Shown here: one piece after another, positions 1 to 64,000 of the stretch | Layout: every line of letters begins with the position of its first letter | Position numbering within the stretch: position 1 is the stretch's first letter | Assembly: GCA_016192345.1 (NCBI GenBank) | Contig: JACPUH010000012.1 | Span: 5,342-69,341 of the forward strand | Length of the DNA: 64,000 nt | From: Ignavibacteriales bacterium | Lineage (GTDB): Bacteria; Bacteroidota; Ignavibacteria; UBA10030 | Reading direction: 5' to 3' | The notes under the pieces: generated by a model | Database searches by the model: none | What the model was told of the DNA's origin: nothing | What the model saw: the letters and a program-made list of their open reading frames with translations, nothing else | Position numbers and translations under genes: made by a program

Positions 1-422
1 GGGGTTTTCTTCAAATTCCGTGAAAACACATTCATGGAAATTTGCTGGACGAGTCGAAGACAATTCTCAAGATGAAGTCGCACAAGTTATGCGGTATATC
101 TTGGAGAAGGGTTGATGCTACCTTACAGCGTTGAGAAAGAATTTGTTCGAAAGAGTTAGATGGGACTCACGCACCTTCGTGAGGCGACTCCTCGAAAGCG
201 TCCAGCAAACAGAAACCCTCGGCATGCTCTCTCCTACCCTCCTCACTCCATCGCACGCGACATCGTGAATTGGTTTCGTACACAGAGATACACCTGAGAA
301 CCGATCCGGCGGGGACCCGTTGAACTCCCCTTTCTTGCACTTCGTCCCCTTTCTTTTTACTATGACATCGGCAATTCGGCCGGTGTGCATCATCCTTTAT
401 CACCTTGGATTCAGGGGACTCT

Positions 423-2555
423 ATGAAAACCGTGATCCTTTCCCTCCTCATCTTCGTAAACGTCTCTTTCGCTCAAACCATTCAAAGTCCTCATGGGAAG
501 CTTTCCCTGACGTTCGCGCTTACAACCGGTGGTGTTCCTACCTATGCCCTCCAGTTTGGAAACAACCCGGTTGTCAAGACAAGCAGGTTGGGAATTCAAC
601 TAAAAGGCGAGCCCTCGTTTGACAAAGGATTTGTCATCGCCTCCGTTGACACATTGACACACGACGAAACATGGGAGCCGGTGTGGGGCGAGGTGAAACG
701 CATCCGATCCCACTGCCGGGAGCTTGCCGTGACACTCCGGCAACCATCGATCCATGATCGAACCTTGATCGTGCGGTTCAGGCTGTTCGACGATGGATTG
801 GGGTTCCGCTACGAATTTTCCAGGCAGGAGCCGTTAAAATACTTTGTCGTTTCGGAAGAGCAGACGGAGTTTGCCCTCACCGGTGATCATACAGCATTCT
901 GGATTCCAGGGGATTATGATACCAACGAGTATCAATATACCACATCCCCTCTCAGCAAGATCGATGCGACCACCGGAAAAGCCGCGGATGAAATCTATGC
1001 AAAAACCGCCATCGGCCGCAATGCTGTCCAAACGCCCCTGATGATGAAAACGGGGGATGGTCTGTACATTAATATTCATGAGGCGGCGCTCGTCGACTAT
1101 CCGGCCATGAACCTGATTGTCGACCAGGCGACATTCAAGCTCTCCTCTCACCTTGTCCCTGACGCCCTGGGGAACAAGGCGTATATGCAGACCCCCGCAA
1201 AAACTCCATGGCGCACCATCATCGTGAGCGATAAGGCGACTGATATCCTCGCCTCCAAATTGATCCTTAATCTGAACGAACCGGCAACGATCAGCGACGT
1301 CAGCTGGATCAAGCCGCAAAAGTACGTTGGTGTCTGGTGGGAGTTGCACGTCGGGGTGTCTTCATGGAATTATGCCGACGTCGACAACGTGAAACTCACG
1401 GAAACGGACTGGAAGAGCCTGACCCCGAACGGACACCACGGGGCGACCACCGCGCGGGTGAAGCGGTATATCGACTTCGCCGCCACCCATGGCTTTACCA
1501 GCGTTCTGGTAGAGGGTTGGAACATCGGGTGGGAGGATTGGTTCGGCAAGTGGAAGGAGGAGGTGTTTGACTTCATCACACCGTATCCTGACTTCGACGT
1601 GAACGAACTGCAACGCTACGCCGCCAGCAAAGGTGTCAAGGTCATGATGCACCACGAGACCTCAAGCTCCGTGACCAACTACGAGCGCCGGATGGACGAG
1701 GCGTACCGCTTCATGAAAACCCACGGGTATGATGCAGTCAAGACCGGATATGTGGGGAAGATCATCCCACGGGGAGAACACCATGACGGACAGTGGATGG
1801 TCAACCACTACGTGCGGGTAGCGGAGAAAACGGCTCAGAACAGGATCATGGTGAACATGCATGAGCCGGTCCGACCGACGGGATTACACCGCACCTATCC
1901 GAACTGGCTTGCGTGTGAGGCGGCACGCGGGAACGAGTTCAACGCATGGAGTCACGGGAATCCACCGGAGCATGAGACGATCCTTCCCTTCACCCGGTTG
2001 ATGGGGGGACCGATGGACTACACACCGGGGATTTTTCAAATCAAGATGAACCACTACCGGCCGGAGAGAGGGGAGCAGGTTCACACAACATTAGCCAAGC
2101 AACTTGCTCTCTATGTAACGCTGTACAGTCCTCTTCAAATGGCGGCCGATCTTCCGGAAAACTACGAACGCTTCCCTGATGCGTTCCAGTTCATCAAGGA
2201 CGTCGATGTTGATTGGGACGAGACGATTATCCTCGCCGCTGAACCGGGAGACTACCTCACCGTCGCACGGAAGGCAAAGAACCGCGACGCATGGTTCCTC
2301 GGCGCCATCACGGACGAGCATGCCCGTTCTTCAAAAGTCTCTCTCGATTTTCTGCCGGGCCAATCGTGGTATGTTGCTTCAATCTACGCCGACGCGCCGG
2401 AGGCCCACTGGGAGAAGAATCCGATGGCCTATCACATCGAGCATGTGTTGGTCAATAGCAGGACCACGCTCGACCTGAGGCTGGCCCCGGGCGGGGGCGC
2501 AGCCGTAAGCCTCAAGCCCGCAACTGCAGATGATATGAGGAGGAGGAAGGAATAG
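423..2555 (+). CDS. GH97 family alpha-glucosidase (SusB-like), secreted
   Basis: 716-aa ORF. Signal peptide MKTVILSLLIFVNVSFA then full-length GH97-like sequence. Track start 405 is TTG; first ATG at 423. Confidence 0.85.
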   Translation: MKTVILSLLIFVNVSFAQTIQSPHGKLSLTFALTTGGVPTYALQFGNNPVVKTSRLGIQLKGEPSFDKGFVIASVDTLTHDETWEPVWGEVKRIRSHCRELAVTLRQPSIHDRTLIVRFRLFDDGLGFRYEFSRQEPLKYFVVSEEQTEFALTGDHTAFWIPGDYDTNEYQYTTSPLSKIDATTGKAADEIYAKTAIGRNAVQTPLMMKTGDGLYINIHEAALVDYPAMNLIVDQATFKLSSHLVPDALGNKAYMQTPAKTPWRTIIVSDKATDILASKLILNLNEPATISDVSWIKPQKYVGVWWELHVGVSSWNYADVDNVKLTETDWKSLTPNGHHGATTARVKRYIDFAATHGFTSVLVEGWNIGWEDWFGKWKEEVFDFITPYPDFDVNELQRYAASKGVKVMMHHETSSSVTNYERRMDEAYRFMKTHGYDAVKTGYVGKIIPRGEHHDGQWMVNHYVRVAEKTAQNRIMVNMHEPVRPTGLHRTYPNWLACEAARGNEFNAWSHGNPPEHETILPFTRLMGGPMDYTPGIFQIKMNHYRPERGEQVHTTLAKQLALYVTLYSPLQMAADLPENYERFPDAFQFIKDVDVDWDETIILAAEPGDYLTVARKAKNRDAWFLGAITDEHARSSKVSLDFLPGQSWYVASIYADAPEAHWEKNPMAYHIEHVLVNSRTTLDLRLAPGGGAAVSLKPATADDMRRRKE

Positions 2556-2601
2556 AGAGACGGGAAGTAGCTTTCCTCCTTCTGAGAGTTGGTTGCCCTT
2601 T

Positions 2602-3855
2602 ATGAGCCAGAACATGATACAAATACTATCTTCCTTTATGAAAGCACTGCGCTATGGCCTCATCGTCTCCATTGTGATGCGCTCGACTCCGTGTCCCGCT
2701 CAGGAGACACGAGTGAATCTTAAAATATTTGCACCCGCCACAACCCCGAAAGAAGCTCAACTGTACGTAACGGGAAATCATCCGGACATCGGCAACTGGA
2801 ATCCGCAAGGAATGTCGCTTGTTCACGAGAACGATTCAATCTGGACTGCAACAATCGTGTTGCCAAAGAGTTTTGGACTTGAATTCAAGATCACGCGCGG
2901 TTCCTGGAATCAGCAGGTGATGTACAAGGAGGGTGAAATTCCGCACAACACCGTTGTTGTGGCAGAGCGAGACACGACGGTGGAACTCAAGCCGCTGACG
3001 TGGAGCGACTTGGAGTCCAGTCGGGCTGGCGGAATCGTTGGGAACGTACACTACCATCGCGGATTGAGAGGAGAAGGACTAAGGCATGCGCGTGACGTGA
3101 TCGTGTGGATGCCGCCATCGTACGGGAAAGAAACGTCGAAGCGCTATCCTGTGCTCTATATGCACGATGGGCAGAACATCTTTGATCCGAGCACATCGTT
3201 CATCGGCTATGACTGGCACATGGATGAAGTGGCGGATAGTTTGATCCGCTTCGGCAAGATAGAGGAAATCATGATCGTCGGGATCTACAACTCGCCGGAT
3301 CGGAGTCCCGAGTATTCTGATACCGAGCTTGGAAGAACATACGCAAGGTTCGTAGTACATCACGTGAAACCACTGATTGACTCGATCTATCGAACGAAAC
3401 CCGATCGTTTGAACACTGCCGTCATGGGTTCATCCATGGGCGGGCACATCTCGTTTCTCCTCGCCTGGTGGTATCCCGACATCTTCTATCAAGCAGCATG
3501 TCTTTCCCCTGCATTCGTTACGCCTGTTCTTGACGAACATGGGAATCCTGTGGAATATGACGACAGGACGTTCCAACAAGTACGATCTTATACCGGAAAG
3601 AAAAAAGACATACGACTCTACATGGATTGCGGCGGGGTGGGCATGGACCTAAGACTGAAGCCCGGTATGGATATGATGGCAGATTTGTTGGCGGCGCAAG
3701 AATACGAAAAACAAAAGGAATTGCAGGTGTTCTTTGACAAACAAGCCGATCACAATGAGTACGCGTGGGCAGCGCGCGCGTGGAGGCCGCTGATATTTAT
3801 GTTTGGTAAAGAGCAAGGATCCGTAAAGCGTCACAACCACAAAGGAAGGAAATGA
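2602..3855 (+). CDS. alpha/beta-hydrolase esterase (putative-esterase/esterase D-like) with N-terminal CBM20/CBM48-like starch/glycogen-binding beta-sandwich
   Basis: N-terminal module LYVTGNHPDIGNWNP...EFKI resembles the CBM-like modules elsewhere in this window. C-terminal RYPVLYMHDGQNIF...GSSMGGHISF is an esterase-family serine hydrolase. Track start is TTG; first ATG at 2602. Confidence 0.7.
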   Translation: MSQNMIQILSSFMKALRYGLIVSIVMRSTPCPAQETRVNLKIFAPATTPKEAQLYVTGNHPDIGNWNPQGMSLVHENDSIWTATIVLPKSFGLEFKITRGSWNQQVMYKEGEIPHNTVVVAERDTTVELKPLTWSDLESSRAGGIVGNVHYHRGLRGEGLRHARDVIVWMPPSYGKETSKRYPVLYMHDGQNIFDPSTSFIGYDWHMDEVADSLIRFGKIEEIMIVGIYNSPDRSPEYSDTELGRTYARFVVHHVKPLIDSIYRTKPDRLNTAVMGSSMGGHISFLLAWWYPDIFYQAACLSPAFVTPVLDEHGNPVEYDDRTFQQVRSYTGKKKDIRLYMDCGGVGMDLRLKPGMDMMADLLAAQEYEKQKELQVFFDKQADHNEYAWAARAWRPLIFMFGKEQGSVKRHNHKGRK

Positions 3856-3967
3856 AGAAGACTGTTCCCATGCTGATTGCTCTTGAGCATGTGTTGCAAC
3901 AAAATAAAGTTGTTGGCGGAGCGTTGAATGCTTGCTTCCTGAAGTTGTTCCGAAGGGGGGCGCGACT

Positions 3968-5062
3968 TCAGAGCGCTTGTTCGGTGGTACGATCGAAAAA
4001 GTGGGCTTTCGTCATATCAAAGACCAGGTCGACCACCATCCCAACACGGACCTTCGCTGACGCATCCACGCGTGCAACATGCTGCGCCCCTTTCTCCCGG
4101 GTCGTGAAGTAAAGATAGAGTTCATTGCCCATCGGCTCGACAACTTCCACCGTTGCGCGGACTTTCGCTTTGCCGCGGGAAGTTCCGATGGATATATCTT
4201 CCGGCCTGATCCCCAGGATCACATCCTTCGCCCTGTGAGGCACCAGTCGCCTGGCGTGTTTCGCCGGAACGCCGAGGACGATGCCCCCGCCGTCACGAAA
4301 CTCCAATCCGCCCGACTTGTGAAAGGTCCCTTCCAGGAAATTCATCGCGGGGCTTCCGATAAACCCCGCGACAAATTTGTTCCTTGGATGATGGTACAGT
4401 TCCAGCGGCGTGTCCACCTGGAGGACATACCCGTCCTTCATGACCACAATCCTGTCCCCCATGGTCATCGCCTCCGTCTGGTCATGGGTCACGTAGATCA
4501 TGGTCGTCGTAAGACGCTGGTGGAGCTTGGAGATTTCGGTGCGCATCAGCACCCGTAACTGCGTATCGAGGTTGCTCAGCGGCTCGTCGAACAGGAACAC
4601 GTTCGGCTTGCGAACGATGGCCCTGCCCAGGGCAACACGCTGCCGTTGGCCGCCGGAGAGCGCCTTCGGTTTACGGTCCAGCAGGCTTTCAATTCCCAGC
4701 ATTTCCGCGGTCGTTTTCACCATCCGGTCAATCTCGGGTTTCGGCAGCTTCCTCAACCGGAGACCGAACGCCATGTTCTCATACACCGTGAGGTGGGGAT
4801 AGAGCGCATAGTTCTGGAAGACCATGGCGATATCGCGATCCTTGGGCGGAACGTCGTTGACCACGCGTCCGTCGATCATGATCGAGCCGCTGGAAGCCTC
4901 CTCAAGCCCGGCGATCATCCTCAGCGTCGTGGATTTCCCGCAACCGGATGGTCCCACCAGCACGATCAGTTCGTGATCCATAATGTCCAGGGTCATGTCA
5001 TGGACGCCAATATGGCCCCCCTCATATACTTTTTCGACATGTTCCAAGCGAACAGTTGCCAT
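3968..5062 (-). CDS. malK: ABC sugar-import ATPase, MalK/MsmK family
   Basis: Walker A GPSGCGKST, ABC signature LSGGQRQR, Walker B FLFDEPLSNLD, C-terminal transport-associated regulatory domain. ATG verified. Confidence 0.9.
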   Translation of the reverse strand: MATVRLEHVEKVYEGGHIGVHDMTLDIMDHELIVLVGPSGCGKSTTLRMIAGLEEASSGSIMIDGRVVNDVPPKDRDIAMVFQNYALYPHLTVYENMAFGLRLRKLPKPEIDRMVKTTAEMLGIESLLDRKPKALSGGQRQRVALGRAIVRKPNVFLFDEPLSNLDTQLRVLMRTEISKLHQRLTTTMIYVTHDQTEAMTMGDRIVVMKDGYVLQVDTPLELYHHPRNKFVAGFIGSPAMNFLEGTFHKSGGLEFRDGGGIVLGVPAKHARRLVPHRAKDVILGIRPEDISIGTSRGKAKVRATVEVVEPMGNELYLYFTTREKGAQHVARVDASAKVRVGMVVDLVFDMTKAHFFDRTTEQAL

Positions 5063-5075
5063 GGTACTCCGCCGG

Positions 5076-7220
5076 TTATTGTTTGAGAGTTTTGAAGGTG
5101 TGACGAATGCCGACCCGCCATTCTTTCGCTAGGGTCACCTGCCAGAATGGGATGACGACGGAACTCTGGAAAATACGCTCAAACCCCGCTTCGGAGAGGG
5201 ACACGACCTCCAGGGGAAAGCGCCACAGTGTGGCCGCGCGCGTTGTTTCGATGCGGATATCGACCCCCAGCCACTCATCCCGCAGTCCGAGAGCCGAACT
5301 ATCGCAGAGTTGTCCCATGCTGGAAAGCGTGGCATCGTCCATCGATCCCGTATCGAGGTAATAGTACCGGTTCGGAGCCTTTCCATCCTGCAATCCGACA
5401 TTGAATTCCACACCGAACATGATCGGAACCGGTTCCTGTTCCTCGTTACGCAGCATATAGTCGATCGCCAGCATGCCCCCCTTGAAATCGACGGTGATCG
5501 TTTTCCGAAGGAAGAGACTGTGGCGTTTCCCTCCTTGGAGCAGATTTCCGTGTCGGGAGAGTTCGACGATTCCCTTTGTACCGTTCTTCGATGTTTTCAC
5601 TGTGTACGGTTGATGAACAAAATCCCCCACTTCCTCGTAGGAACCCCGTGTGACCTGTTCGAGGGTCGTCCCGGGGGCGAAAAAGTGATCGATGAGGGAA
5701 GCGCGCGGATAGCGATCATAGACCAGGTAGCGCTCCAGGCCGGACTCTTTTGCTTTGATGGTCTCGTGGATACTGGCCACCGCATCTTGCGGTGCTTGCG
5801 GCACCGCGTGCTTCAGCTTCGCGTGGTACCCCTCCTCCCGGCGCGAAACAATATCCAGCACATTCAGGTTGGCCGGTTTGAAATCCAACTCCACCAGGGA
5901 TCCCCCCTCCTCCGGTTTGAAGTAACAGTTCATGGTCGGAGTTTCCACAACAACCTCATCGTGTCCATCACAGTCGTAATCAACGGTCCGCATCCTGGTC
6001 CCATGGAGTCTCTCCAGGGTATCGAGTTCCTTTTCCGCGGCGATCAGATTGCTGTAGATCGGATAACGGAGAACCGGCAGGTACACCCCGCCGAAAATAC
6101 CATGCCAGTACGGATCGTTGCATTGGCTGGCAAAAATATGGCCGCGGATGCGTGCAAACGCGGCCCGGTTGAGTCCATTGCTCCGGGTTGCCTCGAGTCT
6201 TTGGGCCCGTTGCGAGACGTGGAGCATTTTCTTATGCATCTTGTTCGATTCAGGATACTTGGCCAGGAAATTCCTCCAGAAACCTCCTTTAAAGAACGAT
6301 TCGTATTTATCCCGCACCCCCTGTTCCTGAAGGGCGCGCTCAAACTCCTCGTAGAGTGAAAAGTGATGAGACGGCAACGCCCAGTGGAGCATCTCCGCGT
6401 AGGAAGCATTGGGGAGGTAGGTGAGCCCGAGCGGAGGAATGGTCTTCAGAACATCCTTGAAACGAACAAGGTGGATCCAGTCGGCATTGTCACTGAGGGC
6501 CTGAAAGAAGTCCTCCAACCAACCGCGTGTATAGACATGGTCGAAGGTGTTCGGCCAGACGCCGAATTTTTCACCATCGTCCGCGAAAACGGCAAGCTGG
6601 TTTCCTTCTTCCGTTGCAATTTCCCTAAGGTAGTCGATCGTCCGGTGCACGGGCTGGAACGGAATCGTATAGCGTAATCGCTTGCTGATGGGGAACATCG
6701 CGATTTTGTTTCCCTGCTCTTCGGTCACATAATATCCCAACAGTTCTTCCTCCGAGAACCCGGCATACTTGAAGTGCGTATCGTCCACAACGGTATACTG
6801 TAATCCGGCCTCCGCAATGCACTTTGCCAGGTGTTGTTCCCACACGCGTTCGGCCAGCCACATCCCGGTCGGAGCCTCGCCAAACTGCTTCTTGATGGTC
6901 TTCGAAAGCAGGTTGAGTTGTCCCGCTTTATCATCGTCGGGAATGATTGAGAGAATTGCCTCGTAGTAGGCCCCCCCCATGATCTCCACCTGGCCGGAAG
7001 CAACCAGGCGCTTCAATTGGCGGATGAACCCGGGCCGATGCTGAAGGAGCCACTCCAGCAGGATCCCCGAGTAGTGCTGGGTAAGCTTGACACGGGGATA
7101 CTTCTCCAGAAGATCGAGAAAGGGTTGGTAGGCATGCTGGTGGGCATGCTCGAACACAAAATCGAAATTTCCAATCGGCTGGTGATTGTGGATTCCAAGG
7201 ACGAGATTGATTTTTTTCAT
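5076..7220 (-). CDS. GH57 family alpha-glucan enzyme (amylase / 4-alpha-glucanotransferase / branching-type)
   Basis: N-terminal VLGIHNHQPIGNF motif typical of GH57; 714 aa; ATG verified. Confidence 0.8.
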   Translation of the reverse strand: MKKINLVLGIHNHQPIGNFDFVFEHAHQHAYQPFLDLLEKYPRVKLTQHYSGILLEWLLQHRPGFIRQLKRLVASGQVEIMGGAYYEAILSIIPDDDKAGQLNLLSKTIKKQFGEAPTGMWLAERVWEQHLAKCIAEAGLQYTVVDDTHFKYAGFSEEELLGYYVTEEQGNKIAMFPISKRLRYTIPFQPVHRTIDYLREIATEEGNQLAVFADDGEKFGVWPNTFDHVYTRGWLEDFFQALSDNADWIHLVRFKDVLKTIPPLGLTYLPNASYAEMLHWALPSHHFSLYEEFERALQEQGVRDKYESFFKGGFWRNFLAKYPESNKMHKKMLHVSQRAQRLEATRSNGLNRAAFARIRGHIFASQCNDPYWHGIFGGVYLPVLRYPIYSNLIAAEKELDTLERLHGTRMRTVDYDCDGHDEVVVETPTMNCYFKPEEGGSLVELDFKPANLNVLDIVSRREEGYHAKLKHAVPQAPQDAVASIHETIKAKESGLERYLVYDRYPRASLIDHFFAPGTTLEQVTRGSYEEVGDFVHQPYTVKTSKNGTKGIVELSRHGNLLQGGKRHSLFLRKTITVDFKGGMLAIDYMLRNEEQEPVPIMFGVEFNVGLQDGKAPNRYYYLDTGSMDDATLSSMGQLCDSSALGLRDEWLGVDIRIETTRAATLWRFPLEVVSLSEAGFERIFQSSVVIPFWQVTLAKEWRVGIRHTFKTLKQ

Positions 7221-7265
7221 GACGTTGCAGTGCTGGTCGGAATCATGGTTGCTCCACCGCGCTCC

Positions 7266-9065
7266 TCATTCCCCGGAGCTCACGAACACTCTGTACGCAA
7301 ACGGGTCGAGGACAAGGGAGAGTCGTCCATCGACCGCCTCCATCCTGGTCTTCGTGAAATACTCTTGAGCCCGGTACGGGGCCGGCCCCGGAAGAGTGAC
7401 GACAGCATTCCGACGATCACCAGACAGGTTGACGACCACGAATACCCGCTCCTTTCCTGATTGTCGTACGAAGGAGAGGATTTTTTCCCCCTCCGAATTC
7501 TCCAGCGGTTGGTAGCCGCCACTCCTCAGGGAGAGAGTGTTCCTCCGCAACCGGGAGAGCGCAGTATAGAGCTCGCGGAACTCTCCGCCATGCTTCCATT
7601 CGATCTCCACTTTCTCGAAGAGATCCAGCCGTCGCTCGTTCCCCGCCTCCTCTCCGTTATAGATGAGAGGTACCCCCGGAAACGCGAATGCCAACACCGC
7701 ACTCGCCTTTGCCCCCTCACGGTTGAACTTCTTCACAATCGGAGCGTCCCACGCGTTCTTGTCGTGATTCGTATTGAAGCGGAGCCGCAGCGACCCCTTG
7801 GGGAACCGATAGGATTCATTCTTCAGGAGTTCATGAAACAAACTCGGCGACCCCGACCCTCCGATCACCTTCGCAAGGATGTCGTAGAAATTCCAAGCAT
7901 ACGTAAGGTCGAATGCCTCAACATGGTGTTCCGCGAACGTCCCTTCCGAAAGCATCATGACCGGTTTCAGAGCATCCAGTTCCCTGCGTGCACGGTTCCA
8001 GAATTCGGTCGGAACAAGCTCGGCAACATCGCACCGGTAGCCGTCGATACCCACGTCGCTCACCCAGTACTTCATCATGGCAACCATGTACTCCCGCAAC
8101 CCGGGGTTGTCATACTGAAGGTCGGCAACATCGGTCCAATCGTCGTTGGGGGGCACGATAGCCCCGGTCGAGTCTTTCGTGAACCACTCCGGGTGCTCGC
8201 GGATGAGCTTGCTGTCCCACGACGTATGGTTTGCCACAAGATCGATGATGATCTTCAACCCGTGATCATGGACGCTCTTGACGAGCGAGCGGAAATCCTG
8301 CAACGTCCCGAATTCCGGATTGATACCGTAGTAATCCTGCACGGCATAAGGGCTTCCGAGCGTCCCCTTGCGATTCACCTTGCCGACCGGATGAATGGGC
8401 ATCAGCCAGAGGACGGTCGCGCCGAGTTGTTTCAATTCAGGGACCCTCTTCTCCAGCGCTTTGAAGTTTCCCTCTTTTGAAAACGAGCGAAGGTACACCT
8501 CGTAGATCACGGCATCCTTAACCCATTCTTCGCTGTGTCGGGCGGGCATTTTGGAAAACGGCGATTCGAGCATCCGATGAACGCTGTCCAACGCAATGAC
8601 GCTCACCGGTTTATAGATCCCTCCGGGTCCGGCGAGATCCACGACGCGGATGGTCAGTTCGTTCGTTCCCTGCCGGAGCACATTGGTGATTTCAAGAAAG
8701 AACGCTTCGCTGTACCCCGCGTGAGAACCGACATTCTTCCCGTTGACCCATACCTCCGCATCATCATCCACCCCCCCGAAGAACAATGCCCTGGGCTGAA
8801 GCGGGGCGTTATAGTCGAACTTCGTGGTGAACCATCCAACCCCGTCGTACGAGGGGAGGTTGTACCGCTCCCAATAGTCGGGAACGGAGACTTCCTTCCA
8901 TCCCGATCGGTTGAAGTGTTCCGCATACCAGGATTCCGACAGACCTTTGTCCAGGGAGTCAACCTGAAAAAACCAGGGTCCGTTCAAATCGATGCGCGTT
9001 GGTGTGTTCATAGTACATCCCATGCAGGTAAGGAGTGAGAGGAAGGCAAGCGGGAGGCGGTTCAT
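7266..9065 (-). CDS. GH13 alpha-amylase-family lipoprotein with N-terminal GH2-N-like sugar-binding jelly-roll domain
   Basis: Lipobox LLTCMGC. GH13 regions DAVIYEVYLRSF, GLKIIIDLVANHTS, GIDGYRCDVA. N-terminal ~150 aa resemble the Glyco_hydro_2_N beta-sandwich. Confidence 0.8.
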   Translation of the reverse strand: MNRLPLAFLSLLTCMGCTMNTPTRIDLNGPWFFQVDSLDKGLSESWYAEHFNRSGWKEVSVPDYWERYNLPSYDGVGWFTTKFDYNAPLQPRALFFGGVDDDAEVWVNGKNVGSHAGYSEAFFLEITNVLRQGTNELTIRVVDLAGPGGIYKPVSVIALDSVHRMLESPFSKMPARHSEEWVKDAVIYEVYLRSFSKEGNFKALEKRVPELKQLGATVLWLMPIHPVGKVNRKGTLGSPYAVQDYYGINPEFGTLQDFRSLVKSVHDHGLKIIIDLVANHTSWDSKLIREHPEWFTKDSTGAIVPPNDDWTDVADLQYDNPGLREYMVAMMKYWVSDVGIDGYRCDVAELVPTEFWNRARRELDALKPVMMLSEGTFAEHHVEAFDLTYAWNFYDILAKVIGGSGSPSLFHELLKNESYRFPKGSLRLRFNTNHDKNAWDAPIVKKFNREGAKASAVLAFAFPGVPLIYNGEEAGNERRLDLFEKVEIEWKHGGEFRELYTALSRLRRNTLSLRSGGYQPLENSEGEKILSFVRQSGKERVFVVVNLSGDRRNAVVTLPGPAPYRAQEYFTKTRMEAVDGRLSLVLDPFAYRVFVSSGE

Positions 9066-9071
9066 GGTGTT

Positions 9072-9917
9072 TTATCCTTTCACGCTGCCGAGCGTCAGGC
9101 CGGAGACGAGCCAGCGGCTTAACGCGAGAAACAGGACAACGACCGGGATCATGACAAGGATCGAAGCGGAACCATACAACCCCCACTCGGTGCTCATGCT
9201 TGATTCAAAGGACTTCAGCCCCAGGGGAAGAGTCCACAATGATGAGTCCTGCAGGATCTGGGCGGCAACCAGGTACTCCGACCAGGCGGTCATGAACGAA
9301 AAGAGGGCCGTGATCACGAGAGCCGGTGCGGCCAGCGGCAGAATGACGCGCCGGAAGGCCTGGAACTGGGTGCAGCCGTCGATGCGGGCAGCCTCCTCCA
9401 GGCTGACCGGAATGGTGTCATAGTACCCTTTCATGGTCCAGATGCAGAACGGAAGAGCGGTCGCCGAGTAGACGATGACGATCCCGAGAAACGTGTTGAT
9501 GAGACCGAGGTTGATCAGCATGATATACATCGGAAGAAGGAGCATCGTTGCCGGGAACATCTGCGTGGTGAGTAGACTCAACAGCCCGGCCTTCCGGCCA
9601 AGGAACCGGAATCGGGAGAAGCCATATCCCGCCGTCGACGCGAAAACGACGCCGGTGAACGTCACGGTGAGCGATACGAGGGTGCTGTTCCACAGCCAGC
9701 GAAGAAAGTCCCGCTCGGTGAAGAGCTTGATGTAGTTATCGAAGGTTGCGTTCTCGGGGATCAACGCCATCGAAGTGGAGAGGAGCTGATCGCCGGGCCG
9801 GAGGGAGATGTTCACCACCTGCCAGATGGGAAAAAGACAAATGACCACGAAGAGAAGCAAGACCCCGTGAGAGAGGGCTTTTTGAATCAATGCTGTGCGT
9901 TTTCGCTGGATTGCCAT
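9072..9917 (-). CDS. malG: ABC carbohydrate permease, MalG-like
   Basis: 281-aa polytopic membrane protein with EAA-loop region (EEAARIDGCTQFQAFRRVILP), characteristic of sugar ABC permeases. Confidence 0.85.
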   Translation of the reverse strand: MAIQRKRTALIQKALSHGVLLLFVVICLFPIWQVVNISLRPGDQLLSTSMALIPENATFDNYIKLFTERDFLRWLWNSTLVSLTVTFTGVVFASTAGYGFSRFRFLGRKAGLLSLLTTQMFPATMLLLPMYIMLINLGLINTFLGIVIVYSATALPFCIWTMKGYYDTIPVSLEEAARIDGCTQFQAFRRVILPLAAPALVITALFSFMTAWSEYLVAAQILQDSSLWTLPLGLKSFESSMSTEWGLYGSASILVMIPVVVLFLALSRWLVSGLTLGSVKG

Positions 9918-10074
9918 GACTAATCTCCGAATGCCTTTCCCAAAAAGTAATTTGGTTTTTTCACCGCGAAGGACGCAGAGTGCGCCGAGAACTCAGTTGT
10001 CAAATTAGCAATTCTTGCTCTGCGATCTCCGCGCCTCTGCGGTGAGAATACAAGGTTTTTGATTTGGATCGGCA

Positions 10075-10962
10075 CTAATACGCGGGTTCCGTTGCTTTTG
10101 TCTGTCTCATCAGGAACAGACTGACGAGGAGCAGGATCACAAAGATCACGATCGAAAGAGCAGCAGCGTAGCTGAAACTGTAGAAGTTGAAAGCCGCTTT
10201 GTAGACGAACGAGACCAGGATATGCGTATTGTCCGACGGCTCCCCCCCGTTACTCACAAGCCAGACGATGTTGAGGTTGTTGAATGTCCAGATCGTGCCG
10301 AGGGTGACAGCCGGGATCATCACAGGCCGGATGAGCGGAAGCGTGATAGTCTTCAATTTGTGCCACCAGGAGGCCCCATCCATGTCAGCCGCCTCGTAGA
10401 GTTCATGGGGGATGCTCTGCAAGGCACCGAGCGCCACAATCATCATGAAGGGAAACCCGAGCCACACATTCGTCAGGATACAGGCAAGGAATGCCTCGGT
10501 GGGACTTCGAAGCCACTCCACCGCCGGAAGCCCGAGGTATTTCGTGATGACCAAGTTGATGGAACCGTATTCATAGTTGAACATTCCTCTCCAGGTCAGC
10601 GCAACAATATATTGCGGGATCGCCCAGGGGAGGATCAGAAGCGTCCTGTAGATCGACTTCCCCCGGATGGCCTGATTGAGAATGAGAGCGAGGAACACCC
10701 CCAGGGCGACATGGAACGTCACATTCACGACGGTCCAGATGATCGTCTTGAGGAAGACGTCATAGAAATCAGGCTGCGACGGTTCGGTAAATATCCTGAC
10801 GAACTGGCGCAGGCCTATGAAATCCCAATCACGGATCCTGTGCAGGTTCATGTTGCCGAACGCCAGCAGGAAATTATACAGGAACGGGTAGAACACCACC
10901 GCTGCGAGCAGGAGAAACGCCGGCACGACGAGAAAGGCGATGAAGATGTTTTGCTTCTTCAT
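10075..10962 (-). CDS. malF: ABC carbohydrate permease, MalF-like
   Basis: Polytopic membrane protein with EAA loop (YEAADMDGASWWHKLKTITLP). Track start 11019 is TTG; first ATG (MKKQNIFIAF...) at 10962. Confidence 0.8.
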   Translation of the reverse strand: MKKQNIFIAFLVVPAFLLLAAVVFYPFLYNFLLAFGNMNLHRIRDWDFIGLRQFVRIFTEPSQPDFYDVFLKTIIWTVVNVTFHVALGVFLALILNQAIRGKSIYRTLLILPWAIPQYIVALTWRGMFNYEYGSINLVITKYLGLPAVEWLRSPTEAFLACILTNVWLGFPFMMIVALGALQSIPHELYEAADMDGASWWHKLKTITLPLIRPVMIPAVTLGTIWTFNNLNIVWLVSNGGEPSDNTHILVSFVYKAAFNFYSFSYAAALSIVIFVILLLVSLFLMRQTKATEPAY

Positions 10963-11181
10963 GAACACGCTGCGACCTCTGTCTCTTACGGTATCATTGA
11001 TGGCAAACCGAGTCTTCAACAGTTATCATCAGACTCGTGGAAGTGTCCCTCAATCGACTTGGGTTTTAACTGCAAAGGTCTCAGAGGATACGCAAAGCAA
11101 TGTTTCCAAAATATTTCTCTGTGTCCTCTGTGTCTTTGCGGTAATTTCCTTCCCCGCGTAGGCCCTACCAGCACAGATAGT

Positions 11182-12435
11182 TTACTCGTTCATCTCACGG
11201 ATTTTCCTCACGGCAAGTGCCTGCATCTCTTTGGCAGCCTGCTCCGGCGTTTTCGCGCGGCCCATCACGGCCTGGTACCCTGGACGCATCGCGTCCCACA
11301 CCGCCCGCAACTCGGACACCACGGGCATCAGCCTCCCACGTTTAATCTGAAGCAATGAATTTTGCAGGTTTTCGTTGGCAAGGATCTCTGGATGGCTGTA
11401 CAACGCCGTCCGGGTCGGAGCAGTCCCCAACGCCCGCACCGTCTCAAGCTGGCTCTCCTCCGACAAACAGAACTTCAGGAGATCCAGCACGAGATCAAGT
11501 TTTTCCCCCGAAAGATTGATATTCACCGAGTATCCTTTCGGGGAGGTCATGGGAGCGCACCAGAGCCCCGTCTCCATGATCATCGGGAGCGGAGCGATGC
11601 CAAGATCGATTCCCCGCTGGGCATAGCCGGCCCATGACCAATCTCCATTGATGAGCATCGCAGCCTTCCCATCCTTGAACAGTGCGTCGGCAATCTCGTA
11701 GTCAGCTTCGTTGGGGACAATCTTCTCCGTATCCCGCAATCCCCGGATGAAATGCAGGGCCTTGACCATCGCATGGTTGTCCAGCGACGGGGTCACCCCA
11801 TCCTCCTCGAAGACCCAACCGCCGAACCCTGTGTAGAACGGGATGAAGAAGAAGGGCTCAATGTAGTTCCACGCCAGCCCGTAGACATTCGGCCTCCCTG
11901 CCGTATACCCATAGTTATCTTGAATGCTCTTGCTGAGAGCTATGAGCTCGAGGTCGTTCACCGGAGGTTTCCGGATGTATTTCTTGTTGTACAACAGTGC
12001 AAGGTGGTTTCCGAATTTATCGGCGATCTGGTACAGGTGCCCCTTGTACCAAAGAAGCGATGAAGAATCGAATTCCGCCAGGTAGCTGGCCGGGAACAGA
12101 TGCTCGAGGGGCTTGATGCTCTTCGTCGCCTCATAGATCCCCACCGGATCGGAGGGACCGTAGACGAGATCGGGTCCCTGTCCCGCGATCGTCGAAATCA
12201 CATACGCGCTGCGCAATGTTTCGGTCTCCTTGAACAACTCGACGATCGTGACATCGGGATGCAGCTTCTTGTACCGGGCGATCTGCGCCTGCAGAACGGC
12301 CTGCTCATCGGGGCGCGTCTGATGCCAGATGACGATTTTCCGCTCGTCCGACCCTCCTCCCCCACATCCCAGGAGCAGGAGAAGGGAAAGGAAATGGAAC
12401 TTCCAGCTTTTGAAATATCCCGTCACGTGTGGCAT
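11182..12435 (-). CDS. malE: extracellular solute-binding lipoprotein, maltose/maltodextrin-binding (MalE-like)
   Basis: Lipoprotein signal LLLLGCGGGGS. Family 1 solute-binding protein fold features. Track start is GTG; ATG at 12435. Confidence 0.8.
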   Translation of the reverse strand: MPHVTGYFKSWKFHFLSLLLLLGCGGGGSDERKIVIWHQTRPDEQAVLQAQIARYKKLHPDVTIVELFKETETLRSAYVISTIAGQGPDLVYGPSDPVGIYEATKSIKPLEHLFPASYLAEFDSSSLLWYKGHLYQIADKFGNHLALLYNKKYIRKPPVNDLELIALSKSIQDNYGYTAGRPNVYGLAWNYIEPFFFIPFYTGFGGWVFEEDGVTPSLDNHAMVKALHFIRGLRDTEKIVPNEADYEIADALFKDGKAAMLINGDWSWAGYAQRGIDLGIAPLPMIMETGLWCAPMTSPKGYSVNINLSGEKLDLVLDLLKFCLSEESQLETVRALGTAPTRTALYSHPEILANENLQNSLLQIKRGRLMPVVSELRAVWDAMRPGYQAVMGRAKTPEQAAKEMQALAVRKIREMNE

Positions 12436-12467
12436 GAGTTTCTTCAAAGATGGTGCGGTGCTGTTGT

Positions 12468-14774
12468 TCACATGTCTCCAAATTTCCTGAACACAATTTG
12501 ACTTGCTCCCGCCTCGTGTGTGATGCGGACGCTCCGGTTGACACGTGAAAACTCCTCACCCGGAGCCCAACTCCCTTCGGCGCCGCTGTTGGTGTACTTA
12601 TACTCCAGGTCGATCCCGGGAGGGAGCCGCAGTTCGATCGTCCAGATCCCATCTTCCTTCTCATCGCCATGGGTCCCGTCATCATACATTCTGATCTTGT
12701 TCGGAGTCCAGTTCCCAAGGAGTTCGTGATTGCCCGCGATGAAGATCGCTTTGGGGACAGCGAGATCACGGGCATCGACCTGAAACAGGACCGTGACGAG
12801 GTCCGGCCGGCTTTGTGCCATAGCCCCCTGGGCCTTTTGCGGGGTCGTTGTTCCTTCCCGGATGACCGGCTCAAACGTTCGGACCGGGATGGTCCCACCC
12901 GCCCGTCCGGCGAATTCATAGATGTTGTTAAGATGGGTCCTGAAGGCCACATCGAACGGTTTATCACCGGCAGGAGCGTTCTGATCGTTTCCGTACCACC
13001 AGAACCAGTCGGATCCCTCGGCGGCGTACATCGACTCCCAGGCACGATACGTGTACCACGCTTTTGTATTTCTCTGCGGTGCTCGGGCTTTTGGATCGGG
13101 TTGCGGCAGTCCGGAATTCGCCAGGTCGGTCCGTGCCTGCAGGAGATATTCCCACGCCCGGTTCTCCTCCCCCTCCCCGATCCACGTGTCATAGTTCCCG
13201 TTGATCCACGACCCCGGCCAGAGCCGTTCGAGTTTGTCCATCCCCTCAACAGGATGTGGGGAGATCCTCCGCCCGGGATTCCCCCGGATGTATTCCGTCA
13301 TTGTTGTGGTCACAAGTCGACCATCTTCCTGCAGCTTTGAGAGTTTCCGGTAGAGTGCACGGAGAAACGCCTTGCCGTCATTATCACGGCGGTAGTGTTC
13401 CCATGCGTTCTCGCCATCGAGAATGACGGTCAGCAAGCGGTCTGTTTCCCCTTCCGCCGGCGCGTAGCGAAGAATATGCTCGATGAAATCATCAGACGCC
13501 TCTTCGCCGGTGTATTGCTGATAGACAAATCCGATTTTATCCGAAAGCTCGGTGTCCCGGAACACGATGGCGACGGAGCTCTCCATTCCGTTCCCTCCCG
13601 AGAGAGCGTACGGAAAGTACTTCGGTCGCCCTTCCGGTTGGGATCGTGCGAGGATCTTCTCGTCGGTTGCCACCCACCGGATACCGTACTTTGCGAAGAC
13701 GGCAACGACGTCCTGGGCCACGGACCCTTCCGCGGGCCACATCCCGGTCGGCCGCATGCCGAATTGTTTCTCGAAAAACGTGACGGCTTTGGCCACCTGC
13801 GCCTCGGCGTCCATCGGAAAATGAAACCGTGCGGGCAGGGGGACATCCGGCTGGCCGGCTTTTGCAAGATCGCTGTCGTAGATCAAAGGAAGGATCGGGT
13901 GGTAGTACGGCGTCGTGATCACCTCGACCTGTCCGTGATGGCTGACCGGGTCGTACATCAGTTTCCTGTGCATCGGAATGATCGCTGCAAGAACCTTGTA
14001 GGTTTCGGCGACGATCCGATTGCAGTCGTCTTCGCTAACGGTGTTCTTCAATCGGTAAGTTCCATCGCCCTCCCGGGAGACCAGGTCGGTCAGGTCGACC
14101 GTGTGGCCGTTGACCAGCGTGATCTTGCCTTCGAGGAAGTCGGGATCAAAATACGCAAGGTAGAACCAGAATTTAATCTCCCTGAGCTCCTGTTCGCTCA
14201 GGCCCTTTGCACCGACCGCCTGAAAACGATCCCTCAGAGCCTTGTACTCCGGAAACCGGTCAATCATGACATCGCTCAAACCGAACGCGTTCCAGACATT
14301 GGTGAGGAGATGCTGCCGGTCCTTCTCGTCAAAATCTCCGGTCTGTTTCAGAGCGAGGTCGATCCAGGGATCCGTTTTCCCTCCGAACGCGGCGAAGTAA
14401 CGCCTGGCGCTGACCCGGTTTTTCTTCCCGTCCACGAACGATTTCAGCCGCCGAACGTAATATTCATCGAGCTGCTGCAGCAACGAGGAGGTGAGGTTGA
14501 CGTTGAAGTGAATATCGGGATACTGTTGGAGGATCGACACCATGTCGTAGTAATCCTTCGTACCGTGGGTCCTGACCCACGGGCCCTGAAGCTGGTCGGT
14601 GGCCGGATCAAGGTAGAGAGGCTGGTGTTGATGCCAGATGATGTTGAGGTACAGAGGTTTGCCGGCCTTCGGATGTTCATCCGGCACAGGCGTAACCCCC
14701 GATGGCTGGGATTGAGCCAAAGCGATGAAAGCGAAAGCGGAGAGAAGAAAAGAACGTTCCAGGATATTCAACAT
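12468..14774 (-). CDS. GH57 family enzyme with C-terminal CBM20-like starch-binding module
   Basis: IIWHQHQP...HGTKDYYDM motifs of GH57. C-terminal module AGNHELLGNWTP...EYKY. Signal peptide from ATG at 14774 (MLNILERSFLLSAFAFIALA). Confidence 0.8.
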   Translation of the reverse strand: MLNILERSFLLSAFAFIALAQSQPSGVTPVPDEHPKAGKPLYLNIIWHQHQPLYLDPATDQLQGPWVRTHGTKDYYDMVSILQQYPDIHFNVNLTSSLLQQLDEYYVRRLKSFVDGKKNRVSARRYFAAFGGKTDPWIDLALKQTGDFDEKDRQHLLTNVWNAFGLSDVMIDRFPEYKALRDRFQAVGAKGLSEQELREIKFWFYLAYFDPDFLEGKITLVNGHTVDLTDLVSREGDGTYRLKNTVSEDDCNRIVAETYKVLAAIIPMHRKLMYDPVSHHGQVEVITTPYYHPILPLIYDSDLAKAGQPDVPLPARFHFPMDAEAQVAKAVTFFEKQFGMRPTGMWPAEGSVAQDVVAVFAKYGIRWVATDEKILARSQPEGRPKYFPYALSGGNGMESSVAIVFRDTELSDKIGFVYQQYTGEEASDDFIEHILRYAPAEGETDRLLTVILDGENAWEHYRRDNDGKAFLRALYRKLSKLQEDGRLVTTTMTEYIRGNPGRRISPHPVEGMDKLERLWPGSWINGNYDTWIGEGEENRAWEYLLQARTDLANSGLPQPDPKARAPQRNTKAWYTYRAWESMYAAEGSDWFWWYGNDQNAPAGDKPFDVAFRTHLNNIYEFAGRAGGTIPVRTFEPVIREGTTTPQKAQGAMAQSRPDLVTVLFQVDARDLAVPKAIFIAGNHELLGNWTPNKIRMYDDGTHGDEKEDGIWTIELRLPPGIDLEYKYTNSGAEGSWAPGEEFSRVNRSVRITHEAGASQIVFRKFGDM

Positions 14775-14778
14775 ATCG

Positions 14779-17613
14779 TTAGCGAAGTACCATGAGTTTG
14801 CGAATTGCGGTAAAAGCCCCGGCCTGCAGGCGGACGAAGTAAATGCCGCTCGGCATGGCGTGTCCATTCACATCCCTCCCGTCCCATATCGCTCCATGGC
14901 GACCGGGATTCATTTCTCCTTCCTTCAAGGAGACCACTTCTTCACCGAGAAGCGTATACACCTTGAGGCTGATCGAGGCCGTCCGAGGAATGCTGTATTC
15001 AATTGTCGTGGTCGGGTTGAAAGGATTCGGATAGTTCTGATGCAGCGCAAACGCCGAGGGAGTCCCTTCGGTTTGCCGTTCGACCGACGTGGGGATCCCG
15101 AGCTCGGCATTTCTCCTGTTGGAGAATACACGGGCCGTATATTCCGGAATCGTTATCGAGGGAAGGGGGACCGTCGGCACGGTGAGGATACTTTCGTCAA
15201 ACACATCGTACCAGGTCCCGCTGGAGAGCCACGGAACATTCGCCATGGTTCTGGGAACCCCGCTCAGGTTTGCCACCACCATGACACCGGCGTTGCTCAC
15301 CGTATCCTCCAACGCCCACACAAGAACGCGTTCGGTTACGTAGCGCCCAAGCTTTCGGAGAACGCCGCTTGTGAGAGCGGGATTCAGTGTTCTCTGAAGG
15401 ATCAGCGATCGGTAATGGTTGAAGTGCGCCTGTCCACGCTCTGTAGACAAGAGGGACCATTGGAGCGGACGATAGACGAGCTTCTGCCCGTCCGAACTCC
15501 ACCCTCGTGGTTCAGCCCACTCCATTCCCTGCCAGAGCATCGGGATTCCGAGCGACGTGAACAAGAAGGTCGCATACAGTTTATCTCTCTGCACCGCCTC
15601 CCCGATCGCGACACTCTGAAATGCGTTCATCTCGTAGATGAGCGACTGCTCGTCATGCGTCACGGTGGCGTTCACCGGCTCCGTTCTTCCGGAGTATCGG
15701 TCGGGTATCGACGGCTGGTCATTGCTCGTATAGGCTCCGAGGTTGAGGACGAGTTCCTCAAGCGTTGCAAGATCCCTGTTCCGGAAGCGGGCCTCATCGA
15801 AGAGTTCGTCCCGAAAACTGTCATGCCATCCACCCGTCAGCCCGCTATGATAGATCAGGGCGGGACTTTCCGGAAGATGCTCCGCTATTTGGTATACGCT
15901 GTCGCCGTATTCAGTGGCGATGCGATTCGCCCACCCCAGGATACCCCTTGTTGGGTCGCGCGTGTCCCATCCAATGCCTTGTGTAAAATCATAGCGAAAG
16001 CCGTCGACCTTGTAAATGTCGAGCCACATCTTGAGAGATTGGTAAACGATTTCCTGGGTTTCGTTCGTCCAATGATCCATGTCCTTGAAGAAGAAGAGCG
16101 CGTCTTCGTTGAACCGGGAGTCGTTCTGCCGTTTGAAATACGGGTTGGCATCTTCGTCGGGTTGCATCTGCCAGAGGGGGCTCGTGTCATTCAGATGATT
16201 GAAAACCACGTCGACGATGACGGCAATGCCGCGTGCGTGTGCCGCGTCGACGAGCGCCTTGAAGTCGCGGGGAGTTCCGTAGACAGGCTCAAGAGCAAAG
16301 TAGCTGTTCAGGTCGTATCCCCACGAGTGGCCTGACCGCCCCACGGCCCCGTAGTCGTTCACCGGCATCAGCTCGATCGCGTTGACCCCCAGGGAATCCA
16401 GGTGCGGCAGGAGTTGCCGGAGATCGGCAAAAGTCCCCGGCTGGGAGGAGGAGCGATTGAAGAAGCCCCCGCCAAATTCCCCCACGTTCAGCTCATAAAT
16501 GACAAGCCGGTCCATGGAGGGACGTTCATAGCCGGTGGTCTGCCATGCATAATCATCGGCCGTCAGCCCCTCGGGTCCGACGGTAAAGCGGGTTCCCTGA
16601 TCGCCGGTATATCGCCCCCAGGGATCGTAGAGGAGCTTCCCGTCTTCGAGTTCATAGCGGTACTCATACGTACCGGGATTGAGTTTGAGGTTCATCCACC
16701 AGTCGTCGCCGGAGGAAACGTTTTTCCGCATCACGATGGCAGGAGCGGTCGCCACCGGCTGGCCCGCCGGGGCGATGCGCAGGAGAACGTAGGCTTTATC
16801 CCGGACACGCAACCGGAACGTCGTGGAATCTCCCCACACCGGTCCCTGCAGTGTGACACCATGGCCGGTGTTGCCCGGCATCAACATCCGCGGAACAACG
16901 TACCCCCCCTTCGCGAGGACCACGGAGTCCCCCTTGTCGTTGTAAGCAACGAGACGAATGTAATTGGTCTTCGGGATGGGCGCGAGGGGGGTGTACGAAA
17001 AAATTCTTCGCGTCCGGTCGAACGAGGAAATCACCTCCGCCGTCGGTAATGTGCTCGACACTTCCGCGCCGGTGGAGAAGAGGATGGATACGATGCTGTC
17101 CGCATTCGCATGGGGAAGGCCAGCAACGATCCGGGTGATTTCGCTCCCCGACTCCTGTTGGTACTGCTCGAACCAGAACAGACGGGTGAGACGCAGAACC
17201 GAATTGTTATTGTCGTTCGGGTTCGTTTCGGGATTCAGGGGATCGGACATCCACCCGGCATCCACCCCGCCACGATTGAATTTATACTGATAGACGGAAT
17301 CACCCATGCGCCTCGACTGATCACTTCCATCCTTGATTTTAAAGGTGAGGGTTTTGATCCACGCTGCATGCGATGCGTCGTAGGTCATGCGGGAGATCGC
17401 GGAGTTTGGCGTCCATCCATTGAATTCCCCCGGAAGATAGAAGGTCGTCGAGGGAGATTCGTGGCTTCTGAACGTGACGGTAATACTGTCCGCTCTGGTC
17501 TGGGCGGGGAGGGTGAGCGGTAGAAGACCCGCCGCTGCACCGAGCACCACCGACGCCAACCATGGCTTAGTCCGGTGGAATTGACGACTCCTGAATATGA
17601 GGCGGAGGATCAC
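14779..17613 (-). CDS. secreted GH13 alpha-amylase/pullulanase-like enzyme with N-terminal CBM-like modules and T9SS type-A C-terminal sorting domain
   Basis: GH13 motifs GIAVIVDVVFNH, GFRYDFTQGIG. N-terminal FNGWTP...YQYKF CBM-like module. C-terminal NYPNPFNPTTTIEYSIP...GIYFVRL T9SS CTD. Start uncertain: track start 17655 is TTG and overlaps the upstream small ORF; GTG at 17613 gives a plausible signal peptide. Confidence 0.8.
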   Translation of the reverse strand: MILRLIFRSRQFHRTKPWLASVVLGAAAGLLPLTLPAQTRADSITVTFRSHESPSTTFYLPGEFNGWTPNSAISRMTYDASHAAWIKTLTFKIKDGSDQSRRMGDSVYQYKFNRGGVDAGWMSDPLNPETNPNDNNNSVLRLTRLFWFEQYQQESGSEITRIVAGLPHANADSIVSILFSTGAEVSSTLPTAEVISSFDRTRRIFSYTPLAPIPKTNYIRLVAYNDKGDSVVLAKGGYVVPRMLMPGNTGHGVTLQGPVWGDSTTFRLRVRDKAYVLLRIAPAGQPVATAPAIVMRKNVSSGDDWWMNLKLNPGTYEYRYELEDGKLLYDPWGRYTGDQGTRFTVGPEGLTADDYAWQTTGYERPSMDRLVIYELNVGEFGGGFFNRSSSQPGTFADLRQLLPHLDSLGVNAIELMPVNDYGAVGRSGHSWGYDLNSYFALEPVYGTPRDFKALVDAAHARGIAVIVDVVFNHLNDTSPLWQMQPDEDANPYFKRQNDSRFNEDALFFFKDMDHWTNETQEIVYQSLKMWLDIYKVDGFRYDFTQGIGWDTRDPTRGILGWANRIATEYGDSVYQIAEHLPESPALIYHSGLTGGWHDSFRDELFDEARFRNRDLATLEELVLNLGAYTSNDQPSIPDRYSGRTEPVNATVTHDEQSLIYEMNAFQSVAIGEAVQRDKLYATFLFTSLGIPMLWQGMEWAEPRGWSSDGQKLVYRPLQWSLLSTERGQAHFNHYRSLILQRTLNPALTSGVLRKLGRYVTERVLVWALEDTVSNAGVMVVANLSGVPRTMANVPWLSSGTWYDVFDESILTVPTVPLPSITIPEYTARVFSNRRNAELGIPTSVERQTEGTPSAFALHQNYPNPFNPTTTIEYSIPRTASISLKVYTLLGEEVVSLKEGEMNPGRHGAIWDGRDVNGHAMPSGIYFVRLQAGAFTAIRKLMVLR

Positions 17614-17626
17614 GGTGGCTCGCCGG

Positions 17627-17806
17627 TTAAAATAGTGTGTAGATAAAAGGGGCAAGCGCGGAACCTTCCGTCAGGACGATGAGGAGACTCAGGAGCATCA
17701 GCACAACAATGATCGGGCCCAGCCACCATTTCTTCCGGACTTTCATAAAGCCCCAGAGTTCTCCCACGATCCGCAACCGGGACTTGGCGTGTTTGAGAAA
17801 TTTCAT
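17627..17806 (-). CDS. unannotated 59-aa small membrane protein, SxtK-like (DUF5989-type) carbamoyltransferase-associated protein
   Basis: Hand-translated, below track cut-off: MKFLKHAKSRLRIVGELWGFMKVRKKWWLGPIIVVLMLLSLLIVLTEGSALAPFIYTLF. KVRKKWWL-PI and APFIYTLF motifs match, from memory, the small protein co-occurring with NodU/CmcH carbamoyltransferases. Confidence 0.5.
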   Translation of the reverse strand: MKFLKHAKSRLRIVGELWGFMKVRKKWWLGPIIVVLMLLSLLIVLTEGSALAPFIYTLF

Positions 17807-18155
17807 ATCCTGAATCCTTTCCGCAATCGTTTACCAGACGCTGATGAACTCTTTATTATTTGCCACAAAGGGAAAAATCTTTTTCATGGGATCAACCATC
17901 GCCAAAGGCTGTGGCTTTTTTTTCCGTTGATTTTTCCCGCGAAACACACTAAACACACGAAATCAGATTTTCCCTTTCGCGTTTTTCGCGCCTGGCCCGG
18001 CATGTTTTGGCCGGGGTGTTTCGTGGGCAACTCTTTTCTGTTCCCTTGACCTGTTCGTAGACCGGAAAAGATTGCCGGCAATGCCGAACGTCCATAACGA
18101 CTGCCAGAAGCAGCGGGTTTTCACGTTGCGCTCCATTGAGACCTCTTCTCCAACG

Positions 18156-19895
18156 TCAGTCGGGGTCAAAGCGTTCTTCGAACTGTTCCTGCTTCCATTC
18201 GTTGCCCATCAATTTCTTCTCGAGGATGAAGCTCCCCATAACCAGGGCATCCATATCCGTACGCATGAAACAGCGCCACGCCTCTTCCGGCGTGCAGACA
18301 ATGGGTTCACCACGAACATTGAACGACGTATTGATCACCACGGGGCATCCGGTTTGCCGGTCGAATTCCTTCAGGAGATCGTAGAACAACGGGTGTTGCT
18401 TCCGATTGACGGTCTGCAACCGGGCCGAGCCATCGATATGCGTGACGGCCGGTATCTCCCTCTTCTCCGGCCGAACATCGGCGACGAACAGCATGAACGG
18501 GCTGGGTCCCTCGAACTCAAAATATTCGCTTGCCCGTTCCTCCAGGACCGCGGGAGCAAACGGCCGGAAACTCTCACGGAATTTGATCTTCAGATTCACC
18601 ACCGATTGGTTCCGCGGATTACGGGCATCGGCAAGGATGCTGCGGCTTCCCAGCGCGCGCGGTCCAAACTCCATCCGTCCCTGAAACCAGCCGACCACGT
18701 GCTGTTGCGAGATGAGTTCCGCGGTCTCCTTCAGCAGTTGTTCCCGTCCGCATGTTCGGAACGGTATCCCTTTCTCACGAAGGAAGGCGCCTATGTGATC
18801 GTCCCCGAATTCGGGACCCAGGAACGCGTCCTCCATCACAAAAGTCCTGGCGTTCTTCAGAAGTGTGTTGTGCACAAAGAAGGCCGCACCGACCGAACCG
18901 CCTGCGTCCCCGGCCGCCGGTTGTACGAAGATCTCCCGGAACGAGGTTTCCTCCAGCACCTTGCTGTTGGAGACGCAATTCAGCGCGACACCCCCTGCCA
19001 TGCAAAGGTTTTTCATCCCCGTCTCCCGCTCCGCCTGACGGGCCATCTGAACAACGATCGTATCCGTTGCCTTCTGGAGAGAGGCCGCAACATCCTTGTG
19101 GAATTGCCCGAGGGGGGACTCCGGATTCCGTCTCGGCTGTCCGAAGAGGGTCTCGAATTTCCTCCCCGTCATGGTCAGGGCATGGTGATAGGTAAAGTAT
19201 TTCATGTTGAGCTTGAAGCTTCCATCCGGCTTGAGCGAGACGAGTTCCCGCATGATGAGGTCGTACCACCGGGGTTCGCCGTAGGGAGCCAGCCCCATCA
19301 CCTTGTACTCTGCGCTGTTCACCCGGAACCCGAGATAATAGGTAAAGGCGGAGTAGAGCAACCCGAGGGAATGGGGAAAATGGATGGAGCGGGACAAATG
19401 AATATCATTGCCGCGTCCGTATCCCAGCGTCGCCGTTTCCCACTCCCCCACACCGTCGATCGTCAGGATGGCCGCTTCCTCAAACGGACTGACAAGAAAG
19501 GCGCTTGCCGCATGAGCGGTGTGATGATCGGTGAACAGGACCTCCCCCTCGTACCCCAGCTCCCGCTCGATGGTTTGCGGGATCCACATCTTCTCTTTCA
19601 GCCACACCGGCATCGCCTTAAGATAGGGGAGGTAGCCGAGGGGAAACGTGGCGAGCGATGTGAGGAGGATCCTTTCAAACTTGACGAAGGGCTTGTCATA
19701 GAACGCCACATAGTCAAGGTCGGAGACCGATATCCCCGCCTCCCGGAGACAGGAGTGAATGGCGTTCGTCGGGAAGCCGGGGTCGTGACGTTTCCGGGTA
19801 AAGCGTTCCTCCTGGGCCGCTGCGACCAGCGTTCCGTTCTGCACCAGCGCCGCCGCAGCATCGTGGTAGAAGCATGAGATCCCGAGGATGTTCAT
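18156..19895 (-). CDS. carbamoyltransferase, NodU/CmcH family
   Basis: 579 aa. N-terminal ILGISCFYHDAAAALV, full-length similarity to O-carbamoyltransferases (N-terminal ASKHA-like plus C-terminal YrdC-like domain). ATG verified. Confidence 0.85.
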   Translation of the reverse strand: MNILGISCFYHDAAAALVQNGTLVAAAQEERFTRKRHDPGFPTNAIHSCLREAGISVSDLDYVAFYDKPFVKFERILLTSLATFPLGYLPYLKAMPVWLKEKMWIPQTIERELGYEGEVLFTDHHTAHAASAFLVSPFEEAAILTIDGVGEWETATLGYGRGNDIHLSRSIHFPHSLGLLYSAFTYYLGFRVNSAEYKVMGLAPYGEPRWYDLIMRELVSLKPDGSFKLNMKYFTYHHALTMTGRKFETLFGQPRRNPESPLGQFHKDVAASLQKATDTIVVQMARQAERETGMKNLCMAGGVALNCVSNSKVLEETSFREIFVQPAAGDAGGSVGAAFFVHNTLLKNARTFVMEDAFLGPEFGDDHIGAFLREKGIPFRTCGREQLLKETAELISQQHVVGWFQGRMEFGPRALGSRSILADARNPRNQSVVNLKIKFRESFRPFAPAVLEERASEYFEFEGPSPFMLFVADVRPEKREIPAVTHIDGSARLQTVNRKQHPLFYDLLKEFDRQTGCPVVINTSFNVRGEPIVCTPEEAWRCFMRTDMDALVMGSFILEKKLMGNEWKQEQFEERFDPD

Positions 19896-19897
19896 CG

Positions 19898-20149
19898 TCA
19901 GAACTGCCTTTTACTTTGTTCCAGGGTCGGATCGACCGGCTCCCTCGCCTTCCAGTAACTTCCCTCGCCGCCAAGGCGACGATCCAGGTGGTCCTTTCCC
20001 AGCAGGCGTAGCACGAGAGCCACCGGAGCCAGCAGGAGAACATAGACGAGCGTCAGGATGATACGCGTATTGACATAGGCAAGTGCCCTGGCGAATTGCA
20101 TCCACCAACGATAGAGGGTGGAACCGAGTTTTTGAAGTCCCTGCTTCAT
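19898..20149 (-). CDS. small membrane protein, SxtJ-like carbamoyltransferase-associated partner
   Basis: 83-aa product from ATG at 20149 (MKQGLQKLGSTLYRWWMQFARALAYVNTRIILTLVYVLLLAPVALVLRLLGKDHLDRRL...). Ends 3 nt before the carbamoyltransferase start. The N-terminal 112 aa of the track ORF is low-complexity and unlikely coding. Confidence 0.45.
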   Translation of the reverse strand: MKQGLQKLGSTLYRWWMQFARALAYVNTRIILTLVYVLLLAPVALVLRLLGKDHLDRRLGGEGSYWKAREPVDPTLEQSKRQF

Positions 20150-20339
20150 GGTGATCCGGTCATCCGAGCGACGATGAAAAAAATACTGCGGCAACAACCC
20201 CGCTCCCTTCAGTGCACTCCTTTGCTCTTCGGGAGAAAGAGGGGTTCGTGCCGACAATTTGATTTTCAGACAAATACTTGATATTGTTCCGGCGTCATCG
20301 ATCCTGCCTTCACCATCACTCTTCGAAAGCTCACCCTGC

Positions 20340-22343
20340 GTGCGGCGTTCACGTTCATCACAACCACCCCCTTCTTCTCCCCCCACCTCCTCCCGGCGAA
20401 CCCTCTTTTCCCTTGCAACCCTCGCAATACCGATTCTCTTCTTTGTGCTCCTCGAAGGTTCTTTGCGCCTGCTTGAATACGGCACCGATCTTTCTCTCTT
20501 CGTCGAGGAAGAGATCGATGGAACATCCTACTGGATCATGAACCCCGATCTGAAGTCACGCTACTTTGCGCGCACCGGCTTCAGTCCGAACATGTCGACC
20601 GATTACTTCCGCATCCCCAAACCGGCCGGAACGTTCCGGATCATCTGCCTGGGCGGATCAACGACCATCGGATTCCCCTACGGCCAGAGCGGTTCGTTTG
20701 CGGCGTTCCTGCGGGAGCGTCTCCGGGCCGTCTTCCCCGGACGGACTATCGAGGTTATCAACCTCGGCATGACCGCCACCAACAGTTTTACGGTCAACGA
20801 CCTTGTCCGAGATCTTGAAGCGATCGAGCCGGACCTCCTCATGGTCTATGACGGGCACAACGAGTTCTACGGCGCCCTGGGAGTGGCTTCGAGCGAATCG
20901 CTCGGATCGCGTGGACTGACGAAAGCCTATCTCCGCCTGATCCACCTCAAGACATTTCAACTTCTTCGCAATCTTCTTGCCGATGTGTTCCGGGGCGAAG
21001 AGCATCGTCAGCCGGCGGGGACGATGATGGAACGCCTGGCCCGGGGCTCGGCTATCCCCTTTCGGGGCGACCTCTATAACCGGGCACTCGGCTACTTTCG
21101 GGAAAATCTTGAAGAGCTCCGGGAGACAGCCCTGAAGCAAAACATCCCTTTGATCGTTTCTACTCAGGTTTCCAATCTGCGCGATCAGCAGCCATTTCTC
21201 TCCGGGGGAAATCCCGACCTCGCCCCCGGTCCACGGGAAAGTGTTGAACGATCCCTTACCGCCGCCGCAGTCCTGGAAGGATCCGGCAAACGCCGTGAGG
21301 CGGTTCGACAGTATGAAGAAGCAATCAAGGTCGACTCGATGCAGGCCCGGGCGCATTATCGCCTCGCCCGGAACCTCGATACGCTCGGGGAACGGTCAAG
21401 AGCCCGGACGCATTACCAACGTGCGCGGGACCTGGATGAACTCCGGTTCCGGACGAGCAGCGACTTCAACGACGCTATCAGAGCGCTGGAGGTTCCCGGC
21501 CGGGTGATCCTGGCGGATCTTGAGGGGACGTTCGCCGCCCATTCCCCCGATTCCATCACCGGGTCCAACCTGATCCTCGAGCATCTCCATCCCAACCTCT
21601 CCGGAAGCTTTTTGATGGCCCGGGAAATCGCCTCTCTCATGCGCCGCTCTCAACTCCTGGGGACATCGGGGGAATGGCTCGCCGCGGATACCATCAGCGA
21701 TGCAACTCATTGGAGCAGACGCCTGACAACCCCCGTCGACGAACTGGCGGCCCGAAAGAGAATTGCCCTTCTCACCTCGGGATTTCCCTTCGGGCCTGCC
21801 GAAGCTCAGGCGTACACCCCTCCTGCCGACCCGCGCCTCGCCCTCATTGTGGACGAGCTTGTGGGAGGGCGCTCCACGTGGGAAGAAAGCCACGTCCGGG
21901 CGGCAGAGTACTTCGATTCCCTCAACGACCTTGAGAATGCCGCAACGGAGTACCGTGCCCTGGTGTATCAACTCCGCTACAATACCTCCTCATACTATCG
22001 GCTGGCCATAGTCTACGCCAGGGGGAAAAAGATCCGGGAGGCACGCGAGATTCTTTTCGAATCACTTCTCATCGACTCCACGTCGCTGGCGTTCCAGCTC
22101 CTCGGTCGGATAGCGCTGGAACACGAGGGGGCGGAGGCGGGGATTCCGTTTCTTGAAAAGGCATTCTCCCTCAGCAGTACCGTTGACGACCGCGCGGAGT
22201 GCGGGTACTTCCTGGCCCTTGCCTATGTTCAGGCCGGCAGGGCCGAACAAGCGGTCGAGCCGCTCGACCATGTTCTTCGCGTCAAGCCGGATTTTCCCGC
22301 CGCCAGGTCGCTCCGGGACCGAATCGGAAAGAGAGCACCATGA
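20340..22343 (+). CDS. membrane-anchored SGNH/GDSL-like hydrolase domain protein with C-terminal TPR repeats (paralog A)
   Basis: N-terminal TM helix, IICLGGSTT and DGHNEFYG blocks, C-terminal TPR-like repeats. Start inferred as GTG at 20340 by alignment with paralog B (VRRSRSSQPPP vs MSRSASPPPP). The track ORF has no ATG before the conserved region. Confidence 0.6.
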   Translation: MRRSRSSQPPPSSPPTSSRRTLFSLATLAIPILFFVLLEGSLRLLEYGTDLSLFVEEEIDGTSYWIMNPDLKSRYFARTGFSPNMSTDYFRIPKPAGTFRIICLGGSTTIGFPYGQSGSFAAFLRERLRAVFPGRTIEVINLGMTATNSFTVNDLVRDLEAIEPDLLMVYDGHNEFYGALGVASSESLGSRGLTKAYLRLIHLKTFQLLRNLLADVFRGEEHRQPAGTMMERLARGSAIPFRGDLYNRALGYFRENLEELRETALKQNIPLIVSTQVSNLRDQQPFLSGGNPDLAPGPRESVERSLTAAAVLEGSGKRREAVRQYEEAIKVDSMQARAHYRLARNLDTLGERSRARTHYQRARDLDELRFRTSSDFNDAIRALEVPGRVILADLEGTFAAHSPDSITGSNLILEHLHPNLSGSFLMAREIASLMRRSQLLGTSGEWLAADTISDATHWSRRLTTPVDELAARKRIALLTSGFPFGPAEAQAYTPPADPRLALIVDELVGGRSTWEESHVRAAEYFDSLNDLENAATEYRALVYQLRYNTSSYYRLAIVYARGKKIREAREILFESLLIDSTSLAFQLLGRIALEHEGAEAGIPFLEKAFSLSSTVDDRAECGYFLALAYVQAGRAEQAVEPLDHVLRVKPDFPAARSLRDRIGKRAP

Positions 22344-24370
22344 GCCGTTCTGCGAGTCCTCCGCCCCCGACCTTCGGATCCGTGACGAAAGAGAGAATTT
22401 TCCGCGGCGTTCTCCTTCTCATTCCGTTTCTCTTCCTCGCCCTCCTGGAGATGGGCCTGCGCCTTCTGGAGTATGGGGGAAACCTCGACCTCGTCGTGAC
22501 GCGCCGTGTGGGAAACCGCGACGTCTATTCCATCAACCGCAGTGCTGCCGCCCGCTACTTTTCCACCGCGGGGACTGTCATTCCCGAGCCCGCGGACGAC
22601 GTGTTTGAAATGGTGAAATCCGATTCGACGATCCGCATCTTCTGTCTTGGCGAATCGACGATGGCCGGCTTTCCCTATGATTTCAACGCAACGGCCCCCG
22701 GTTTTCTTCGCGACCGGCTCCAGATGCGGTATCCCGACAGGAAGATCGAGATCATCAACCTCGGACTCTCCGCTTCCAGCAGTTATATCGTTCTCGATTT
22801 CGTCGAAGAACTCCTCGCCTATCAACCGGATCTCTTCATCATCTATCTCGGTCACAACGAGTTCTATGGCGTGTATGGCGCCGGCTCTTCGGTCCGGATT
22901 CCGGGCGGACACCATTTGACCCGGTTCACCATCGAACTTCTGAACTTCAAGACCTATCTCCTGTTGCGGGACGGCATTGCATGGGTCCGCCAGTCCATCG
23001 CCAGCCCCTCTTTACGGCCGGGGGCAACCCTGATGGAGCAGATGGTCAGGGAACAACATATTCCGTATGGGAGCCCGCTCTATGGCGCCGCACTGGATGC
23101 GTATCGCGACAACCTTTTCCGCATCATTGGGGCGGCAAAAACAGCACGGGTGCCGGTCATGTTCAGCGACCTCGTCAGCAACGAAAAGGACCACCCGCCG
23201 TTTCGGCCGGTCTTTAACGAAACCACGGTCGAGGCCGTTCGGGACGAATGGAGGGGCCTCTTCAGCAAAGCAGAGAGTCTTGCCTCACAACGGCGGTTTG
23301 CCGAAGCCCTTGAGACCTACCGACGATGCATGCAACTGGACTCTCTGAATGCATCGGCAGTGTATGCGACCGGCTTGCTGGAATACGACCGCGGCTGGTA
23401 CGACGAGGCGAGGACCCTGCTGCAACGCGCAAAGGACCTCGATGCACTCCGGTTCCGGGCCTCCGAAGACTTCAAAGCCGCCTTGCGTGCCGTCTGCAAA
23501 GAGACGGGCACCGTTCTTGCTGAAACCGACTCTGCATTTCGCGCCTCTTCACCCCACGGCATCATCGGGAAGAACCTGATGCTCGAACACCTGCATCCGA
23601 ACCTGGACGGCTATATTCTGATGGCGGACGTCTTTGCCCGGACCATCCTGGAACGAAAAATCCTTCCAGTGGAGGATACTGCACCTCCCGCAACTCCGGG
23701 GGACAGCTCCGAACTGTATCGCCGGTCGGGCGCCACCATCTTCGACGAGACCGTCGGAAGAATCCGTGTCGAGATACTGACACGGCAGTGGCCCTTCCAG
23801 TCACGCGAAACGCCCTTTCTGTTCGAGCCTTCGAATCCCCTTGAACGGATCGTCTACCGGTATATCGATGGAACTCTCTTCTGGTCGACGGCCCGCTACG
23901 AGCTCGCCGACTATTTCGCGGCTTCCAGGGACTTCGAACGGGCGCGGCTCGAATGCCTCGCCGTCGCAAAGGTCATTCCCTATTCCTATCAACCGCTGCT
24001 GCGCGTCGCCGACTATTACCGCATGGAAGGAATCATCCCTGCTGCCGCGGCCGCATACCGACGGTGCATCGCCGTGGAGGACAATCCCTTTGCCCGCTTT
24101 AAGCTTGCCATCCTCCTGCTCGAAGGAGAGCAGGCCCGTGAGGCGATCACACACCTCGGCGAGGGACTCAAACTCTCCTCCAGGCCCGGAATGAACATCA
24201 GTCCCGAGGCCGTGGTCACCAGTCACTACTTGTTGGGGGTCGCGTACGCCAAACTCGGCCAGTGGGCCCTCGCGAGCAAGGAACTCGAGCAGGTGCTCTC
24301 GCTCGATCCCCATCACGCGGACGCCCGAAGCCTTCTTCAACAAATCGCGCATTCCCCCGTCATCCGCTGA
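22340..24370 (+). CDS. membrane-anchored SGNH/GDSL-like hydrolase domain protein with C-terminal TPR repeats (paralog B)
   Basis: Paralog of the upstream gene (IFCLGESTMAGFPY, LGHNEFYG, TPR C-terminus). ATG at 22340 overlaps the paralog A stop (ATGA), so likely translationally coupled. The track extension from 22199 is rejected. Confidence 0.65.
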   Translation: MSRSASPPPPTFGSVTKERIFRGVLLLIPFLFLALLEMGLRLLEYGGNLDLVVTRRVGNRDVYSINRSAAARYFSTAGTVIPEPADDVFEMVKSDSTIRIFCLGESTMAGFPYDFNATAPGFLRDRLQMRYPDRKIEIINLGLSASSSYIVLDFVEELLAYQPDLFIIYLGHNEFYGVYGAGSSVRIPGGHHLTRFTIELLNFKTYLLLRDGIAWVRQSIASPSLRPGATLMEQMVREQHIPYGSPLYGAALDAYRDNLFRIIGAAKTARVPVMFSDLVSNEKDHPPFRPVFNETTVEAVRDEWRGLFSKAESLASQRRFAEALETYRRCMQLDSLNASAVYATGLLEYDRGWYDEARTLLQRAKDLDALRFRASEDFKAALRAVCKETGTVLAETDSAFRASSPHGIIGKNLMLEHLHPNLDGYILMADVFARTILERKILPVEDTAPPATPGDSSELYRRSGATIFDETVGRIRVEILTRQWPFQSRETPFLFEPSNPLERIVYRYIDGTLFWSTARYELADYFAASRDFERARLECLAVAKVIPYSYQPLLRVADYYRMEGIIPAAAAAYRRCIAVEDNPFARFKLAILLLEGEQAREAITHLGEGLKLSSRPGMNISPEAVVTSHYLLGVAYAKLGQWALASKELEQVLSLDPHHADARSLLQQIAHSPVIR

Positions 24371-24412
24371 GAAGGAAAAGAGGAAAACCAACCGGGCCTT
24401 TCCCCTTTTCCC

Positions 24413-24446
24413 GAGGCCGTCCAAAAGGTACCCTTTGGACGGCCTC
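24413..24446. terminator. perfect 13-bp inverted repeat hairpin between convergent genes (candidate bidirectional terminator)
   Basis: GAGGCCGTCCAAA-aggtaccc-TTTGGACGGCCTC, lying between the end of the + strand SGNH/TPR gene and the end of the - strand T9SS CBM protein gene. No clear U-tract. Confidence 0.45.
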
Positions 24447-24475
24447 TCTCAACGTATTATACGTTCGACTGCATC

Positions 24476-26365
24476 TTACTTCAACAGCACCATCCGTTTC
24501 ACTTCCCGGAAGAGTCCGGCCCGCAGCTCGTAGAAATACACACCCGTCGGCAGCGACGAGGCCTCGAACAGCGTCACGTGATTCCCCGCCGGCTGAATCT
24601 CATTGACCAGGTCGGCCACAACTTGCCCGAGCAGGTTGAAGACCCGGAGTCGGACCTGTTCCTGCTGTGGCAACGAGTATTTGACATGGGTCGATGGGTT
24701 GAACGGATTGGGGTAGTTCTGGAAGAGGGTGAAGACCCCCGGAGTTCCCACGGCGATGTCATCGTCAATGCCCGTCAGACCGTCAAAACTTTCGACGGGC
24801 ATCGGGGCATTCTTCTGCCACACATCGATCGGCAGCGTGTACGTCCGTGGAAATGTCTGCGATGAAAGCGGACGTATGAACCGCGAACGGTAGGGAGCCT
24901 GAACGCCCAGTCCTCCGCCTTCGGAGACCGAACCGGTCCCCGTCCCGCCATGCACATAGGTCATGGTGTACTGCAGGTTGTAGTGGGCGGGCCCGCGGAT
25001 ATTCATTCTTCCTGAATAAATGGAATCGCCGGCCACTGCATCGGGGGCGAGCCCGTCATCCTTGAGAACGAGATCCGGTGGATTGCCCTGGAAGGACTTC
25101 TGGAGGGCATCCTGCCAGGTGATTTTCGCCGTATCGACACCGCGAACGAAGGGATCGATGTAGGCCATGGCCGGCCGCATATCGTACCGGAAAACCACGG
25201 TCACCGTATCCCCCGTCTTGATCGTCCCGGCCAACGGAATGCTGCTGAACCGAAACGCGGGGGTCTGCAGATTCCCTCCGGCCCCGAGGTTGAACTTCCT
25301 GTTGCCATCGCCGCTTTCCGACGGATGGTCGTAGGCAAATCCATCTCTCGTGCTGGTGGACCCGCTGTGGATGTACCCCGGGAACCTCGCTGTGGCTCCC
25401 GCGGAATCGAAATCGATGAAGAACTTGAAATCGAGATTGTCGAACGTTCCGCCGGTATAGGGGATCGCAACCTCGTACGTCTCCGTTCCCGGGACGCGTA
25501 TCATCTTCGTCCCCCCCCAGCTGTTGAACGCTCCGCGCACCTCTATGGAGTCGCCGTTCGATCTCTGGAACCATCCCATGGTGGCGAAGGTCGACATATC
25601 CACGCGCCACAGGATCGATCCGCTAGTGGGCGTATTGACAACCTCATCGGCGTCAAAATAGGTGAGGTTCACCGAGCCGCCCCCTGTCGGAACCGTATAC
25701 GTCTTGTTATCGCCCCCCTCCCAATCCGATCCGCCCCGCGGGGTCTTCAGATACTTATACTGGATCTGCGTTCCTTCCAGCATCGTGACCGATTTGGAAT
25801 AGATGCTGTCGGTGGCCCCTTTCTTGAGGGTATCGGTTGAGTTCCCCCAATCGTTGAAGCTCCCTGCCACGCGGACGATATCCCCGCTTCCCGGCAGGAA
25901 ACTTTCCTCGAGCATTTTCACGCGCATATTCACGCGGAAGGTGACCGCAACATTAGCCGCGGGCGTAAACACCGAGTCGTTGTCAAACCAGACGACCGGA
26001 AGCGTTTGGGCTCCCGCAACGACCGTGTACGTCTTGTTGTCCCCGCCTTCCCAGTCGAGACCGCCTCGCAGGGTTTTTAGAAACTTATATTGAATGCTTC
26101 CGGCAGCCAGGGAGACGGTTTTTGTGTAAATGCTGTCGCCCGGGCCGGAGGATTTCAACGTATCCGTTGAGTTCCCCCAGTCATTGAAGCTCCCTGCCAC
26201 CCGGACAATATCTCCGGCGCCGGGATTAAATGTCCCCTCGCGCATCTTGATGCTCATATTGACGCGAACTGTCACACTGTTCTGCGCTTCGACGACGGCG
26301 TCAAAAGCGATCGGAACAATGAAGATGGCGAAGGCGAGACAAGAGTAGAGTATGTTCCTACGCAT
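24476..26365 (-). CDS. T9SS-secreted surface protein with tandem CBM20/CBM48-like starch-binding modules (non-catalytic, SusE/F-like role inferred)
   Basis: Signal peptide. Two near-identical ~109-aa modules (VRVAGSFNDWGNSTDTLK...IQYKFLKT / IQYKYLKT) plus a third degenerate module (VRGAFNSWGG). No catalytic motifs. C-terminal T9SS CTD NYPNPFNPSTHVKYSLP...GVYFYELRAG. Confidence 0.7.
   Translation of the reverse strand: MRRNILYSCLAFAIFIVPIAFDAVVEAQNSVTVRVNMSIKMREGTFNPGAGDIVRVAGSFNDWGNSTDTLKSSGPGDSIYTKTVSLAAGSIQYKFLKTLRGGLDWEGGDNKTYTVVAGAQTLPVVWFDNDSVFTPAANVAVTFRVNMRVKMLEESFLPGSGDIVRVAGSFNDWGNSTDTLKKGATDSIYSKSVTMLEGTQIQYKYLKTPRGGSDWEGGDNKTYTVPTGGGSVNLTYFDADEVVNTPTSGSILWRVDMSTFATMGWFQRSNGDSIEVRGAFNSWGGTKMIRVPGTETYEVAIPYTGGTFDNLDFKFFIDFDSAGATARFPGYIHSGSTSTRDGFAYDHPSESGDGNRKFNLGAGGNLQTPAFRFSSIPLAGTIKTGDTVTVVFRYDMRPAMAYIDPFVRGVDTAKITWQDALQKSFQGNPPDLVLKDDGLAPDAVAGDSIYSGRMNIRGPAHYNLQYTMTYVHGGTGTGSVSEGGGLGVQAPYRSRFIRPLSSQTFPRTYTLPIDVWQKNAPMPVESFDGLTGIDDDIAVGTPGVFTLFQNYPNPFNPSTHVKYSLPQQEQVRLRVFNLLGQVVADLVNEIQPAGNHVTLFEASSLPTGVYFYELRAGLFREVKRMVLLK
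25620..26270. repeat. intragenic tandem duplication (2 x ~327 bp) encoding the two near-identical CBM-like modules
   Basis: The repeated peptide VRVAGSFNDWGNSTDTLK recurs 109 residues apart. Antisense ORFs at 25803 and 26130 share VEFPQSLKLPATRTISP, confirming near-identity at nucleotide level. Unit boundaries approximate. Confidence 0.6.
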
Positions 26366-26464
26366 TGCCTCCTCCTTTATTGAAATGGATTGAAGTGTGA
26401 ATTAGGCACAATCAAATGGAACAAAGTCGTTTTCCGCACCCTCCTTTCATGGACAAGATGATGG

Positions 26465-27568
26465 TTAAAAGTGAACACTGATGGTAACCGTGTGAGCGTT
26501 TTGCAGTCTTCCAAAATCCTCGTACGCGTAATCGATCCGTGTCGCCACACCCGTGGAGATTTCGTACCGAAGTCCCCCACCGACGGTAAAGCGTTCTTCG
26601 CTCTCCGCAACGCCCAGCGCCTTGTAGCCGCCCCGCAGGGAAACCATCCGTTGCAGGAGAGAATACTCGAATCCGACATTGACGCTCTCGGAGTTGTCGT
26701 TCGGGTGGGCGGCATCCAGGGCGATGATAAGGCGCTGGTCGTCGTTCGCCACCGGCTCGTAGGAAAATCCGATGCGGAGGTTCAGGGGAAGATCGAAACG
26801 ATCCGTCGTCAGGTTGGCGTTGATGTTCGGATTGTTCCCCTTGTTCGGGGAGATATCTTTCTGCACCAGGAGGTCGTCTCCCGTGATCTGCATCTTCTGA
26901 CCGAAATTCGAGACGCCGGCGCCGAAGGTCACGCCGGGGAACGGCGTGGTAAAGAGCGTGCCGATGTCGATGGCAAAGCCGGAGGCGCTCGAGTTCCAGA
27001 TCGTCTCCTGCACGTATTTTGCATTCACGCCGATGGAAAACCAGTCCGTCAGATTCCTCGCGTACGAAACACCGAAGGCAAAGCTCCCGGCTGTAAAGAA
27101 ATCCCCGGTCCCGTCGGGCTGGTCCTCGGTTGTCCGCTCCATCTCGCCGTAGGAGAGCATCGTCAGATTGAAACCCAAAACCCCCAGTCCTTCAAACGGG
27201 AGAACGATCCCGGCATAATTAAAGTCGATATCGGCGACCCAGTCTGCATGATACACCATCGCCTCGCGCGCGGTGAGACGGGCCATGCCCCCAGGGTTCC
27301 AGTACATCGACGACGCGTCGTCGGAGAGGGAGACAAAGGCTCCCCCCATGCCGAGCGCGCGGGCCCCGACCGGAATGCTCAGGAACTTTGCAGCCGTGGT
27401 TCCAATCTTCGTCACCGGTTGTCCCGTCATGGTGACGGGGAGTGCGGAAGCGAGCAGGATCAATCCGCTCCAAAGTATCAGTATGCGTTTCACGAACGAT
27501 CTCCTTTTATTCCCGGCAGAGGCTGCATGCAGAGCCCCGGACCGGTACGTCCCGTTCCAGGCCGTCAT
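26465..27568 (-). CDS. T9SS-associated FadL-like outer-membrane beta-barrel, PorV/PorQ-like (or PorP/SprF-like)
   Basis: Signal peptide. N-terminal FLSIPVGARALGMGGAFVSLSDDASSMYWNPGGMA (NPA-type hatch motif). Alternating beta-strand pattern to a C-terminal aromatic residue. 4-nt overlap with the upstream T9SS cargo gene. Alternative GTG start at 27493. Confidence 0.5.
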   Translation of the reverse strand: MTAWNGTYRSGALHAASAGNKRRSFVKRILILWSGLILLASALPVTMTGQPVTKIGTTAAKFLSIPVGARALGMGGAFVSLSDDASSMYWNPGGMARLTAREAMVYHADWVADIDFNYAGIVLPFEGLGVLGFNLTMLSYGEMERTTEDQPDGTGDFFTAGSFAFGVSYARNLTDWFSIGVNAKYVQETIWNSSASGFAIDIGTLFTTPFPGVTFGAGVSNFGQKMQITGDDLLVQKDISPNKGNNPNINANLTTDRFDLPLNLRIGFSYEPVANDDQRLIIALDAAHPNDNSESVNVGFEYSLLQRMVSLRGGYKALGVAESEERFTVGGGLRYEISTGVATRIDYAYEDFGRLQNAHTVTISVHF

Positions 27569-30500
27569 TTGATGATGGCAAACTTTCCGACTTTTTCCCC
27601 GATCCCCGGTGCATCGATGTGGTAGATATAGATCCCGTATGAAGCCGAGAGGTTATCCCGGGTCAGGAGATTCCATTCCGCGGAGCCGTTGAGCATCGTA
27701 CTGTTGTGGTCGATGGAGGCTACCAGCTCCCCCGCCACGGTGTAGATGCGAATCGTGCATTGTTGCGGCAGGCGGATGAAATGAATCGAACGCGGTCCCC
27801 GCCCCGAGTTAAACGGGTTGCGCTCCTCCCAGGTCGCGGCAGCCACGTACGGGTTCGGCACCACCCTGATCCGGTCCAGATCCGATTCCGCAAGCTCCGC
27901 GTCGACCTTTTGGCCCGTGGTTGTGAACTCGAACACATCGGAGGAACGGAAGATCTTGGAGAGAACAACCGTCGCCGTATCGCCGGCTTGCGGGCGCCGC
28001 TTGCCGTTGGTCGTGTCGAAGTTGACGCTGAAACTCCAGGTCAGCGCAAGGGAGTCTTTCGTGTCCCGCTCCAGGAAGATGATGATATCTTGTTCATCGC
28101 GGTTCGCCGTGAAGGTCCCCTCCCCTTCCGAGAGGTCGAGCTCCCAGAACGCAAAGTCGATCTGCTTGTTTTCACTCGTGTTGATCACTTTGAAATTGAC
28201 CCGCTTCGAGGGGAGCGGCGGATCGGACCCGAAGAGGGTCGACCGGACTGAATAACTGGTCGAGGTATCGGTTCCCAACGGCCCGAAGATCACTTTGTAG
28301 TCGGCCGGTTTCTGCACCCCGGTGATGGTACCGCTCTTCCACTGCTCAAAACGGTACGGCAGAACCGGGGCTCTGCTCCAGTGCGAAAGCGTCTGGTTGA
28401 CGCCGAACGTTTTCTCGTTCAGAAGAACCAACCGGAATCCGTCCGTCATCGGATGCTCCACGCCATCCTCCAGATTCCTGCTCCGGTCGATCAACGTCAA
28501 AGGAGTGCCGGCATTCGTGACGTCGGCCAGCGTGAAGCTCTTCGTCTTGAACGTATCGGGTGCATTGGCGCCGCCGGAGATCGTCGTATCTTCGAAGGTG
28601 ACCCGGTAACGATGATTGTCTTTAACTTTCGTCGGGTCGATCAGTGCGAAGCCGACCCGCCCCGTCGTGCTGCCGCTGACCAGTTCAGCCGGTGCAATGG
28701 AGGAAGGAAGATAACCGGCGACCGGCGCTTCCGGTCGTACGATGGCAACGGAGGTGCCAAAGGATTTTATGGACCCGGTGAGATTGTCGAGATTGATCTT
28801 GAGGTTGCTCTCCGCGGGGGCGATCTGGAGAGATTGAAATCCGCCATCGTACGCCCGAATGGCATAATAGTACGTTTGGCCGTTCTGGACGGTGGTATCG
28901 ACCCACGAGTGCTGCAGGCCCGTGTCGCTGCCAAGGTCGAACTGGACTCCGTTGAAGGCGATGGGATGGAACCCCTTGATGCCGTCCGCCAGGTCAAACT
29001 GAGCGATCGGCCTCAGGTAGGGGGCCGGGCTGCCGTAGGCATCCGTGACGACGCGGGCATCCTCAAAGGCAGGGTCGGTTGCCCGGTAGATTCTGTAACC
29101 CTGAAAATCTTTTGCTTTCGCGCCGGGAATTCCCTGCAGGAACCGGTCGATCGATTCTTCAGCGAGGTCATCCCAGTAGAGCGTCACCCTCCGGTCGCCC
29201 GCGACGGCCGTCATCGTCGGCTCGAGTGGCGCCTGGGCGAACTGGTAATCTTCATTGTAAGCAAGCTGCGCAAACTCCCTCTTTCTGAGAGCGTCATCCC
29301 TCGCTCCGCTGACGTTCGCATTCCCCGCACGAATGGCTGCCCCGAAGACAACGGCGTACGAGATGCGCTCAATCTGACCCGGACGCAACGGGAACAATCC
29401 CGATGAAACGAAAAGATCGCTCTCCCCCACCGGCAACAACGCAGGATTGACAAAGCTCCCCGGGATCATGAAATTAGCCCAGAAGAAAATGTCAGCCGTC
29501 GTGGTGAAGTTGATGGCGCCGGCTGCCAGGTACTGCACGTTGGTCAAACCGATCTGATCGGCCTCGGAGACGTCCGTCTTGTCGATGTTCGGCTCCCCTG
29601 GAAAGGGAGTCCCCGCACCCGAGGTCGGACGCCCATTCCCTTCGCCAGTATCGCCGGTCCCGGGGGCGCCATCCAATCCCACATCGTCCGTCAGCGGATT
29701 CCAGTCACCGTCGTTATCGATGCCGTCATCCCGGGATTCGTCGATCATCTCGTCGATCCCTTCGTCGATGCCTGCATCTTTCGCTCCATCCCGGTTAAGG
29801 TACTTCTTGCCGACATCCTCGGGTCCAACGTCATACAGAATGACGCCGGTCCCGGGCACGCGGAATCGCTTGTAAGAATCGCTGGCCGCCTGGGTAACCA
29901 TCGCAGCGGTCACGGCCGGCCAAGCGCCATGGGCGTTCCCGTCGTTATCGATGTTATCCTTGAACTTCCTGCCGATGTCCTGCGTCCGGAGCGCGATCAG
30001 GTGGATGATACCCCCCTGCAGTGGATCGGTTTCCGGATTGGGAGGCCACCGGTTCCATTTTCGTCCCGTCACTTCGTCGTTGTCGGACTGGGTCACCATG
30101 GCCGCGGTGACGGTCGGACTGTTCGATTCGCCGTTCCCGTTGTCATCCAACCCATTGGCATATCCCACACCCGCCTGTTGACCGAACGCGATGTGCGTCG
30201 AGTCTTCGTCGATGAGGCCGTTCTTGTTATTGTCGATCCCATCACCGCTCGTTTCACCCTGGATCAGGGACGAGGTAACCTTCGGCCCCAACGATTCTCC
30301 ATCCCCGTCGTTATCGACACGGTCCACCGCGTTGCCGGGCGTCTCCAGGTAGAGTGTTGCAGCGGCGCCGACAAGCGCTCCCTGGAAGGAGGGATTCGAA
30401 CTGACGCCGTCGTTATCAAGGGAGAATGCAACGTCCCGCAAAAGGTCGAAATCGGGCGCATCGTCCTGGGAATCCCCATCGCCCCCGACGAAGTCGGCCA

Positions 30501-31254
30501 GCCAGAGAGTGACGCCGGTTTTCTGAATGGGTTTGGTCCCGTCGTTCTTCACTTCATGAATAAAGAAGACGGCATCCGCAACGGAAACCTGCGACCATTG
30601 GAGCACGCGGGAATCGATGATGAGACCCAGCCCCTTTCGTCCCGGATCGGTCGTGTCGGGTGTGTAGTTCCACCGGTCGTAGTTATTGTCCCCCACCCGG
30701 TAGTACATTTCCTGGTCGGCGCTGAACTGGTTCTTGCCGAAGTATCCGTTCCACGCTCCCCTCCAGCCGGGATCCACCTGGTCCGACTGCTTGTCGGGCC
30801 AGAAGGAGGGCCAGGTGTCGGGTTCATCGCTCTTGGCGATCTTGTTGGCCTGGACGTTGAAGTAGCCCGGGATCGGTTCCAGATTCCACGAGCCGCCGGC
30901 GGGGCTTTGGCGATAAGTAGGAAGGTCGATGATGCGCGCCGTCGCACCGTCGTTCAATTGCACTTCGCCGCCGACGAACAACCCGACTAGGGCAATATAC
31001 ACGCGACCGGTGTTCTTCGGCCATTCGTAGGGAACCCCCTGCCCGGCTCCGGTCCGGCCTGAGAAACAGAAGTTGAAGACGCTGGTGCGAACGTTGTTGC
31101 CGTCGATTTCCGTCCGCCGCCGGAAGCTGGCGTCGACGCGCTCCTTGCTGGGGACGTGGACTTGTCCGGAAAGCTCGGAGGAAATCACCAACACCATGAG
31201 CATCCCGAGACCAAATAGCCTTGTTCTTACGTGCATTCCCTGTTCTCCGATCAT
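27565..31254 (-). CDS. large secreted surface protein with thrombospondin type-3-like Ca-binding repeats and T9SS-type C-terminal domain
   Basis: 1229 aa. Many DxDxDGxxD repeats (VDNDGDGES, GIDNDGDWNPLTDDVGLDG). Internal repeat TVTAAMVTQ x2. C-terminal VVPNPY...IRIYTVAGELV...GIYIYHI sorting-domain-like region. Likely true start at the second Met (31236). Confidence 0.6.
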   Translation of the reverse strand: MIGEQGMHVRTRLFGLGMLMVLVISSELSGQVHVPSKERVDASFRRRTEIDGNNVRTSVFNFCFSGRTGAGQGVPYEWPKNTGRVYIALVGLFVGGEVQLNDGATARIIDLPTYRQSPAGGSWNLEPIPGYFNVQANKIAKSDEPDTWPSFWPDKQSDQVDPGWRGAWNGYFGKNQFSADQEMYYRVGDNNYDRWNYTPDTTDPGRKGLGLIIDSRVLQWSQVSVADAVFFIHEVKNDGTKPIQKTGVTLWLADFVGGDGDSQDDAPDFDLLRDVAFSLDNDGVSSNPSFQGALVGAAATLYLETPGNAVDRVDNDGDGESLGPKVTSSLIQGETSGDGIDNNKNGLIDEDSTHIAFGQQAGVGYANGLDDNGNGESNSPTVTAAMVTQSDNDEVTGRKWNRWPPNPETDPLQGGIIHLIALRTQDIGRKFKDNIDNDGNAHGAWPAVTAAMVTQAASDSYKRFRVPGTGVILYDVGPEDVGKKYLNRDGAKDAGIDEGIDEMIDESRDDGIDNDGDWNPLTDDVGLDGAPGTGDTGEGNGRPTSGAGTPFPGEPNIDKTDVSEADQIGLTNVQYLAAGAINFTTTADIFFWANFMIPGSFVNPALLPVGESDLFVSSGLFPLRPGQIERISYAVVFGAAIRAGNANVSGARDDALRKREFAQLAYNEDYQFAQAPLEPTMTAVAGDRRVTLYWDDLAEESIDRFLQGIPGAKAKDFQGYRIYRATDPAFEDARVVTDAYGSPAPYLRPIAQFDLADGIKGFHPIAFNGVQFDLGSDTGLQHSWVDTTVQNGQTYYYAIRAYDGGFQSLQIAPAESNLKINLDNLTGSIKSFGTSVAIVRPEAPVAGYLPSSIAPAELVSGSTTGRVGFALIDPTKVKDNHRYRVTFEDTTISGGANAPDTFKTKSFTLADVTNAGTPLTLIDRSRNLEDGVEHPMTDGFRLVLLNEKTFGVNQTLSHWSRAPVLPYRFEQWKSGTITGVQKPADYKVIFGPLGTDTSTSYSVRSTLFGSDPPLPSKRVNFKVINTSENKQIDFAFWELDLSEGEGTFTANRDEQDIIIFLERDTKDSLALTWSFSVNFDTTNGKRRPQAGDTATVVLSKIFRSSDVFEFTTTGQKVDAELAESDLDRIRVVPNPYVAAATWEERNPFNSGRGPRSIHFIRLPQQCTIRIYTVAGELVASIDHNSTMLNGSAEWNLLTRDNLSASYGIYIYHIDAPGIGEKVGKFAIIK

Positions 31255-31294
31255 ACGTGAATAACCGGGGCGGTATGGCCCGGTGTACTTCCTG

Positions 31295-33994
31295 TTAGAA
31301 GCTCAGTTCCATGCCGAATTGAATTTCCCGCGGCTCGCTGTAGAAATCCGGCCGGGTGATGAATTGAAGCACCGAGTTGATGCGATCCGGATTGCGATCC
31401 ACCGGCTCAGCCCCGAGGGCGCGCGCCGACGCACCGGCCCGGCCCGTCTGGCCGTAGACAACGACCTCGTTTCGCCGGTCCAGCACGTTGAAGACCTTCA
31501 GGAAAATATTGGCATCGATCAATCCCAGGCTGACCGTCTTATAGAGATTGAGGTCCACCGTATAGGTCGGGGGTTGCCGCCGGCTGTTCTTCTGAACCGC
31601 GCGCGACGCATCTTCACCCCGCCCCTCAGCCTGGTTGAGCGCGGGGGAATACGGGAGACCCGAGCCGTAACGCCCCAGCACGAAGACCCCCCAATCGAAC
31701 TCCCCGACCCCGAGAGAGAGATTGGCGGTATGGGATTGGTCCCAATCGAGCGGACGCAACTCGATCGAAGGCGACTCGTTGTTCTGGATCTTCCCTTGCT
31801 CTTCTTCGGGGCTCGAGTTGATCCCCTCCGCCACCTGGAAGGTGTAGGAAAAGTTCATGGAGAAAAGGCCGGAGGGACGCTTGTTGAACGTGAGGGTTAC
31901 GCCACGCGTGTTGGCATAATCGCGATTGATGTAGGTCGTATAGAACGATGTCGCCGTCGAGAGATCGCCCCGCACGGGGATCTGCGGACTCGTCGATACC
32001 CAGTCACGCGTGTCCCTGTAGAATCCGGTGATGTCGAAACCGATATCGTCCGTCAATTGCTGCTGCAGGCCAAATTCATACATCACCGTCCTCTGGGGGT
32101 TCAGGTCCGGATTGCCGTACACCCCCTGCACACCGCTCGCCGTCGTCACCTTGTACCCGGGCTTTTGATAGAGGAAACTGAACGAGGGAATCTGCAAGAA
32201 ATGTCCGTACGAAAAATGCAGGACACCCCGGTCTGTGATCGGGTAGGAGATACCAAACCGGGGACTGACGCTGTACTTGGGGCTCGACTTCTTGTACCAT
32301 TGCGCCTGGCGTTCTTCGAGGCTCAGCGCCATGTTCTCGGGTTTTTGCGGCAGGTAGACGTTCGGGTCAGCCGGATCGGCAAGCACCTGCCCGCGTGCAT
32401 CGAAATAGTCGATCCGAATCCCCGCGTTGACGATCATGCTCTCGTATTCAAGCTTGTCCTGGATATAGGCGGAGAACTCGCGGGGTTGCATCGTATACTG
32501 TTCGTGCAGCGGGCTTGTCAGGTCCGGAATGGTCGCTCTGTATCCGGAGCCCTGCGCCTCCGGAACGATCGAGTAATCGTCGAGGTACAGGCGGTGCGTC
32601 TTGAACTCAACGCCGGCTTTGACGAGATGGAGGGGCGTGACCTGGTCCGTGTAGTCCGCCTTCGCCACCAGCGTCCTGGTGTTCCGTTCGAATTGATGGA
32701 GGTTCGTTCCCGCCTTCAAAAACTCGAACAGGTCGGTGTTGAAAGCCGCCGGATCCAGGTTGTAACGCGGATCGAACGGGTCCTTGTAGAGATATTCCTG
32801 GAATCCCTTGTAGAAGTAGGAAAGGTTGACGGTATAGAAAGAGGATGCACCCAGCGTGTGCGTCCAGACGAGCGAGAGACTGTACCCCCGGTCAAACTTG
32901 TTCACATCCCCGTCGGGATTTAACTTGAAACCGTGGTTATAGTCGCGATAATCGATCTGACTGCCGATGCCGGAGAGGTTCAGCTTCATCCCCATCCCGA
33001 CCTGGTAGGTGAGCTTGGCCTGACCCGAGAGGCGTTCCCGGTTGTTCATCGGGACGAACGCGCTGTCGCCTTTCGAGCCGTCGGGAAGAAAGGCACGGAA
33101 GCCGTAGAGATGTCCGTCACTTTCATAATAGCGGATGGAGGAATAAAAACTCAACCCGGAGGCGAGGGGGAGGGGGCCACTGAGGCTTGCCTCCAGGTTC
33201 AGGTTGTCGCTCGGCCGGACGCTCTCCAGGTTTGCAAAGAGACCGTCGTTCGAAGGGGCAAAGTCGCCGGCGAGGAACGAGACCATCCCCCTAAACTTCT
33301 CACCTCCGTCTTTCGTCACCGTGTTGATGATACCCGACATGGCCTGTCCGTATTCCGCATTGAACGTCCCGCTGATCACCTGCAGCTCCTGGATGGAGCT
33401 GTTGTCGATCTGCACGGCTTGTCCCCCGTCATAGCTGTCGGAGACGGAAATGCCGTCGACCCAATACGCCACTTCACTTGAACGCCCTCCCCGGATGTGG
33501 ATGGCCCCACCCCGACCCACCGTAATACCGGCCTGCAGCGCCAAGACCTCCCCTACTTCCTGAACGGGGAGATTCCGGATCTGACCGGCATCGACGCGCG
33601 ATTCGGACGACGTGAGGTCCTTCCGGATGATCGGCCGTTCCGCCGTGACGACAACCTCCTGTTGCGATTCCAGCACAATCTCCTGGAGGGCGACATCGAC
33701 TTTTGTCGTCAGATCGATGGAAACTTTAATCCCTTCTATCGTGGTCTTGGCGTAGCCGATGAACGAGATCGCCGCAGAATACGTCCCCGGCGGGATATTC
33801 AGAATGACGTAGTAGCCGTTGAGATCCGTCGATGAGCCGTACATCGTCCCCTGCAGAACGATGTTGGCTCCCACCATCGGTTCACCGGTCTTCGCGTCCT
33901 TGACGATCCCGGCAATTTTGCCCGTTGTGCCGGCAAGAACATGGCCAACGATGAGAAAGAGAGCAACGAGAACGACGAGTGCCTTCGATTTCAT
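31295..33994 (-). CDS. TonB-dependent outer-membrane receptor with N-terminal carboxypeptidase-regulatory-like domain
   Basis: Signal peptide. CarbopepD_reg-like N-terminus (GIVKDAKTGEPMVGANIVLQGT...GYYVILNIPPGTYS). Plug region (AGITVGRGGAIHIRGGRSSEV). 22-strand barrel with C-terminal F. No SusD-like partner gene. Confidence 0.85.
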   Translation of the reverse strand: MKSKALVVLVALFLIVGHVLAGTTGKIAGIVKDAKTGEPMVGANIVLQGTMYGSSTDLNGYYVILNIPPGTYSAAISFIGYAKTTIEGIKVSIDLTTKVDVALQEIVLESQQEVVVTAERPIIRKDLTSSESRVDAGQIRNLPVQEVGEVLALQAGITVGRGGAIHIRGGRSSEVAYWVDGISVSDSYDGGQAVQIDNSSIQELQVISGTFNAEYGQAMSGIINTVTKDGGEKFRGMVSFLAGDFAPSNDGLFANLESVRPSDNLNLEASLSGPLPLASGLSFYSSIRYYESDGHLYGFRAFLPDGSKGDSAFVPMNNRERLSGQAKLTYQVGMGMKLNLSGIGSQIDYRDYNHGFKLNPDGDVNKFDRGYSLSLVWTHTLGASSFYTVNLSYFYKGFQEYLYKDPFDPRYNLDPAAFNTDLFEFLKAGTNLHQFERNTRTLVAKADYTDQVTPLHLVKAGVEFKTHRLYLDDYSIVPEAQGSGYRATIPDLTSPLHEQYTMQPREFSAYIQDKLEYESMIVNAGIRIDYFDARGQVLADPADPNVYLPQKPENMALSLEERQAQWYKKSSPKYSVSPRFGISYPITDRGVLHFSYGHFLQIPSFSFLYQKPGYKVTTASGVQGVYGNPDLNPQRTVMYEFGLQQQLTDDIGFDITGFYRDTRDWVSTSPQIPVRGDLSTATSFYTTYINRDYANTRGVTLTFNKRPSGLFSMNFSYTFQVAEGINSSPEEEQGKIQNNESPSIELRPLDWDQSHTANLSLGVGEFDWGVFVLGRYGSGLPYSPALNQAEGRGEDASRAVQKNSRRQPPTYTVDLNLYKTVSLGLIDANIFLKVFNVLDRRNEVVVYGQTGRAGASARALGAEPVDRNPDRINSVLQFITRPDFYSEPREIQFGMELSF

Positions 33995-34015
33995 GAAAGA
34001 ACCTCCCTGAGCATG

Positions 34016-35695
34016 CTATGGCTGCAACACGATACCGGCGATTACTTTTTCCTGTATCACGATGGTGGCGCGTTCGCGCACCATCGACAGGGCGCGCTGA
34101 AACCGTTCCTGTTTCTTTTCTGCGAGCAACGCGTTTGCGATTTCTTCCCTTGCTTCTTCAAACGTCTTGGCCCGTGCAGGCCTTTTTTTGAGCACTTGAA
34201 AGACCCCGTAGTATGGATCAACCCGTTCGGGACCAATGATTGTTCCCTCCCTCGCTGCAAAAATCGCCTTCCCAACCACGCCAAAATCGGACTCCGTCCC
34301 GAATCCCAGTTCACCCCCCCGTTGCGCAGCCCCCGGTCGAATGGAATATTTTCGGGCAAGCGACGCAAAATCGGCCCCCTGTTTGAGGCGGCCAAGAACC
34401 ACCACCGCTTCCTCCGGACTCCGCACAAGGATCTCTGCAACGTTGGCCGCGGCGGGGTGTTTCAGGAGATTCTTGTTCGCTACATATCGTGCGCGCAGGA
34501 TCGCTTCGTCCAAGGGATCGTTGGCCGCCTGGCTCTGGGCATCATCAGCCCATCGCTTCAGAAAATAACGGAGTCTCGGACCTTCCATTTCCCCCATAAC
34601 CACCGGATCTTCTGCCAGTCCCGCTGCCGAAGCTTCAATCAAAAAGGTCTCCCTTGCAGCAAGACCGAGGACCAGGGCCTTCAGGGACTGTGAGGACTTG
34701 ACCTGTTTCCGCTGACGCTCGCTGGTGAATTCGAGCTTTCGGAAAAAGTCACCGACCTTCCACACCCCATTCCGGAATCGGACCAGCTCATCCCCTTCAC
34801 GGCTCTTCCATTGCTGCCCCGGGCCCTCCCCATGAATCCTTCCCTCCGGGAACATTTCGCTCCATGACGCGACCAGAGCCCGGACCGTCTCCTCCCGAAA
34901 CACGGGCTCCAGTCCGGCACTCGCGGTTCGGGCGACATCGGAGAGCGTCGACTGGGTTTTTCGTTCGCGGATCGCCCTCGTCATCGATGCGCGCTGTTTT
35001 TCGTAATCCATCTGTGAGGAGAGCGGGTTCTCCACGCGATCGTCCACCCTGATAATCGCGTAGCCGACCCCGATGTTCACCGGCTCGGAGAGTGCACCCA
35101 CCGGAAGGGCAAAGGCTGTCTGCTCGAAGGCAGGGTCCGTTTCCCCGTATCCGACCATTCCGAGGAGACCGCCATTGTGTGCAAGTCCCGGATCCTCAAA
35201 CACCTCGCGCGCCAGCGCATCGAACGTCGTACCGGCCTCCAGGCGTCTCTTGAGGGTTTCTGCCTCCGGGAGGGTACGGCCGTAGACATAGCGTGCGCGG
35301 ACTTTCGTATTCATCGCGCGGAACTCCCGGTGCAGCTCCTCTTCCGTCACGGAAAGCGTATCGAGGATACTGCGCGTCCATCCGTTCAACAGCGCCTGAG
35401 TCCGGATGGATTTCAGCATGGAGGTCGCCTGCTCGTCGTTCTTCCAGCCGCGTGCCTCGCATTCCTCGAGAATCAACACTTCGTTGACCATGTTCTCCAC
35501 GATCGACTTCCGCAGGACGATATTGTCACGCGCACCCGAGGTCTCGAGGTAGATCCGATAGCGCTCGGCGAAATCCCGGGCAAGGACGGATTTCCCGTTG
35601 ACCACTGCTACCGCAGAGTCGTCACTTCGGCTGCAGCCGAGGAACAGCCCCATCATCAACAGGAGTGTGTAATCCAGGTGCAGACGGACCTTCAT
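34016..35695 (-). CDS. SurA/PrsA-like periplasmic peptidyl-prolyl isomerase (parvulin domains), lipoprotein
   Basis: Lipoprotein signal LGCS from ATG at 35695 (MKVRLHLDY...). Parvulin-like regions (AHNGGLLGMVGYGETDPAFEQTAF; AQRGGELGFGTESDFGVVGKAIF). ATG overlaps the upstream gene stop (ATGA). Confidence 0.75.
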   Translation of the reverse strand: MKVRLHLDYTLLLMMGLFLGCSRSDDSAVAVVNGKSVLARDFAERYRIYLETSGARDNIVLRKSIVENMVNEVLILEECEARGWKNDEQATSMLKSIRTQALLNGWTRSILDTLSVTEEELHREFRAMNTKVRARYVYGRTLPEAETLKRRLEAGTTFDALAREVFEDPGLAHNGGLLGMVGYGETDPAFEQTAFALPVGALSEPVNIGVGYAIIRVDDRVENPLSSQMDYEKQRASMTRAIRERKTQSTLSDVARTASAGLEPVFREETVRALVASWSEMFPEGRIHGEGPGQQWKSREGDELVRFRNGVWKVGDFFRKLEFTSERQRKQVKSSQSLKALVLGLAARETFLIEASAAGLAEDPVVMGEMEGPRLRYFLKRWADDAQSQAANDPLDEAILRARYVANKNLLKHPAAANVAEILVRSPEEAVVVLGRLKQGADFASLARKYSIRPGAAQRGGELGFGTESDFGVVGKAIFAAREGTIIGPERVDPYYGVFQVLKKRPARAKTFEEAREEIANALLAEKKQERFQRALSMVRERATIVIQEKVIAGIVLQP

Positions 35696-37572
35696 GGATG
35701 AGCCTGCCTCAAAATGACTCCGGACTTCGGAGATACCTTGGTGGAAAGCCGCCCCTTCACCGGTGACACGCTTTCGCCGGTCAGCACGTTCGACCATTTC
35801 GCTCCCCGACCGTCCTCCGGGACGTTGTACCAATGTTCCTGCTCCGCCCCACTATTATTGAGAATGACCAGGACCCTCTCCTTCTCCAGCTCGCGCACGT
35901 ACGCGACCAAGTCGCGCCCATCGTCCGTCGTGACAAATGAGAGCGTGCCGGTCCGGAGCGCCGGAAGCGATTGACGAACACGTCCAAGCTGTGAGTACCA
36001 ATCGTGGAGGTCCTTATTGAATTTGTTCTCATCGAGCGGGCGCGCGGTTCCGAAGGGGTGGCTCCGCTCGGGCGCGTACGCAAGATCGTCCCAGAGCATG
36101 GGCTTTCGGCAGTCGGGATCGTCCGCACCCCACATGCCGGCCTCCGTGCCGTAGTAGATCGTCGGGGCGCCAACGAACGTCAACTGGAAGAGGGCCATGA
36201 GTTTTTGCGTCTGGAGCTCCCCCTTCTCCGGCTTGCGAAGGTCGTACGATCGGTTATCGTTGAGGCCCACACGCTTGTCGTAACTCAAGTCCGGGTTGAC
36301 GATCCGTGAACCGAGCCGGTCCGTGTCATGGCTGTCGTACAGGTTCATCAACGCCTGGTTGTTGGAGGTGCGGCATGCGGCGAGAAGGGCCTCCAGGCGT
36401 TTGGAAAATTCCGAGGCCGTGATCTTCGTCCCTTTTCCCGCAAAGAACCGGACCGCCTCCCTCGCCCACCGGTAGTTCATCACCGCATCGAACACATCCC
36501 CCTTCAGCCAGGGGGCGGGATTGAACATCTTCTCGTTGTTCCAGTCCTCCCACCAGACCTCCCCCACCAGGTACCCTTCCGGGTTGATGGAGCGGACCCA
36601 CGTTCGAAACTCGCCCCAGAACAGGGGATTGACCATCTCGGCCACATCCAGGCGCCATCCGTCGATGCCATCCTCAGGGTTGCCGTCGCCGTTCGGGTCC
36701 ATCCAGCGCTGCACCACGGCGCGCATGTGCTCCTTTGGACCCGTCACGATCCCCCGGTCGTCCTCGCGCACCTCCGGCAATTCCTTCACGCCGTTCCATC
36801 CTTCATAATCGAACTCATTCTCCTCCGTGCGCGGGTCATCCCAGCGTTTGATGGTGAACCAGTCTTTGTAGGGCGATCGCTCCTGGTTTCGCTGCACATC
36901 CTGGAACGCCCAGAAGGTCCTTCCGACATGGTTGAAGACGCCGTCGATGATGAGTTTCATCCCGCGCGCGTGCGTCTCCTTGATCAGCTTCAGGAACAAC
37001 AGATCGGCCGATGTCCATCGCCATGTGGATGGGTCGCCGTGCCGTTCCGCCGCCCAGAGCGCTTCGTCCCCATCCGGATCGGGACCGAAGTTGTTATCGA
37101 TATGATGGTACATCGCCGCATCGTATTTGTGGAGCGAGGGGGATTCAAATATGGGGTTGAAATACAGCGCCGTCACCCCCAGACCCTTCAGGTAGTCGAT
37201 CTTGTCGATGACCCCCTGAAGGTCCCCTCCGTACCGTCGCTGCTGAACGTGGACGTAGAATCCCTTCCCGTCGGCACGTTCCCAAGGCTGCAATTCAAAC
37301 CAATCATGGGTCCAGTCGCTGATCTTCCACCCGGGCGCGATCTCACGGGGCCATGAGCCGACAAGATCCCTCGGACGGGGATCGTTCCCCCTATCCCCGT
37401 TCCGGAAACGCTCCGGGAAGATCTGGTACCAGACGGCATTGCGCGACCATCCCGGCGGTTCGGAGAACGGTGTTGCTTCATAAGCTCCCGGGGAACGGCC
37501 GGCGATGAATCCAAGACAGAGAAACCCTGCACCGGTCAACCACATCGCTAGACTGCTTCGGGAAACCTTCAT
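35692..37572 (-). CDS. GH13 alpha-amylase family enzyme (secreted)
   Basis: GH13 regions GVTALYFNPIFESP, KLIIDGVFNHVG, GWRLDVAEMV. Signal peptide from ATG at 37572 (MKVSRSSLAMWLTGAGFLCLGF). Confidence 0.8.
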   Translation of the reverse strand: MKVSRSSLAMWLTGAGFLCLGFIAGRSPGAYEATPFSEPPGWSRNAVWYQIFPERFRNGDRGNDPRPRDLVGSWPREIAPGWKISDWTHDWFELQPWERADGKGFYVHVQQRRYGGDLQGVIDKIDYLKGLGVTALYFNPIFESPSLHKYDAAMYHHIDNNFGPDPDGDEALWAAERHGDPSTWRWTSADLLFLKLIKETHARGMKLIIDGVFNHVGRTFWAFQDVQRNQERSPYKDWFTIKRWDDPRTEENEFDYEGWNGVKELPEVREDDRGIVTGPKEHMRAVVQRWMDPNGDGNPEDGIDGWRLDVAEMVNPLFWGEFRTWVRSINPEGYLVGEVWWEDWNNEKMFNPAPWLKGDVFDAVMNYRWAREAVRFFAGKGTKITASEFSKRLEALLAACRTSNNQALMNLYDSHDTDRLGSRIVNPDLSYDKRVGLNDNRSYDLRKPEKGELQTQKLMALFQLTFVGAPTIYYGTEAGMWGADDPDCRKPMLWDDLAYAPERSHPFGTARPLDENKFNKDLHDWYSQLGRVRQSLPALRTGTLSFVTTDDGRDLVAYVRELEKERVLVILNNSGAEQEHWYNVPEDGRGAKWSNVLTGESVSPVKGRLSTKVSPKSGVILRQAHP

Positions 37573-37594
37573 ACGTTTCTTCCTATGCCGTTCA

Positions 37595-38635
37595 TCAGGC
37601 AATTGCCTCGATCTGCTTCCGATGCATGGAAGCACCGCAGGTTTTGCGGACAATGAGTTTGGGGACAAACTTGGTCTGGCTCACTTTTTCTTTGGGGTTC
37701 TTCAGGCGGTCGGCAAGGGTATCGGCGGCGAGCGCCCCCATCTCATACATGGGCTGGCGCATGGTCGTCAATTCGAGGTGGGAGGCAAGTTCGATATCGT
37801 CAAAGCCGATAAGCGCGACATCGTCGGGACACTTGAGCCCCGCTTCGTTGATGGCGGCAAGGGCGCCCACCGCCTGGATGTCGCTTGCCACAACAATCGC
37901 CGTCGGCATCTCTCCTTTCAGGGAAAGAAACTGTTTCATCAACTCGTAGCCCGCGTTGCGCGTGAACCCGTCAAGTATGGGAGAACTGCTGTTCTTCACC
38001 AGCCCCGGGACGATGGCAAGGCCCGCGCCGGTCAACGCGTTCTGGAATCCCTTCAATCGTTCCCGGGCCGGTGCGCTCTCGATATTTGCATTCAGAAGTC
38101 CGATGCGCTTGTGGCCGAGTTTAATCAGGTGCGTGGTTGCATGGAACGCCCCCTCCTGGTTGTCGACTGTCAGGGAGTCAAAACTTTTATGGTATGAATC
38201 GACGACGATGACCGGCGTGCGATGTTGAAGATATTGCAGCGCAAATTCCTCCGGCATCTTCATGGAGAAGAAGAGAATGCCGTCGACCCTGCTTCTCAGT
38301 GCGTTCTGCCTCAGCGACGAAGCCACCTGATCCGGGTGGTTGACTCCGTACAGGATCAGATCGCAGTCCAGGTCCGATAACTTCGATTGGACCCCCTGCA
38401 GGATCTCCAGGAAGAAGAAGGTGGTAAAGAATGGAATGACGGCAAGGATGGAATTTGTTCGGTTGCTGGCAAGCCCGCGGGCATACGGATGGGGACGGTA
38501 ATTGAGCCGTGTTGCGACTTCGAGGACGCGGGAGCGGGTTCCATGCGATACACTTGGGTGATTGTTGAACACCCGCGAGACGGTGCCTATTCCAACGTCC
38601 GCCTCTTTGGCGATATCGTAGATGGTGACACGCAT
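37595..38635 (-). CDS. LacI-family transcriptional regulator (likely maltose/starch regulon)
   Basis: N-terminal HTH VTIYDIAKEADVGIGTVSRVFNN followed by a periplasmic-binding-protein-like sugar-binding domain. Heads the GH13 / PPIase gene array. Confidence 0.85.
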   Translation of the reverse strand: MRVTIYDIAKEADVGIGTVSRVFNNHPSVSHGTRSRVLEVATRLNYRPHPYARGLASNRTNSILAVIPFFTTFFFLEILQGVQSKLSDLDCDLILYGVNHPDQVASSLRQNALRSRVDGILFFSMKMPEEFALQYLQHRTPVIVVDSYHKSFDSLTVDNQEGAFHATTHLIKLGHKRIGLLNANIESAPARERLKGFQNALTGAGLAIVPGLVKNSSSPILDGFTRNAGYELMKQFLSLKGEMPTAIVVASDIQAVGALAAINEAGLKCPDDVALIGFDDIELASHLELTTMRQPMYEMGALAADTLADRLKNPKEKVSQTKFVPKLIVRKTCGASMHRKQIEAIA

Positions 38636-38717
38636 GAAAAAATGGTTCTTGGAAATACGTTAAGCAGTTCCCGCGAATCTTCACGAAGGATTAAGAAAGT
38701 TCTTTCCCTAAACAATC

Positions 38718-38744
38718 ATTCGTGCAGATTCGTGTAGATTCGTG
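38718..38744. promoter_or_regulatory. three phased direct repeats ATTCGTG at exact 10-bp spacing, ~85 bp upstream of the LacI operon start
   Basis: cATTCGTGcagATTCGTGtagATTCGTGggg at 38718, 38728 and 38738. An inverted degenerate copy (CGCGAATCT, 38672..38680) lies ~40 bp closer to the start codon. Sits in a 548-bp AT-rich intergenic region. Confidence 0.4.
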
Positions 38745-39183
38745 GGGAGAGTTTTTCAGTGTTTTATTGAGATGCCCTAACAGGAGTACTCCGAAATTTC
38801 AAAAATGGGAAAACAACGAGAGGATCTTGGAAGCGCTTCCATAATTTACCAGTTAATTTCCATTTGTCAAGGAAAAAAGGGAGAGGAATTCCTTTTTTCT
38901 GGTCAAAGTTGATAATTATCCGGTTAATTTGAGCAATTCTGCGGTTTTTTTCCAGACCAAATTATTGAACGAGATGGTCTTTTCTTGACGGGGTGGATCT
39001 CTTGGGGGATATTCAAATGGAATTCAGCGGGACGGCCGGAATCAGCCTCAAGAAGCGAAGTTTATGATTGTGCGATGGCAAAATATACAGGCGTTCCCCG
39101 CGCTCTGCTCGGGTTCGGATTGCTTCAGGCACCGAAGGGTTTCTTTTAGTCGCCCAACGTTTGCCTCTGTTCATCGCGGGCTG

Positions 39184-39669
39184 TTACTCGGCCTTGACGC
39201 TGATCGACCGTATGTAATCAACCACGTATGCTATCTCCTTCTTGCTCATCCTCCCTCCCCACGATGGCATCAAGGGTGATCGATTAACGCCTCTTCCCCC
39301 CTGGCTCATGGTCTCAGCTACTCTCACATCGCTGAGGGCATTCATATATGCCACATCGGTAAAGTCTCTTGGCTTGGGGTCAAGGTTGAATGCGTTGAAG
39401 CCGTCGCCTTTTCCCTCCTCGCCGTGGCAAACCGAACAATACTTCAGATACAGATGTCTCCCTTGTCGCTGCTCATACGAAAGCAACCGGGACTCGGCAG
39501 CCTCGTCAACCTTCACCGACGTCTGGAGAGTATCTACGGTTTCATCCGCTTGCTGCGGCGTGGCCTCTTTTTCCTTGCAGCTCATCAGCAGCATGACGAA
39601 TGCTACGATAGCGAGAACATGGGTCATCAGATGGTACTCGACGTTATGACAGCTTGCGGGAGTTCTCAT
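39184..39669 (-). CDS. monoheme c-type cytochrome (class I), lipoprotein
   Basis: Single CSVCH heme-binding motif with downstream Met (LMPSWGG). Lipobox LLMSC. Start overlaps the stop of the upstream octaheme cytochrome gene (ATGA). Confidence 0.8.
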   Translation of the reverse strand: MRTPASCHNVEYHLMTHVLAIVAFVMLLMSCKEKEATPQQADETVDTLQTSVKVDEAAESRLLSYEQRQGRHLYLKYCSVCHGEEGKGDGFNAFNLDPKPRDFTDVAYMNALSDVRVAETMSQGGRGVNRSPLMPSWGGRMSKKEIAYVVDYIRSISVKAE

Positions 39670-41609
39670 TTCAAACTCATCAAGAAGACGGTGAGCGCTT
39701 CTGCCTCTTCGTCTGTCAAGTTGTTCTTCGGCTCGATTGTTTCAGGCTTGAATGCCTGCGGGTCCTTCAGCCAATGGAAAATCCAGCCGGGTTTGAGTCG
39801 CGAGCCGGCTTTGTCCAGTGCCGGTCCGACATATCCACCCTTGAGGTTGATCTGATGGCAAGCCTGACATCCGTATTTTTCATAGTACAGTATTTTGCCT
39901 TTGGCCATACTGTCTTGATCGACTCTTACCTCCCGTTCCACACTATCGGCGATGAACACTTTCTCCATGTAGTTGACCATCACCTTGATCTCGGCATCAG
40001 ACACGAACAGATTGGGCATCCGCTCCGGCAGGATAGGACGAAGCGAATATGGAATCTTGAAGTACTTCTCGATCCATTTCCTTTGCGCTTGACTTGCTTC
40101 AAGCGTCAAGTCGGTTGCTACGAGCCGGCCGCGCCCAAACATCGTGTGGCAGCCGAAGCAGGCAAGGTCGTCTACTAACTTCCCAAATTCCCCTTGTGGT
40201 GCGTAGGTGCTTCGCGGTTTTGGCTGGACCTTGAACTGCGCGGGAATTTCCTCCTCCGTACTGCCCAACAGTGCCACGGTGATCGCCTGAGCTTCTTCGT
40301 CTGTGAATTCATAGCTCGGCATCTTCATCGTGGGTGAAAAGACACGCGGACTTTTGACTTTTGTGAAAAGATATGAAGGAAGTGCCTGCTCGATGCTTGA
40401 CTTGCCAAAATCGATTTCATAGAGTTTTTTCGCGCCAATGGAGGTCAGGTCCGGCCCCATCTCTTCTGCCTTCGTCATCCCACCGAGTTCATGGCATCCG
40501 CTGCAGTTGTATTTCTTGAAGAGCGCACGACCTTTTTCGAAATAGGATGGGTCGGGAGTATGAGGAGGCCGTTCCTCCATTTCATAATCGACAAACTCAC
40601 TCTGGATAGAGGCAACAACGGCGGCCAGTTCTGTTTCGTTGAACCGATATCTCGGCATCTCGACACCCGGCTGCAATCGCTTTGGATTCTTCATATAACT
40701 ATAGAGCCATGCCGCATTGACTTTGCTGGCGACTTTACCGAGTTCTGTCGCGACGGTACCGCCCCGCCCGTTGATCGGGTGACAGCTGATACAGCGTGCT
40801 TCGCTCAAACGCGTCGCACCCAGTTCGGCAAGCTTCTCCCGCTGCGGTTCCGTCCCGGAGGTCAAAACCGCCGGAAGCCGATCGAGTGTTGCATCGCGGG
40901 GGAAGGTCTTCAACGTCATCAGGAAATCAGCTAGGATGTTCACCTCATCGTCGGTGAGAAAAAAATTTGGCATCCTCGTCTTCGCAAAATAAGCCTTTGG
41001 GTTTTTCAGCCAGTTGACGAGCCAGGAGCGATTAACCTTTGAGCCGATTCCGTCGAGGCTCGGCGTCCACTGTTTCTCAAACCCTTCCGTTCTGTGACAG
41101 GCTGCACAGTTCGATTCTTCGATGAGCTCTCGACCGAATGTGAGAATCGGGGCGCGCAGAACTTCTTTTTCCTTATGACACTTGCCGCACGACGCCTCCA
41201 TGAATTTGGTGGGGTACATCGGTTTGTCCCAGTATTCGACGTTGCCGACAGATCCCTTGTAGGTCGTCGCCGCGCCCTGACCTTCATGGCACACGGTACA
41301 TCCAAATTCCTCAAAGTCGTGATCGATCCGCGGGTGTGCGCGAAACGGTTGCCGGGCCTGTTGCAGTGCCGGTTCACTGAGACCGAGATGACACGTACCG
41401 CAACGGTCAATCCGGTCCAATCCCCGGACCCACAACTGCTTGATCCCGATCTCTGCGGGCTTCACCCTCCGGGGAAGTTCCGTAATGAGGCCGTTGTACT
41501 CATACTGGTACCATTTCCACTCGCGAAAGAAATCTTTCAACGGAGCAATCGCAAGGACAACGAAGAAAACGACACCGGAGAGTGCGAACGAGAGCCTGAG
41601 TTTAGTCAT
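39666..41609 (-). CDS. membrane-anchored octaheme c-type cytochrome (3 N-terminal hemes plus 5 class-I-like cytochrome c domains)
   Basis: N-terminal TM helix. Eight CxxCH motifs: CGTCH, CTVCH, CGKCH, CAACH, CISCH, CSGCH, CFGCH, CQACH. Repeated downstream RMPNF / EMPRY / KMPSY / RMPNL Met-ligand motifs. Occupies the cyt c1/f position of the bc operon. Confidence 0.85.
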   Translation of the reverse strand: MTKLRLSFALSGVVFFVVLAIAPLKDFFREWKWYQYEYNGLITELPRRVKPAEIGIKQLWVRGLDRIDRCGTCHLGLSEPALQQARQPFRAHPRIDHDFEEFGCTVCHEGQGAATTYKGSVGNVEYWDKPMYPTKFMEASCGKCHKEKEVLRAPILTFGRELIEESNCAACHRTEGFEKQWTPSLDGIGSKVNRSWLVNWLKNPKAYFAKTRMPNFFLTDDEVNILADFLMTLKTFPRDATLDRLPAVLTSGTEPQREKLAELGATRLSEARCISCHPINGRGGTVATELGKVASKVNAAWLYSYMKNPKRLQPGVEMPRYRFNETELAAVVASIQSEFVDYEMEERPPHTPDPSYFEKGRALFKKYNCSGCHELGGMTKAEEMGPDLTSIGAKKLYEIDFGKSSIEQALPSYLFTKVKSPRVFSPTMKMPSYEFTDEEAQAITVALLGSTEEEIPAQFKVQPKPRSTYAPQGEFGKLVDDLACFGCHTMFGRGRLVATDLTLEASQAQRKWIEKYFKIPYSLRPILPERMPNLFVSDAEIKVMVNYMEKVFIADSVEREVRVDQDSMAKGKILYYEKYGCQACHQINLKGGYVGPALDKAGSRLKPGWIFHWLKDPQAFKPETIEPKNNLTDEEAEALTVFLMSLK

Positions 41610-41612
41610 GAG

Positions 41613-42311
41613 TCAATAGATTCCTTCCCACGGCCATGTCCAGCCCCATTCCGGGCCGCGGAACAACGTGCCGATCGCAGTCAGAACCACCACGACCATC
41701 ACGAACCAGGTCATGACCCACCACGAAAGCGGCCGGTGACCAAGCCAGGCAATGAAACCATGCTCTCGTTTGATGAAATAGGGAGTGAGCATGAATCCTG
41801 TCATGATGAGTGTCGGCATGACCATTGCATAGACCTTGAAAAGAAGGAGGACGAGCGAAACAATCCCAACCGCGACGACAAGCGTCAGGAACGTCTCCCG
41901 CCGATGTTCTTTCCACAGGCCTTCGCGTTTGATGTTGATCTTAAAATAGGGGATGACGATCAGCGCCATGACAGCTAAGGCCGGGAGGATGACGCCGCCC
42001 ACAACCGGTGGAAAGTAGTGGAGCAGTTCTTGCAGTCCGAGAAAATACCATGGGGCTTTGGCGGGATTGGGCGTATGCTCGGGGTTGGCAATCCATTCCA
42101 GCGGTGCGTCGATGATGAGCGAAAGAACGGCGAGAAGAATGACCATGACTTCAAAAGCGATGATTTCCTTGACGACCAGGTTCGGGAAGGTCATCACCAT
42201 CTCCGCGTCTTCTTTCCTGACCCTCGCGGCCGTGCGCCCTTTGATGAATGCGATACGCGTCGGCACTTGTTTCGCGTCCCGTGTTTGTTCGACATTGAAA
42301 TCTTTACTCAT
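41613..42311 (-). CDS. cytochrome b6f-type subunit IV (C-terminal half of split cytochrome b)
   Basis: PEHTPNPAKAPWYFLGLQELLHYFP matches the cytochrome b C-terminal domain PEWYFL motif. Multiple TM helices. Confidence 0.8.
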   Translation of the reverse strand: MSKDFNVEQTRDAKQVPTRIAFIKGRTAARVRKEDAEMVMTFPNLVVKEIIAFEVMVILLAVLSLIIDAPLEWIANPEHTPNPAKAPWYFLGLQELLHYFPPVVGGVILPALAVMALIVIPYFKINIKREGLWKEHRRETFLTLVVAVGIVSLVLLLFKVYAMVMPTLIMTGFMLTPYFIKREHGFIAWLGHRPLSWWVMTWFVMVVVVLTAIGTLFRGPEWGWTWPWEGIY

Positions 42312-42322
42312 TCGCCTTTTCC

Positions 42323-42799
42323 CTAGAAGGAGGGGACGTTGAATGCAATCTCTTTCTCTAATAAACCCTGCATGCGATCCATGCGGCTACCAATGACCTT
42401 GACTAAGTTCCCCATCAAGACATGCCCCACATGATGCTTCCTGGCACAGAAGGAAAGCAGCCCTTTTCCGCGAACCTGGATCAACTCGCTCTCTTCATCG
42501 CAGTATGCGGACAAGGTAAACTGGTAGGGCTCGACGAGGGTGGACCAGCCAAAAACATTCCCTGGGATTACTACATCCACAACGATTTCCGTACTTGCGA
42601 GGAGGATAGGAATTGGAACACTGAGGTGCACTTTGCCTGAACGAACAACGTAGAACTGTTCGGCGCTCTCCCCTCTCTTGAAGATCGTAACTCCTTTTTT
42701 GAGCTTCACGATCGTGCAGAGTTCTGAAATTTGCCTGAGTTCCCTCGCCGTCAGTCCGCTGAAAAAGTTTATGCCCCCCAGAAAATGAGTGTCAACCAT
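42323..42799 (-). CDS. stand-alone cyclic-nucleotide-binding (cNMP/Crp-like) domain protein embedded in the bc-complex operon
   Basis: GLTARELRQISELCTIVKLKKGVTIFKRGESAEQFYVVRSGKV is a cNMP-binding beta-barrel signature. No DNA-binding HTH. Start taken at ATG 42799; the track ORF extends upstream. Confidence 0.55.
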   Translation of the reverse strand: MVDTHFLGGINFFSGLTARELRQISELCTIVKLKKGVTIFKRGESAEQFYVVRSGKVHLSVPIPILLASTEIVVDVVIPGNVFGWSTLVEPYQFTLSAYCDEESELIQVRGKGLLSFCARKHHVGHVLMGNLVKVIGSRMDRMQGLLEKEIAFNVPSF

Positions 42800-42999
42800 C
42801 GTATTACCCTTTCGGTGCCCGCTCTTGGCAAACGTTCTGGGTATGTTGGGGTATTCCGTCGTCGCGTTGCAGATGGACATTAAGTTTCGCAATGTGGGTT
42901 TTGGGATTTCCCACAAGTTGAGAATGACTTGGCCACTGTGTTTTGTGGCGGGACCCGTTATCGCAATCTGCAATCGACAATTGGTGATTCAGAATCACT

Positions 43000-43710
43000 C
43001 TAGACTCCTCCATCTTTCCTCACACGCCAGAAATGAATGCCCATCAGCATGGTCGCCGCAACGGGCAGGACGAAGCAATGCAGCACGTAGAATCTGACAA
43101 GCGCATTCTCTCCAACAATATTGCCACCGAGCAACAGGAAAGAAATATTGTCCCCCACACCAAACGGAACTGCGCGCGCCATGTTCGTGCCAACCGAAAT
43201 TCCCCAGAACGCTAACTGGTCCCACGGGAGTAAATAACCCGTGTAGCTGAGCAGGATCGTGAATACAAGCAGCACAACGCCGATAACCCAATTGAACTCC
43301 TTCGGAGGCCGGTACGAACCAGTGTAGAATACCCGCAGCATGTGCAGGAACACCACCGCCACCATCGCATGGGCAGCCCAGCGGTGCATGTTCCGAAGGA
43401 ATTGTCCCGACGAGACGACATACTGCAAGTCCTTCATATCCCAATAGGCCTGAGGTACCGAAGGGCGATAGTACAACATGAGCAGTGCCCCGGTGACTGT
43501 CAGGACAATGAACAAGCCGAAGGAAAGTCCGCCAAGTCCCCACGTGTAGCTGAATTTGACGGAGCGCTTCCGGACTTTGGTGGGATGGATATGGAGGAAA
43601 AAGTTATAAAAGATCGCTTCTGCCCTTGTCCGGTTGGATTCGGGCAGCCCGTGACGAAACATCGAGCGCCATACTTGTGATGCGAACAATCGTTGCCAGA
43701 GGGATTTCAT
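43000..43710 (-). CDS. cytochrome b6 (N-terminal half of split cytochrome b)
   Basis: Four-helix heme-b domain with conserved His residues ([19 protein letters not shown]; VLHCF). PWDQLAFW motif. Track start is TTG; ATG at 43710. Confidence 0.85.
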
Positions 43711-43712
43711 TC

Positions 43713-44069
43713 TCAATCTCCGAACGCTGGTTCATGCTTTTCAAATCCGACGTGCGCTTCTTCCACAGCATCGATCACCAGGGGAAAATATCGGTCGAGA
43801 CCGCAGTCCAGCCGCGATCGCGTTGAGCATCTTCCATCCGGCGTTTGATGCCGGCACGCGGCACAAACATTCCGGCGAAGGGAGTCGACATACGGCTCAA
43901 TCCTGGGATCATGCACGGAAAGAATGGCTTGGACGATTCTCGGGAAATGAGCCTTCAATCCGCACTCTTCTTCGCCACTCAAGCGGCAGTGACCATGACG
44001 ATCGCTATCCACACAGTGGGCACAGACTCTGGACTGAACGGCATGCCAATACAGTTTGAAGATTTCCAT
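43713..44069 (-). CDS. small cysteine-rich protein of unknown function within the Rieske/cyt b operon
   Basis: 118 aa from ATG 44069, preceded by GGAGG SD. Two CxxC-x7/8-C motifs ([13 protein letters not shown]; [13 protein letters not shown]) plus two further Cys. No recognisable family. Confidence 0.45.
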
Positions 44070-44082
44070 GGTGAGTTCCTCC

Positions 44083-44574
44083 TTAGACTTTGAGAATGAC
44101 TTCCTCCCCAACCATCACCCCTTTGTCCACGACTAACTGTCCTTGCTCGTCAAGCGTCATGGCAAACCGCGGCAGTGGACGCGGCGCGGGGCCTTCGAGC
44201 ACGTTTCCCTCTTTGTCAAATTTGCTCCCATGGCAGGGACACGCAATAATCTCTTCTTCCGATTTCCAGTTCGTGATGCAACCGAGATGCGTGCAGACGG
44301 CGGACACTGCAGAGAAGTACCCTTCCTTGGCGCGAACGATAAAAACCTTCTGCTCTTTGTTGAGCGTGACACTCTCCGGCGGAAAATTCTCCGTCGGCCC
44401 GGCCCTGAATTTCAGCGGCGGCTCGCGCAACACGTTGGGTGAAAGAAATTGCCCCGTCAACACCGCGCTGCCGGCAGCGACGATTCCGATTGCGCCCCCC
44501 CCGATCGTCTCGAGAAAATAACGGCGGGTGAGGATTGAGCCTTCCGATTGCTCTTTCAGCGAATCTTCAGCCAT
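44083..44574 (-). CDS. Rieske [2Fe-2S] iron-sulfur protein, Tat-exported
   Basis: Twin-arginine signal RRYFLETIGG. Cluster-binding boxes CTHLGC and CPCHGS. AAGGAG SD upstream. Confidence 0.9.
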   Translation of the reverse strand: MAEDSLKEQSEGSILTRRYFLETIGGGAIGIVAAGSAVLTGQFLSPNVLREPPLKFRAGPTENFPPESVTLNKEQKVFIVRAKEGYFSAVSAVCTHLGCITNWKSEEEIIACPCHGSKFDKEGNVLEGPAPRPLPRFAMTLDEQGQLVVDKGVMVGEEVILKV

Positions 44575-44588
44575 ACGTCAACCGCTCC

Positions 44589-46472
44589 TTAGACCGGGAC
44601 TGTTTCAGACACAGCGTACGCTTCCATGGTAATGCATCCGACCGGGCATCGCATCGCACACAGACCGCATCGGATACAGCGATCTTCATCTTTGATCATC
44701 ACGGAGCCGACGAGCTCCCCGGACTGCCCCTTCACCACGATGCGGTACTCGCTTTCAAGTTCGGCGAGCACAGTCCCTTCCGCTTCGATTCGAGTGAGCA
44801 CGACAAGATCGATGCAATTTTCGGGACAGATATCGACACAACCCCCGCAGAGGATGCATTCCGTCCCGGTTTCTTCACCCTCCGGTTCGAAGATCGTGTT
44901 TACCCAACAATGCAGGCAGCGCGAAGCCTCTTCGATCGCCTGCTCCTCCGTATACCCCAACTCAATCTGGGACACGCCGATGCGCCTGTCGATCGGCAGT
45001 ACAGGGATGGGAACCCTTTGGGTTTTCTCATATCCCCAACTGCGTTTATACTTCTTCGTATCGTACACGATAATCTCGGCTTCACGTTCGCTCAGAACGA
45101 GTTCGACCCCTTCGATCTTGTCCCTGGTGCAATAGTGGTGGATGGATCGTGCGGCTTTCTTGCCGTTCGCGACGGCATCGATTGCGTTCCGCGGACCGAA
45201 AGAGACATCCCCTCCGGCGAAGACACCCGGCGCGGTTGTGGCAAGAGTGGCAGGATCGACTTTGATGGTATTGCGTGGAGTAATCTCAATGCCGTCCCCG
45301 GGGTGAATCCACGAGAGATCGGATGTTTGACCGATGGCCATGATGACCGTGTCCGCATCCATGATCTTCTCAGTGTGCGGCGCAAATTTCGGGTTAAAGC
45401 GCCCATGGTCATCAAAGACCGATACGCAATCGACTGTTTCTAATCCCACGACTGCTCCATCTCTTCCGATAATTCTGTTCGGACCCCTCCGCGAGTGAAT
45501 CTCAATCCGTTCCTCTCTCGCCTCGGAAATCTCATCCGCGGAGGCCGGCATCTCTTTCCAATCCTCAAGGCACACCAGATGGACTTCCTTAGCGCCGAAG
45601 CGCACGGCAGACCGGGCCACATCCAACGCTTCCGCAACTTCCGTGACATGGCCGACCTCCACGCGCTCTTGCCGTGCCGCCGTCCGGGCGACATCCAGAG
45701 CCACGTTACCGCCACCGATCACGATGACCTTCTTTCCGAGCTCCACGCGGTATCCGAGATTGACGTTGAGCAGGAAATCCACGGCTCGCAGAACACCGTC
45801 AAGTTCCACGCCCTCGATTTGAAGATCGCGGCTTTTGTGTGCGCCAATCGCGATGAAGAAAGCCTGGAATCCTTGCCGCTGGAGATCCGTAAGGGAGAAA
45901 TCACGACCCACGGCGGCATTGAGTTTGAGTTCCACACCAAGACTGAGAATGGCATTGACCTCAAGCCGTATAAGCTCCCGGGGAAGACGATACTCCGGGA
46001 CGCCAAGGCGCAACATGCCGCCTGCCACCGACTGGGCTTCGAAGACGGTGACTTCGTAGCCGAGCAGGGCAAGATCATGGGCGCAGGAAAGTCCCGCCGG
46101 CCCCGCCCCCAACACAGCCACTTTTATCCGGTTTTTCCTGACTGACTTGCCGAAAACTTCTTTGAGCTTCTCCAAATCGAGCATGCTTTCCACACCGTAC
46201 CGCTCGCAGGCGAATCGTTTGAGCGCGCGGATGGCAATCGGCTGATCGAACTTCCCAAGACGGCACGCTCGCTCGCACGGTGCGGCGCAAATGCGTCCGC
46301 AGATTGATGCAAACGGATTGGGACGGCGGGCGACGTGATAGGCTTCCCGATAACGTCCCTCCTCAATCAGCGCAACATAGCGCCCTGCCTCGGTATGCAC
46401 GGGGCAGGCCGCCATGCAGGGAAAGTTGGAGTCAAGCCACTCAAGGTTTACGAATTTCAGTTGGTCCGGCAT
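44589..46472 (-). CDS. GltD-like (glutamate synthase small-subunit family) NAD(P)H:FAD oxidoreductase with N-terminal Fe-S Cys motifs and C-terminal 2x[4Fe-4S] ferredoxin domain
   Basis: N-terminal CMAACPVH...CGRICAAPCERAC. Two dinucleotide-binding folds (VAVLGAGPAGLSCA; VIVIGGGNVALDVA). C-terminal CILCGGCVDICPENC and CIRCGLCAMRCPVGC. 14 nt upstream of the Rieske gene. Confidence 0.75.
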   Translation of the reverse strand: MPDQLKFVNLEWLDSNFPCMAACPVHTEAGRYVALIEEGRYREAYHVARRPNPFASICGRICAAPCERACRLGKFDQPIAIRALKRFACERYGVESMLDLEKLKEVFGKSVRKNRIKVAVLGAGPAGLSCAHDLALLGYEVTVFEAQSVAGGMLRLGVPEYRLPRELIRLEVNAILSLGVELKLNAAVGRDFSLTDLQRQGFQAFFIAIGAHKSRDLQIEGVELDGVLRAVDFLLNVNLGYRVELGKKVIVIGGGNVALDVARTAARQERVEVGHVTEVAEALDVARSAVRFGAKEVHLVCLEDWKEMPASADEISEAREERIEIHSRRGPNRIIGRDGAVVGLETVDCVSVFDDHGRFNPKFAPHTEKIMDADTVIMAIGQTSDLSWIHPGDGIEITPRNTIKVDPATLATTAPGVFAGGDVSFGPRNAIDAVANGKKAARSIHHYCTRDKIEGVELVLSEREAEIIVYDTKKYKRSWGYEKTQRVPIPVLPIDRRIGVSQIELGYTEEQAIEEASRCLHCWVNTIFEPEGEETGTECILCGGCVDICPENCIDLVVLTRIEAEGTVLAELESEYRIVVKGQSGELVGSVMIKDEDRCIRCGLCAMRCPVGCITMEAYAVSETVPV

Positions 46473-46656
46473 AGGTCAACGATTCTGCTTCTAAATCTTT
46501 TGCCCGCGCACAGAGAGATCCAGAGCGCCACCGACTGCGGCGAACAGCAGGAGCCTCGCGATAAAACAAAGAGCCGTCGTCACCACCGCAGTTTGCCATC
46601 TTGACTCGTTCATTGGTTCCCGGCCCTCGCTCCCCCTGTTCAACCGCATTGGTTGC

Positions 46657-47253
46657 TTACTTCTTAACCTCAAAATTGACAATCACCTCTCCCTTGTCCG
46701 GCACTTCCACCGTGACGGATTCCCCTTTCAGCTTCTCGTGCCAAATCCTCAGCGTGTGTTTTCCCGGCGGGACATCTTTCACGGTGTAGCTCCCGTCCTT
46801 CTCACTGACCGCATAGTAGGGAGTTTCCATCACGAGGATGAAGGCTTCCATTTCAGGATGAACTTTGCACAGCATCACCGACGCACAGCCGGGATCCGTA
46901 AAGGTGAACGACCGCACCTGACCTTTCGGCCAGGTGCCAAGGTTGAATTTCTCGGCACACTTGTCGGGCGTAAAAACGTTGTGCAGGACATCGTCGCTGT
47001 TCAGATAGTCAACGGTGGATCCGACAACAACCGGAAGAATGTGAGGGATAAAAACGAGATTCTTCTGATCCATCGTTGCATGTTCTTTCGGCGGCTGGAA
47101 GGTCTTGCCGGGAATCTTATCGATGAAAATCACTGCATCTCCGCTGTGTTTTACCCCTCTTGCTTTTACCTTGCCCTTGATATCGCCCGCCATCAAACCG
47201 TCACTCCACGTCCATGCCAGGAGTGCTGTCATAACGATGAATAAGGCCCTCAT
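46657..47253 (-). CDS. secreted type-1 (blue) copper protein, amicyanin/pseudoazurin-like cupredoxin, with C-terminal beta-sandwich extension
   Basis: Signal peptide. FIPHILPVVVGSTVDYLNSDDVLHNVFT and CKVHPEM give a His...Cys-x2-His-x2-Met type-1 Cu site, spaced as in amicyanin CTPHPFM. Confidence 0.7.
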   Translation of the reverse strand: MRALFIVMTALLAWTWSDGLMAGDIKGKVKARGVKHSGDAVIFIDKIPGKTFQPPKEHATMDQKNLVFIPHILPVVVGSTVDYLNSDDVLHNVFTPDKCAEKFNLGTWPKGQVRSFTFTDPGCASVMLCKVHPEMEAFILVMETPYYAVSEKDGSYTVKDVPPGKHTLRIWHEKLKGESVTVEVPDKGEVIVNFEVKK

Positions 47254-47410
47254 ACATCACCCTTTCAGTAATTGTGTTTTTTTAAAAGAGAGGAGGCGAG
47301 AAAATCATTCGACAGTGATTGTTCCACCGTCTGTGACTTCCTCAGGCTCCGCTCTCCCATCCTTCATGAAATTCCAGGTACCCTGGTGTCCGGGTGGTTG
47401 CGCATCACGG

Positions 47411-48661
47411 TCATATACCGAAATTGAATTGAAGCGTAAAGGTATCCCGCTTCTTGTTCGCCTCGTCGAGGAATTTTTTGAATTCAAACACCAGCTTGAC
47501 GTTGGCACGCGCCATCACGGTAACGCCGGGGATGAGTGCATTCACCGGTTTCACCAGGTCCGCATCGGTATCCCGGTCCTCCCATTCGTACCGCACGAGG
47601 CCGATCAGCCACGGGTAGAACACATAGTTTCCCTGGGCATAATACACCATGGATGATCTGTCCGCGGTTCCGTCGATCGTTGAATTCATGAGCATCAGCG
47701 CTCCGTTGACGACGAAACGGTTGTACCAAAAATCGACATCCCCGCCAAGCACCGTGAAGTCCTCATCCAACGCGTTCGCCCTCGAGGCGGTGCCCTTATA
47801 GAAGAAGGCTCCGAGCGTCACCGAATTATCGAGATAGAATTCCGACGCCTGACTCTCGGCCCCCTCTGTGCCTCCGATTTCACCGAGCCCTCCGATTTTA
47901 TACGTTGCCTTGCCATAGAGATCTTTTTGAGGATTGATGTCGGTCAATCCCTGGCCGTTCACGATGCCGAGACGATAGGTAAACCCGCCACGATCGCCCG
48001 CGCCATTGGCAGCGCCCCACACTTCGAGTCCGTTATGATCATCGCGGAACCGCCATCCATTCCGACTTCGAAAGCTCGCCATGTTGTAGTGATTCCGTGT
48101 GAGCCGGAGATGCGTGGGTGTTGGATCGGCATGCGCCATCCCCACTCGGATGTGAAAACCGGGGCTGAAATCATACTGTAGGGCGAACGGGAAGGCGATT
48201 TCGGTCTCGTTGGCTTCATTCTCAACCTCGAGCTCCCCGAAGAACGAAAAGTTCTCGCCAATAGTGCCTCCATAGAGAAATTCAAGCTCATGCGGTATTT
48301 CCAGGCTCCACTTCACATTGGCGATGGCTGCATATTCGATTCGACCGATAGCCCAGATACCGATGGGGATCGTGCCGGGAATGTCGGCAGGCCAGATGGC
48401 GTCGGGCCAAACTCTCTTGTAGCCTTCCGATCCTATGCTGACCGGCTCTTCTTTCGTCATTTCAGGGTCCGTACCTCCCGGATAGCGATATCCGTTGTTC
48501 TTGAACGCTTTCCCGAAAGCATTGAGCATGGGAGCGGCATAGTGGCAGGTGCTGCAGCTCGTCTTGTACTTGCGCGAGAACGATGGAATGGCATAGACGT
48601 GCTCCGCAGCGATCGCCATGACCAGAATAATGAGGACTACCGTTGCAACAAGCGTTTTCAT
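47411..48661 (-). CDS. Cyc2-like fused monoheme cytochrome c - outer-membrane beta-barrel porin
   Basis: Signal peptide (VYA cleavage) followed at once by CSTCH heme motif (FSRKYKTSCSTCHYAAPMLNAFG). The remaining ~370 aa show amphipathic beta-strand periodicity and end in an aromatic-rich terminus (FTLQFNFGI). AGGAGG SD upstream. Confidence 0.55.
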   Translation of the reverse strand: MKTLVATVVLIILVMAIAAEHVYAIPSFSRKYKTSCSTCHYAAPMLNAFGKAFKNNGYRYPGGTDPEMTKEEPVSIGSEGYKRVWPDAIWPADIPGTIPIGIWAIGRIEYAAIANVKWSLEIPHELEFLYGGTIGENFSFFGELEVENEANETEIAFPFALQYDFSPGFHIRVGMAHADPTPTHLRLTRNHYNMASFRSRNGWRFRDDHNGLEVWGAANGAGDRGGFTYRLGIVNGQGLTDINPQKDLYGKATYKIGGLGEIGGTEGAESQASEFYLDNSVTLGAFFYKGTASRANALDEDFTVLGGDVDFWYNRFVVNGALMLMNSTIDGTADRSSMVYYAQGNYVFYPWLIGLVRYEWEDRDTDADLVKPVNALIPGVTVMARANVKLVFEFKKFLDEANKKRDTFTLQFNFGI

Positions 48662-48698
48662 ACAGCCTCCTGATGGGTGGTTGAATGACGGTGATACC

Positions 48699-49079
48699 TT
48701 AGGGTTTACCGTTCATGTGAAGACACGTTCTTACAGCATCCCGAAGCTTATTGAGTTCCAAGGGCTTCAGAAGAAAATAATCGGCGCCATACGTCTTCGC
48801 CGCTGCCTCGGTGATACGATCGGGATAACCGGTGATGACGATAACCGGAAGCTTGGGATGAATCGCCTTGACGTGAAGAAGAAGGGTGACACCGGAGTGG
48901 AGCTTCAATCGCACGTCGGTGACAAGGAGATCTACACGATGGCCTTCGAGCTTCTGAAGGGCTTCTTCGGCGCTCGTCACCCCGATCATGCTGCAATTCT
49001 CCCTCCGTAAGAAATCCTCAAATGCAGCAAGAATATTATGGTCGTCGTCTATCACCAGCACGGTCGGTTGACTGGACAT
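48699..49079 (-). CDS. stand-alone response-regulator receiver (CheY-like) protein
   Basis: TVLVIDDDHNIL...VDLLVTDVRL...KLPVIVITGY receiver motifs; no output domain. ATG at 49079 (track start is TTG). Ends 37 nt before the Cyc2-like gene start. Confidence 0.8.
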   Translation of the reverse strand: MSSQPTVLVIDDDHNILAAFEDFLRRENCSMIGVTSAEEALQKLEGHRVDLLVTDVRLKLHSGVTLLLHVKAIHPKLPVIVITGYPDRITEAAAKTYGADYFLLKPLELNKLRDAVRTCLHMNGKP

Positions 49080-49275
49080 CCCTACCCCTCTCGTCAATCC
49101 CCTTCTTTATTCAAGAGGCGTACCACGACGGCATGATAAGGCAAGACTGCGAGATTGAGCCGAATTGGGCGAAATGGTCAAACGGTGCGGGGGAAAAAAC
49201 GAGGAAGTGCCAAGGGGGACTTGGCAGTCTGCAAAGCGGGACTTGTCACCGGGAGATCGGTACAACGAGGCAGGA

Positions 49276-50676
49276 TTAACCCCTGAAGGACTTCGCTTTG
49301 ATATCGTGCTTCGACATCAGTCGCTGAAAATTTTGCCGGGTCATGCGGGAACCCTTGGCGGCAGCGGTCACATTACCGTGGTATTTCCGTAAGAGCTCCG
49401 AGACAAACTGGCGCTCGAACATCTGAAGGAGATTAATTCGGGACTTCCCGAAATTCTCACTCATCATGGGCAGCGAAGGAGATCGGACCGACGTATCAAG
49501 AACTGGTTCCTGCAGTGCGTCGGGAAGAATCACGTCACCTTTTGTTAACATCACGGCGCGTTCAAGAAGGTTTTCGAGTTCACGAACGTTTCCCGGATAA
49601 GGGTACGTTTGGAGAAATGTCATCGCTTCGTCTGAAAAACCTGCGACCGACTTTTTGAGCTGTCTGTTGTATTTCATCAGGAAATAGTTGGCAAGATGGG
49701 AAATATCTTCGTTCCTCTCCCGCAGGGGCGGCAGATTGACCGTGACGACCTTCAACCGGAAAAAGAGATCCTCTCTGAAATTTCCGTTCTTCATCTCTAA
49801 TTCGATATCGTGGTTGGTCGCGCAAACAAATCGCCCCCCAACGCGGATGGCAGTGTTCCCCCCCAGGCGTTCAAACTCACGCTCTTGCAGGACTCTCAAA
49901 AGCTTTTGCTGGAGATGCGGCGAGAGGTTCCCAATCTCATCAAGAAAAATCGTCCCCTCCTGGGCGATTTCGAACTTCCCGAGCTTGCGCTCTCCTGCAC
50001 CTGTAAACGCTCCTTTTTCGTGTCCAAACAGCTCCGATTCGAGTAACGGCTCGGGAAGCGCCGTACAGTCAATGGGAACGAACGGTTGGTGGGCGTTGGG
50101 GCTCGCATTGTGAATCGCCCTCGCAACGAGTTCCTTCCCGGTTCCACTTTCACCGAGAATCAGGATCGAGGTGTGATTCGGAGTTGTCGAAATCGATCCG
50201 ATGAGCTTATACACCTCTTGCATCGGGGCGCTCCTGCCGATCAGTTCGTACCGATCGGCCATGTCCCCATGGTATTGACCATGACGGCCTGCCATGGAAG
50301 ATGTTCTGCCAGTGCTGGCCAATGCCTCGCGAGTGACGGCGCGGATCTTGCCGACATCCAGCGGTTTCGTAAGATATTCGAATGCGCCAAGTTGAATTGC
50401 CTTAATGGCTGTTTGCATCGTACCATAGCCGGTGATGATCACGATGGGCATACGCTCGTCTTGCGTTTTCATCTGTTTCAGCACTTCGAGTCCGTCGACC
50501 TTCGGCATCGTGATGTCCATGAACACCACGCCAGGATGATCCGAGGAGATTTTCTTCAACGCCTCCTGTCCATCCCGCGCGAGGACGGTCTTGTACCCGT
50601 CCTTCCGCAGAACTTCGCGGAATGCAAAGAGAATTTTCGGATCATCGTCCACAACCAGCACTGTTGGTTTCTTCAT
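49276..50676 (-). CDS. sigma-54-dependent transcriptional regulator, NtrC family (receiver + AAA+ + Fis-HTH)
   Basis: Receiver domain. AAA+ sigma54-activator domain with GESGTGKELVARAIH and GAFTGA-like motif. C-terminal HTH. Confidence 0.9.
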   Translation of the reverse strand: MKKPTVLVVDDDPKILFAFREVLRKDGYKTVLARDGQEALKKISSDHPGVVFMDITMPKVDGLEVLKQMKTQDERMPIVIITGYGTMQTAIKAIQLGAFEYLTKPLDVGKIRAVTREALASTGRTSSMAGRHGQYHGDMADRYELIGRSAPMQEVYKLIGSISTTPNHTSILILGESGTGKELVARAIHNASPNAHQPFVPIDCTALPEPLLESELFGHEKGAFTGAGERKLGKFEIAQEGTIFLDEIGNLSPHLQQKLLRVLQEREFERLGGNTAIRVGGRFVCATNHDIELEMKNGNFREDLFFRLKVVTVNLPPLRERNEDISHLANYFLMKYNRQLKKSVAGFSDEAMTFLQTYPYPGNVRELENLLERAVMLTKGDVILPDALQEPVLDTSVRSPSLPMMSENFGKSRINLLQMFERQFVSELLRKYHGNVTAAAKGSRMTRQNFQRLMSKHDIKAKSFRG

Positions 50677-53183
50677 ACTCCCATACCATTGGTGATCGGC
50701 AGGTAGATCTTGAACATCGCACCCCCGGCTTGTGAACGTTTGACGGTCACAATGCCTCCGTGCGCATTCACCGTCTGCTTCACCATCGGTAGACCAAGAC
50801 CCGTCCCGTTCGTCTTTGTCGTAAAGAAAGGATCAAAGATGCGACCGATGATCGTTGTGGGGATCCCCGAACCTGTATCGGTCACCTCGACGAGCGCGCA
50901 TGCCGTGCCTTTCTGAAGAACAATTTCCACACCGGCCCGGCCGTCCTTGTTTTGATTACCATCGTAGAGATGGGTAAACGTGAAATCGTGCAGTGTTTCA
51001 CGAAGGATGATTTTCTTCGTCGCGATGGACACGATTTCTTCCTTCGCACGCGCCGGCTTGCTTTCAATGGCCTGGGCTGCATTGAACAAGATGTTCACAA
51101 CGACTTCCTTGAATCGCTGGGTGTCGAGCGGCAGGTTGGAGAGGGTCGGGTCAAGTGTTTGCTGCACATGGATTCGTTCCTTGTTCAAGTGCGGTTTCAC
51201 GAAGTCGAGGCTGTCGTTGATGATTTTATTCAGATTGGCTGTCTGAAACTGAAGCGGCGAGGGTCTGGCAAAACTTAAGAGATCGGCAACAATCTGCTCC
51301 ATGTGGTAAATTGAGTTGAGTGCGACACGCAGGGATTTCTTGTCGGAACGGCTCAGCTGCTTCGATTCACTGTGAAGCTGTAAGATCATCTTGATGGAGG
51401 TCAGGGAGTTCCGAAATTCATGGGCAATAAGAGCCGACATTTCGCCGGTCGCCATCAGCCGCTCCGTCCGGAGAAGATGCTGTTCGAGCCGCTTTCGCTC
51501 CGTCACGTCGGTGATGATCTCGAGAATGGCATGAAGGTCTCCCTCTTTTTTCAGCGGGATTGCCGCATGCTCGATATAGCGGTCCCCACGACCCGTACCG
51601 GCAATGTGGTCGATGTGGCTCGCTATTCTTCCCGAGGATACTGCGATCCTTGAGACACATTGGTGACAGAACCCGCCTTCGCAAAATATCGTCGCACAAT
51701 CCTTCCCACGGACATTGTCGAGCTGCAACCCCGTGATCGATCCAAAGGCGGCGCTTGCCGTTTGAATGCGGTAGTCTTTGTCCAGGAGAACGAAGGCGCT
51801 TGGCACATTGTCGAGAATCGCCTGCAGCTTCGTCTTCTCTTCGGTAAGTTCCTTGGTACGGACTTGCACCAATTCTTCAAGCCTTGTTCGGTGCTGCTGG
51901 ATCTCCTCCTCACGGGCCTCAAGGGACGCAGCCATGAAATTAAACTGCTCTCCGAGTTTCTCAATCTCATCATGGGTCTCAACGTTCAGCCGGTGGTGAT
52001 AATTTCCCCGGGCAATCGTTTCCGCCCCTTGCTGCAACGCAGCGATCGGCTTTGTGAACTGTTGCGTTGCAATCAGGCCCAGTCCGATCGCGACGCCGAG
52101 AAAAAGCATGAGAAAGGCGGCAAACATCCATGCAAAGGAAGACGCAGGTCCGAGGACCACATGGTTGGGGACACTTTCAAACACGTAGAACGGCACGGAA
52201 AACGATGTGAAAGATTGATTGGCCGATAGCGCTGCTCCCCCAAAGAGAGGAGCATAGGCGATGATTTCATCGATTCCTTCCGACACAATTCCACTGTTCC
52301 CGGAAAGCACGGAATCCACCACCGCCGCTGGATAATCGTGCTGGAGATTATCGTCTTCCCGCGACGCCAGGAGTTTATTCCATTCTGTTTTCTTTTCACT
52401 ATGGTAGAGGTAATGGCCATCTCCGCTGACGAGAACTGTTTTCCCGTTGAGGCTGAAATGTCTCGGGGTTTCCATGATGAGGAAGAGATCCTTTGCGAAG
52501 ACATTGGCTACGAGCAATCCTGCTCGTTTTCCCGGCACATCGGGTTTCTCACCTTGACGAGCGAGCGGCGTCACAAAACTGATAATAGGGATGCGCTCAT
52601 TGCTCTGGCTCACGAGCTCTGCCGCCGTGAAGGCTAGTGCATTGGGCTGAAGACCCTCTGCAAGCAGGAAATAAAACGACTCTCGTCCCGCCCGGAGTTC
52701 TTGAGCCGGGACAACCCGATAGCGCTGCATGGAGTCGGGTGCGTCCGTGCTCTCACCACGGATCACTTCATCCCCTGTTTCACTGATAATGCGGAGCTGA
52801 TAATAAATCCCCTTTGTCCGTAACCACGCCAGAAGCTCGTCATTCAATCGCCCGGACACACGATCACCCTGGCGCAAGCTGGAAGAGCTCAAAGCTTGCA
52901 CATACCCCTGAAGCGATGGGGAATTCTTCAACAACCGGAGGTCACTCTCGACATTGGTAAGAAAATTTGCGGTCTTCTCGCGTATGGTACGAACGTCGTG
53001 CGAGAGGTTTTCGTACGCAATCTCCTTCATCATGCTGACGTTTGAGAAAATGCCGTGAAGGCCAAGCACGACAACGGGGATAATGGAAAGACCGGCAAAC
53101 GCGATAATGAGCTTGCTGCGGATGGAAAGCCAGGGGAATATGCTGTTGAGGTTGATCAAGGAGTGCGCCCTACGGTCACTCAT
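50673..53183 (-). CDS. sensor histidine kinase (periplasmic sensor domain, HAMP, PAS, HisKA, HATPase)
   Basis: TM - ~300-aa periplasmic domain - TM. H-box EMSALIAHEFRNSL. ATPase G-boxes (DTGSGIP, GTGLGL). Stop overlaps the NtrC start. ATG at 53183 (track start is GTG). Confidence 0.85.
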   Translation of the reverse strand: MSDRRAHSLINLNSIFPWLSIRSKLIIAFAGLSIIPVVVLGLHGIFSNVSMMKEIAYENLSHDVRTIREKTANFLTNVESDLRLLKNSPSLQGYVQALSSSSLRQGDRVSGRLNDELLAWLRTKGIYYQLRIISETGDEVIRGESTDAPDSMQRYRVVPAQELRAGRESFYFLLAEGLQPNALAFTAAELVSQSNERIPIISFVTPLARQGEKPDVPGKRAGLLVANVFAKDLFLIMETPRHFSLNGKTVLVSGDGHYLYHSEKKTEWNKLLASREDDNLQHDYPAAVVDSVLSGNSGIVSEGIDEIIAYAPLFGGAALSANQSFTSFSVPFYVFESVPNHVVLGPASSFAWMFAAFLMLFLGVAIGLGLIATQQFTKPIAALQQGAETIARGNYHHRLNVETHDEIEKLGEQFNFMAASLEAREEEIQQHRTRLEELVQVRTKELTEEKTKLQAILDNVPSAFVLLDKDYRIQTASAAFGSITGLQLDNVRGKDCATIFCEGGFCHQCVSRIAVSSGRIASHIDHIAGTGRGDRYIEHAAIPLKKEGDLHAILEIITDVTERKRLEQHLLRTERLMATGEMSALIAHEFRNSLTSIKMILQLHSESKQLSRSDKKSLRVALNSIYHMEQIVADLLSFARPSPLQFQTANLNKIINDSLDFVKPHLNKERIHVQQTLDPTLSNLPLDTQRFKEVVVNILFNAAQAIESKPARAKEEIVSIATKKIILRETLHDFTFTHLYDGNQNKDGRAGVEIVLQKGTACALVEVTDTGSGIPTTIIGRIFDPFFTTKTNGTGLGLPMVKQTVNAHGGIVTVKRSQAGGAMFKIYLPITNGMGV

Positions 53184-53409
53184 GCCGTCACAGAACACAT
53201 CGCTTTCTACAAACGGTATGCCCGACCTCCAAGGTGTGCACTCAAGTGAGCAACCCGCAATCTGGCCCGCACATACGCCCTATAACGATCAGGGTAGGCT
53301 TTACTCCCAGCCAATATAATTCTCGGTTCTGAGAATGGAGGTGAGTGTTCTTCTCAGAAGTGAACATGGCGCGTGTTACAAAATTCGCTCTCCTCCCAAA
53401 AGCGAGGCC

Positions 53410-53635
53410 TATGCGTTCACAACATCTATCGCTCCTTGAGCGAGAGATTCGGCCGCTTGAAAATGATCACAAGAGCAACCGCCCATACCATGATGAGTGT
53501 GCTGCCAGTCGCAGCGACAAGGCCGGATTTGCATTCCGTACATGCGGTGACGTAATCAAAGAGGCCATGCCAGACTGCGACCAGGAGAATACTTCCCCCG
53601 TTGCTGTTGTAGAGCCAGGCAAGATGGAATAAAAC
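53410..53635. repeat. direct repeat copy A (~225 bp, ~92% identical to 60047..60272)
   Basis: Aligned by eye: cgttcacaacatct...ctgttgtagagcca, with ~17 mismatches. Corresponds to the 3' end of the CPBP protease gene at 60056..60925. Confidence 0.7.
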
Positions 53636-53647
53636 CTGACCAACCAC
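53426..53647 (-). pseudogene. truncated copy of the C-terminal ~70 aa of a CPBP/CAAX-type intramembrane protease
   Basis: 73-aa ORF ...WLYNSNGGSILLVAVWHGLFDYVTACTECKSGLVAATGSTLIMVWAVALVIIFKRPNLSLKER is nearly identical to the C-terminus of the 60056..60925 product. Lacks the EExxxR catalytic motif. Confidence 0.6.
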
Positions 53648-53680
53648 ATCAAGCCCCGTTGAGAGGGACCCGGCTAACCG

Positions 53681-56629
53681 CTATTTTTGTGCCGTCAGCC
53701 TTGTCAATCGTGCTCTTGCATCTTTCAACTCGACGCTCTCAAAGTCGGCATCCTTCCAGATTTCCAGAAACTTTTCGTATTCCCTGTCGGCTTTTTGTTT
53801 TTCGCCCAACTCTTCATAGGCGACTCCCAGCCAATAATGTGCTTTCACCGCTGCAATGGGCCAGTAGAGACTGGTACAAGCGTTCCACTCCCCCTCCCCC
53901 CAGAACCATGAGAATGGAACCCACCAAGTGACCCGTTCCAGTTCGTGAATTGCTTCGGTAACGTTTCCCGACTTCAGGAGGGCAACACCGTAGAAATAGT
54001 CAGGTCTTCTGTTCGGGGGTTGAGGTGCAAACGCCTTTATGAACTGCCGGACAGATTTTTCGTACTCTTCTTTTTCGAACCATACTATTGCCTCAGCGTA
54101 ATCGTAGGTTACCCGCAACCAGGGAGATTTCCCTTTGATGTCGTCCCTTATCTGACCCAACAATGCCTCGCTCCCGGATCCATCCCCCCTCTTCACCAAC
54201 ACCGCAGCGAGTACACCTCGACCGTATATATAGTCTCGTCTATACCGATTCTCAGAAGGTTTTTTGTTCAACCGGTCTGATCGTTTTTGTGCGTACTGTA
54301 CCGTTGCCCGGTAGTCTCCGAGCTCATAGGATATGTGCATCAGGTACGCGTAGCTATTCACTACTCCAACCCATGCAGCTTCATGGGAGTCAAGATTTTT
54401 CTTCAGCTCCTCGCTCGCCGCCTTAAGTTTTCCTTGATGCATGGAGATCAAGGCTGCGCCACTCTCTGCCTCAGCTTGGTCGGAAGCCCCTCCCGTTGTA
54501 AGTCGATGAAAGTAGGTTGAGGCGATCTGGTAGTCCTGCCGAAGGAGAGCAGTAAAAGCGAGAACATTTGCCGACCAAAACGGCCGGAAGGAATTTGACT
54601 TTGTGAGCCAGTAGAGGGCTGAATCGACGTCACCAAACCACAGGAAGATTTCCCCCTTGCTGTCGTAGGGGTTGTGCTCCCCCGGAGCCAGTCTCAGATA
54701 ATGATCGACAGATTCGAGGGCTTCCTTTTTCTGATTCATGAATGCATAAATATATCCCATCGTGTTCCAGAGGCCCTTGTCAAGAGAATCATTTCGCAAG
54801 CCCTTCAACGCAATTTGTATCGCCTTTTCATATTCAAAAAGGTTGAAGTAATCTACCATCAAATTGCTATACGCATCATGGTAATGAGGGTATTGCCGCA
54901 AGAGCGTTTCAAGGACGGTGGCGGACTTACGTGTATCTTCCTCGACTACACCATGATACCTCGCTTCAATTCGCAGGCGATGCGGTTCTGTCACATTCGC
55001 TCTCAGGTCCCATGCCTTTGTGAGAGCCTTCTTCGAACGAGTTATATTCCACAGTTCATAATATGCCATCGTGAAATTCGTGTCGAGCTCAATGGCCCGT
55101 TTCACTGCGGCTGCCGCTTCCCCCAGAAAGAATGCTTTGTGAAGCTTCACGCCCTCTATATACGCACGGTACGCTTCGGGGGAGGCCGTCGTTATCGCCG
55201 CAACAGATTTTGTTTCCATCAGAGAGGTCGTGAGGAGATTGAGATCCTTTCTCACAAGAGATGTCAAGCTATCGACCAGCACAAATATCTGCTCACGTCG
55301 AAATCCTGAAATCCGCTGGGCGCCCAGGATCTTTCCGCTCTTGACCTCTACTAATTGCGTTGTAATAGCTATCTCCGGCTGCGACTGCACAACGCTACCT
55401 GTCAGCACCGTCGCCGCGCCGACTCTCTGAGCGATTTGCGAGACCATCGGGGGAGAGATCTTGCCCGCGTTCTTCCCGCCGATTTGAGCCTGAACCTCAG
55501 ATAATCGCTCTCTGCTAATAACCTCCAGGCCTTCCATTTGTGAGAGCGAAGTGGTGATGAGGCTGGCTATTATTTCAGCGGTGTGATCTTTGTCGCTTGG
55601 GTCGGGGATATTCTCGAAGTACATGACCGCCACCGTGTTGGCCTGAGCGGTTGCTTGTTCCTCCGTCCAACGCATCAAACTGAAAGGATTCAAAATCAAC
55701 AGGGGAGCGATGAGAGCAACAGCGGCAACAGACCACAACCATAGGGCCTTATCTGATAACCACTTCTTGCGGGGTCGCCATGACCGGATCGCTGATGGAC
55801 GCGAACCATGGGATGTTTCTCGTTTCATTCCCCGCAAGTCGATAACCACTTCTTGCATTGTCTGATACCGATCTTCAGGGTCCTTCTCGATCGCCCGGCT
55901 AACAAGATGTGCAAGCTCCGGAGAGACCTCGGGAAGGTAACCCTGGATCGGCGGCGGCTCCTCGTTCACGATGGAATACATTAATGCTGCCTCGTGCTCA
56001 CCGCGGAATGGCGATTTTCCCGTCAGCATCTCATACAGCACCACGCCGAAGGAAAAGATGTCGGCGCGCCTGTCAACATCACAGCCTTGAAGTTGTTCCG
56101 GCGACATATAGGCAACGGTTCCAAGCATACTGCCCGCCTTCGTCAGTTTTGTACGGCCACTCAGCTTCGCCAATCCAAAATCGACGATCTTCACCACATC
56201 GTTCTTTGTAACCAATATGTTCGCTGGTTTAACGTCGCGATGCACGACGCCATGCGCGTGCGCCTCAGCGAGCCCTTGTGAAATTTGAATGGCAAGGTCG
56301 GTTGTGACTTCAATCTTCAGAGGCCCCCGTTCGATCTTCTGCTTGAGCGTTTCTCCCTCATAGCAGTCCATGACGATGAAGAGTTGGTGATCATCTGTTT
56401 CATCGATATCGTGAATCGTGCAAATATTTGTGTGTTGGAGGGCCGAGACAATTTTCGCCTCGTGCTCAAAGCGCTCCTTCGCTTCTTCGTCGCGAGTAAG
56501 TTCTCGCGGAAGGAACTTGAGAGCCACAGAGCGATCCAGCTTAAGGTCGTACGCCTTATAGACGATGCCCATCCCCCCGCCGCCGAGTTTCTCCAGAATC
56601 TTGTAATGAGTAACTATTTCACCGATCAT
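53681..56629 (-). CDS. Ser/Thr protein kinase with TM segment and extracytoplasmic TPR-rich domain
   Basis: Kinase subdomains GGGGMGIVYKA, HRDVKPANIL, DFGLAK. TM helix. Long C-terminal TPR-like region. ATG at 56629 (track start is GTG). Confidence 0.85.
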   Translation of the reverse strand: MIGEIVTHYKILEKLGGGGMGIVYKAYDLKLDRSVALKFLPRELTRDEEAKERFEHEAKIVSALQHTNICTIHDIDETDDHQLFIVMDCYEGETLKQKIERGPLKIEVTTDLAIQISQGLAEAHAHGVVHRDVKPANILVTKNDVVKIVDFGLAKLSGRTKLTKAGSMLGTVAYMSPEQLQGCDVDRRADIFSFGVVLYEMLTGKSPFRGEHEAALMYSIVNEEPPPIQGYLPEVSPELAHLVSRAIEKDPEDRYQTMQEVVIDLRGMKRETSHGSRPSAIRSWRPRKKWLSDKALWLWSVAAVALIAPLLILNPFSLMRWTEEQATAQANTVAVMYFENIPDPSDKDHTAEIIASLITTSLSQMEGLEVISRERLSEVQAQIGGKNAGKISPPMVSQIAQRVGAATVLTGSVVQSQPEIAITTQLVEVKSGKILGAQRISGFRREQIFVLVDSLTSLVRKDLNLLTTSLMETKSVAAITTASPEAYRAYIEGVKLHKAFFLGEAAAAVKRAIELDTNFTMAYYELWNITRSKKALTKAWDLRANVTEPHRLRIEARYHGVVEEDTRKSATVLETLLRQYPHYHDAYSNLMVDYFNLFEYEKAIQIALKGLRNDSLDKGLWNTMGYIYAFMNQKKEALESVDHYLRLAPGEHNPYDSKGEIFLWFGDVDSALYWLTKSNSFRPFWSANVLAFTALLRQDYQIASTYFHRLTTGGASDQAEAESGAALISMHQGKLKAASEELKKNLDSHEAAWVGVVNSYAYLMHISYELGDYRATVQYAQKRSDRLNKKPSENRYRRDYIYGRGVLAAVLVKRGDGSGSEALLGQIRDDIKGKSPWLRVTYDYAEAIVWFEKEEYEKSVRQFIKAFAPQPPNRRPDYFYGVALLKSGNVTEAIHELERVTWWVPFSWFWGEGEWNACTSLYWPIAAVKAHYWLGVAYEELGEKQKADREYEKFLEIWKDADFESVELKDARARLTRLTAQK

Positions 56630-56800
56630 GTATGACTCCACGCAGTCCCGACCAAGAGTGCCGGGATTCTAAAAAGTTCGATCCGCCCGCTGGGAAACGC
56701 TCCTGCCCGTCCGGGCTGGCATAGGAGATTTTGGCACCTGCGCTTTGTGAACGTAGCGCCGGTTGGCTTCTTCGTCTCGGATCATAGGACCGATAGTCTC

Positions 56801-59800
56801 TCACAGTTCCAGCTTCAAACCGACGCGGACTTCCCGCGGAGCACCATAAATATCCCTGCCTGTGGCACTGACATACGCCCAGCGGTTATTGATGTTGATC
56901 GCCCGGTAAAACTCGTCGTAATTTGGGATCTCCCTGTACGGAGCTGCGAAGTGACTGCGCAGCCATCCGTCGTCAGTCGGAGTACCGGTGTTCCGGAAAA
57001 CATTCACAACATGCTTCGTATCAAACAGGTTGAAGACGTTTACATACAACTCACCCGTAAAGTCGTCAAAGAAAAACACCTTGTTGAGGCTCAAATCAAC
57101 ATTGAATACCCATGGAGTCGAGGAAGAGTTGATCGGCTCGGCTGGAAGGTGCACACTTGCCATGCCGACGTTCCAAGGGTTCGACTGACCAAGCTCCTCG
57201 GGCTCTTCGCCCTTCGTGTAGGGATGGCCACTGTTAAAGGTAAGCACTGCATTTGCCCCAAACCCTTGCAGAATCTTGCCCCCCTCCCCGTTGCCCCACC
57301 GGTAGTCGAGCATAATTGTCCCGCGATGTGTCTGGTTGTAATCCAACTGGTTGATAAAAGAAGGGAACCTGCCGGCCGCATCGGCGGAAACAGCGCTGAA
57401 AGATGAAACCGGATTGGAGGCGGTTCCGCGCGCGTCCGACAACGTGTAGTTCACGTTTGCCCGAAGGCGGTTGGTCCGGCGAAGCTCGAGAGTCAACTCA
57501 AGCCCCTTTACCGTGCCGAAGGCCGGGTTTCCATAGGAAACAAAGAGCGGAACACCGAGATCGTTTGTGACGCGGTTCAACTGGATCTGATCCTTCAAAT
57601 CCTTGTAGAAGCCGGTCGCCGTGAACGCGAAGTTGTCGAAAAGGATTTGACGGATACCCACTTCATACTGCGTCGTTCGCTCGGGCTTTACCAAAAATCC
57701 CATGCCGCCGCTCGTTGACAGTGCGTAGCCCACCCGCGTCTGAGGACTGATCCGGGAGGCGAGAAACCGTACACCGTCGTAGAGACGGTTTAACTCCGGC
57801 AACTGCGCATACTTGCCGTACATCGCATAGAACACCGTCCGGTCATTGACTGGGAATGAGAAGCTCACGCGCGGTAACAGCAGATGCGAAGGATCGGTCT
57901 CCTTCAGCCAATCGTCACCTGTGAAATAGTCCAGATGTTCGTCCCAAGTCGGATTCACATAGTCAATCGGAGCGACGTTCTTCATATCAAAGAGTTCATA
58001 ACGCACGCCGAGGTTTAACACGAGGTCGTTGAACTCGAACTTGTTCTGAATATAGGCGGATGCAAAGAACGGTTTGCGCGGGCCGGCGAATCCGTCATCG
58101 ATCTTGTTGCCGTCAATATCATATCCGTACAAATTCATCCCCCCCTGCCGTTGCACGAAGATATCATATTCCTTACGCAGGTTCGCATCTCCAGCCAGTT
58201 TGTCGGCTGTGTACGTGTCACCGGACTGTGCGAGGAACGTATTGAGCGTGCCAATAGCCCCGACCGAGAACAGTCTCATGGTCCAGGAGTCTATCTTACC
58301 TCCAGCTTTCAACTCCCACCGCGGATTGACCTGGGAGGTAAAGTCCACCGTGAGGCCTATGGAGTTCTGGCTGTTGAGCTGATAACTATTATTCGGGGCA
58401 AATTCGTGGGTGAAGCCAGGGTCGGGGAAATTTGGGGCGAATCCATAAATCGTGGAATAGTTTGCTGGACCTTGGAATCGCGTTAGGAATTCCGTCGAGC
58501 CGTTGGCCGTCATGTATCCCTTGTCTCTGGATGCGACGCTGTCGTTATACAACTTCCAGTCGTCCCCGAAGTCCGGATCATAGGCCCGGAAATCCCGGTT
58601 CAAATACGACGCACCCACTTCGTAGAACGCTTTGGGACCCAACACGTGGGTCACGCGGAGGTTGGCGAGCATGTTCTTTGTCTTGTTACGATAGTCACGC
58701 CGCCAGAAAAGATTTCGCAGGGCGTCGGGCCAACTGTGTCCCGTCGGGAGATCCACCTCGCCGTAGCTGCCGGAGAAGCGAACCTTCCATGGGTTCATAT
58801 CCCACAGCAGCGTTCCCTGGGCTGTGTTTTCATTGCGCCAGTTCTTGTACAAATAGTTCCGTTTGATCTCGATCGTCCCGGGCAACGGCGTGCCTTCGAC
58901 TCTGGTGCCGAAGGCATCGGTCACCATGTTCTCAAACGAAAAGGGCTCAAGATACATGCTGCTCCGGTTGCGAAGATAGTTGTGCTGGCCGGCAACGAAA
59001 AATCGGAGGTTCTCCAAGATGGGACCGCTCACTGTGAGGACGACGTTCCTGAAACCGCGGGCCGAAGTACCGAGGAACTGTTTGCCCGGTTTTGCAAAAT
59101 CGTCGGTCTGGACGTCCAGGGAAGCCCTGAACTGTGAGCCCCCCGTGCGCATCGTCGTGCGGACGATACCGGAGTTGGCTCCCCCGAACTCAGCCGTATA
59201 TCCGCCGGATTGAAGCTGAATCTCCTCGATCGCTTCCTGGATCGGGCTGATCGCCTCGCTCCTGAACAGCGGGTTGGTCGCCGTCGCGCCGTCGATAAAG
59301 TACGCCACTTCACCGGCACGACCGCCGCGAACATAAAGGGTCCCATCCTGCTGCATGACACCTGCACTGAGCGCAAGGATGTTCTGCAGGCCGCGGAAAG
59401 AAAGCGATCGAATATCCTCTTGTGTTTGCATCCGGACGGTGTTCGTGGTGTTGCGCTGGATGAGCGGGCGCTCGGCGGTAATGACGATTTCACGTGTTTG
59501 GATGAGCGTGCTCTGTAGGTGAAAATCCTGCGTGGTGGTAAGATTTGCGCTGACCCGGATATTACTGACCGTGATAGCCCCATATCCGATAAACGATGCT
59601 TTCACCGTATAGGTGCCGGGCGGAACACTCAGCACAATATACTCGCCGTTGATGTCTGACGCGGCACCGATCGTTGTTTCCTCCATGATCACGTTGGCGC
59701 CGATGAGCGGCTCGCCGGTTGCTCCGTCAGTAACCCTGCCTCGCAATTTCCCATCCTGGGCACTCACCTGCGCCGAAATCGCCACCATCGACGCAATCAG

Positions 59801-59821
59801 AAGAAATAGGGCTCCCCTCAT
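56801..59821 (-). CDS. TonB-dependent outer-membrane receptor with N-terminal carboxypeptidase-regulatory-like domain (paralog of 31295..33994)
   Basis: Signal peptide. CarbopepD_reg-like N-terminus (GRVTDGATGEPLIGANVIMEET...GEYIVLSVPPGTYT). Plug and 22-strand barrel. Confidence 0.85.
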   Translation of the reverse strand: MRGALFLLIASMVAISAQVSAQDGKLRGRVTDGATGEPLIGANVIMEETTIGAASDINGEYIVLSVPPGTYTVKASFIGYGAITVSNIRVSANLTTTQDFHLQSTLIQTREIVITAERPLIQRNTTNTVRMQTQEDIRSLSFRGLQNILALSAGVMQQDGTLYVRGGRAGEVAYFIDGATATNPLFRSEAISPIQEAIEEIQLQSGGYTAEFGGANSGIVRTTMRTGGSQFRASLDVQTDDFAKPGKQFLGTSARGFRNVVLTVSGPILENLRFFVAGQHNYLRNRSSMYLEPFSFENMVTDAFGTRVEGTPLPGTIEIKRNYLYKNWRNENTAQGTLLWDMNPWKVRFSGSYGEVDLPTGHSWPDALRNLFWRRDYRNKTKNMLANLRVTHVLGPKAFYEVGASYLNRDFRAYDPDFGDDWKLYNDSVASRDKGYMTANGSTEFLTRFQGPANYSTIYGFAPNFPDPGFTHEFAPNNSYQLNSQNSIGLTVDFTSQVNPRWELKAGGKIDSWTMRLFSVGAIGTLNTFLAQSGDTYTADKLAGDANLRKEYDIFVQRQGGMNLYGYDIDGNKIDDGFAGPRKPFFASAYIQNKFEFNDLVLNLGVRYELFDMKNVAPIDYVNPTWDEHLDYFTGDDWLKETDPSHLLLPRVSFSFPVNDRTVFYAMYGKYAQLPELNRLYDGVRFLASRISPQTRVGYALSTSGGMGFLVKPERTTQYEVGIRQILFDNFAFTATGFYKDLKDQIQLNRVTNDLGVPLFVSYGNPAFGTVKGLELTLELRRTNRLRANVNYTLSDARGTASNPVSSFSAVSADAAGRFPSFINQLDYNQTHRGTIMLDYRWGNGEGGKILQGFGANAVLTFNSGHPYTKGEEPEELGQSNPWNVGMASVHLPAEPINSSSTPWVFNVDLSLNKVFFFDDFTGELYVNVFNLFDTKHVVNVFRNTGTPTDDGWLRSHFAAPYREIPNYDEFYRAININNRWAYVSATGRDIYGAPREVRVGLKLEL

Positions 59822-60046
59822 GACTATCTCCTTTGGCTTGCAGACGTTTTTCAGATCACACTGCGGAGATTCGAAACTGATCCTCTTTCCCCGTTATGAA
59901 GCCAAAGCAACCATTCTTCTTAACACTGCCACAACTTTGACATTCTTGTCTGAATAATGAATGCGCCTCAAAAAAAACAGCTGCGTTAGCATCCTCCTCT
60001 TTGGACCCATGCCAATTCCAACATTCGCTCCAACTCCAGAACCGAG

Positions 60047-60272
60047 GGCGCACGTTCACAACATCTGTCGCTCCTTGGGCGAAAGGTTCGGCCGCTTGAA
60101 GATGACCACAATAACGACCGCCCATACCATGACGAGTGTGCTGCCAATCGCAGCGACAAGGCCGGATTTGCATTCCGTACATGCGGTGACGTAATCAAAG
60201 AGACCATGCCAGACTGCGACCAGGAGAATACTTCCCCCGCTGCTGTTATAGAGCCACGTAAGAAAAATGGAA
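60047..60272. repeat. direct repeat copy B (within the 3' end of the intact CPBP gene)
   Basis: See copy A at 53410..53635. Confidence 0.7.
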
Positions 60273-60925
60273 CCTGCGAGAACGCCGATGAGGAATCCAA
60301 GCAGCGTTCCGACGCCCGAGACAGTCTGCAGGTAGAAGAACGATGGAGCATGCCACGTCGCCCAGATGAGCCAGAGGATCACGGAAGCCGACCAGGCGCT
60401 CCGGTCGCGTTGGAGTCTCGGCAAGAGATATCCACGCCAGCCAATTTCTTCCCCAAAACCGTACGTGGCAAGCCAGACAAGGACCACCGCGACACCCATG
60501 TGCGGCAGGAAATCGAAATGATTCAGGATGCGAAAATCCGGTGGAGTGCCCCGCATGAAACCCTCGGTAAAAGCTATGAGCAAGAACAAGAGCAGGGGAG
60601 AAACAGCGACGATCCACCAAACAGCGTTGACCCGCCATTTGAACAACCTCAACAAGAGCTCCTTCAGCCCCGGCAACCCCTTTTCCCTCCAGGTGAGAAC
60701 GATACCGGCAATGCCCGGCCCAAAAGCGGCGAGATAGTGTATCGAGAAAGGCACATCAGCGGAGAGAAGTCCCTGACGTTTCAGAGCAAGCGGAATCTCA
60801 ATTGCCCAGGAGATTGCAAAGGCAATTGCTGTATACGCCAGGAACAGCCGGGATCGATCCGGCTTCTTCGTTCTCTCCCCCTGTGCGTTGTCCATTGTTT
60901 CACCTCCCATGGGAGTTTGTTTCAT
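60056..60925 (-). CDS. CPBP-family (CAAX protease / Abi) intramembrane metalloprotease
   Basis: Motifs EEIGWRGYLLPRL, FYLQ, HGLFD. Multiple TM helices. Start ambiguous (GTG 60937 / ATG 60925 / downstream ATGs). Confidence 0.75.
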   Translation of the reverse strand: MKQTPMGGETMDNAQGERTKKPDRSRLFLAYTAIAFAISWAIEIPLALKRQGLLSADVPFSIHYLAAFGPGIAGIVLTWREKGLPGLKELLLRLFKWRVNAVWWIVAVSPLLLFLLIAFTEGFMRGTPPDFRILNHFDFLPHMGVAVVLVWLATYGFGEEIGWRGYLLPRLQRDRSAWSASVILWLIWATWHAPSFFYLQTVSGVGTLLGFLIGVLAGSIFLTWLYNSSGGSILLVAVWHGLFDYVTACTECKSGLVAAIGSTLVMVWAVVIVVIFKRPNLSPKERQML

Positions 60926-61008
60926 GGGACTTGCCACTGGCGTGTCCGTGTTGAGCGTTGGAGCCGCTGTGTGACGAGATGCAAGCTTTCAGAGATGTCA
61001 GCCGGAAT

Positions 61009-61569
61009 CTATCTCCCAGCCGGCATCGCAAGCACGTCGGCCATGGGGAGCGGTTTCTGATTTGGAACGCTGGAAATCCACTTCTGCACCTGCTCGCTCG
61101 GCTTGAATATTCGGGTGAGGGCGAGGGTCACGTCGACCGTGTCAACCCCCATGCCTCGGTAAATGAGTTCAAACTTCGAGACGATAGTCTGCACTCCGGC
61201 CTCCTCTGCAGCCACAGCAACCTCCGCCTGGTGGTTCTGAAGAATTTCGGACACCGATCCGATACTGAACGCGCGGAGGTGGTTAAGTTTCTGGTACGCC
61301 CCTGCCTTGTTCTCGATGTGCCGGACCAGTGAATCATCCCTGGCCTCCCTGGCCTTCATCATTTCAGCACGAAGGGTTGAGACAAACTGCATTCCCTCGC
61401 TGGAATTCCCAAAGGCGATCGCGATAGCACGGGAATCATAGGTGCCTATACGCACGTTGGCGCGTGATGAGAAGCCGACGAGCAAGACTGCCGTGCAACC
61501 GAGAACCACCAACAACACCATGAGCTTTTTCACGGGTGCCTCCTTTTTGAAGATTTTGGTTATCCTCAT
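61009..61569 (-). CDS. hypothetical secreted protein, possibly OmpH/Skp-like periplasmic chaperone
   Basis: Signal peptide (MVLLVVLGCTAVLLVGF). Helical, charged remainder (RIGTYDSRAIAIAF...KAREARDDSLVRHIENKAGAYQKL) weakly reminiscent of Skp. ATG at 61569 chosen because 61650 is GTG and abuts the next gene. Confidence 0.35.
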   Translation of the reverse strand: MRITKIFKKEAPVKKLMVLLVVLGCTAVLLVGFSSRANVRIGTYDSRAIAIAFGNSSEGMQFVSTLRAEMMKAREARDDSLVRHIENKAGAYQKLNHLRAFSIGSVSEILQNHQAEVAVAAEEAGVQTIVSKFELIYRGMGVDTVDVTLALTRIFKPSEQVQKWISSVPNQKPLPMADVLAMPAGR

Positions 61570-61650
61570 CGCGGCGACCGTTGGGCGATAGCGCGACGTC
61601 ACGTTCCGGGCCTGCAAAACCAAGTTGCTGCTGTCCTTTCGGTTGGCCAC

Positions 61651-63057
61651 CTATCGGATCGAAACAAGTTTCTTTGTTTGGACAAATGACCCCGCGTGTA
61701 ACCGATAGAAATACACGCCGCATGGTAGACCGGTTGCTTCCCACGTCACCTGGTAGCTGCCCGGCCTCGTTTCCTGGTTGACAAGAACTGCGACTTCCCG
61801 CCCGAGCATGGTGTACACCTTGAGCGACACGTACGTTGTAAGAGGTACCGAATAACGGATCAGCGTTGACGGATTGAAGGGGTTGGGGAAGTTCTGGTCC
61901 AGAGAGTAGGTTTCGGGAAAAGCTGATTGATCTGACACTGACGTGACAATTTGATTGATGAAGACGGAAATAGTGTTCCCCGGAGTCCCGTTGTTATCAA
62001 AGTTGGATGTTGCAAGGTCGATATTCCCGTCACCGTCAAAATCCTCTGCAACAACATGTTGGGGGCCGATTCCTGTGGGCAAAGTGAAATGTGGAGCAAA
62101 TGTCCCATCGCCATTGTTTAAGAAAATACTCACGCTATTACACTCATTATTTGTCACTGCCATGTCGACATCCCCATCATCGTCATAATCGGCTGAAGCG
62201 ACGGTATGGGGACGACATCCGGGCCAATCCACTTTTAGATCAAAGCTCCCATCGCAGTTCCCCATAAGTACGGAGACAAAGGGAGTACCGGGCCATGCAT
62301 TAGGCACCGCCAGGTCCAGACAGCCATCACCATTATAATCAGCGACCGAAGGACTTTGGGGGTAAGACCGAACCGTATAGTCAACTTTGGCGGCAGACGT
62401 GCCATTCCCATTATTCAGCATGACCGAAACGCTTGCCGACCCGTTATTGGTCACGACCAAATCAGCATCACCGTCAGAGTCAAGGTCAGCCGAAATAACG
62501 GCGTTCGGGCGAATGCCCGCAGCGTAGAGAACCGGACCCGTAAATACTGCGTTTCCGTTATTGAAGAAGATGGAAAGATTGCCGGAACCTGAATTCGGCA
62601 CGGCCAGATCGTTGTCGCCATCACCATCCAGATCGGGTGCGCAAAGCTTGTGGGCGTTGATTCCGCCGGAGGCAAAACTGCCGGTCACCACAAGGACTCC
62701 CGCACCATTGTTCAGTAGAATAGAGACGCTGTTGGTATAATAGTCTGCCGCCACCAGATCAATGTCGCCATCGCCGTCAAGATCGGCTTCGGCAAGACTG
62801 GGGGCATCACCAACGTTGTATGTAGCAGGTGCTGCGAACGTTCCGTCGCCATTATTGATGAGGACGCAGACTGTAGCTATGCCATCGCTTTCGAATGCCC
62901 CGGTACTGCCGGTAGCCAGGTCAAAGTCGCCGTCACCGTCAAAATCTGCCGAAACCAGATTGTAAGGACGGAGCCCGACATTATATTCGGCCTTGGGCGC
63001 GAACATTTGCGCAACCGACACCGAATCGCTTGCTTCGAGCAAAATGAACACAGCCAT
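61651..63057 (-). CDS. FG-GAP/VCBS-repeat beta-propeller surface protein with T9SS type-A C-terminal sorting domain
   Basis: Seven or more DxDGDGxxD / DYNGDG repeats typical of FG-GAP. C-terminal NFPNPFNPSTLIRYSVP...GVYFYRLHAG T9SS CTD. Confidence 0.8.
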   Translation of the reverse strand: MAVFILLEASDSVSVAQMFAPKAEYNVGLRPYNLVSADFDGDGDFDLATGSTGAFESDGIATVCVLINNGDGTFAAPATYNVGDAPSLAEADLDGDGDIDLVAADYYTNSVSILLNNGAGVLVVTGSFASGGINAHKLCAPDLDGDGDNDLAVPNSGSGNLSIFFNNGNAVFTGPVLYAAGIRPNAVISADLDSDGDADLVVTNNGSASVSVMLNNGNGTSAAKVDYTVRSYPQSPSVADYNGDGCLDLAVPNAWPGTPFVSVLMGNCDGSFDLKVDWPGCRPHTVASADYDDDGDVDMAVTNNECNSVSIFLNNGDGTFAPHFTLPTGIGPQHVVAEDFDGDGNIDLATSNFDNNGTPGNTISVFINQIVTSVSDQSAFPETYSLDQNFPNPFNPSTLIRYSVPLTTYVSLKVYTMLGREVAVLVNQETRPGSYQVTWEATGLPCGVYFYRLHAGSFVQTKKLVSIR

Positions 63058-64000
63058 CAGGAATTTGATTGATTGCTGCGTGGCATTACTCCTTTCTGAA
63101 AAGCTCTCACCGGCGCTCAGCGCAAAATTTGACTGGTGACTGGCCGGGCTGCGTTGCGAAAGACGAACACATCATCGCATGAGTACCGTGTTGCGTGATG
63201 GCTCTTTGTCTTCAAGAATTTGGCAATCCAACGTATGGTTTACCGCGACTTGAGCCGGGAACTCTGCGCGCGTTTCATGAATTGAACAGGAGAATGCAGT
63301 GCGTGTGTCTTTATAAGACAAACCGATTCGATGACGGTAAGAGTTGCAAAATTAAGATTGTTCGGGGAACTGGAAGGACGCGTCATAGCAAAGAGATGAA
63401 CGTGCAGTCCCGGTGATGGCGTCGTCATTGCACCTCCTCTGAGGCGAACGGACGGGTTAGAAAGCTGCGGAGAGCGGGGAACGAGTACGGTCAGGAGGTT
63501 CCTGGTGCGCCGTACTCGACGCTATTGTAGAAAAACGAAGAGCAAGATTCAAGTACGAAATGAAAAAATTGTGCGTTGGTATAAACCGCGTTGCCACTTT
63601 TAGGAACCGTCGATCGATTCCCGTTTTTCCGGAATCGTGGTTCCATACGATGGAGCGGCACCTTGAAAGTGATTTGCCCGCGAATGTCAAAAATGGAAAT
63701 GGCCATTCAGGTCTTCCCTGCGTTGCCACTTTCGAGAAACTCTTCAATCCTCGCGCACAGAAGTGAGGCATTCTGAACACCCAACACCACCGGATGTATT
63801 TTTTTCGACCCCACAAATTTTTATCGCCTCGAAGTACTTTACAATAGTCCTCGACTAACATCTATCACACACCAGCGAATTCCCAGGAGTCCTTGACGAT
63901 GGATGCAACCCTCTTTGAGTCGATGTCCGCTGCAACATGGGCAAAGTTCCGATGAGGAGGCCGCTACGCGGACGCCAGCAATAAGCCTCCAGCGAGCAAG

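Follow-up and report, generated by a model that had tools for sequence, protein, structure and literature searches.

The window, by which we mean the whole 64-kb stretch of DNA analysed, carries on its minus strand an array of genes that runs from a sensor kinase through an NtrC-type activator, a stand-alone receiver, Cyc2 and a cupredoxin to a Rieske/cytochrome b module (Table 1). The ORF listing and Pfam scans confirm this array and agree with the preliminary description, which had placed all genes from 53198 down to 39184 on the minus strand, reported a 4-nt overlap of the kinase and activator genes (50673–53198 versus 49276–50676) and counted 37 nt, here exactly 37, between the receiver end and the Cyc2-like start. 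Co-directionality alone is uninformative because the minus strand carries most of the 24–64 kb part of the window, unrelated flanking genes included. The array is non-random because its gene order is conserved across phyla: most of 80 loci, drawn from Ignavibacteria, Bacteroidota, Calditrichota, Latescibacterota, Fidelibacterota, Acidobacteriota and other groups, share HK-NtrC-(REC)-Cyc2-Cup-GltD-Rieske-cyt b-multihaem c-cyt c, and the kinase-activator pair stands directly upstream of Cyc2 in most of the 80, in several phyla. No conservation of the flanking genes was found among related loci. The host appears to be a heterotroph that degrades starch.

Table 1 Features of the regulatory and respiratory gene array, in the direction of the minus strand.
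Feature	Position	Strand	Basis or remark
Second palindrome, ATTCTCA-N4-TGAGAAT family	53319..53336	-	13/14 match; ~100 bp upstream of the kinase-proximal element
Degenerate -24/-12-like element GGGCATACCGTTTGTA	53208..53223	-	24 nt before kinase ATG
Sensor histidine kinase	50673..53183	-	Pfam; 836 aa from ATG 53183
Response regulator of the NtrC family, sigma-54 enhancer-binding (REC, AAA+, putative Fis-type HTH)	49276..50676	-	Pfam
UAS-1, distal enhancer half TGACAAGtcccgCTTTGCA	49230..49248	-	12/14 family palindrome match; centre ~-114 from the -26 T
UAS-2, proximal enhancer, perfect palindrome TGCCAAGtccccCTTGGCA (TGCCAAG-N5-CTTGGCA)	49208..49226	-	Centre ~-92 from the -26 T
Sigma-54-type -24/-12 element TGGTACGCCTCTTGAA (GG-N10-GA)	49110..49125	-	PWM 10.5 bits
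Stand-alone receiver, 126 aa	48699..49079	-	Pfam Response_reg 3.1e-23
Cyc2-type fused monohaem cytochrome c-porin, 416 aa	47411..48661	-	Motifs and AlphaFold model
Long hairpin followed by UUUU, Cyc2-cupredoxin gap	47284..47358	-	Gap folds at -51.6 kcal/mol, z = -3.0
Secreted type-1 cupredoxin fused to CarboxypepD_reg-like beta-sandwich	46657..47253	-	Ligands, weak profiles
NfnB/GltD-like FAD/NAD(P) iron-sulfur flavoprotein, cytoplasmic, extra C-terminal 2x[4Fe-4S] domain	44589..46472	-	Pfam
Rieske [2Fe-2S] protein, twin-arginine-type leader (RRYFLE in translation)	44083..44574	-	PF00355 4.9e-14
118-aa Cys-rich protein, 2 x C-x2-C-x8-C-x7-C	43713..44069	-	Eight invariant Cys
Cytochrome b, N-terminal (b6-like) part	43000..43662	-	Cytochrome_B PF00033 4.1e-44
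cNMP-binding protein between the two cytochrome b genes	42323..42880	-	cNMP_binding 6.1e-13
Cytochrome b C-terminal/subunit IV-like membrane protein	41613..42311	-	Cytochrom_B_C PF00032 1.4e-07
Membrane-anchored octahaem cytochrome c	39666..41609	-	Eight CXXCH; Pfam Cytochrom_C x4
Monohaem cytochrome c, last conserved cluster gene	39184..39669	-	4-nt overlap with octahaem gene
Unrelated flanking genes (LacI-type, amylase, Ser/Thr kinase, TonB receptor)		-	

The ORF list opens the kinase at GTG 53198; ATG 53183 is the likelier start and corresponds to the 836-aa gene model on identical contigs. The protein consists of a transmembrane segment, a ~300-aa dCache-like periplasmic domain, a second transmembrane segment, HAMP, a Cys-containing PAS, HisKA and HATPase_c (Pfam matches to dCache_1/HK_sensor_dom_bact, HAMP, PAS, HisKA and HATPase_c), and its core is nearest to ZraS/AtoS. 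The periplasmic domain of ~300 aa noted previously corresponds to a stretch of that length between two hydrophobic segments; it is retained at ~300 aa in orthologues and passes the HK_sensor_dom_bact threshold, and the dCache_1 match is weak (32 bits, cut-off 45). Within the PAS domain, C501, C511 and C514 are conserved in 32–35 of 39 orthologues across phyla, and a fourth cysteine, C506, is found in the Ignavibacteria group.

The activator matches Sigma54_activat over the full domain (PF00158, E = 2.7e-65), Response_reg (PF00072, E = 2.2e-32) and AAA_lid_14. Its translation exposes the Walker motifs GESGTGKE and FLDEIG, the GAFTGA loop that contacts sigma-54 (HEKGAFTGAGE), and the receiver residues DD(10–11), phospho-acceptor D54, T82 and the lysine of LTKPL. 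The HTH_8 match is weak (PF02954, E = 0.007, 16.5 bits against a cut-off of 22), and the C-terminus GNVTAAAKxSxMTRQNFQRLM is conserved. The best NCBIfam models are AtoC (436, cut-off 714) and NtrC (413, cut-off 559), with ZraR also among the nearest. Because every score falls below its equivalog cut-off, the protein is not taken as an orthologue of NtrC, AtoC, ZraR or any other named system and is classed by its sequence as an NtrC-family member, not an equivalog. The stand-alone receiver is listed at 48699–49097, and ATG 49079, the start that gene callers find on identical contigs, is likelier. It shares 33% identity with the receiver domain of the activator in an ungapped alignment of 122 aa, and the two are paralogous. 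This gene is present in Ignavibacteria-type loci and absent from Calditrichota-type loci; in the window, it is the first gene behind the predicted sigma-54 promoter.

That promoter lies in the 196-nt gap between activator and receiver. The preliminary description had found no -24/-12 element in 46473–46656 and 47254–47410, and our scan of both gaps likewise detects no site of 4 bits or more with a sigma-54 position weight matrix (PWM) derived from the published consensus. The promoter had been missed because the search covered these two gaps downstream of Cyc2 and not the gap between NtrC and REC, where TGGTACgcctcTTGAA occupies 49125..49110, leaving 30 nt between its last base (49110) and the receiver ATG (49079). 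The GG at -25/-24 and the TTG at -15 to -13 are in exact spacing, and the family consensus TGGYAYR-N4-TTGM has a single match in the 64-kb window, at 49111–49125 on the correct strand. Taken by its score, the element is weak on its own, since eight sites elsewhere in the window exceed its 10.5 bits.

Comparison with related loci places the element in a recurrent position. Relatives carry TGGCAC-N5-TTGC or TTGA at the orthologous site, several of them a perfect TGGCACG-N4-TTGCA; the promoter alignment has the invariant columns GG.A......TTG, and the family sites prefer T at -26, C/T at -23, A at -22, C/T at -21, a purine at -20 and T at -15. The closest relative, L004, has CGGTAT...TTGAG at this position, with a low score. 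Of 76 non-identical loci, 41 have a site of at least 9.5 bits no more than 155 nt upstream of where the receiver or Cyc2 gene starts (1.7 expected), compared with control gaps before the cupredoxin (0/68), the GltD-like gene (1/48) and the multihaem gene (0/45). The sites are located 26–36 nt before the receiver, or 49–88 nt before Cyc2 in receiver-less loci. Their presence follows that of an adjacent activator gene (36/49 loci with versus 4/18 without; Fisher p = 2e-4, P-values being overstated because the loci are phylogenetically related). C at -12, which completes the GC doublet, is a hallmark of sigma-54 promoters; the window has A, and the 54 orthologous sites have A in 28, C in 16, T in 8 and G in 2. 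This deviation is specific to the receiver promoter, as kinase-proximal sites in the same genomes mostly keep TTGC.

Two palindromes, UAS-1 and UAS-2, precede the promoter, with centres 22 bp apart in the window and 21–23 bp in single loci. With up to three mismatches allowed, they are the only two palindrome matches in the 64-kb window, and a tandem pair at fixed distance recurs in 20 of 26 receiver-type loci. Activators with MTRQNFQRLM pair with TGCCAAG-N5-CTTGGCA palindromes, and those with I(E/Q)RQSFQRLM pair with GGTGGCA-N3-TGTCACC palindromes, so that the palindrome type co-varies with what is predicted to be the DNA-recognition helix of the activator.

The Cyc2 protein starts with a hydrophobic leader/signal peptide followed by its sole CXXCH (CSTCH, residue 36). 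The haem region reads AIPSFSRKY-KTS-CSTCH-YAA-PML (AIPAFARKY in the relatives' consensus), which fits the published Cyc2 consensus, AXPXFAR[Q/K][T/Y] before the haem motif and PXL four residues after (PMC8406198), with one substitution, A to S (FSR, for FAR in relatives). Pfam and NCBIfam hold no Cyc2 model. An AlphaFold model comprises a β-barrel (res. 101–415; overall pLDDT 64, with 70–87 in much of the barrel) that resembles the 16-strand porins OmpF, Omp32 and PorB (Foldseek E about 1e-10). Iron oxidation is not known for this clade. With Mariprofundus Cyc2PV-1, A. ferrooxidans Cyc2 and Leptospirillum Cyt572, the window protein shares the signal peptide, one CXXCH, the flanking motifs, a length above 365 aa and the 16-strand porin, and it differs by a Ser in place of the Ala of the FAR motif; by motifs and model, it is assigned as a true Cyc2-type cytochrome-porin. 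FeGenie Cyc2 matches have been reported for Ignavibacteriales MAGs. The adjacent cupredoxin has the copper ligands H91, C129, H132 and M135 (His...Cys-x2-His-x2-Met), kept in 71–72 of 72 orthologues, and weak matches to Copper-bind (PF00127, E = 0.0031, 18.4 bits versus a cut-off of 21.2), amicyanin and NirK (E = 0.002–0.03).

The flavoprotein that follows contains Pyr_redox_2 (PF07992, 3.4e-31), Fer4_20 (PF14691, 5.7e-20) and Fer4_7 domains, matches NCBIfam NF009410, and has among its nearest solved structures the NfnA/NfnI large subunit, GltD and DPD chains (E = 1e-40 to 1e-92). The Rieske protein and the N-terminal and C-terminal/subunit IV parts of cytochrome b are encoded together in an order kept in relatives. 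Between them, the Cys-rich protein has no Pfam or NCBIfam match and keeps all eight cysteines in 10/10 orthologues, which makes it a candidate metal-cluster subunit; the cNMP-binding protein has no DNA-binding domain, and its place in the cluster differs among relatives. A co-encoded Rieske protein, split cytochrome b, multihaem c and GltD-like FAD/Fe-S subunit are also found in anammox Rieske/cytochrome b complexes, a likeness of composition. That composition led to the proposal that quinol oxidation is bifurcated, with NAD(P)+ as one acceptor and a high-potential acceptor as the other (10.1101/855817). The anammox complexes belong to other phyla, whereas the complex in the window is genetically coupled to Cyc2 and the cupredoxin. 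The NCBIfam models for ExtQ and ExtS, cytochrome bc-type proteins of the Geobacter ext operon for selenite/tellurite reduction, also find matches: the octahaem cytochrome reaches the ExtS cut-off (102 versus 100 bits), ExtQ is matched by the subunit IV-like protein far below the cut-off (60 versus 150 bits), and the cluster is devoid of an Ext-type porin-cytochrome.

Two wide gaps interrupt the array downstream of Cyc2, 157 nt before the cupredoxin and 184 nt between cupredoxin and GltD. The first folds into the long hairpin of Table 1, in which our scan places a terminator-like site (47331..47311), and L004 keeps this hairpin with two apparent compensatory changes, judged by eye; it is possibly an attenuator or an mRNA-stabilising element. 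In relatives, Cyc2-Cup is the widest intra-cluster gap (median 102 nt; 30 nt or less in 10/71 loci), compared with medians of at most 25 nt for Cup-GltD, GltD-Rieske and Rieske-cyt b.

We read the array as a switch that is dedicated to a respiratory operon headed by Cyc2 and works through a two-component system and sigma-54, with a probability of roughly three in four. The membrane kinase, with its periplasmic dCache-like domain and cytoplasmic Cys-containing PAS, would autophosphorylate on signal and pass the phosphoryl group to its presumed partner, the activator encoded by the overlapping gene. The phosphorylated activator would assemble on the tandem palindromes and, by ATP hydrolysis, open the sigma-54 holoenzyme at TGGTAC-N5-TTGA. 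Transcription would start ~20 nt before the receiver ATG and proceed through receiver and Cyc2 and then, probably attenuated at the hairpin, by read-through into the cupredoxin, the Rieske/cytochrome b genes with the NfnB-like flavoprotein, and the c-type cytochromes. The receiver, as the first induced product, most likely competes for the phosphoryl groups of the kinase, which would generate feedback. The preliminary description had proposed sigma-54/two-component control of the module in response to an extracytoplasmic signal. For at least receiver-Cyc2, such control is strongly supported by the sequence data, namely the positioned promoter with its tandem enhancer, the association with an adjacent activator, and the co-variation of palindrome and recognition helix. 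We infer its extension to the whole 10-kb module down to 39184 as one transcript, and likewise the nature of the kinase signal.

That the neighbouring two-component and respiratory genes are adjacent by accident, with kinase and activator controlling unrelated targets, is very improbable. Nothing specific favours it beyond the commonness of two-component genes and the mostly co-directional window, and the comparative data contradict it: the neighbourhood is kept in most loci and several phyla, and the window has its only enhancer-type palindromes and its only consensus promoter match between the activator gene and receiver-Cyc2. Somewhat less remote, though still improbable, is that TGGYAY-N5-TTG is the site of another protein or a lineage-specific sigma-70-family promoter, with the activator acting elsewhere. 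The variable -12 base would fit this, Bacteroidota-group housekeeping promoters are atypical, and rpoN was not found in the 64-kb window or in any fetched locus, its presence in the genome being presumed. However, the exact GG-to-TTG spacing, the flanking preferences (-26, -23 to -20 and -15), which are those of sigma-54, and the perfect orthologous sites all argue for sigma-54, as do the correlation with a neighbouring sigma-54 activator gene and the tandem palindrome at the classic enhancer distance. Sigma-54 regulons have also been reported for Bacteroidota and Chlorobiia (PMC12316311).

The sigma-54 promoter may drive the receiver and Cyc2 alone, the hairpin terminating most transcripts and the downstream genes using one or more separate, unrecognised promoters. 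The stable fold with its terminator-like site, the preservation of the hairpin in L004 and the widths of the Cyc2-Cup and Cup-GltD gaps point this way, yet we consider it unlikely: terminator-like hairpins after Cyc2 are uncommon in the family (5/58 loci), some loci bring Cyc2 and Cup close together, sigma-54 sites are absent before Cup and GltD in the window and nearly so in the control gaps of relatives, a sigma-70-type scan yields no minus-strand site in either gap, and the full gene order travels with the regulators across phyla. A different reading of the signal leaves the sigma-54 switch untouched. In place of an extracytoplasmic dCache ligand, the kinase may respond to redox state or metal status in the cytoplasm, its triad or tetrad of PAS cysteines binding an Fe-S cluster or metal as in NreB-type kinases. 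The conservation of the cysteines and the weak dCache_1 match agree with such an input; against it stand the retained periplasmic domain and its HK_sensor_dom_bact score, and a PAS cofactor cannot be read from sequence. We give an intracellular signal somewhat less than even odds.

The predicted sigma-54 switch follows the plan of NtrB/NtrC-glnAp2, AtoS/AtoC and ZraS/ZraR, with which it shares a histidine kinase, a REC-AAA+-HTH activator with GAFTGA (the HTH being putative in the window), a -24/-12 promoter and two tandem dimer-type palindromes roughly 110–140 bp upstream of the start; NtrC/AtoC/ZraR and AtoS/ZraS are the best-scoring models for activator and kinase, below equivalog cut-offs. 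Unlike in these systems, a respiratory operon is the target, A replaces C at -12 in about half of the family, an extra stand-alone receiver comes first in the operon, and dCache and a Cys-rich PAS are joined in one sensor. In Acidithiobacillus ferrooxidans, the rus operon (cyc2 first) and the petI operon are controlled by the redox-responsive RegB/RegA (PMC5506826; PMC10654088). There too Cyc2 heads an operon with a cupredoxin, a bc-type complex with a dehydrogenase-like gene is linked, and control is by a two-component system, as proposed for the window. In contrast, rus has promoters of sigma-70 type and RegA does not belong to the sigma-54 activators (PMC5506826), and the window unites Cyc2, cupredoxin and Rieske/cytochrome b in one cluster devoid of a cytochrome oxidase, with an NfnB/GltD-like flavoprotein in place of a short-chain dehydrogenase. 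The regulatory logic is textbook; what is new is the module that is regulated, together with a conserved base at -12 that departs from the consensus (A, not C). Conservation of the arrangement in several phyla points to a dedicated, testable regulator for an iron-linked electron-transport module.

A second, degenerate -24/-12-like element precedes the kinase gene and scores 7.6 bits, as does its counterpart in L004; at the same position, L053, L010, L007, L038 and L019 carry strong canonical sites of 15–19 bits. The ATTCTCA-N4-TGAGAAT palindrome upstream of it occurs in 9 of 36 non-identical loci, against 0.028 expected per locus, and is always accompanied by the kinase-proximal -24/-12 element.

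The genes from the sensor histidine kinase to the monohaem cytochrome c form an uninterrupted minus-strand run, as seen in the ORF list and profile scans, which bear out the coordinates, the 4-nt kinase/activator overlap and the 37-nt receiver–Cyc2 gap of the preliminary description. The GAFTGA and Walker motifs are legible in the activator translation. The array is indeed co-directional, as had been stressed, but this is uninformative by itself, because the region from 24 to 64 kb is mostly minus strand, unrelated neighbors included. An Rfam scan of the entire window returned no matches.

Genes of the two-component/Cyc2 array, in window coordinates
Feature	Position	Strand	Remarks
Histidine kinase	50673–53198 (ORF rule); likelier ATG at 53183	minus	dCache-like sensor, HAMP, PAS, HisKA, HATPase_c
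NtrC-type activator	49276–50676	minus	REC, Sigma54_activat (E 2.7e-65), AAA lid
Receiver-only protein, 126 aa	48699–49079	minus	
Cyc2-like protein, 416 aa	47411–48661	minus	one CXXCH
Secreted protein (cupredoxin), 198 aa	46657–47253	minus	
GltD-like Fe-S flavoprotein	44589–46472	minus	
Rieske protein	44083–44574	minus	
Eight-Cys protein, 118 aa	43713–44069	minus	no family match
Cytochrome b, N-terminal part	43000–43662	minus	
cNMP-binding protein	42323–42880	minus	
Cytochrome b C-terminal/subunit IV-like protein	41613–42311	minus	
Octahaem c	39666–41609	minus	
Monohaem c	39184–39669	minus	

Sigma-54/two-component control of this array had been proposed, together with the remark that no convincing -24/-12 element could be seen by eye in 46473..46656 or 47254..47410. 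A sigma-54 weight matrix, built from the published consensus TGGCACG-N4-TTGCW and scored over the window and the related loci carrying the Cyc2 module, agrees, giving nothing of at least 4 bits in those two regions or in the gap between the cytochrome b and cNMP-binding genes. Among the candidates inside the array, only TGGTACGCCTCTTGAA (49125..49110, minus) is both intergenic and in the correct orientation; its final base is separated from the receiver ATG by 30 nt. At 10.5 bits, this element is unremarkable alone, with eight higher-scoring sites elsewhere in the window; the other high scores (e.g., 28759, 23506, 41814, 43192) fall inside or antisense to coding regions and were set aside.

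Comparative sequence data settle the prediction of a promoter at 49125..49110. In 41 of 76 non-identical loci, the 155 nt that precede the receiver or Cyc2 start contain a site of at least 9.5 bits, where the locus-wide rate predicts 1.7, and control positions are nearly empty (0/68 before the cupredoxin, 1/48 before the flavoprotein and 0/45 before the multihaem gene). The site sits 26–36 nt before the receiver start, or 49–88 nt before Cyc2 where the receiver is missing, and perfect examples include TGGCACGACTGTTGCA (locus L060), TGGCACAAGCGTTGCA (L069) and TGGCATGTTTGTTGCT (L058). An alignment of twelve regions from receiver-type loci, those with a stand-alone receiver gene, leaves the promoter-block columns GG.A......TTG invariant, and the family consensus TGGYAYR-N4-TTGM matches the 64-kb window once, at this very element. 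Site presence follows that of an adjacent activator gene (36/49 with, 4/18 without; Fisher p = 2e-4). Because the loci are mutually related, the P-values are overstated, a reservation that touches neither the precision of position nor the negative controls. A search for the RpoN-box motif found none in the window or in any of the 83 loci.

Upstream of the -24 element lies a perfect palindrome, TGCCAAGtccccCTTGGCA (49208–49226; UAS-2, the proximal enhancer palindrome), and a 12/14 copy occupies 49230–49248 (UAS-1, the distal one). Their centers are 22 bp apart and precede the -26 T by ~92 and ~114 bp, the geometry of classic NtrC-type enhancers. These are the only sequences in the window with up to three mismatches to the family palindrome, which at 12/14 or better has only 29 matches in 1.18 Mb of loci. 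The tandem pair recurs, mostly with 22-bp spacing and at near-equal distance, in 20 of 26 non-identical receiver-type loci. Calditrichota-type loci, without the stand-alone receiver, carry GGTGGCA-N3-TGTCACC instead, and the two palindrome types track the activator recognition-helix variants MTRQNFQRLM and I(E/Q)RQSFQRLM. Such co-variation is expected if the adjacent activator binds the palindromes, its predicted binding sites. With a predicted promoter and enhancer now located, the proposal of sigma-54/two-component control is supported at its core. A second promoter candidate, TGGCACttcctCGTTT at ~49213, was rejected, as this sequence forms the right arm of UAS-2.

The consensus C at position -12 is unconserved at this promoter: 54 unique orthologous sites have A in 28 cases, C in 16 (30%), T in 8 and G in 2. 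In the same genomes, the kinase gene too is preceded by a sigma-54-type site, and there TTGC is mostly kept, so the -12 A is a property of the receiver–Cyc2 promoter and not of the lineage. From the -12 region work of Wang and Gralla, a non-consensus base at this position has reportedly been suggested to loosen the silent closed complex. The first gene behind the promoter, the stand-alone receiver, is 33% identical, with no gaps, to the receiver domain of the activator. Its simplest reading is that of a putative second phospho-acceptor for the same kinase, which, acting as phosphate sink or connector, would provide feedback.

The ~300-aa periplasmic domain ascribed earlier to the kinase is real, lying between two hydrophobic segments and passing the HK_sensor_dom_bact threshold; its dCache_1 score is below the threshold of that model. 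The cytoplasmic PAS domain carries C501, C511 and C514, conserved in 32–35 of 39 orthologues across phyla, and a fourth residue, C506, in the Ignavibacteria group, completing a C-x4-C-x4-C-x2-C motif (841-aa numbering; window 51657–51698). These cysteines may form an Fe-S, metal or redox sensing site, and their conservation across phyla makes a Cys-ligated cofactor (Fe-S cluster or metal) an equally plausible input.

The kinase gene has an upstream region of its own. A degenerate -24/-12-type element, GGGCATACCGTTTGTA (53223–53208, minus), precedes the kinase ATG by 24 nt and scores 7.6 bits only; the same position holds strong canonical sigma-54 sites of 15–19 bits in loci L053, L010, L007, L038 and L019, and the element is a feature of the window's sub-clade. 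About 100 bp farther upstream is a different palindrome, ATTCTCA-N4-TGAGAAT (53319–53336, also 53350–53367, minus), present in 9 of 36 non-identical loci against 0.028 expected per locus. The combination points to a possible cascade, with the kinase-activator operon controlled by a different activator and perhaps sigma-54-dependent itself. The next open frame upstream of the kinase gene (53426–53680, minus) lacks a start codon and extends from the stop of the Ser/Thr kinase gene to 53426. Its hydrophobic peptide resembles a protein C-terminus and has no match in Pfam, and the frame may be what is left of a gene; a CPBP/Rce1-type protease fragment was a guess that Pfam does not support.

Gaps downstream of the flavoprotein gene are mostly -4 to 50 nt (119 nt between the N-terminal cytochrome b and cNMP-binding genes), and those between Cyc2 and the cupredoxin and between the cupredoxin and the flavoprotein measure 157 and 184 nt. 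Folding places a long hairpin followed by UUUU in the former (47284–47358, minus; -51.6 kcal/mol, z = -3), kept in L004, the closest relative of the window, with two compensatory changes apparent by eye. Wide gaps and a terminator-like hairpin are what one would see if the sigma-54 promoter drove the receiver and Cyc2 only and the downstream genes had one or more promoters of their own, an arrangement that we consider less likely. We favor a single transcript because the genes stand closer in many relatives (cupredoxin–flavoprotein median 25 nt; ten Cyc2–cupredoxin gaps of at most 30 nt), because the hairpin is not general (a terminator follows Cyc2 in 5/58 loci, counted with a crude detector that overlooked the window's own long hairpin), and because no sigma-54 site immediately precedes an internal gene in the window gaps and almost none does in the locus controls (1/48, before the flavoprotein gene). 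A generic scan of 38.6–53.8 kb put terminator-like sites at chance level and sigma-70-like sites ~1.8 sd above shuffles (15 vs 9.2), with no minus-strand promoter-like site within the Cyc2–cupredoxin or cupredoxin–flavoprotein gaps. One sigma-54-driven transcript, attenuated or processed after Cyc2, is most likely on these genomic grounds.

The Cyc2-like protein was checked against the Cyc2 criteria of Keffer et al. (PMC8406198) and has the leader peptide, the single CXXCH and a length above 365 aa. The AXPXFAR[Q/K][T/Y] motif reads AIPSFSRKY in the window protein and AIPAFARKY in relatives, and the PXL motif is PML, four residues past the haem motif. Its AlphaFold model contains a barrel, which begins at residue 101 and continues to the C-terminus (pLDDT 70–87 across much of the barrel, 64 overall) and which matches 16-strand general porins (Foldseek E ~1e-10). 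Identical copies exist on three short metagenomic contigs, and homologues carry the names Ignavibacteria, Bacteroidota, Calditrichota, Latescibacterota and Fidelibacterota. The cupredoxin, with weak profile matches only, has type-1 copper ligands (H91, C129, H132, M135) kept in 71–72 of 72 orthologues. NfnA, the NfnI large subunit and GltD are among the closest solved relatives of the flavoprotein, and the octahaem c barely attains the NCBIfam ExtS cut-off. These features make 'Cyc2-cupredoxin-bc module' a fair name; the complex also has a cytoplasmic subunit resembling NfnB/GltD, as well as a Cys-rich protein. This composition is reminiscent of anammox Rieske/cytochrome b complexes, where NAD(P)-linked bifurcation has been proposed (10.1101/855817).

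Three smaller proteins accompany the module. Between the Rieske and cytochrome b genes, the 118-aa protein has eight cysteines in two C-x2-C-x8-C-x7-C repeats, invariant in 10/10 orthologues, and is a candidate extra metal-cluster subunit. The cNMP-binding-domain protein, with no DNA-binding domain, sits between both cytochrome b genes in the window; its gene follows Cyc2, the cupredoxin or the multihaem c in relatives, or is absent. The cupredoxin–flavoprotein gap contains a 40-aa hydrophobic ORF (MNESRWQTAVVTTALCFIARLLLFAAVGGALDLSVRGQKI; 46491–46613, minus), weakly conserved at the same position in L004 and L053–L055, which may encode a small membrane subunit.

Profile searches with the window proteins gave the gene order in 80 loci, obtained by scanning a single genome for each species. 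In most of these, across several phyla, kinase and activator are followed by the receiver (where present) and then by Cyc2, cupredoxin, flavoprotein, Rieske, cytochrome b, multihaem c and cytochrome c. Kinase and activator genes overlap or abut (median gap -4 nt), and the stand-alone receiver is found in Ignavibacteria/Bacteroidota-type loci and missing from Calditrichota-type loci. On the flanks, the Ser/Thr kinase and LacI genes show no such conservation; since the order is conserved across phyla and the flanks are not, the regulators travel with the module. Some genomes have two Cyc2–cupredoxin pairs (L028 1–5700; L058 18358–20596; L073, on the same contig as L005), and L028 has a second kinase-activator pair adjoining the first; the cassette seems to have been duplicated or acquired repeatedly.

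The regulatory mechanism is ordinary. Its design works like NtrBC/glnAp2 and the related AtoSC and ZraSR, the activator being a member of this family and the equivalog of no named NtrC-type system. New are the target, a Cyc2-cupredoxin-Rieske/cytochrome b-NfnB-like module, the conservation of that module together with its regulators across phyla, and the promoter-specific -12 A with the operon-encoded receiver. In A. ferrooxidans, cyc2 is regulated by RegBA on sigma-70 promoters of the rus operon (PMC5506826), and for Bacteroidota and Chlorobiia sigma-54 regulons have been described (PMC12316311). Among open-access papers and preprints, we found none on cyc2 regulation outside Acidithiobacillus, on RpoN in Ignavibacterium album, or describing this cluster or its sigma-54 control. 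Cyc2 homologues in Ignavibacteriales MAGs are noted in papers without genomic context, and those on an Antarctic Cyc2 chemolithotroph and a sequence-similarity network contain nothing about this cluster.

Read jointly, the data are compatible with a horizontally mobile 'sense-and-respire' cassette, to which we give a probability of roughly 0.2. Its kinase would sense extracellular iron or redox state (dCache plus Cys-ligated PAS cofactor) and, via sigma-54, induce a Cyc2-fed Rieske/cytochrome b complex, whose NfnB-like subunit would link NAD(P)(H) directly with electron exchange outside the cell in a bifurcating or confurcating Q-cycle. If so, heterotrophic Ignavibacteria and other FCB-group bacteria would possess a facultative iron-linked energy or reductant pathway, with the conserved -12 A and the operon-encoded receiver tuning the leakiness and feedback of the cassette.

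Cyc2 is the marker most widely used for calling iron oxidation in metagenomes, and the organisms bearing this module are customarily viewed as heterotrophs or iron reducers. Conserved alongside the module are a kinase, activator, enhancer and promoter dedicated to it, which offer concrete handles: a sensor domain open to ligand screening, an enhancer and promoter transferable to a reporter, and a regulon signature searchable in MAGs by which inducible Cyc2 modules can be separated from others. They also flag an uncharacterised Cyc2-cupredoxin-Rieske/cytochrome b-NfnB-like complex in these supposed heterotrophs or iron reducers.

The rest of the window is devoted to starch/maltodextrin utilisation, T9SS cargo and TonB-dependent receptors, and from this gene content the host looks like a polysaccharide-degrading heterotroph. 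Positions 1–38000 and 53681–64000 encode GH97, GH57 and GH13 proteins, a MalK-type ABC transporter, T9SS-sorted proteins, PorV, TonB-dependent receptors and a Ser/Thr kinase with TPR repeats. With a GC content of 0.51–0.56, the cluster lies below the 18–38 kb region (0.57–0.60).

What the first reader, a model, noticed from the sequence alone, without database searches (positions are those of the whole stretch)
42323..42799. Cyclic-nucleotide-binding domain protein encoded between cyt b6 and subunit IV
Split cytochrome b genes (petB/petD) are almost always adjacent. Here a ~158-aa protein carrying only a cNMP-binding beta-barrel (no HTH, no TM) sits between them. Gaps are ~200 nt upstream and 11 nt downstream. 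It could be a cNMP-responsive regulatory subunit or a repurposed ligand-binding domain of the complex.
Basis: seen in the sequence. Interest (0 to 1): 0.6.

Follow-up and report, generated by a model that had tools for sequence, protein, structure and literature searches.

The report
Nucleotide-blind sensor-fold protein in respiratory operon
A small protein with the fold of a cyclic-nucleotide sensor, but lacking the residues that hold the nucleotide, is encoded inside an unusual NAD(P)H-linked Rieske/cytochrome b6 operon; it is an optional companion of that operon in two phyla rather than a core part of the complex.

Summary
A 158-aa ORF (42799..42323, minus strand) lies between cytochrome b6 and a subunit-IV-like gene, 200 nt after one and 11 nt before the other. 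It matches Pfam cNMP_binding (E 1e-12) and is under purifying selection (dN/dS 0.13-0.33).

The interpretation needs correcting in three ways.

1. The two residues that hold the cyclic phosphate and ribose in known receptors are replaced: Glu by an invariant Trp85, Arg by Phe/Leu94. The fold is a CRP/FNR-type sensor barrel plus a long helix, with no DNA-binding domain. GenBank's name "Crp/Fnr transcriptional regulator" is wrong.

2. The position is not special. In relatives the same gene sits between b6 and subunit IV, or between the octahaem and monohaem cytochromes, or at the operon end.

3. It is dispensable. The closest relative (92-94% nt identity) and 12 fully covered species-level operons lack it.

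However, all 22 informative contexts, in three divergent clades (Ignavibacteriales and two Marinimicrobia clades), lie in this operon type: flavoprotein, Rieske, b6, subunit IV, multihaem c.

My best reading is an optional cytoplasmic accessory sensor or regulator dedicated to this complex and binding something other than cAMP/cGMP. The function is inferred, not shown.

The parts
42323..42799 (-). Stand-alone cNMP-binding-fold protein, 158 aa, identical to GenBank MBI3110283.1. It has a CRP/FNR-type sensor barrel plus a long C-terminal helix and no HTH. The phosphate-binding cassette is altered (Trp85, Phe94). The C-terminal motif NVPSF is conserved.
   Evidence: Pfam PF00027, E 1e-12. AF2 model with pLDDT 81; the top Foldseek hit is 3MDP, followed by CRP/GlxR/DNR sensor domains. 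Family alignment. Cassette alignment. dN/dS 0.13-0.33. Identity to P0196.
42800..42999 (-). 200-nt non-coding gap between cytochrome b6 and the CNB gene. Only the last ~15 nt (CGAAAGGGTAATACG, a ribosome-binding region) are shared with relatives that carry the gene at other positions.
   Evidence: There is no Rfam match and no terminator or promoter in the gap itself; the two consensus sites found lie inside the CNB coding sequence. The 69-aa ORF 43013..42804 is not conserved in L002.
42213..43003 (-). Segment with no counterpart in the nearest relative L009: 791 nt here against 187 nt there. It comprises the b6 stop codon, the gap, the CNB gene and roughly the first 33 codons of the subunit-IV gene.
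   Evidence: blastn block boundaries and the MAFFT alignment.
43000..43716 (-). Cytochrome b6-type subunit, 238 aa.
   Evidence: PF00033, E 4e-44. Best NCBIfam match is ExtP, 283.9 bits against a cut-off of 290.
41613..42311 (-). Subunit-IV-like membrane protein, 232 aa, with more hydrophobic segments than the three helices of canonical subunit IV.
   Evidence: PF00032, E 1.4e-7. NCBIfam ExtQ, E 2e-16, below cut-off. Hydropathy gives 4-6 segments.
39666..41609 (-). Membrane-anchored octahaem cytochrome c, 647 aa, with 8 invariant CxxCH motifs.
39184..39669 (-). Monohaem cytochrome c, 161 aa. It is the last gene of the operon here.
43713..44111 (-). Small Cys-rich soluble protein (8 Cys, two CxxC...C...CGL repeats) with no Pfam or NCBIfam family. 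It is conserved between Rieske and b6 in most relatives. The start is probably the ATG at 44069 (118 aa).
44083..44574 (-). Rieske [2Fe-2S] subunit, 163 aa.
   Evidence: PF00355, E 5e-14.
44589..46472 (-). GltD/NfnB-like FAD and FeS NAD(P)-binding oxidoreductase, 627 aa, with no membrane segment. It is the putative cytoplasmic NAD(P) module.
   Evidence: Pyr_redox_2, Fer4_20, Fer4_7. NF009410 'NAD(P)-binding protein', E 1e-131, 439.9 bits against a cut-off of 516. Hydropathy.
46657..48661 (-). Two conserved upstream genes. The 198-aa protein is secreted and has an amicyanin-like CxxHPxM motif plus a CarboxypepD_reg-like domain. The 416-aa protein has a signal peptide, one CxxCH and a beta-barrel-like C-terminus.
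48699..53198 (-). Single-domain response regulator (132 aa), sigma-54 activator (466 aa) and sensor kinase (841 aa), syntenic with the operon in relatives.

Best explanation
The ORF encodes a soluble cytoplasmic protein. It consists of a CRP/FNR-type sensor beta-barrel and the long helix that forms the dimer interface in CRP/FNR proteins, with no DNA-binding domain. It belongs to a large, uncharacterised subfamily of ~160-aa stand-alone proteins. In that subfamily the cyclic-nucleotide phosphate-binding cassette reads F-G-W-S-x-L...T-L-S-A instead of F-G-E-x-A-L...R-[ST]-A. It therefore most likely does not bind cAMP or cGMP in the canonical way.

The gene is an optional accessory gene dedicated to one kind of operon. 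That operon encodes a Rieske/cytochrome b6/five-helix-like subunit IV complex with a cytoplasmic NAD(P)-binding flavo-FeS protein and a multihaem cytochrome c. This is the architecture described for the anammox Kustd1480-85 and Kuste4569-74 complexes.

The proposed mechanism is inferred. The protein dimerises, binds a small ligand other than a cyclic nucleotide (or responds to redox state through the invariant Cys100/Cys118 pair), and acts on the cytoplasmic face of the complex. The likely partners are the NAD(P) module or the N-terminal tail of subunit IV, and the effect would be to tune activity or assembly.

Its place between b6 and subunit IV is a lineage-specific rearrangement. The operon-end position is shared with Marinimicrobia and is probably the older one.

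Shown: fold, altered cassette, purifying selection, operon linkage in three clades, variable position, dispensability. Inferred: dimerisation, ligand, protein partner, regulatory effect.
For: Fold. PF00027 at E 1e-12. AF2 model with pLDDT 81, a beta-barrel and helix 122-154. Foldseek hits are 3MDP (E 1.6e-10, TM 0.74/0.87), then the Mtb CRP, GlxR and DNR sensor domains.

Altered cassette. Trp85 aligns with the Glu, and Leu/Phe94 with the Arg, of PKA RII-alpha-B (FGELAL..PRAASAY) and of CRP. Trp85 is invariant in a 35-sequence alignment spanning 27-65% identity.

Linkage. 16 of 16 informative contigs of the narrow family carry the gene inside or at the end of this operon, on the same strand. 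Four of four contigs of a Marinimicrobia/Fidelibacterota clade (~30% identity) have it after the monohaem c. Two of two contigs of a third clade (35% identity; a member is named Neomarinimicrobiota) have it after the multihaem c.

Real gene. dN/dS is 0.13-0.33, there are 39 invariant columns, and the ribosome-binding region is conserved.

Cytoplasmic. No signal peptide or membrane helix, and the NAD(P) module also lacks them.

Operon architecture. It matches the description of the anammox complexes in PMC12954380.
Against: The gene is missing from most operons of this type. Twelve species-level loci covered at all three positions lack it, as does the nearest relative L009. The complex therefore works without it, and any role is modulatory or niche-specific.

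No physical interaction, ligand or expression datum exists. I could not run a multimer prediction.

In several lineages the gene is preceded by 75-200 nt of non-coding DNA in an otherwise compact operon. That would also suit independent expression of a purely transcriptional or signalling factor.

Four of the five AF2 models had low confidence.
Confidence: 0.5

Rival explanations
1. It is a transcription-level or signalling co-factor rather than a partner of the complex. As an HTH-less CRP/FNR-type sensor it would bind a metabolite and then act on a DNA-binding regulator. Candidates are a full-length CRP/FNR protein (by heterodimerising through the long helix) or the sigma-54 activator/kinase pair next to the operon. 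The effect would be on operon expression.
For: The fold and long helix are those of CRP/FNR sensor modules. A sigma-54 activator, a kinase and a single-domain response regulator are syntenic with the operon in nearly all relatives. The gene often has its own 75-200 nt upstream gap and can move within the operon without harm.
Against: No precedent was found for this subfamily. No shared promoter or operator motif travels with the gene. In L047/L048 and L039 it is packed 21-24 nt behind the preceding structural gene, and here it lies 11 nt before subunit IV, as expected for co-translated partners.
Confidence: 0.2
2. It is a genuine cAMP/cGMP receptor that makes the complex respond to cyclic nucleotides.
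For: It matches Pfam cNMP_binding above the gathering score. An Arg on the long helix (R139), invariant across the wide subfamily, aligns with CRP Arg123. From memory, CRP Arg123 lines the cAMP pocket. Some relatives (L012, L013, L047) carry a second, membrane-anchored protein with a canonical cassette (FGEMALL..PRSATV) at the operon, so cyclic-nucleotide signalling may touch this locus.
Against: Both hallmark cassette residues are replaced by invariant hydrophobic or aromatic residues: Glu to Trp85, Arg to Phe/Leu94. All NCBIfam hits are far below their cut-offs.
Confidence: 0.1
3. It is an assembly or maturation factor. It would act transiently as a cytoplasmic chaperone while cofactors are inserted or the NAD(P) module is docked, and would not be part of the mature complex.
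For: It is operon-dedicated yet dispensable and patchily distributed, as accessory maturation genes often are. It has two invariant cysteines.
Against: I know of no CNB-fold protein with such a role. The ligand-pocket positions are the most conserved part of the protein, which points to ligand sensing.
Confidence: 0.1
4. It is a decaying remnant of a CRP/FNR regulator that lost its HTH, with no function.
For: It has no DNA-binding domain and is absent from many relatives.
Against: dN/dS is 0.13-0.33, the length is constant at 158 aa, there are 39 invariant columns and the C-terminal motif is conserved. The same stand-alone architecture is kept in three clades and in a solved structure, 3MDP.
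Confidence: 0.03

Closest known systems
Gmet_1532 of Geobacter metallireducens (PDB 3MDP), a 142-aa stand-alone 'putative cyclic nucleotide-binding protein' from structural genomics
   Same: Best sequence match (E 8e-12; 1e-15 with the profile) and best structural match (Foldseek E 1.6e-10). It has the same stand-alone architecture and the same altered cassette context: FGxSSLxKPYxYTxSA against FGWSTLVEPYQFTLSA.
   Different: It has Val where this family has the invariant Trp. Identity is 26%. I found no published function or ligand. Its genomic context was not examined.
Sensor domains of CRP/FNR-family transcription factors (E. coli CRP, M. tuberculosis CRP, C. glutamicum GlxR, P. aeruginosa DNR, NtcA, CooA)
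   Same: The same beta-barrel plus long C-helix, with Foldseek TM about 0.7-0.78. The helix Arg139 aligns with CRP Arg123. Several members of this family sense ligands other than cNMP (2-oxoglutarate, haem, NO; from established knowledge), which is a precedent for a repurposed pocket.
   Different: There is no helix-turn-helix domain; the protein ends just after the long helix. The cassette Glu and Arg are absent. It is encoded inside a respiratory operon.
Anammox Rieske/cytochrome b complexes Kustd1480-1485 and Kuste4569-4574 of Kuenenia stuttgartiensis
   Same: The host operon has the same unusual composition: a b6-type cytochrome b, a subunit-IV-like protein with extra helices, a multihaem cytochrome c in place of cytochrome f, and a cytoplasmic NAD(P) oxidoreductase with FAD and FeS clusters. 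PMC12954380 was read.
   Different: No CNB-fold subunit is described for the anammox complexes (0 occurrences of 'cyclic nucleotide' in that paper). The organisms here are Ignavibacteriales and Marinimicrobia. Sequence-level orthology to the Kuenenia proteins was not tested.
Geobacter extHIJKLMNOPQS cluster (ExtO Rieske, ExtP cytochrome b, ExtQ membrane protein, ExtS cytochrome c)
   Same: These are the closest curated NCBIfam models for b6 (ExtP, 283.9 bits, cut-off 290), for subunit IV (ExtQ, E 2e-16) and for part of the octahaem protein (ExtS, 102 bits).
   Different: The ext cluster has neither an NAD(P) oxidoreductase nor a CNB-fold gene (PMC5877670). Two of the three matches are below the family cut-offs.

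Membership tests
Pfam PF00027 cNMP_binding (fold family) | Score above the Pfam gathering threshold over the full domain | tested here: met
   48.3 bits against 27.5, profile positions 2-88 of 89. The fold is confirmed by the AF2 model and Foldseek.
Functional cyclic-nucleotide receptors (PKA-R, CRP, Epac, CNG/MloK1 type) | Phosphate-binding cassette with the conserved Glu (ribose 2'-OH) and Arg (cyclic phosphate): F-G-E-x-A-L ... R-[ST]-A | tested here: not met
   Glu aligns with Trp85, invariant in 35 of 35 sequences. Arg aligns with Phe94 (Leu or Phe in the family).
Functional cyclic-nucleotide receptors | Measured binding of cAMP or cGMP | not testable with these tools
   This needs ITC or DSF on purified protein.
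CRP/FNR family transcription factors (the GenBank name of this protein) | C-terminal helix-turn-helix DNA-binding domain after the dimerisation helix | tested here: not met
   The protein has 158 aa, the model ends with helix 122-154, and there is no HTH Pfam hit. All NCBIfam CRP/FNR models score far below their cut-offs.
CRP/FNR family transcription factors | N-terminal sensor barrel plus long C-helix | tested here: met
   Foldseek matches the sensor domains of Mtb CRP, GlxR and DNR at E about 1e-9 and TM 0.66-0.78.
b6f-type Rieske/cytochrome b complex (host operon) | Split cytochrome b (four-helix b6 plus subunit IV) and a Rieske protein | tested here: met
   PF00033, PF00032 and PF00355 on three separate genes.
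b6f-type Rieske/cytochrome b complex (host operon) | Cytochrome f as the c-type subunit | tested here: not met
   The operon has a 647-aa octahaem cytochrome c with 8 CxxCH motifs and a monohaem c instead.
Anammox-type NAD(P)-linked Rieske/cytochrome b complexes | Operon-encoded cytoplasmic NAD(P) oxidoreductase with FAD and FeS clusters, a multihaem c, and a subunit IV with more than three helices | tested here: met
   GltD-like 627-aa protein with Fer4_20 and Fer4_7 and no TM segment. Octahaem c. Subunit IV with 4-6 hydrophobic segments. The comparison is by architecture only; there was no sequence comparison with the Kuenenia proteins.
Structural subunit of the Rieske/b6 complex | Present wherever the complex is encoded | tested here: not met
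   It is absent from L009 (92-94% nt identity) and from 12 species-level operons covered at all three positions. It is present in 2 of 14 such species loci.
Structural subunit of the Rieske/b6 complex | Co-purifies with the complex | not testable with these tools
   This needs complexome profiling or a pull-down.

The most novel reading that the evidence does not exclude
Trp-type CNB-fold proteins could be a previously unrecognised class of cytoplasmic regulatory subunits specific to NAD(P)-linked Rieske/cytochrome b6 complexes, which may be electron-bifurcating. They would sense a metabolite or redox signal, such as the NAD(P)H/NAD(P)+ state or a 2-oxoacid, and gate electron flow between the quinol site and the NAD(P) module. 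The association is conserved across Ignavibacteriota and Marinimicrobia.
Probability: 0.15. Interest if true: 0.7.

Novelty: new variant of a known kind. Interest (0 to 1): 0.42.

Why it matters
Rieske/cytochrome b complexes that carry an NAD(P) oxidoreductase have been proposed to drive NAD(P)+ reduction by quinol-based electron bifurcation in anammox bacteria (PMC12954380). How such a reaction would be controlled is unknown.

A dedicated, ligand-sensing accessory protein that travels with this operon type in two non-anammox phyla would be a concrete handle on that control. It would also show that the operon type is wider than anammox.

The finding corrects a public annotation, since the protein is not a Crp/Fnr transcription factor. 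It also flags a large Trp-type subfamily of stand-alone CNB-fold proteins whose ligand is probably not a cyclic nucleotide.

If the protein turns out to be only a loosely linked signalling protein, the finding is of modest, local interest.

Tried and rejected
1. Longer start (TTG 42973, 216 aa). Rejected: the extensions in homologues are not conserved, and most homologues and GenBank start at the ATG.

2. A hidden small gene in the 200-nt gap (69-aa ORF 43013..42804). Rejected: the equivalent region of L002 encodes nothing similar, and the apparent similarity to the N-terminal extensions of P0003 and P0011 is nucleotide conservation between close relatives in different frames.

3. A regulatory RNA, terminator or promoter in the gap. 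No Rfam match at E<=1 over 38800-49500. The scan found only one promoter-like and one terminator-like site, both inside the CNB coding sequence and at the shuffle expectation.

4. A promoter or operator motif that moves with the gene. Only the ribosome-binding region GAAAGGnTA is shared across positions, and there is no sigma-54 -24/-12 motif upstream of the gene.

5. A broad-subfamily scan of metagenome contigs with alignment A3. I used the narrower A4 instead.

6. Contexts of the more distant subfamily members P0031 and P0032. Their contigs are under 1 kb and uninformative.

7. Literature. Nothing on Gmet_1532/3MDP and nothing linking CNB-fold genes with Rieske/cytochrome b operons. The Geobacter ext cluster has no such gene.

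8. A hydrophobic stretch at residues 59-83 as a membrane helix. Rejected: it contains Glu71 and Asp75 and is modelled as the beta4-beta5 hairpin of the barrel.

9. An exact look-up of the window protein in the contig index returned nothing, although the identical sequence exists as P0196.

Full report
**1. The observation**

The operon lies on the minus strand. Reading 5' to 3', the genes are:
- a GltD/NfnB-like FAD/FeS NAD(P)-binding oxidoreductase (46472..44589, 627 aa);
- a Rieske protein (44574..44083);
- a small Cys-rich protein with no known family (44111/44069..43713);
- cytochrome b6 (43716..43000);
- the ORF in question (42799..42323, 158 aa);
- a subunit-IV/petD-like membrane protein (42311..41613);
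- a 647-aa cytochrome c with eight CxxCH motifs (41609..39666);
- a monohaem cytochrome c (39669..39184).

The gap upstream of the ORF is exactly 200 nt and the gap downstream is 11 nt. The ORF's only Pfam match is PF00027 cNMP_binding (E 9.8e-13, 48.3 bits, cut-off 27.5), with no HTH. Hydropathy gives no signal peptide or credible membrane helix.

The ATG at 42799 is the start, not the upstream TTG at 42973. Homologues, a conserved GAAAGG ribosome-binding element, and the GenBank call for the identical protein all agree on this. That protein is MBI3110283.1 from an Ignavibacteriales MAG, named 'Crp/Fnr family transcriptional regulator'.

**2. What the protein is**

An AlphaFold2 model (best model pLDDT 81; the other four models are poor) shows an eight-stranded barrel followed by a long helix at residues 122-154. 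Foldseek places it nearest to PDB 3MDP, an uncharacterised 142-aa stand-alone CNB-fold protein from Geobacter metallireducens. The next matches are the sensor domains of CRP-family regulators: Mtb CRP, GlxR, DNR and NtcA. So the protein is a CRP/FNR-type sensor module plus the helix that forms the dimer interface in that family, without the DNA-binding domain. The public name is wrong.

The key point is the ligand pocket. In profile alignments, the phosphate-binding cassette of PKA RII-alpha domain B (FGELALVTNKPRAASAY) lines up with FGWSALVEPYKLTLSAY. The Glu that binds the ribose is replaced by Trp85. The Arg that binds the cyclic phosphate is replaced by Phe94 here (Leu or Phe in the family).

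Trp85 is invariant in a 35-sequence alignment reaching down to 27% identity. A profile search of 1.84 billion representatives returned about 2,000 proteins at E<1e-10. The 30 stand-alone ~160-aa hits I retrieved all carry the Trp. This is an old, distinct subfamily, not a local degeneration.

An invariant Arg139 on the long helix aligns with CRP Arg123. From memory, CRP Arg123 lines the cAMP pocket, so a ligand pocket probably persists. Canonical cAMP/cGMP binding is nevertheless unlikely.

**3. Is it a real, selected gene?**

Yes. Twenty-two cluster representatives at 60-97% identity keep 39 invariant columns. These include Trp85, Cys100, Cys118, Arg139 and a C-terminal NVPSF motif. Pairwise dN/dS is 0.13-0.33.

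**4. Genomic context in relatives**

I looked at every context I could fetch. The narrow family is always in or at the end of this operon, on the same strand, but in three different positions:
- Position A, between b6 and subunit IV: the window, L002, L003, L042, L047, L048.
- Position B, between the octahaem and monohaem cytochromes: L001 (the same contig as L014), L006, L007.
- Position C, after the monohaem cytochrome: L004, L005, L008, L043, L049, and L044/L046, where only the monohaem gene is seen upstream.

Two more distant clades show the same linkage. A Marinimicrobia/Fidelibacterota clade (~30% identity) follows the monohaem c in L029, L050, L051 and L052. A third clade (35% identity; one member is named Neomarinimicrobiota) is the last gene after the multihaem c in L039 and L040. 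That makes 22 informative contexts, all in this operon type.

The petB/petD location is thus one derived arrangement. The operon-end position is shared across phyla and is probably older. The b6/subunit-IV junction also accepts other genes: L034 carries an unrelated ~137-aa membrane protein there.

**5. Is it needed?**

No. A scan of one genome per GTDB species with the octahaem cytochrome returned 30 loci. tblastn with all operon proteins, plus a family HMM run on six-frame ORFs, found the gene in only two of them, L014 and L029.

Twelve loci are covered at all three positions and have none: L010, L015, L017, L018, L019, L020, L022, L026, L027, L031, L032 and L037.

The nearest relative is L009 (Ignavibacteria UBA6688), at 92-94% nucleotide identity across the operon. 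It goes from the b6 stop codon to subunit IV in 88 nt. The aligned blocks break exactly at the b6 stop and resume about 100 nt inside subunit IV. So 791 nt here (window 43003..42213) correspond to 187 unrelated nt there.

On an octahaem tree, carriers and non-carriers are interleaved, which implies repeated loss or exchange.

**6. What the operon is**

By composition it matches the unusual Rieske/cytochrome b complexes of the anammox bacterium Kuenenia (Kustd1480-85, Kuste4569-74). Those have a b6-like cytochrome b, a subunit IV with extra helices, a hexa- or octahaem c in place of cytochrome f, and a cytoplasmic NAD(P) oxidoreductase. They are proposed to couple quinol oxidation to NAD(P)+ reduction (PMC12954380). 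That paper mentions no CNB-fold component.

The closest curated sequence models are the Geobacter ExtP, ExtQ and ExtS proteins. The ext cluster has neither the flavoprotein nor a CNB gene (PMC5877670). I did not compare sequences with the Kuenenia proteins, so the resemblance is architectural.

**7. Mechanism**

What is shown:
- a soluble CRP/FNR-type sensor fold without a DNA-binding domain;
- loss of the canonical cNMP contacts;
- strong purifying selection;
- exclusive linkage to this operon type in three clades;
- variable position and frequent absence.

From this I infer an optional cytoplasmic accessory protein. It would probably be dimeric and would sense a ligand other than cAMP/cGMP, or redox state through Cys100/Cys118. 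[quoted passage not shown]

The main rival is a purely transcriptional or signalling role together with the syntenic sigma-54 two-component system or a full-length CRP/FNR partner (about 0.2). The separate upstream gaps would suit that rival. The tight packing in L047, L048, L039 and here (11 nt to subunit IV) suits a co-translated partner.

A true cNMP receptor (about 0.1), an assembly factor (about 0.1) and a dead remnant (about 0.03) are less likely.

**8. Novelty and score**

The fold and the stand-alone architecture are known (3MDP). The protein's subfamily is uncharacterised. I found no report of a CNB-fold gene tied to Rieske/cytochrome b operons.

I rate it a new variant of a known kind, with interest 0.42. 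It is not trivial, because the cross-phylum linkage to a putative NAD(P)-reducing Rieske/b complex gives a testable lead on how such complexes are controlled.

Noticed in passing
L047:12716-13989; L013:2633-3879; L012:11404-12317: Three relatives carry a gene pair next to or inside the same operon. One gene is a NapC/NrfH-like tetrahaem cytochrome (4 CxxCH). The other is a ~200-aa membrane-anchored protein with a canonical cNMP cassette (FGEMALL..PRSATV). L047 has both this canonical protein and the Trp-type one. The pair is absent from the window.
   Followed up: partly
window 43713-44111 (-): A small soluble Cys-rich protein lies between Rieske and b6. It has 8 Cys in two CxxC...C...CGL..YFP repeats and no Pfam or NCBIfam family. 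It is conserved at this position in most Ignavibacteria-type operons (47-89% identity). It may be an unrecognised metal or FeS subunit on the cytoplasmic side.
   Followed up: partly
window 46657-48661 (-): Two conserved genes lie upstream of the operon. One is a 198-aa secreted protein with an amicyanin-like copper motif (CKVHPEM) fused to a CarboxypepD_reg-like domain. The other is a 416-aa protein with a signal peptide, one CxxCH and a C-terminus that looks like an outer-membrane beta-barrel (ending ...FTLQFNFGI). Together they suggest a periplasm-to-outer-membrane electron route.
   Followed up: partly
L034:5017-5430: In one Ignavibacteriota MAG the b6/subunit-IV junction holds a different gene, a ~137-aa hydrophobic protein unrelated to the CNB family. 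The junction is therefore a recurrent insertion site in this operon family.
   Followed up: partly
L009:7854-8049: The nearest relative has about 195 nt between Rieske and the small Cys-rich gene that have no counterpart in the window, where those two ORFs overlap. The cause (insertion or assembly or masking artefact) was not examined.
   Followed up: no
L002:11264-11854; L047:9478-9917: There are further lineage-specific extras in the operon. L002 has a 196-aa ORF with no Pfam family between subunit IV and the octahaem cytochrome. L047 and L048 have a 440-nt apparently non-coding spacer between the CNB gene and subunit IV.
   Followed up: no
L046:4160-4879: A transposase-like ORF lies upstream of the monohaem-c and CNB gene pair, which here is separated from the rest of the operon. 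This suggests the pair can be moved or the operon disrupted by mobile elements.
   Followed up: no
window 42323-42799 (-): The public record (MBI3110283.1) names this protein 'Crp/Fnr family transcriptional regulator', and JGI names homologues 'CRP-like cAMP-binding protein'. Both names over-reach: there is no HTH and the cAMP contacts are missing.
   Followed up: yes

Follow-up and report, generated by a model that had tools for sequence, protein, structure and literature searches.

The window analysed here is a 64-kb stretch of DNA from an Ignavibacteriales bacterium, in which a run of genes, all of those described below being on the minus strand, encodes from upstream to downstream a set of two-component regulators, a 416-aa protein with a single haem-binding motif, a secreted copper protein and a complex-III-type operon. 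The two central ORFs lie where the initial annotation had placed them.

The cytochrome-porin and the neighboring cupredoxin

The 416-aa protein (47411..48661) begins with a hydrophobic leader (MKTLVATVVLIILVMAIAAEHVYA, followed by IP), which we recognized by inspection as a secretion signal from Lys2, a 14-residue hydrophobic core and a VYA-IP junction; its residues 2-18 form a helix in an AlphaFold2 model. The leader gives way to the stretch AIPSFSRKY-KTS-CSTCH-YAA-PML, read according to a published motif definition (PMC8406198), and then to a barrel of about 16 predicted strands. The only CxxCH (CSTCH, C36-H40) is found at about residue 12 of the mature protein, in agreement with the earlier proposal of a signal peptide and a single CSTCH within about 15 residues of the mature N-terminus. 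In an alignment of 38 homologues reaching down to 51% identity C36, C39 and H40 are invariant, and one CxxCH occurs in 78 of the 81 retrieved loci, two of the remaining three being cut or mis-started ORFs. The haem motif is thus retained in the orthologues, and it is evidently not a chance match. Together with about 30 flanking residues it is the most conserved part of the porin, and this segment is invariant across phyla.

The loci were retrieved with a pattern derived from the AXPXFAR[Q/K][T/Y] motif of Keffer 2021, to which the family consensus AIPAFARKY is an exact match; the window copy, AIPSFSRKY, agrees at 6 of the 7 specified positions, with Ser for Ala, and would not pass the strict regular expression by which sequences were filtered in that study. 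The PXL motif is likewise seen four residues past the CXXCH (H40-YAA-P44-M-L46), with P44 and L46 invariant. DSSP assigns 17 strand segments to residues 100-415 of the AlphaFold2 model (pLDDT 71.7, pTM 0.72), a number consistent with a 16-strand barrel having one kinked strand, as had been anticipated for the region after the haem motif. The best structural match of this barrel is an anion-selective porin, and it resembles OprP, placing it with the OprO/OprP type. The haem domain (residues 21-97) is modelled at low confidence, as expected without the cofactor.

While the protein matched no Pfam or NCBIfam family, and a profile search of PDB sequences returned nothing meaningful, an hhalign comparison of the homologue profile with Cyc2 of the A. 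ferrivorans rus operon, an orthologue of the assayed A. ferrooxidans protein, gave a probability of 96.4% (E 1.3e-9, 151 columns). An hmmsearch against Acidithiobacillus Cyc2 scored 33 bits, confined to the N-terminal domain. The sole match in a tblastn search against plasmids was a Methylocystis Cyc2-like N-terminus, a second proteobacterial example of the FARQT type. Given the agreement between the signature motif, the fold and the profile homology to Acidithiobacillus Cyc2, we assign the protein with high confidence to the Cyc2 family of fused monohaem cytochrome-porins, upholding the architecture that the initial annotation had claimed for it.

The next gene (46657..47253) encodes a 198-aa product with a signal peptide, a cupredoxin fold and the four ligands of a type-1 copper site, namely H91 and the C129-x2-H132-x2-M135 constellation, all of which are invariant in 33 homologues. 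This bears out its description as a secreted type-1 copper protein. Its comparison with amicyanin stands for the Cys-x2-His-x2-Met site with its short amicyanin-like loop; the protein itself is not an amicyanin, scoring 18.9 bits against the equivalog cut-off of 110.2 (TIGR02657), and the window contains no mau genes or methylamine dehydrogenase. Similarly, the parallel with rusticyanin survives only as a functional analogy, no homology being detectable on aligning the cupredoxin profile with A. ferrivorans rusticyanin (hhalign probability 1.3%). The fold, the His and Cys-x2-His-x2-Met ligands and the short loop are shared with proteins of the amicyanin, plastocyanin and pseudoazurin type, but the classical members of this group lack the transthyretin/carboxypeptidase-regulatory-like domain inside which the window cupredoxin is nested.

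The downstream operon and the upstream regulators

Between the cupredoxin gene and the operon that follows it lies a possible 40-aa single-helix membrane ORF (46491..46613), an uncertain feature whose N-terminus, MxESRWQ, is conserved in three other loci (L003, L051 and L052). The operon opens with a gene for a cytoplasmic NAD(P)/FAD-binding Fe-S flavoprotein (44589..46472), which is GltD/NfnB-like and has a C-terminal 2x[4Fe-4S] domain (Pfam Pyr_redox_2, Fer4_20 and Fer4_7; NCBIfam PRK12771, 440 bits). It is followed by a Rieske [2Fe-2S] subunit (44083..44574; Pfam Rieske) with a CPCHGSKF box, in which Ser and Phe are as in Kustd1480. The best two PDB sequence matches of this subunit are 9rk4 (1.6e-26) and 9rk3 (2.6e-21), corresponding to Kuste4569 and Kustd1480 respectively (PMC12954380), which outscore every b6f and bc1 Rieske protein. 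Cytochrome b is split into a b6-like four-helix subunit (43000..43716; NCBIfam ExtP 283.9 bits, with a cut-off of 290; cytochrome b6 191.7 bits) and a subunit-IV-like C-terminal membrane subunit (41613..42311; ExtQ 60.2 bits, with a cut-off of 150), the L001 homologue of which matches Cytochrom_B_C. The operon closes with a membrane-anchored octahaem cytochrome c with eight CxxCH motifs and an N-terminal helix (39666..41609; its domain-level ExtS match passes the cut-off) and a monohaem cytochrome c, detected by its CxxCH and by NCBIfam (39184..39669). The latter is probably a lipoprotein, given its LLMSC lipobox, and weakly resembles Leptospirillum cytochrome 579, with a score well short of the cut-off (NF033864, E 1.7e-6).

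Two further genes are inserted among these. One encodes a Cys-rich 118-aa protein (43713..44069) with a duplicated CxxC...C...CGL motif and no Pfam or NCBIfam match, a lineage-specific insert that among the retrieved loci is seen only in L003, L004, L005, L016, L019, L053 and L072. The other encodes a cyclic-nucleotide-binding-domain protein (42323..42799) with weak NCBIfam matches, whose L022 homologue matches Pfam cNMP_binding and which is missing from the equivalent position in the 93%-identical contig L003. The Rieske protein, b6-like cytochrome b, SUIV-like subunit, octahaem c and NAD(P)-binding Fe-S flavoprotein constitute the gene set of an anammox-type operon.

On the other side of the Cyc2 gene Pfam searches recovered a single-domain response regulator (48699..49097; Response_reg, 3.1e-23), with a true start that is probably the ATG near 49079, a sigma-54-dependent response regulator combining REC, AAA+ sigma-54 activator and HTH_8 domains (49276..50676), and a sensor histidine kinase with dCache, HAMP, PAS, HisKA and HATPase domains, the PAS domain bearing a Cys-rich motif (50673..53198). 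Among the 61 loci with room for such genes upstream of the Cyc2 gene, the kinase is represented by a homologue in 40 and the sigma-54 response regulator in 48, and the single-domain regulator recurs at about -0.9 kb in a subgroup from Ignavibacteria/Bacteroidota. The kinase and the sigma-54 regulator presumably control the module. Scanning the window for sigma-54 promoters yielded 12 matches where 9.2 were expected, among them one 2-mismatch site at 49110-49125, and a -24/-12-like site precedes the Cyc2 gene in 13 of 77 loci as against 3-4 of 77 in controls; these weak scans are no more than suggestive of a sigma-54 promoter upstream of the Cyc2 gene.

Conservation of the gene neighborhood and relationship to known systems

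In about 80 uncultured bacteria belonging to about a dozen phyla the Cyc2 and cupredoxin genes adjoin those of a quinone-linked membrane complex. In 69 of 73 loci the gene immediately after that of Cyc2 encodes the cupredoxin, and genes for a Rieske protein and cytochrome b come after them in 41 of 47. An ACIII-like set stands in for the Rieske/cytochrome b genes in 8 loci, and the octahaem c comes after it in 4 of these, which are all those whose contigs reach that far (35% identity, 4.7e-129). This recurrent association and the exchange of one complex for another indicate that the Cyc2/cupredoxin pair is likely to be functionally linked to the quinone-linked complex; the linkage to the bc operon noted in the initial annotation is therefore no coincidence of one genome. 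The NAD(P)-flavoprotein is encoded in 35 of the 41 Rieske/cytochrome b loci and is missing from the other 6 and from all ACIII-type loci, which argues that it is not essential to the role of the pair. The smallest conserved unit, in L079, comprises only the kinase, Cyc2 and the cupredoxin. Additional genes for copper handling are present in some loci and encode a second cupredoxin, a CcoG-like protein or a CuA-like cupredoxin-cytochrome c fusion.

All the matches are from metagenome-assembled genomes (MAGs), and the carriers include Ignavibacteriota, Bacteroidota, Calditrichota, Zixibacteria, Latescibacterota, Fidelibacterota, Eisenbacteria, Gemmatimonadota, Acidobacteriota and others, the hosts being mostly heterotrophic members of the FCB group, Acidobacteriota and Gemmatimonadota. 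These relatives were sampled in Fe-rich aquifers, deep mines, fens and vent chimneys. L039 is from Dive96, a sample of a study in which such proteins, from the same phyla, were assigned to cluster III Cyc2 and their hosts regarded as putative chemolithoheterotrophic iron oxidisers (PMC9769843). For another (L009, from MAG DeMMO6_2) a specific FeGenie call was not traceable in the supplementary tables of the DeMMO paper. The host of the window itself looks like a starch-degrading organoheterotroph from its gene content, and neither carbon-fixation genes nor a terminal oxidase were found within the 64 kb. While relatives have thus already been named cluster III Cyc2, we found no description of the module, or of the synteny of Cyc2, cupredoxin and complex III, in the open full-text literature covered.

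The closest known family is Cyc2, as typified by Acidithiobacillus ferrooxidans Cyc2, Leptospirillum Cyt572 and Mariprofundus Cyc2 PV-1 and divided into clusters 1-3 (McAllister 2020, Keffer 2021). The window protein shares with it the signal peptide, the single N-terminal CxxCH, the AxPxF[A/S]R[K][Y] and PxL motifs, a length of about 400-480 aa, an OprP-like barrel of about 16 strands, and profile homology over the cytochrome domain and first strands; however, its barrel cannot be aligned with that of Acidithiobacillus Cyc2 beyond about 150 residues. The function of the clade to which it belongs is putative. The Acidithiobacillus iron pathway is encoded by the rus operon (cyc2-cyc1-cox-rus) and the petI bc1 operon, and in neutrophilic iron oxidisers electrons are modelled to pass from Cyc2 to Cyc1 and then to ACIII or bc1 (PMC5566968). 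The window has in common with these pathways an outer-membrane Cyc2, a periplasmic cupredoxin and/or cytochrome c and a complex-III-type enzyme, and the exchange of ACIII-like for Rieske/cytochrome b sets across the loci matches the neutrophile model with its alternative of ACIII or bc1. It differs in that all the components are in a single cluster, with Cyc2 beside a cupredoxin and a complex-III-type enzyme rather than cyc1 and aa3 oxidase genes, in the absence of an oxidase and of sequence relationship between its cupredoxin and rusticyanin, and in having a direct NAD(P) module instead of reverse electron flow through complex I.

The complex itself is most like Kuste4569-4574 and Kustd1480-1485 of the anammox bacterium Kuenenia, with which it shares a single operon for a Rieske protein, b6-like cytochrome b, SUIV-like subunit and NAD(P)-binding Fe-S flavoprotein, and a hexa/octahaem c instead of cytochrome f/c1. 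For the Rieske protein this likeness is one of sequence, including the CPCHGS box, whereas for the flavoprotein and cytochrome b it is one of published description (PMC12954380). In contrast to the Kuenenia complexes, the window operon has no HAO-like octahaem subunit, occurs outside Planctomycetota and is genetically coupled to an outer-membrane cytochrome-porin and a cupredoxin.

The Geobacter extHIJKLMNOPQS cluster similarly encodes an OprP-like porin with a Rieske/cytochrome b complex and multihaem cytochromes, and the ExtP, ExtQ and ExtS models match the window cytochrome b, SUIV-like subunit and octahaem c. Membership in this system was rejected, as ExtP and ExtQ fall short of their cut-offs and only the domain-level ExtS match passes. 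A rhodanese, a selenoprotein cytochrome and the 10- and 12-haem cytochromes are all missing from the window cluster, and the ext cluster in turn has neither a cupredoxin nor an NAD(P) module. In the paper on the ext cluster, which is linked to outward electron transfer and to selenite/tellurite reduction, ExtI is only called porin-like and the cytochromes are listed separately.

Possible directions of electron flow

The gene content suggests that electrons are exchanged between the cell surface and the respiratory chain, in either direction, with Fe(II) uptake as the likeliest function. We lean slightly towards the view that the pair forms the outer half of a conserved respiratory module, in which an Fe(II)-type reductant is oxidised at the porin and its electrons reach the complex-III-type enzyme; that an inward flow of Fe(II)-derived electrons indeed takes place we rate as an even chance. 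Such a module would comprise the Cyc2-family cytochrome-porin in the outer membrane, the type-1 copper protein in the periplasm, c-type cytochromes on the periplasmic face, represented by the inner-membrane-anchored octahaem protein and the monohaem lipoprotein, and a quinone-interacting inner-membrane complex, here the anammox-type Rieske/cytochrome b enzyme with its cytoplasmic NAD(P)-binding flavoprotein. The haem at the porin would oxidise dissolved Fe(II) or a similar soluble reductant, and the electron would pass by way of the cupredoxin and the c-type cytochromes, acting as a high-potential periplasmic pool, to the complex-III-type enzyme. From there it could be driven uphill into the menaquinone pool, a route suggested for bc1 or ACIII of iron oxidisers, or else go to a terminal oxidase or reductase whose gene lies elsewhere. 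Potentials near +200 to +400 mV are usual for type-1 copper sites having an axial Met. The Rieske proteins Kustd1480 and Kuste4569 were measured at above +300 mV (PMC12954380). Given the axial-Met copper site and a Rieske protein resembling these two, the periplasmic chain is probably of high potential, so that electrons from Fe(II) would enter it downhill, while their delivery to Fe(III) oxides would be uphill. Fe(II) oxidation is the activity of every Cyc2 protein assayed biochemically, one of them a cluster-3 member from an anaerobic neutrophile (PMC13647500), and the function of cluster 3 is regarded as the least certain (PMC8406198).

A difficulty for inward flow comes from the anammox bacteria, which provide the sole published model for NAD(P)-linked Rieske/cytochrome b complexes. 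In this model quinol is the donor, NAD(P)+ is reduced, and the periplasmic multihaem chain is a sink and not a source (PMC12954380). Applied to the window complex it would send electrons towards the cupredoxin and Cyc2. The proposal in the initial annotation that electrons taken up from outside feed NAD(P)+ reduction is hard to reconcile with this model, and the NAD(P) module is in any case optional. We also counted against inward flow the matches to the Ext models, the heterotroph-like content of the window with no carbon fixation or oxidase nearby, and the low-confidence haem domain.

If the flow were outward, menaquinol would be oxidised by the Rieske/cytochrome b complex with bifurcation of its electrons, one passing via the b haems and Fe-S clusters to NAD(P)+, and the high-potential branch running through the Rieske protein, octahaem c and cytochrome c/cupredoxin to exit through the Cyc2-type porin, which would act as a terminal reductase for a soluble oxidant of high potential, for example Mn(III) complexes, chelated Fe(III) or an oxyanion. 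We consider this unlikely, though it is the foremost of the alternatives. The operon architecture matches that of the anammox complexes, down to the closest relatives of the Rieske protein and their Ser-containing box, FeGenie allows iron reduction for cluster 3 Cyc2, and both the cytochrome b score on ExtP, from a cluster tied to Fe(III) and selenite/tellurite reduction, and the anion-selective porin as best match of the barrel are in keeping with it. However, every assayed Cyc2 is an Fe(II) oxidase, Fe(III) oxides could not be reduced by a chain at about +300 mV at neutral pH, solid acceptors would be out of reach of a buried single haem, and the NAD(P) module is dispensable among the loci. 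Moreover, NAD(P)H formation by these complexes is hypothetical even in the anammox bacteria, as is quinol-driven bifurcation (PMC12954380).

A rather improbable reading is that the cupredoxin and cytochromes form a periplasmic high-potential hub with no energy-conserving extracellular transfer, an ordinary branch leading to an oxidase, NirK or NosZ encoded elsewhere, and that the Cyc2-like porin has a side role, for example in Fe(II) detoxification, redox sensing or metal handling. Electron donation to Cu-nitrite reductase, N2O reductase and oxidases is a common role of cupredoxins and c-type cytochromes, and the apparently organoheterotrophic host, the extra copper-handling genes of some loci and the minimal unit of L079 could be accommodated by such a hub. 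Yet the porin and cupredoxin are very tightly paired, and the pair keeps its place beside two unrelated quinone-linked complexes, which argues that the porin is integral to the electron chain and not a bystander. As for an ordinary porin with a CxxCH by chance and an unrelated copper protein adjoining it, the want of a Pfam family or of a solved structure matched by sequence might have favored this reading, but it is refuted by the cross-phylum invariance of the haem motif and its flanks, the profile homology to real Cyc2 and the conserved synteny, and we give it practically no weight.

Cyc2 is the main genetic marker from which iron oxidation is inferred in metagenomes, and its cluster 3 is both the least understood and common in heterotrophic bacteria of sediments and aquifers. 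One large Cyc2 clade is seen here to be locked to a cupredoxin and either a Rieske/cytochrome b or an ACIII-like complex, beside a sigma-54 two-component system. Until now the unusual NAD(P)-linked Rieske/cytochrome b architecture had been a topic of work on anammox bacteria; it is widespread elsewhere. The locking of the clade to these partners gives a concrete hypothesis with a small set of expressible parts, namely Cyc2, the cupredoxin and the octahaem cytochrome c, and settling the direction of flow would change how Cyc2 matches in non-autotrophs are read in iron-cycling surveys. There is a small chance, a shade below that given to outward flow above, that an anammox-type bifurcating complex makes NAD(P)H from menaquinol and exchanges the high-potential electron with the outside via the cupredoxin and cluster-3 Cyc2, reversibly or outwardly; if so, NAD(P)H-producing variants of complex III would not be an anammox peculiarity but a widespread, undescribed device.

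A Cyc2-family haem-porin and the neighbouring copper protein

Pfam and NCBIfam scans assigned the 416-aa haem-porin (window positions 47411-48661, minus strand) to no family, and a search of PDB sequences recovered no sequence relative. All of its 689 relatives in the protein collection are annotated as hypothetical, and a family profile run against 1.84 billion cluster representatives retrieved 3,551 clusters at E<=1e-3. When 38 homologues sharing as little as 51% identity were aligned, the best-conserved stretch proved to be the mature N-terminus, AIPAFARKYKTSCSTCHYAFPxLNxFGKAFKNNGYRYP, in which the haem Cys pair and the His of the CxxCH are invariant. Cyc2 proteins are typified by AXPXFAR[Q/K][T/Y] just before a single CXXCH, an upstream motif unique to them, and by PXL four residues after it, and their porin part has been modelled on OprO/OprP as a 16-strand barrel (Keffer et al., PMC8406198). 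Both motifs are matched exactly by the consensus of the haem-porin family, the window protein itself showing one conservative change in the upstream motif (PSFSRKY). As a reference Cyc2 we used the first gene of an Acidithiobacillus ferrivorans rus operon, located via rusticyanin, which reads ALPSFARQTGWSCAACHTSYPQL. The family profile aligned with it in hhalign (probability 96.4%, E 1.3e-9, 151 columns) over the cytochrome domain and first strands, and scored 33 bits in HMMER; a protein from a Methylocystis plasmid, whose motif is of the FARQT form, scored 42 bits. The Cyc2 architecture proposed in the initial annotation was borne out in that a barrel is predicted C-terminal to the haem motif, the nearest homologues carry CxxCH rather than being haem-less porins, and the orthologues retain the haem motif. 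On these sequence comparisons the haem-porin is a Cyc2-family protein.

As a kind of protein it is not new, and existing tools would already flag it. Cyc2 homologues, mostly of cluster III, have been reported from Southwest Indian Ridge chimneys in Calditrichota, Eisenbacteria, Gemmatimonadota, Acidobacteriota and Bacteroidota, their carriers being proposed as chemolithoheterotrophic iron oxidisers; one of our comparison loci (L039) is from an isolate of Dive96, a sample of that study (PMC9769843). FeGenie-based surveys have likewise found iron-oxidation genes in Ignavibacteriales and Zixibacteria, predominantly Cyc2 cluster 3 at the sites surveyed.

The adjacent 198-aa copper protein (46657-47253, minus strand) has a signal peptide, invariant His91, Cys129, His132 and Met135, and a conserved Cys99/Cys123 pair. 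Its relatives are annotated as plastocyanin by JGI and as carboxypeptidase regulatory-like domain proteins by NCBI. The earlier description of its site as amicyanin-like is fair for the ligand loop, while membership of the amicyanin family was rejected (18.9 bits against an NCBIfam cut-off of 110). Its suggested analogy to rusticyanin stands as a functional conjecture only, as hhalign found no detectable relation between the sequences (probability 1.3%).

Gene order in the window and across phyla

The genes of interest all lie on the minus strand, from ~53.2 kb to 39.2 kb of the window. The series opens with a dCache/HAMP/PAS histidine kinase (50673-53198), a sigma-54-dependent response regulator (49276-50676) and a single-domain receiver (48699-49097), which precede the Cyc2 and cupredoxin genes. 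The PAS domain of the kinase bears a C-x4-C-x4-C-x2-C motif at residues ~500-515 (CATIFCEGGFCHQC), and its C...CxxC core is retained in many orthologous kinases adjoining Cyc2 genes, which hints at a metal- or redox-sensing cofactor. Directly upstream of this kinase we noted by eye a Ser/Thr protein kinase of 986 aa whose long C-terminal region is rich in TPRs (53681-56641, minus strand). A sigma-54-like -24/-12 element, TGGTACGCCTCTTGAA (49110-49125, minus strand), lies ~30 nt ahead of the probable start of the receiver gene; with two mismatches it is not statistically distinguishable from chance in the window.

At the DNA level the module, by which we mean the Cyc2 gene with the cupredoxin, c-type cytochromes, quinone-linked membrane complex and adjoining regulators, shares ~93% identity with a contig named 'Ignavibacteria bacterium UBA6688' (L003), which places the host among the uncultured Ignavibacteria. 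The remainder of the window is given to the use of starch and maltodextrin, along with TonB receptors and cargo of type IX secretion. Positions 405-38635 encode GH97, two GH57 proteins, GH13 amylases and CBM20 proteins, together with a MalK-type ABC transporter and a regulator of the LacI type, interspersed with Por_Secre_tail cargo, PorV and a TonB-dependent receptor, indicating that the host, judged from the window, looks like an organoheterotroph.

The strongest result of the analysis is the synteny. One genome per species was scanned, yielding 553 relatives, of which the 79 best loci, with two more found by contig look-up, were examined by tblastn with the window proteins. All come from metagenome-assembled genomes or uncultured single cells, sampled in aquifers, deep mines, fens, soils and hydrothermal sites, and they span Ignavibacteriota, Bacteroidota, Calditrichota, Zixibacteria, Latescibacterota, Fidelibacterota, Eisenbacteria, Glassbacteria, Gemmatimonadota, Acidobacteriota, Deferrimicrobium, Desulfobacterales and Nitrospinae. 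Cyc2 has the cupredoxin gene immediately 3' of it in 69 of the 73 loci with room for it, and Rieske and cytochrome b genes follow downstream in 41 of the 47 with at least 6 kb of downstream sequence; the NAD(P) flavoprotein is present in 35 of these 41 and absent from six. Upstream of Cyc2, the sigma-54 regulator was found in 48 and the kinase in 40 of 61 loci. Minimal loci retain just the kinase, Cyc2 and cupredoxin.

Eight loci (L012, L020, L021, L033, L036, L037, L041, L060) have, in place of the Rieske/cytochrome b genes, a set resembling alternative complex III (ACIII), made up of a multihaem protein of the c7 type, a molybdopterin-fold protein, a 4Fe-4S protein and a membrane protein of the NrfD type. 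In all four loci whose contigs are long enough, this set is followed by a gene homologous to that for the octahaem cytochrome c of the window (35% identity, 4.7e-129). This exchange of enzymes with the octahaem protein kept points to a constant core of Cyc2, cupredoxin and octahaem c, to which interchangeable quinone-interacting enzymes are joined. Such a pattern would be expected if the Cyc2/cupredoxin pair exchanges electrons with the quinone pool, and it parallels published models of iron oxidisers, where Cyc2, together with a periplasmic carrier, is joined to ACIII or bc1 (PMC5566968). The searchable literature yielded no description of the near-obligatory pairing of Cyc2 with this two-domain cupredoxin, nor of a single cluster uniting Cyc2 with a sigma-54 two-component system and a Rieske/cytochrome b or ACIII-like enzyme.

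Some genomes carry two diverged copies of the module (L004 and L066, L054 and L064, L006 and L019), with Cyc2 copies 78% and 33% identical to that of the window. L004 and L066 are whole modules in tandem on one contig (JACQVI010000070.1), one with the NAD(P) flavoprotein and the other without. Some loci (L017 12098-15431, L022 12438-15813, L035 12166-15407) have extra genes 3' of the cupredoxin, among them one for a further cupredoxin-like protein, one for a fusion of a CuA-like cupredoxin with cytochrome c, and one for a 496-aa CcoG-like membrane protein with a Fer4_5 domain, possibly a cupric reductase.

An inner-membrane complex of the anammox type

Downstream of the cupredoxin, on the same strand, the gene at 44589-46472 encodes a GltD/NfnB-type NAD(P)/FAD Fe-S flavoprotein of 627 aa, and that at 44083-44574 a Rieske protein. 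Further along are genes for a b6-like cytochrome b (43000-43716), a membrane protein resembling subunit IV (41613-42311) and a membrane-anchored cytochrome c with eight CxxCH motifs (39666-41609). The top two PDB matches of the Rieske protein, ahead of every b6f/bc1 Rieske, were 9rk4 (1.6e-26) and 9rk3 (2.6e-21), which correspond to Kuste4569 and Kustd1480. In the anammox bacterium Kuenenia these are the Rieske subunits of two Rieske/cytochrome b complexes that contain an NAD(P) oxidoreductase (PMC12954380). The complexes combine a b6-like cytochrome b and a subunit-IV-like subunit with a hexa- or octahaem cytochrome c and a cytoplasmic, Fe-S-containing NAD(P) oxidoreductase (PMC12954380). The window operon has the same architecture, and its Rieske box, CPCHGSKF, shares the Ser/Phe arrangement of Kustd1480. 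By these likenesses in sequence and gene content we assign the window complex to the anammox type; we found no description in the searchable literature of this NAD(P)-linked architecture across many non-anammox phyla. The cytochrome b also scored just below the cut-off of the NCBIfam model for Geobacter ExtP (283.9 against 290), and the subunit-IV-like protein and octahaem c gave hits to the ExtQ and ExtS models. The Geobacter Ext cluster includes an OprP-like porin and is tied to Fe(III) and selenite/tellurite reduction.

Several smaller genes accompany the operon, again on the minus strand. The cytochrome b and subunit-IV genes are separated by one for a cyclic-nucleotide-binding-domain protein (42323-42799); the equivalent site in the UBA6688 contig holds only ~200 bp, and this gene is therefore a recent insertion, with relatives at other positions in L004, L018, L022 and L067. 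A 118-aa Cys-rich protein with a duplicated CxxC...C...CGL...FP motif is encoded between the Rieske and cytochrome b genes (43713-44069). It has no family match, was seen only in an Ignavibacteria/Bacteroidota subgroup (L003, L004, L005, L016, L019, L053, L072), and could serve either as a regulator or as an additional subunit that binds a metal or an Fe-S cluster. Between the cupredoxin and flavoprotein genes, a 40-aa ORF (46491-46613) encodes a single hydrophobic helix and has an N-terminal MxESRWQ conserved in L003 (a longer form of ~69 aa), L051 and L052. The last gene (39184-39669) encodes a monohaem cytochrome c lipoprotein. Its match to Leptospirillum cytochrome 579, which serves the cluster-3 Cyc2 homologue Cyt572 as periplasmic partner, is weak (NF033864, E 1.7e-6; 27.9 bits, where the cut-off is 280).

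Direction of electron flow

Every assayed Cyc2 is an Fe(II) oxidiser, including the cluster-3 protein of a neutrophilic anaerobe expressed in E. coli (PMC8406198, PMC13647500), which favours an inward flow of electrons. The single haem buried in a small barrel, suited to a dissolved substrate, and the iron-rich suboxic habitats of the hosts favour it too. High potentials are typical both of type-1 copper sites with an axial Met and of Rieske proteins like that of the window; transfer from Fe(II) to such centres is downhill and transfer from them to Fe(III) minerals uphill, which again argues for inward flow. The Rieske potentials in Kuenenia lie above +300 mV (PMC12954380).

A simple inward reading is weakened by the uncertainty of cluster 3, the least certain part of the Cyc2 tree (PMC8406198), which FeGenie labels as possible iron reduction and finds in iron reducers, as well as by the heterotrophic look of the hosts and the dispensability of the NAD(P) module across the family. 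It is weakened too by the scheme argued for Kuenenia, in which quinol drives a bifurcation that sends one electron to NAD(P)+ and its fellow to a favourable acceptor in the periplasm (PMC12954380), so that quinol feeds the NAD(P) module and the periplasmic chain serves as sink. A route running outward, linked to bifurcation and leaving the cell through Cyc2, would follow that scheme, and we rank it second, as less likely than inward flow. Less probable still is an ordinary periplasmic respiratory branch with the porin in a side role. The initial annotation had proposed an iron-oxidiser-like chain feeding NAD(P)+ reduction, which is only partly coherent: the identity and coupling of the parts hold, but since the anammox scheme runs from quinol, the same Rieske/cytochrome b complex could not, by analogy, be a straightforward route for raising electrons from Fe(II) to NAD(P)+.

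What is established is the identity of the module's parts and their evolutionary coupling, and the mechanism beyond these we infer. With modest confidence we favour inward flow, in which Fe(II) or a soluble donor would be oxidised at Cyc2 and its electrons would pass to a high-potential periplasmic pool coupled to a dedicated complex III.
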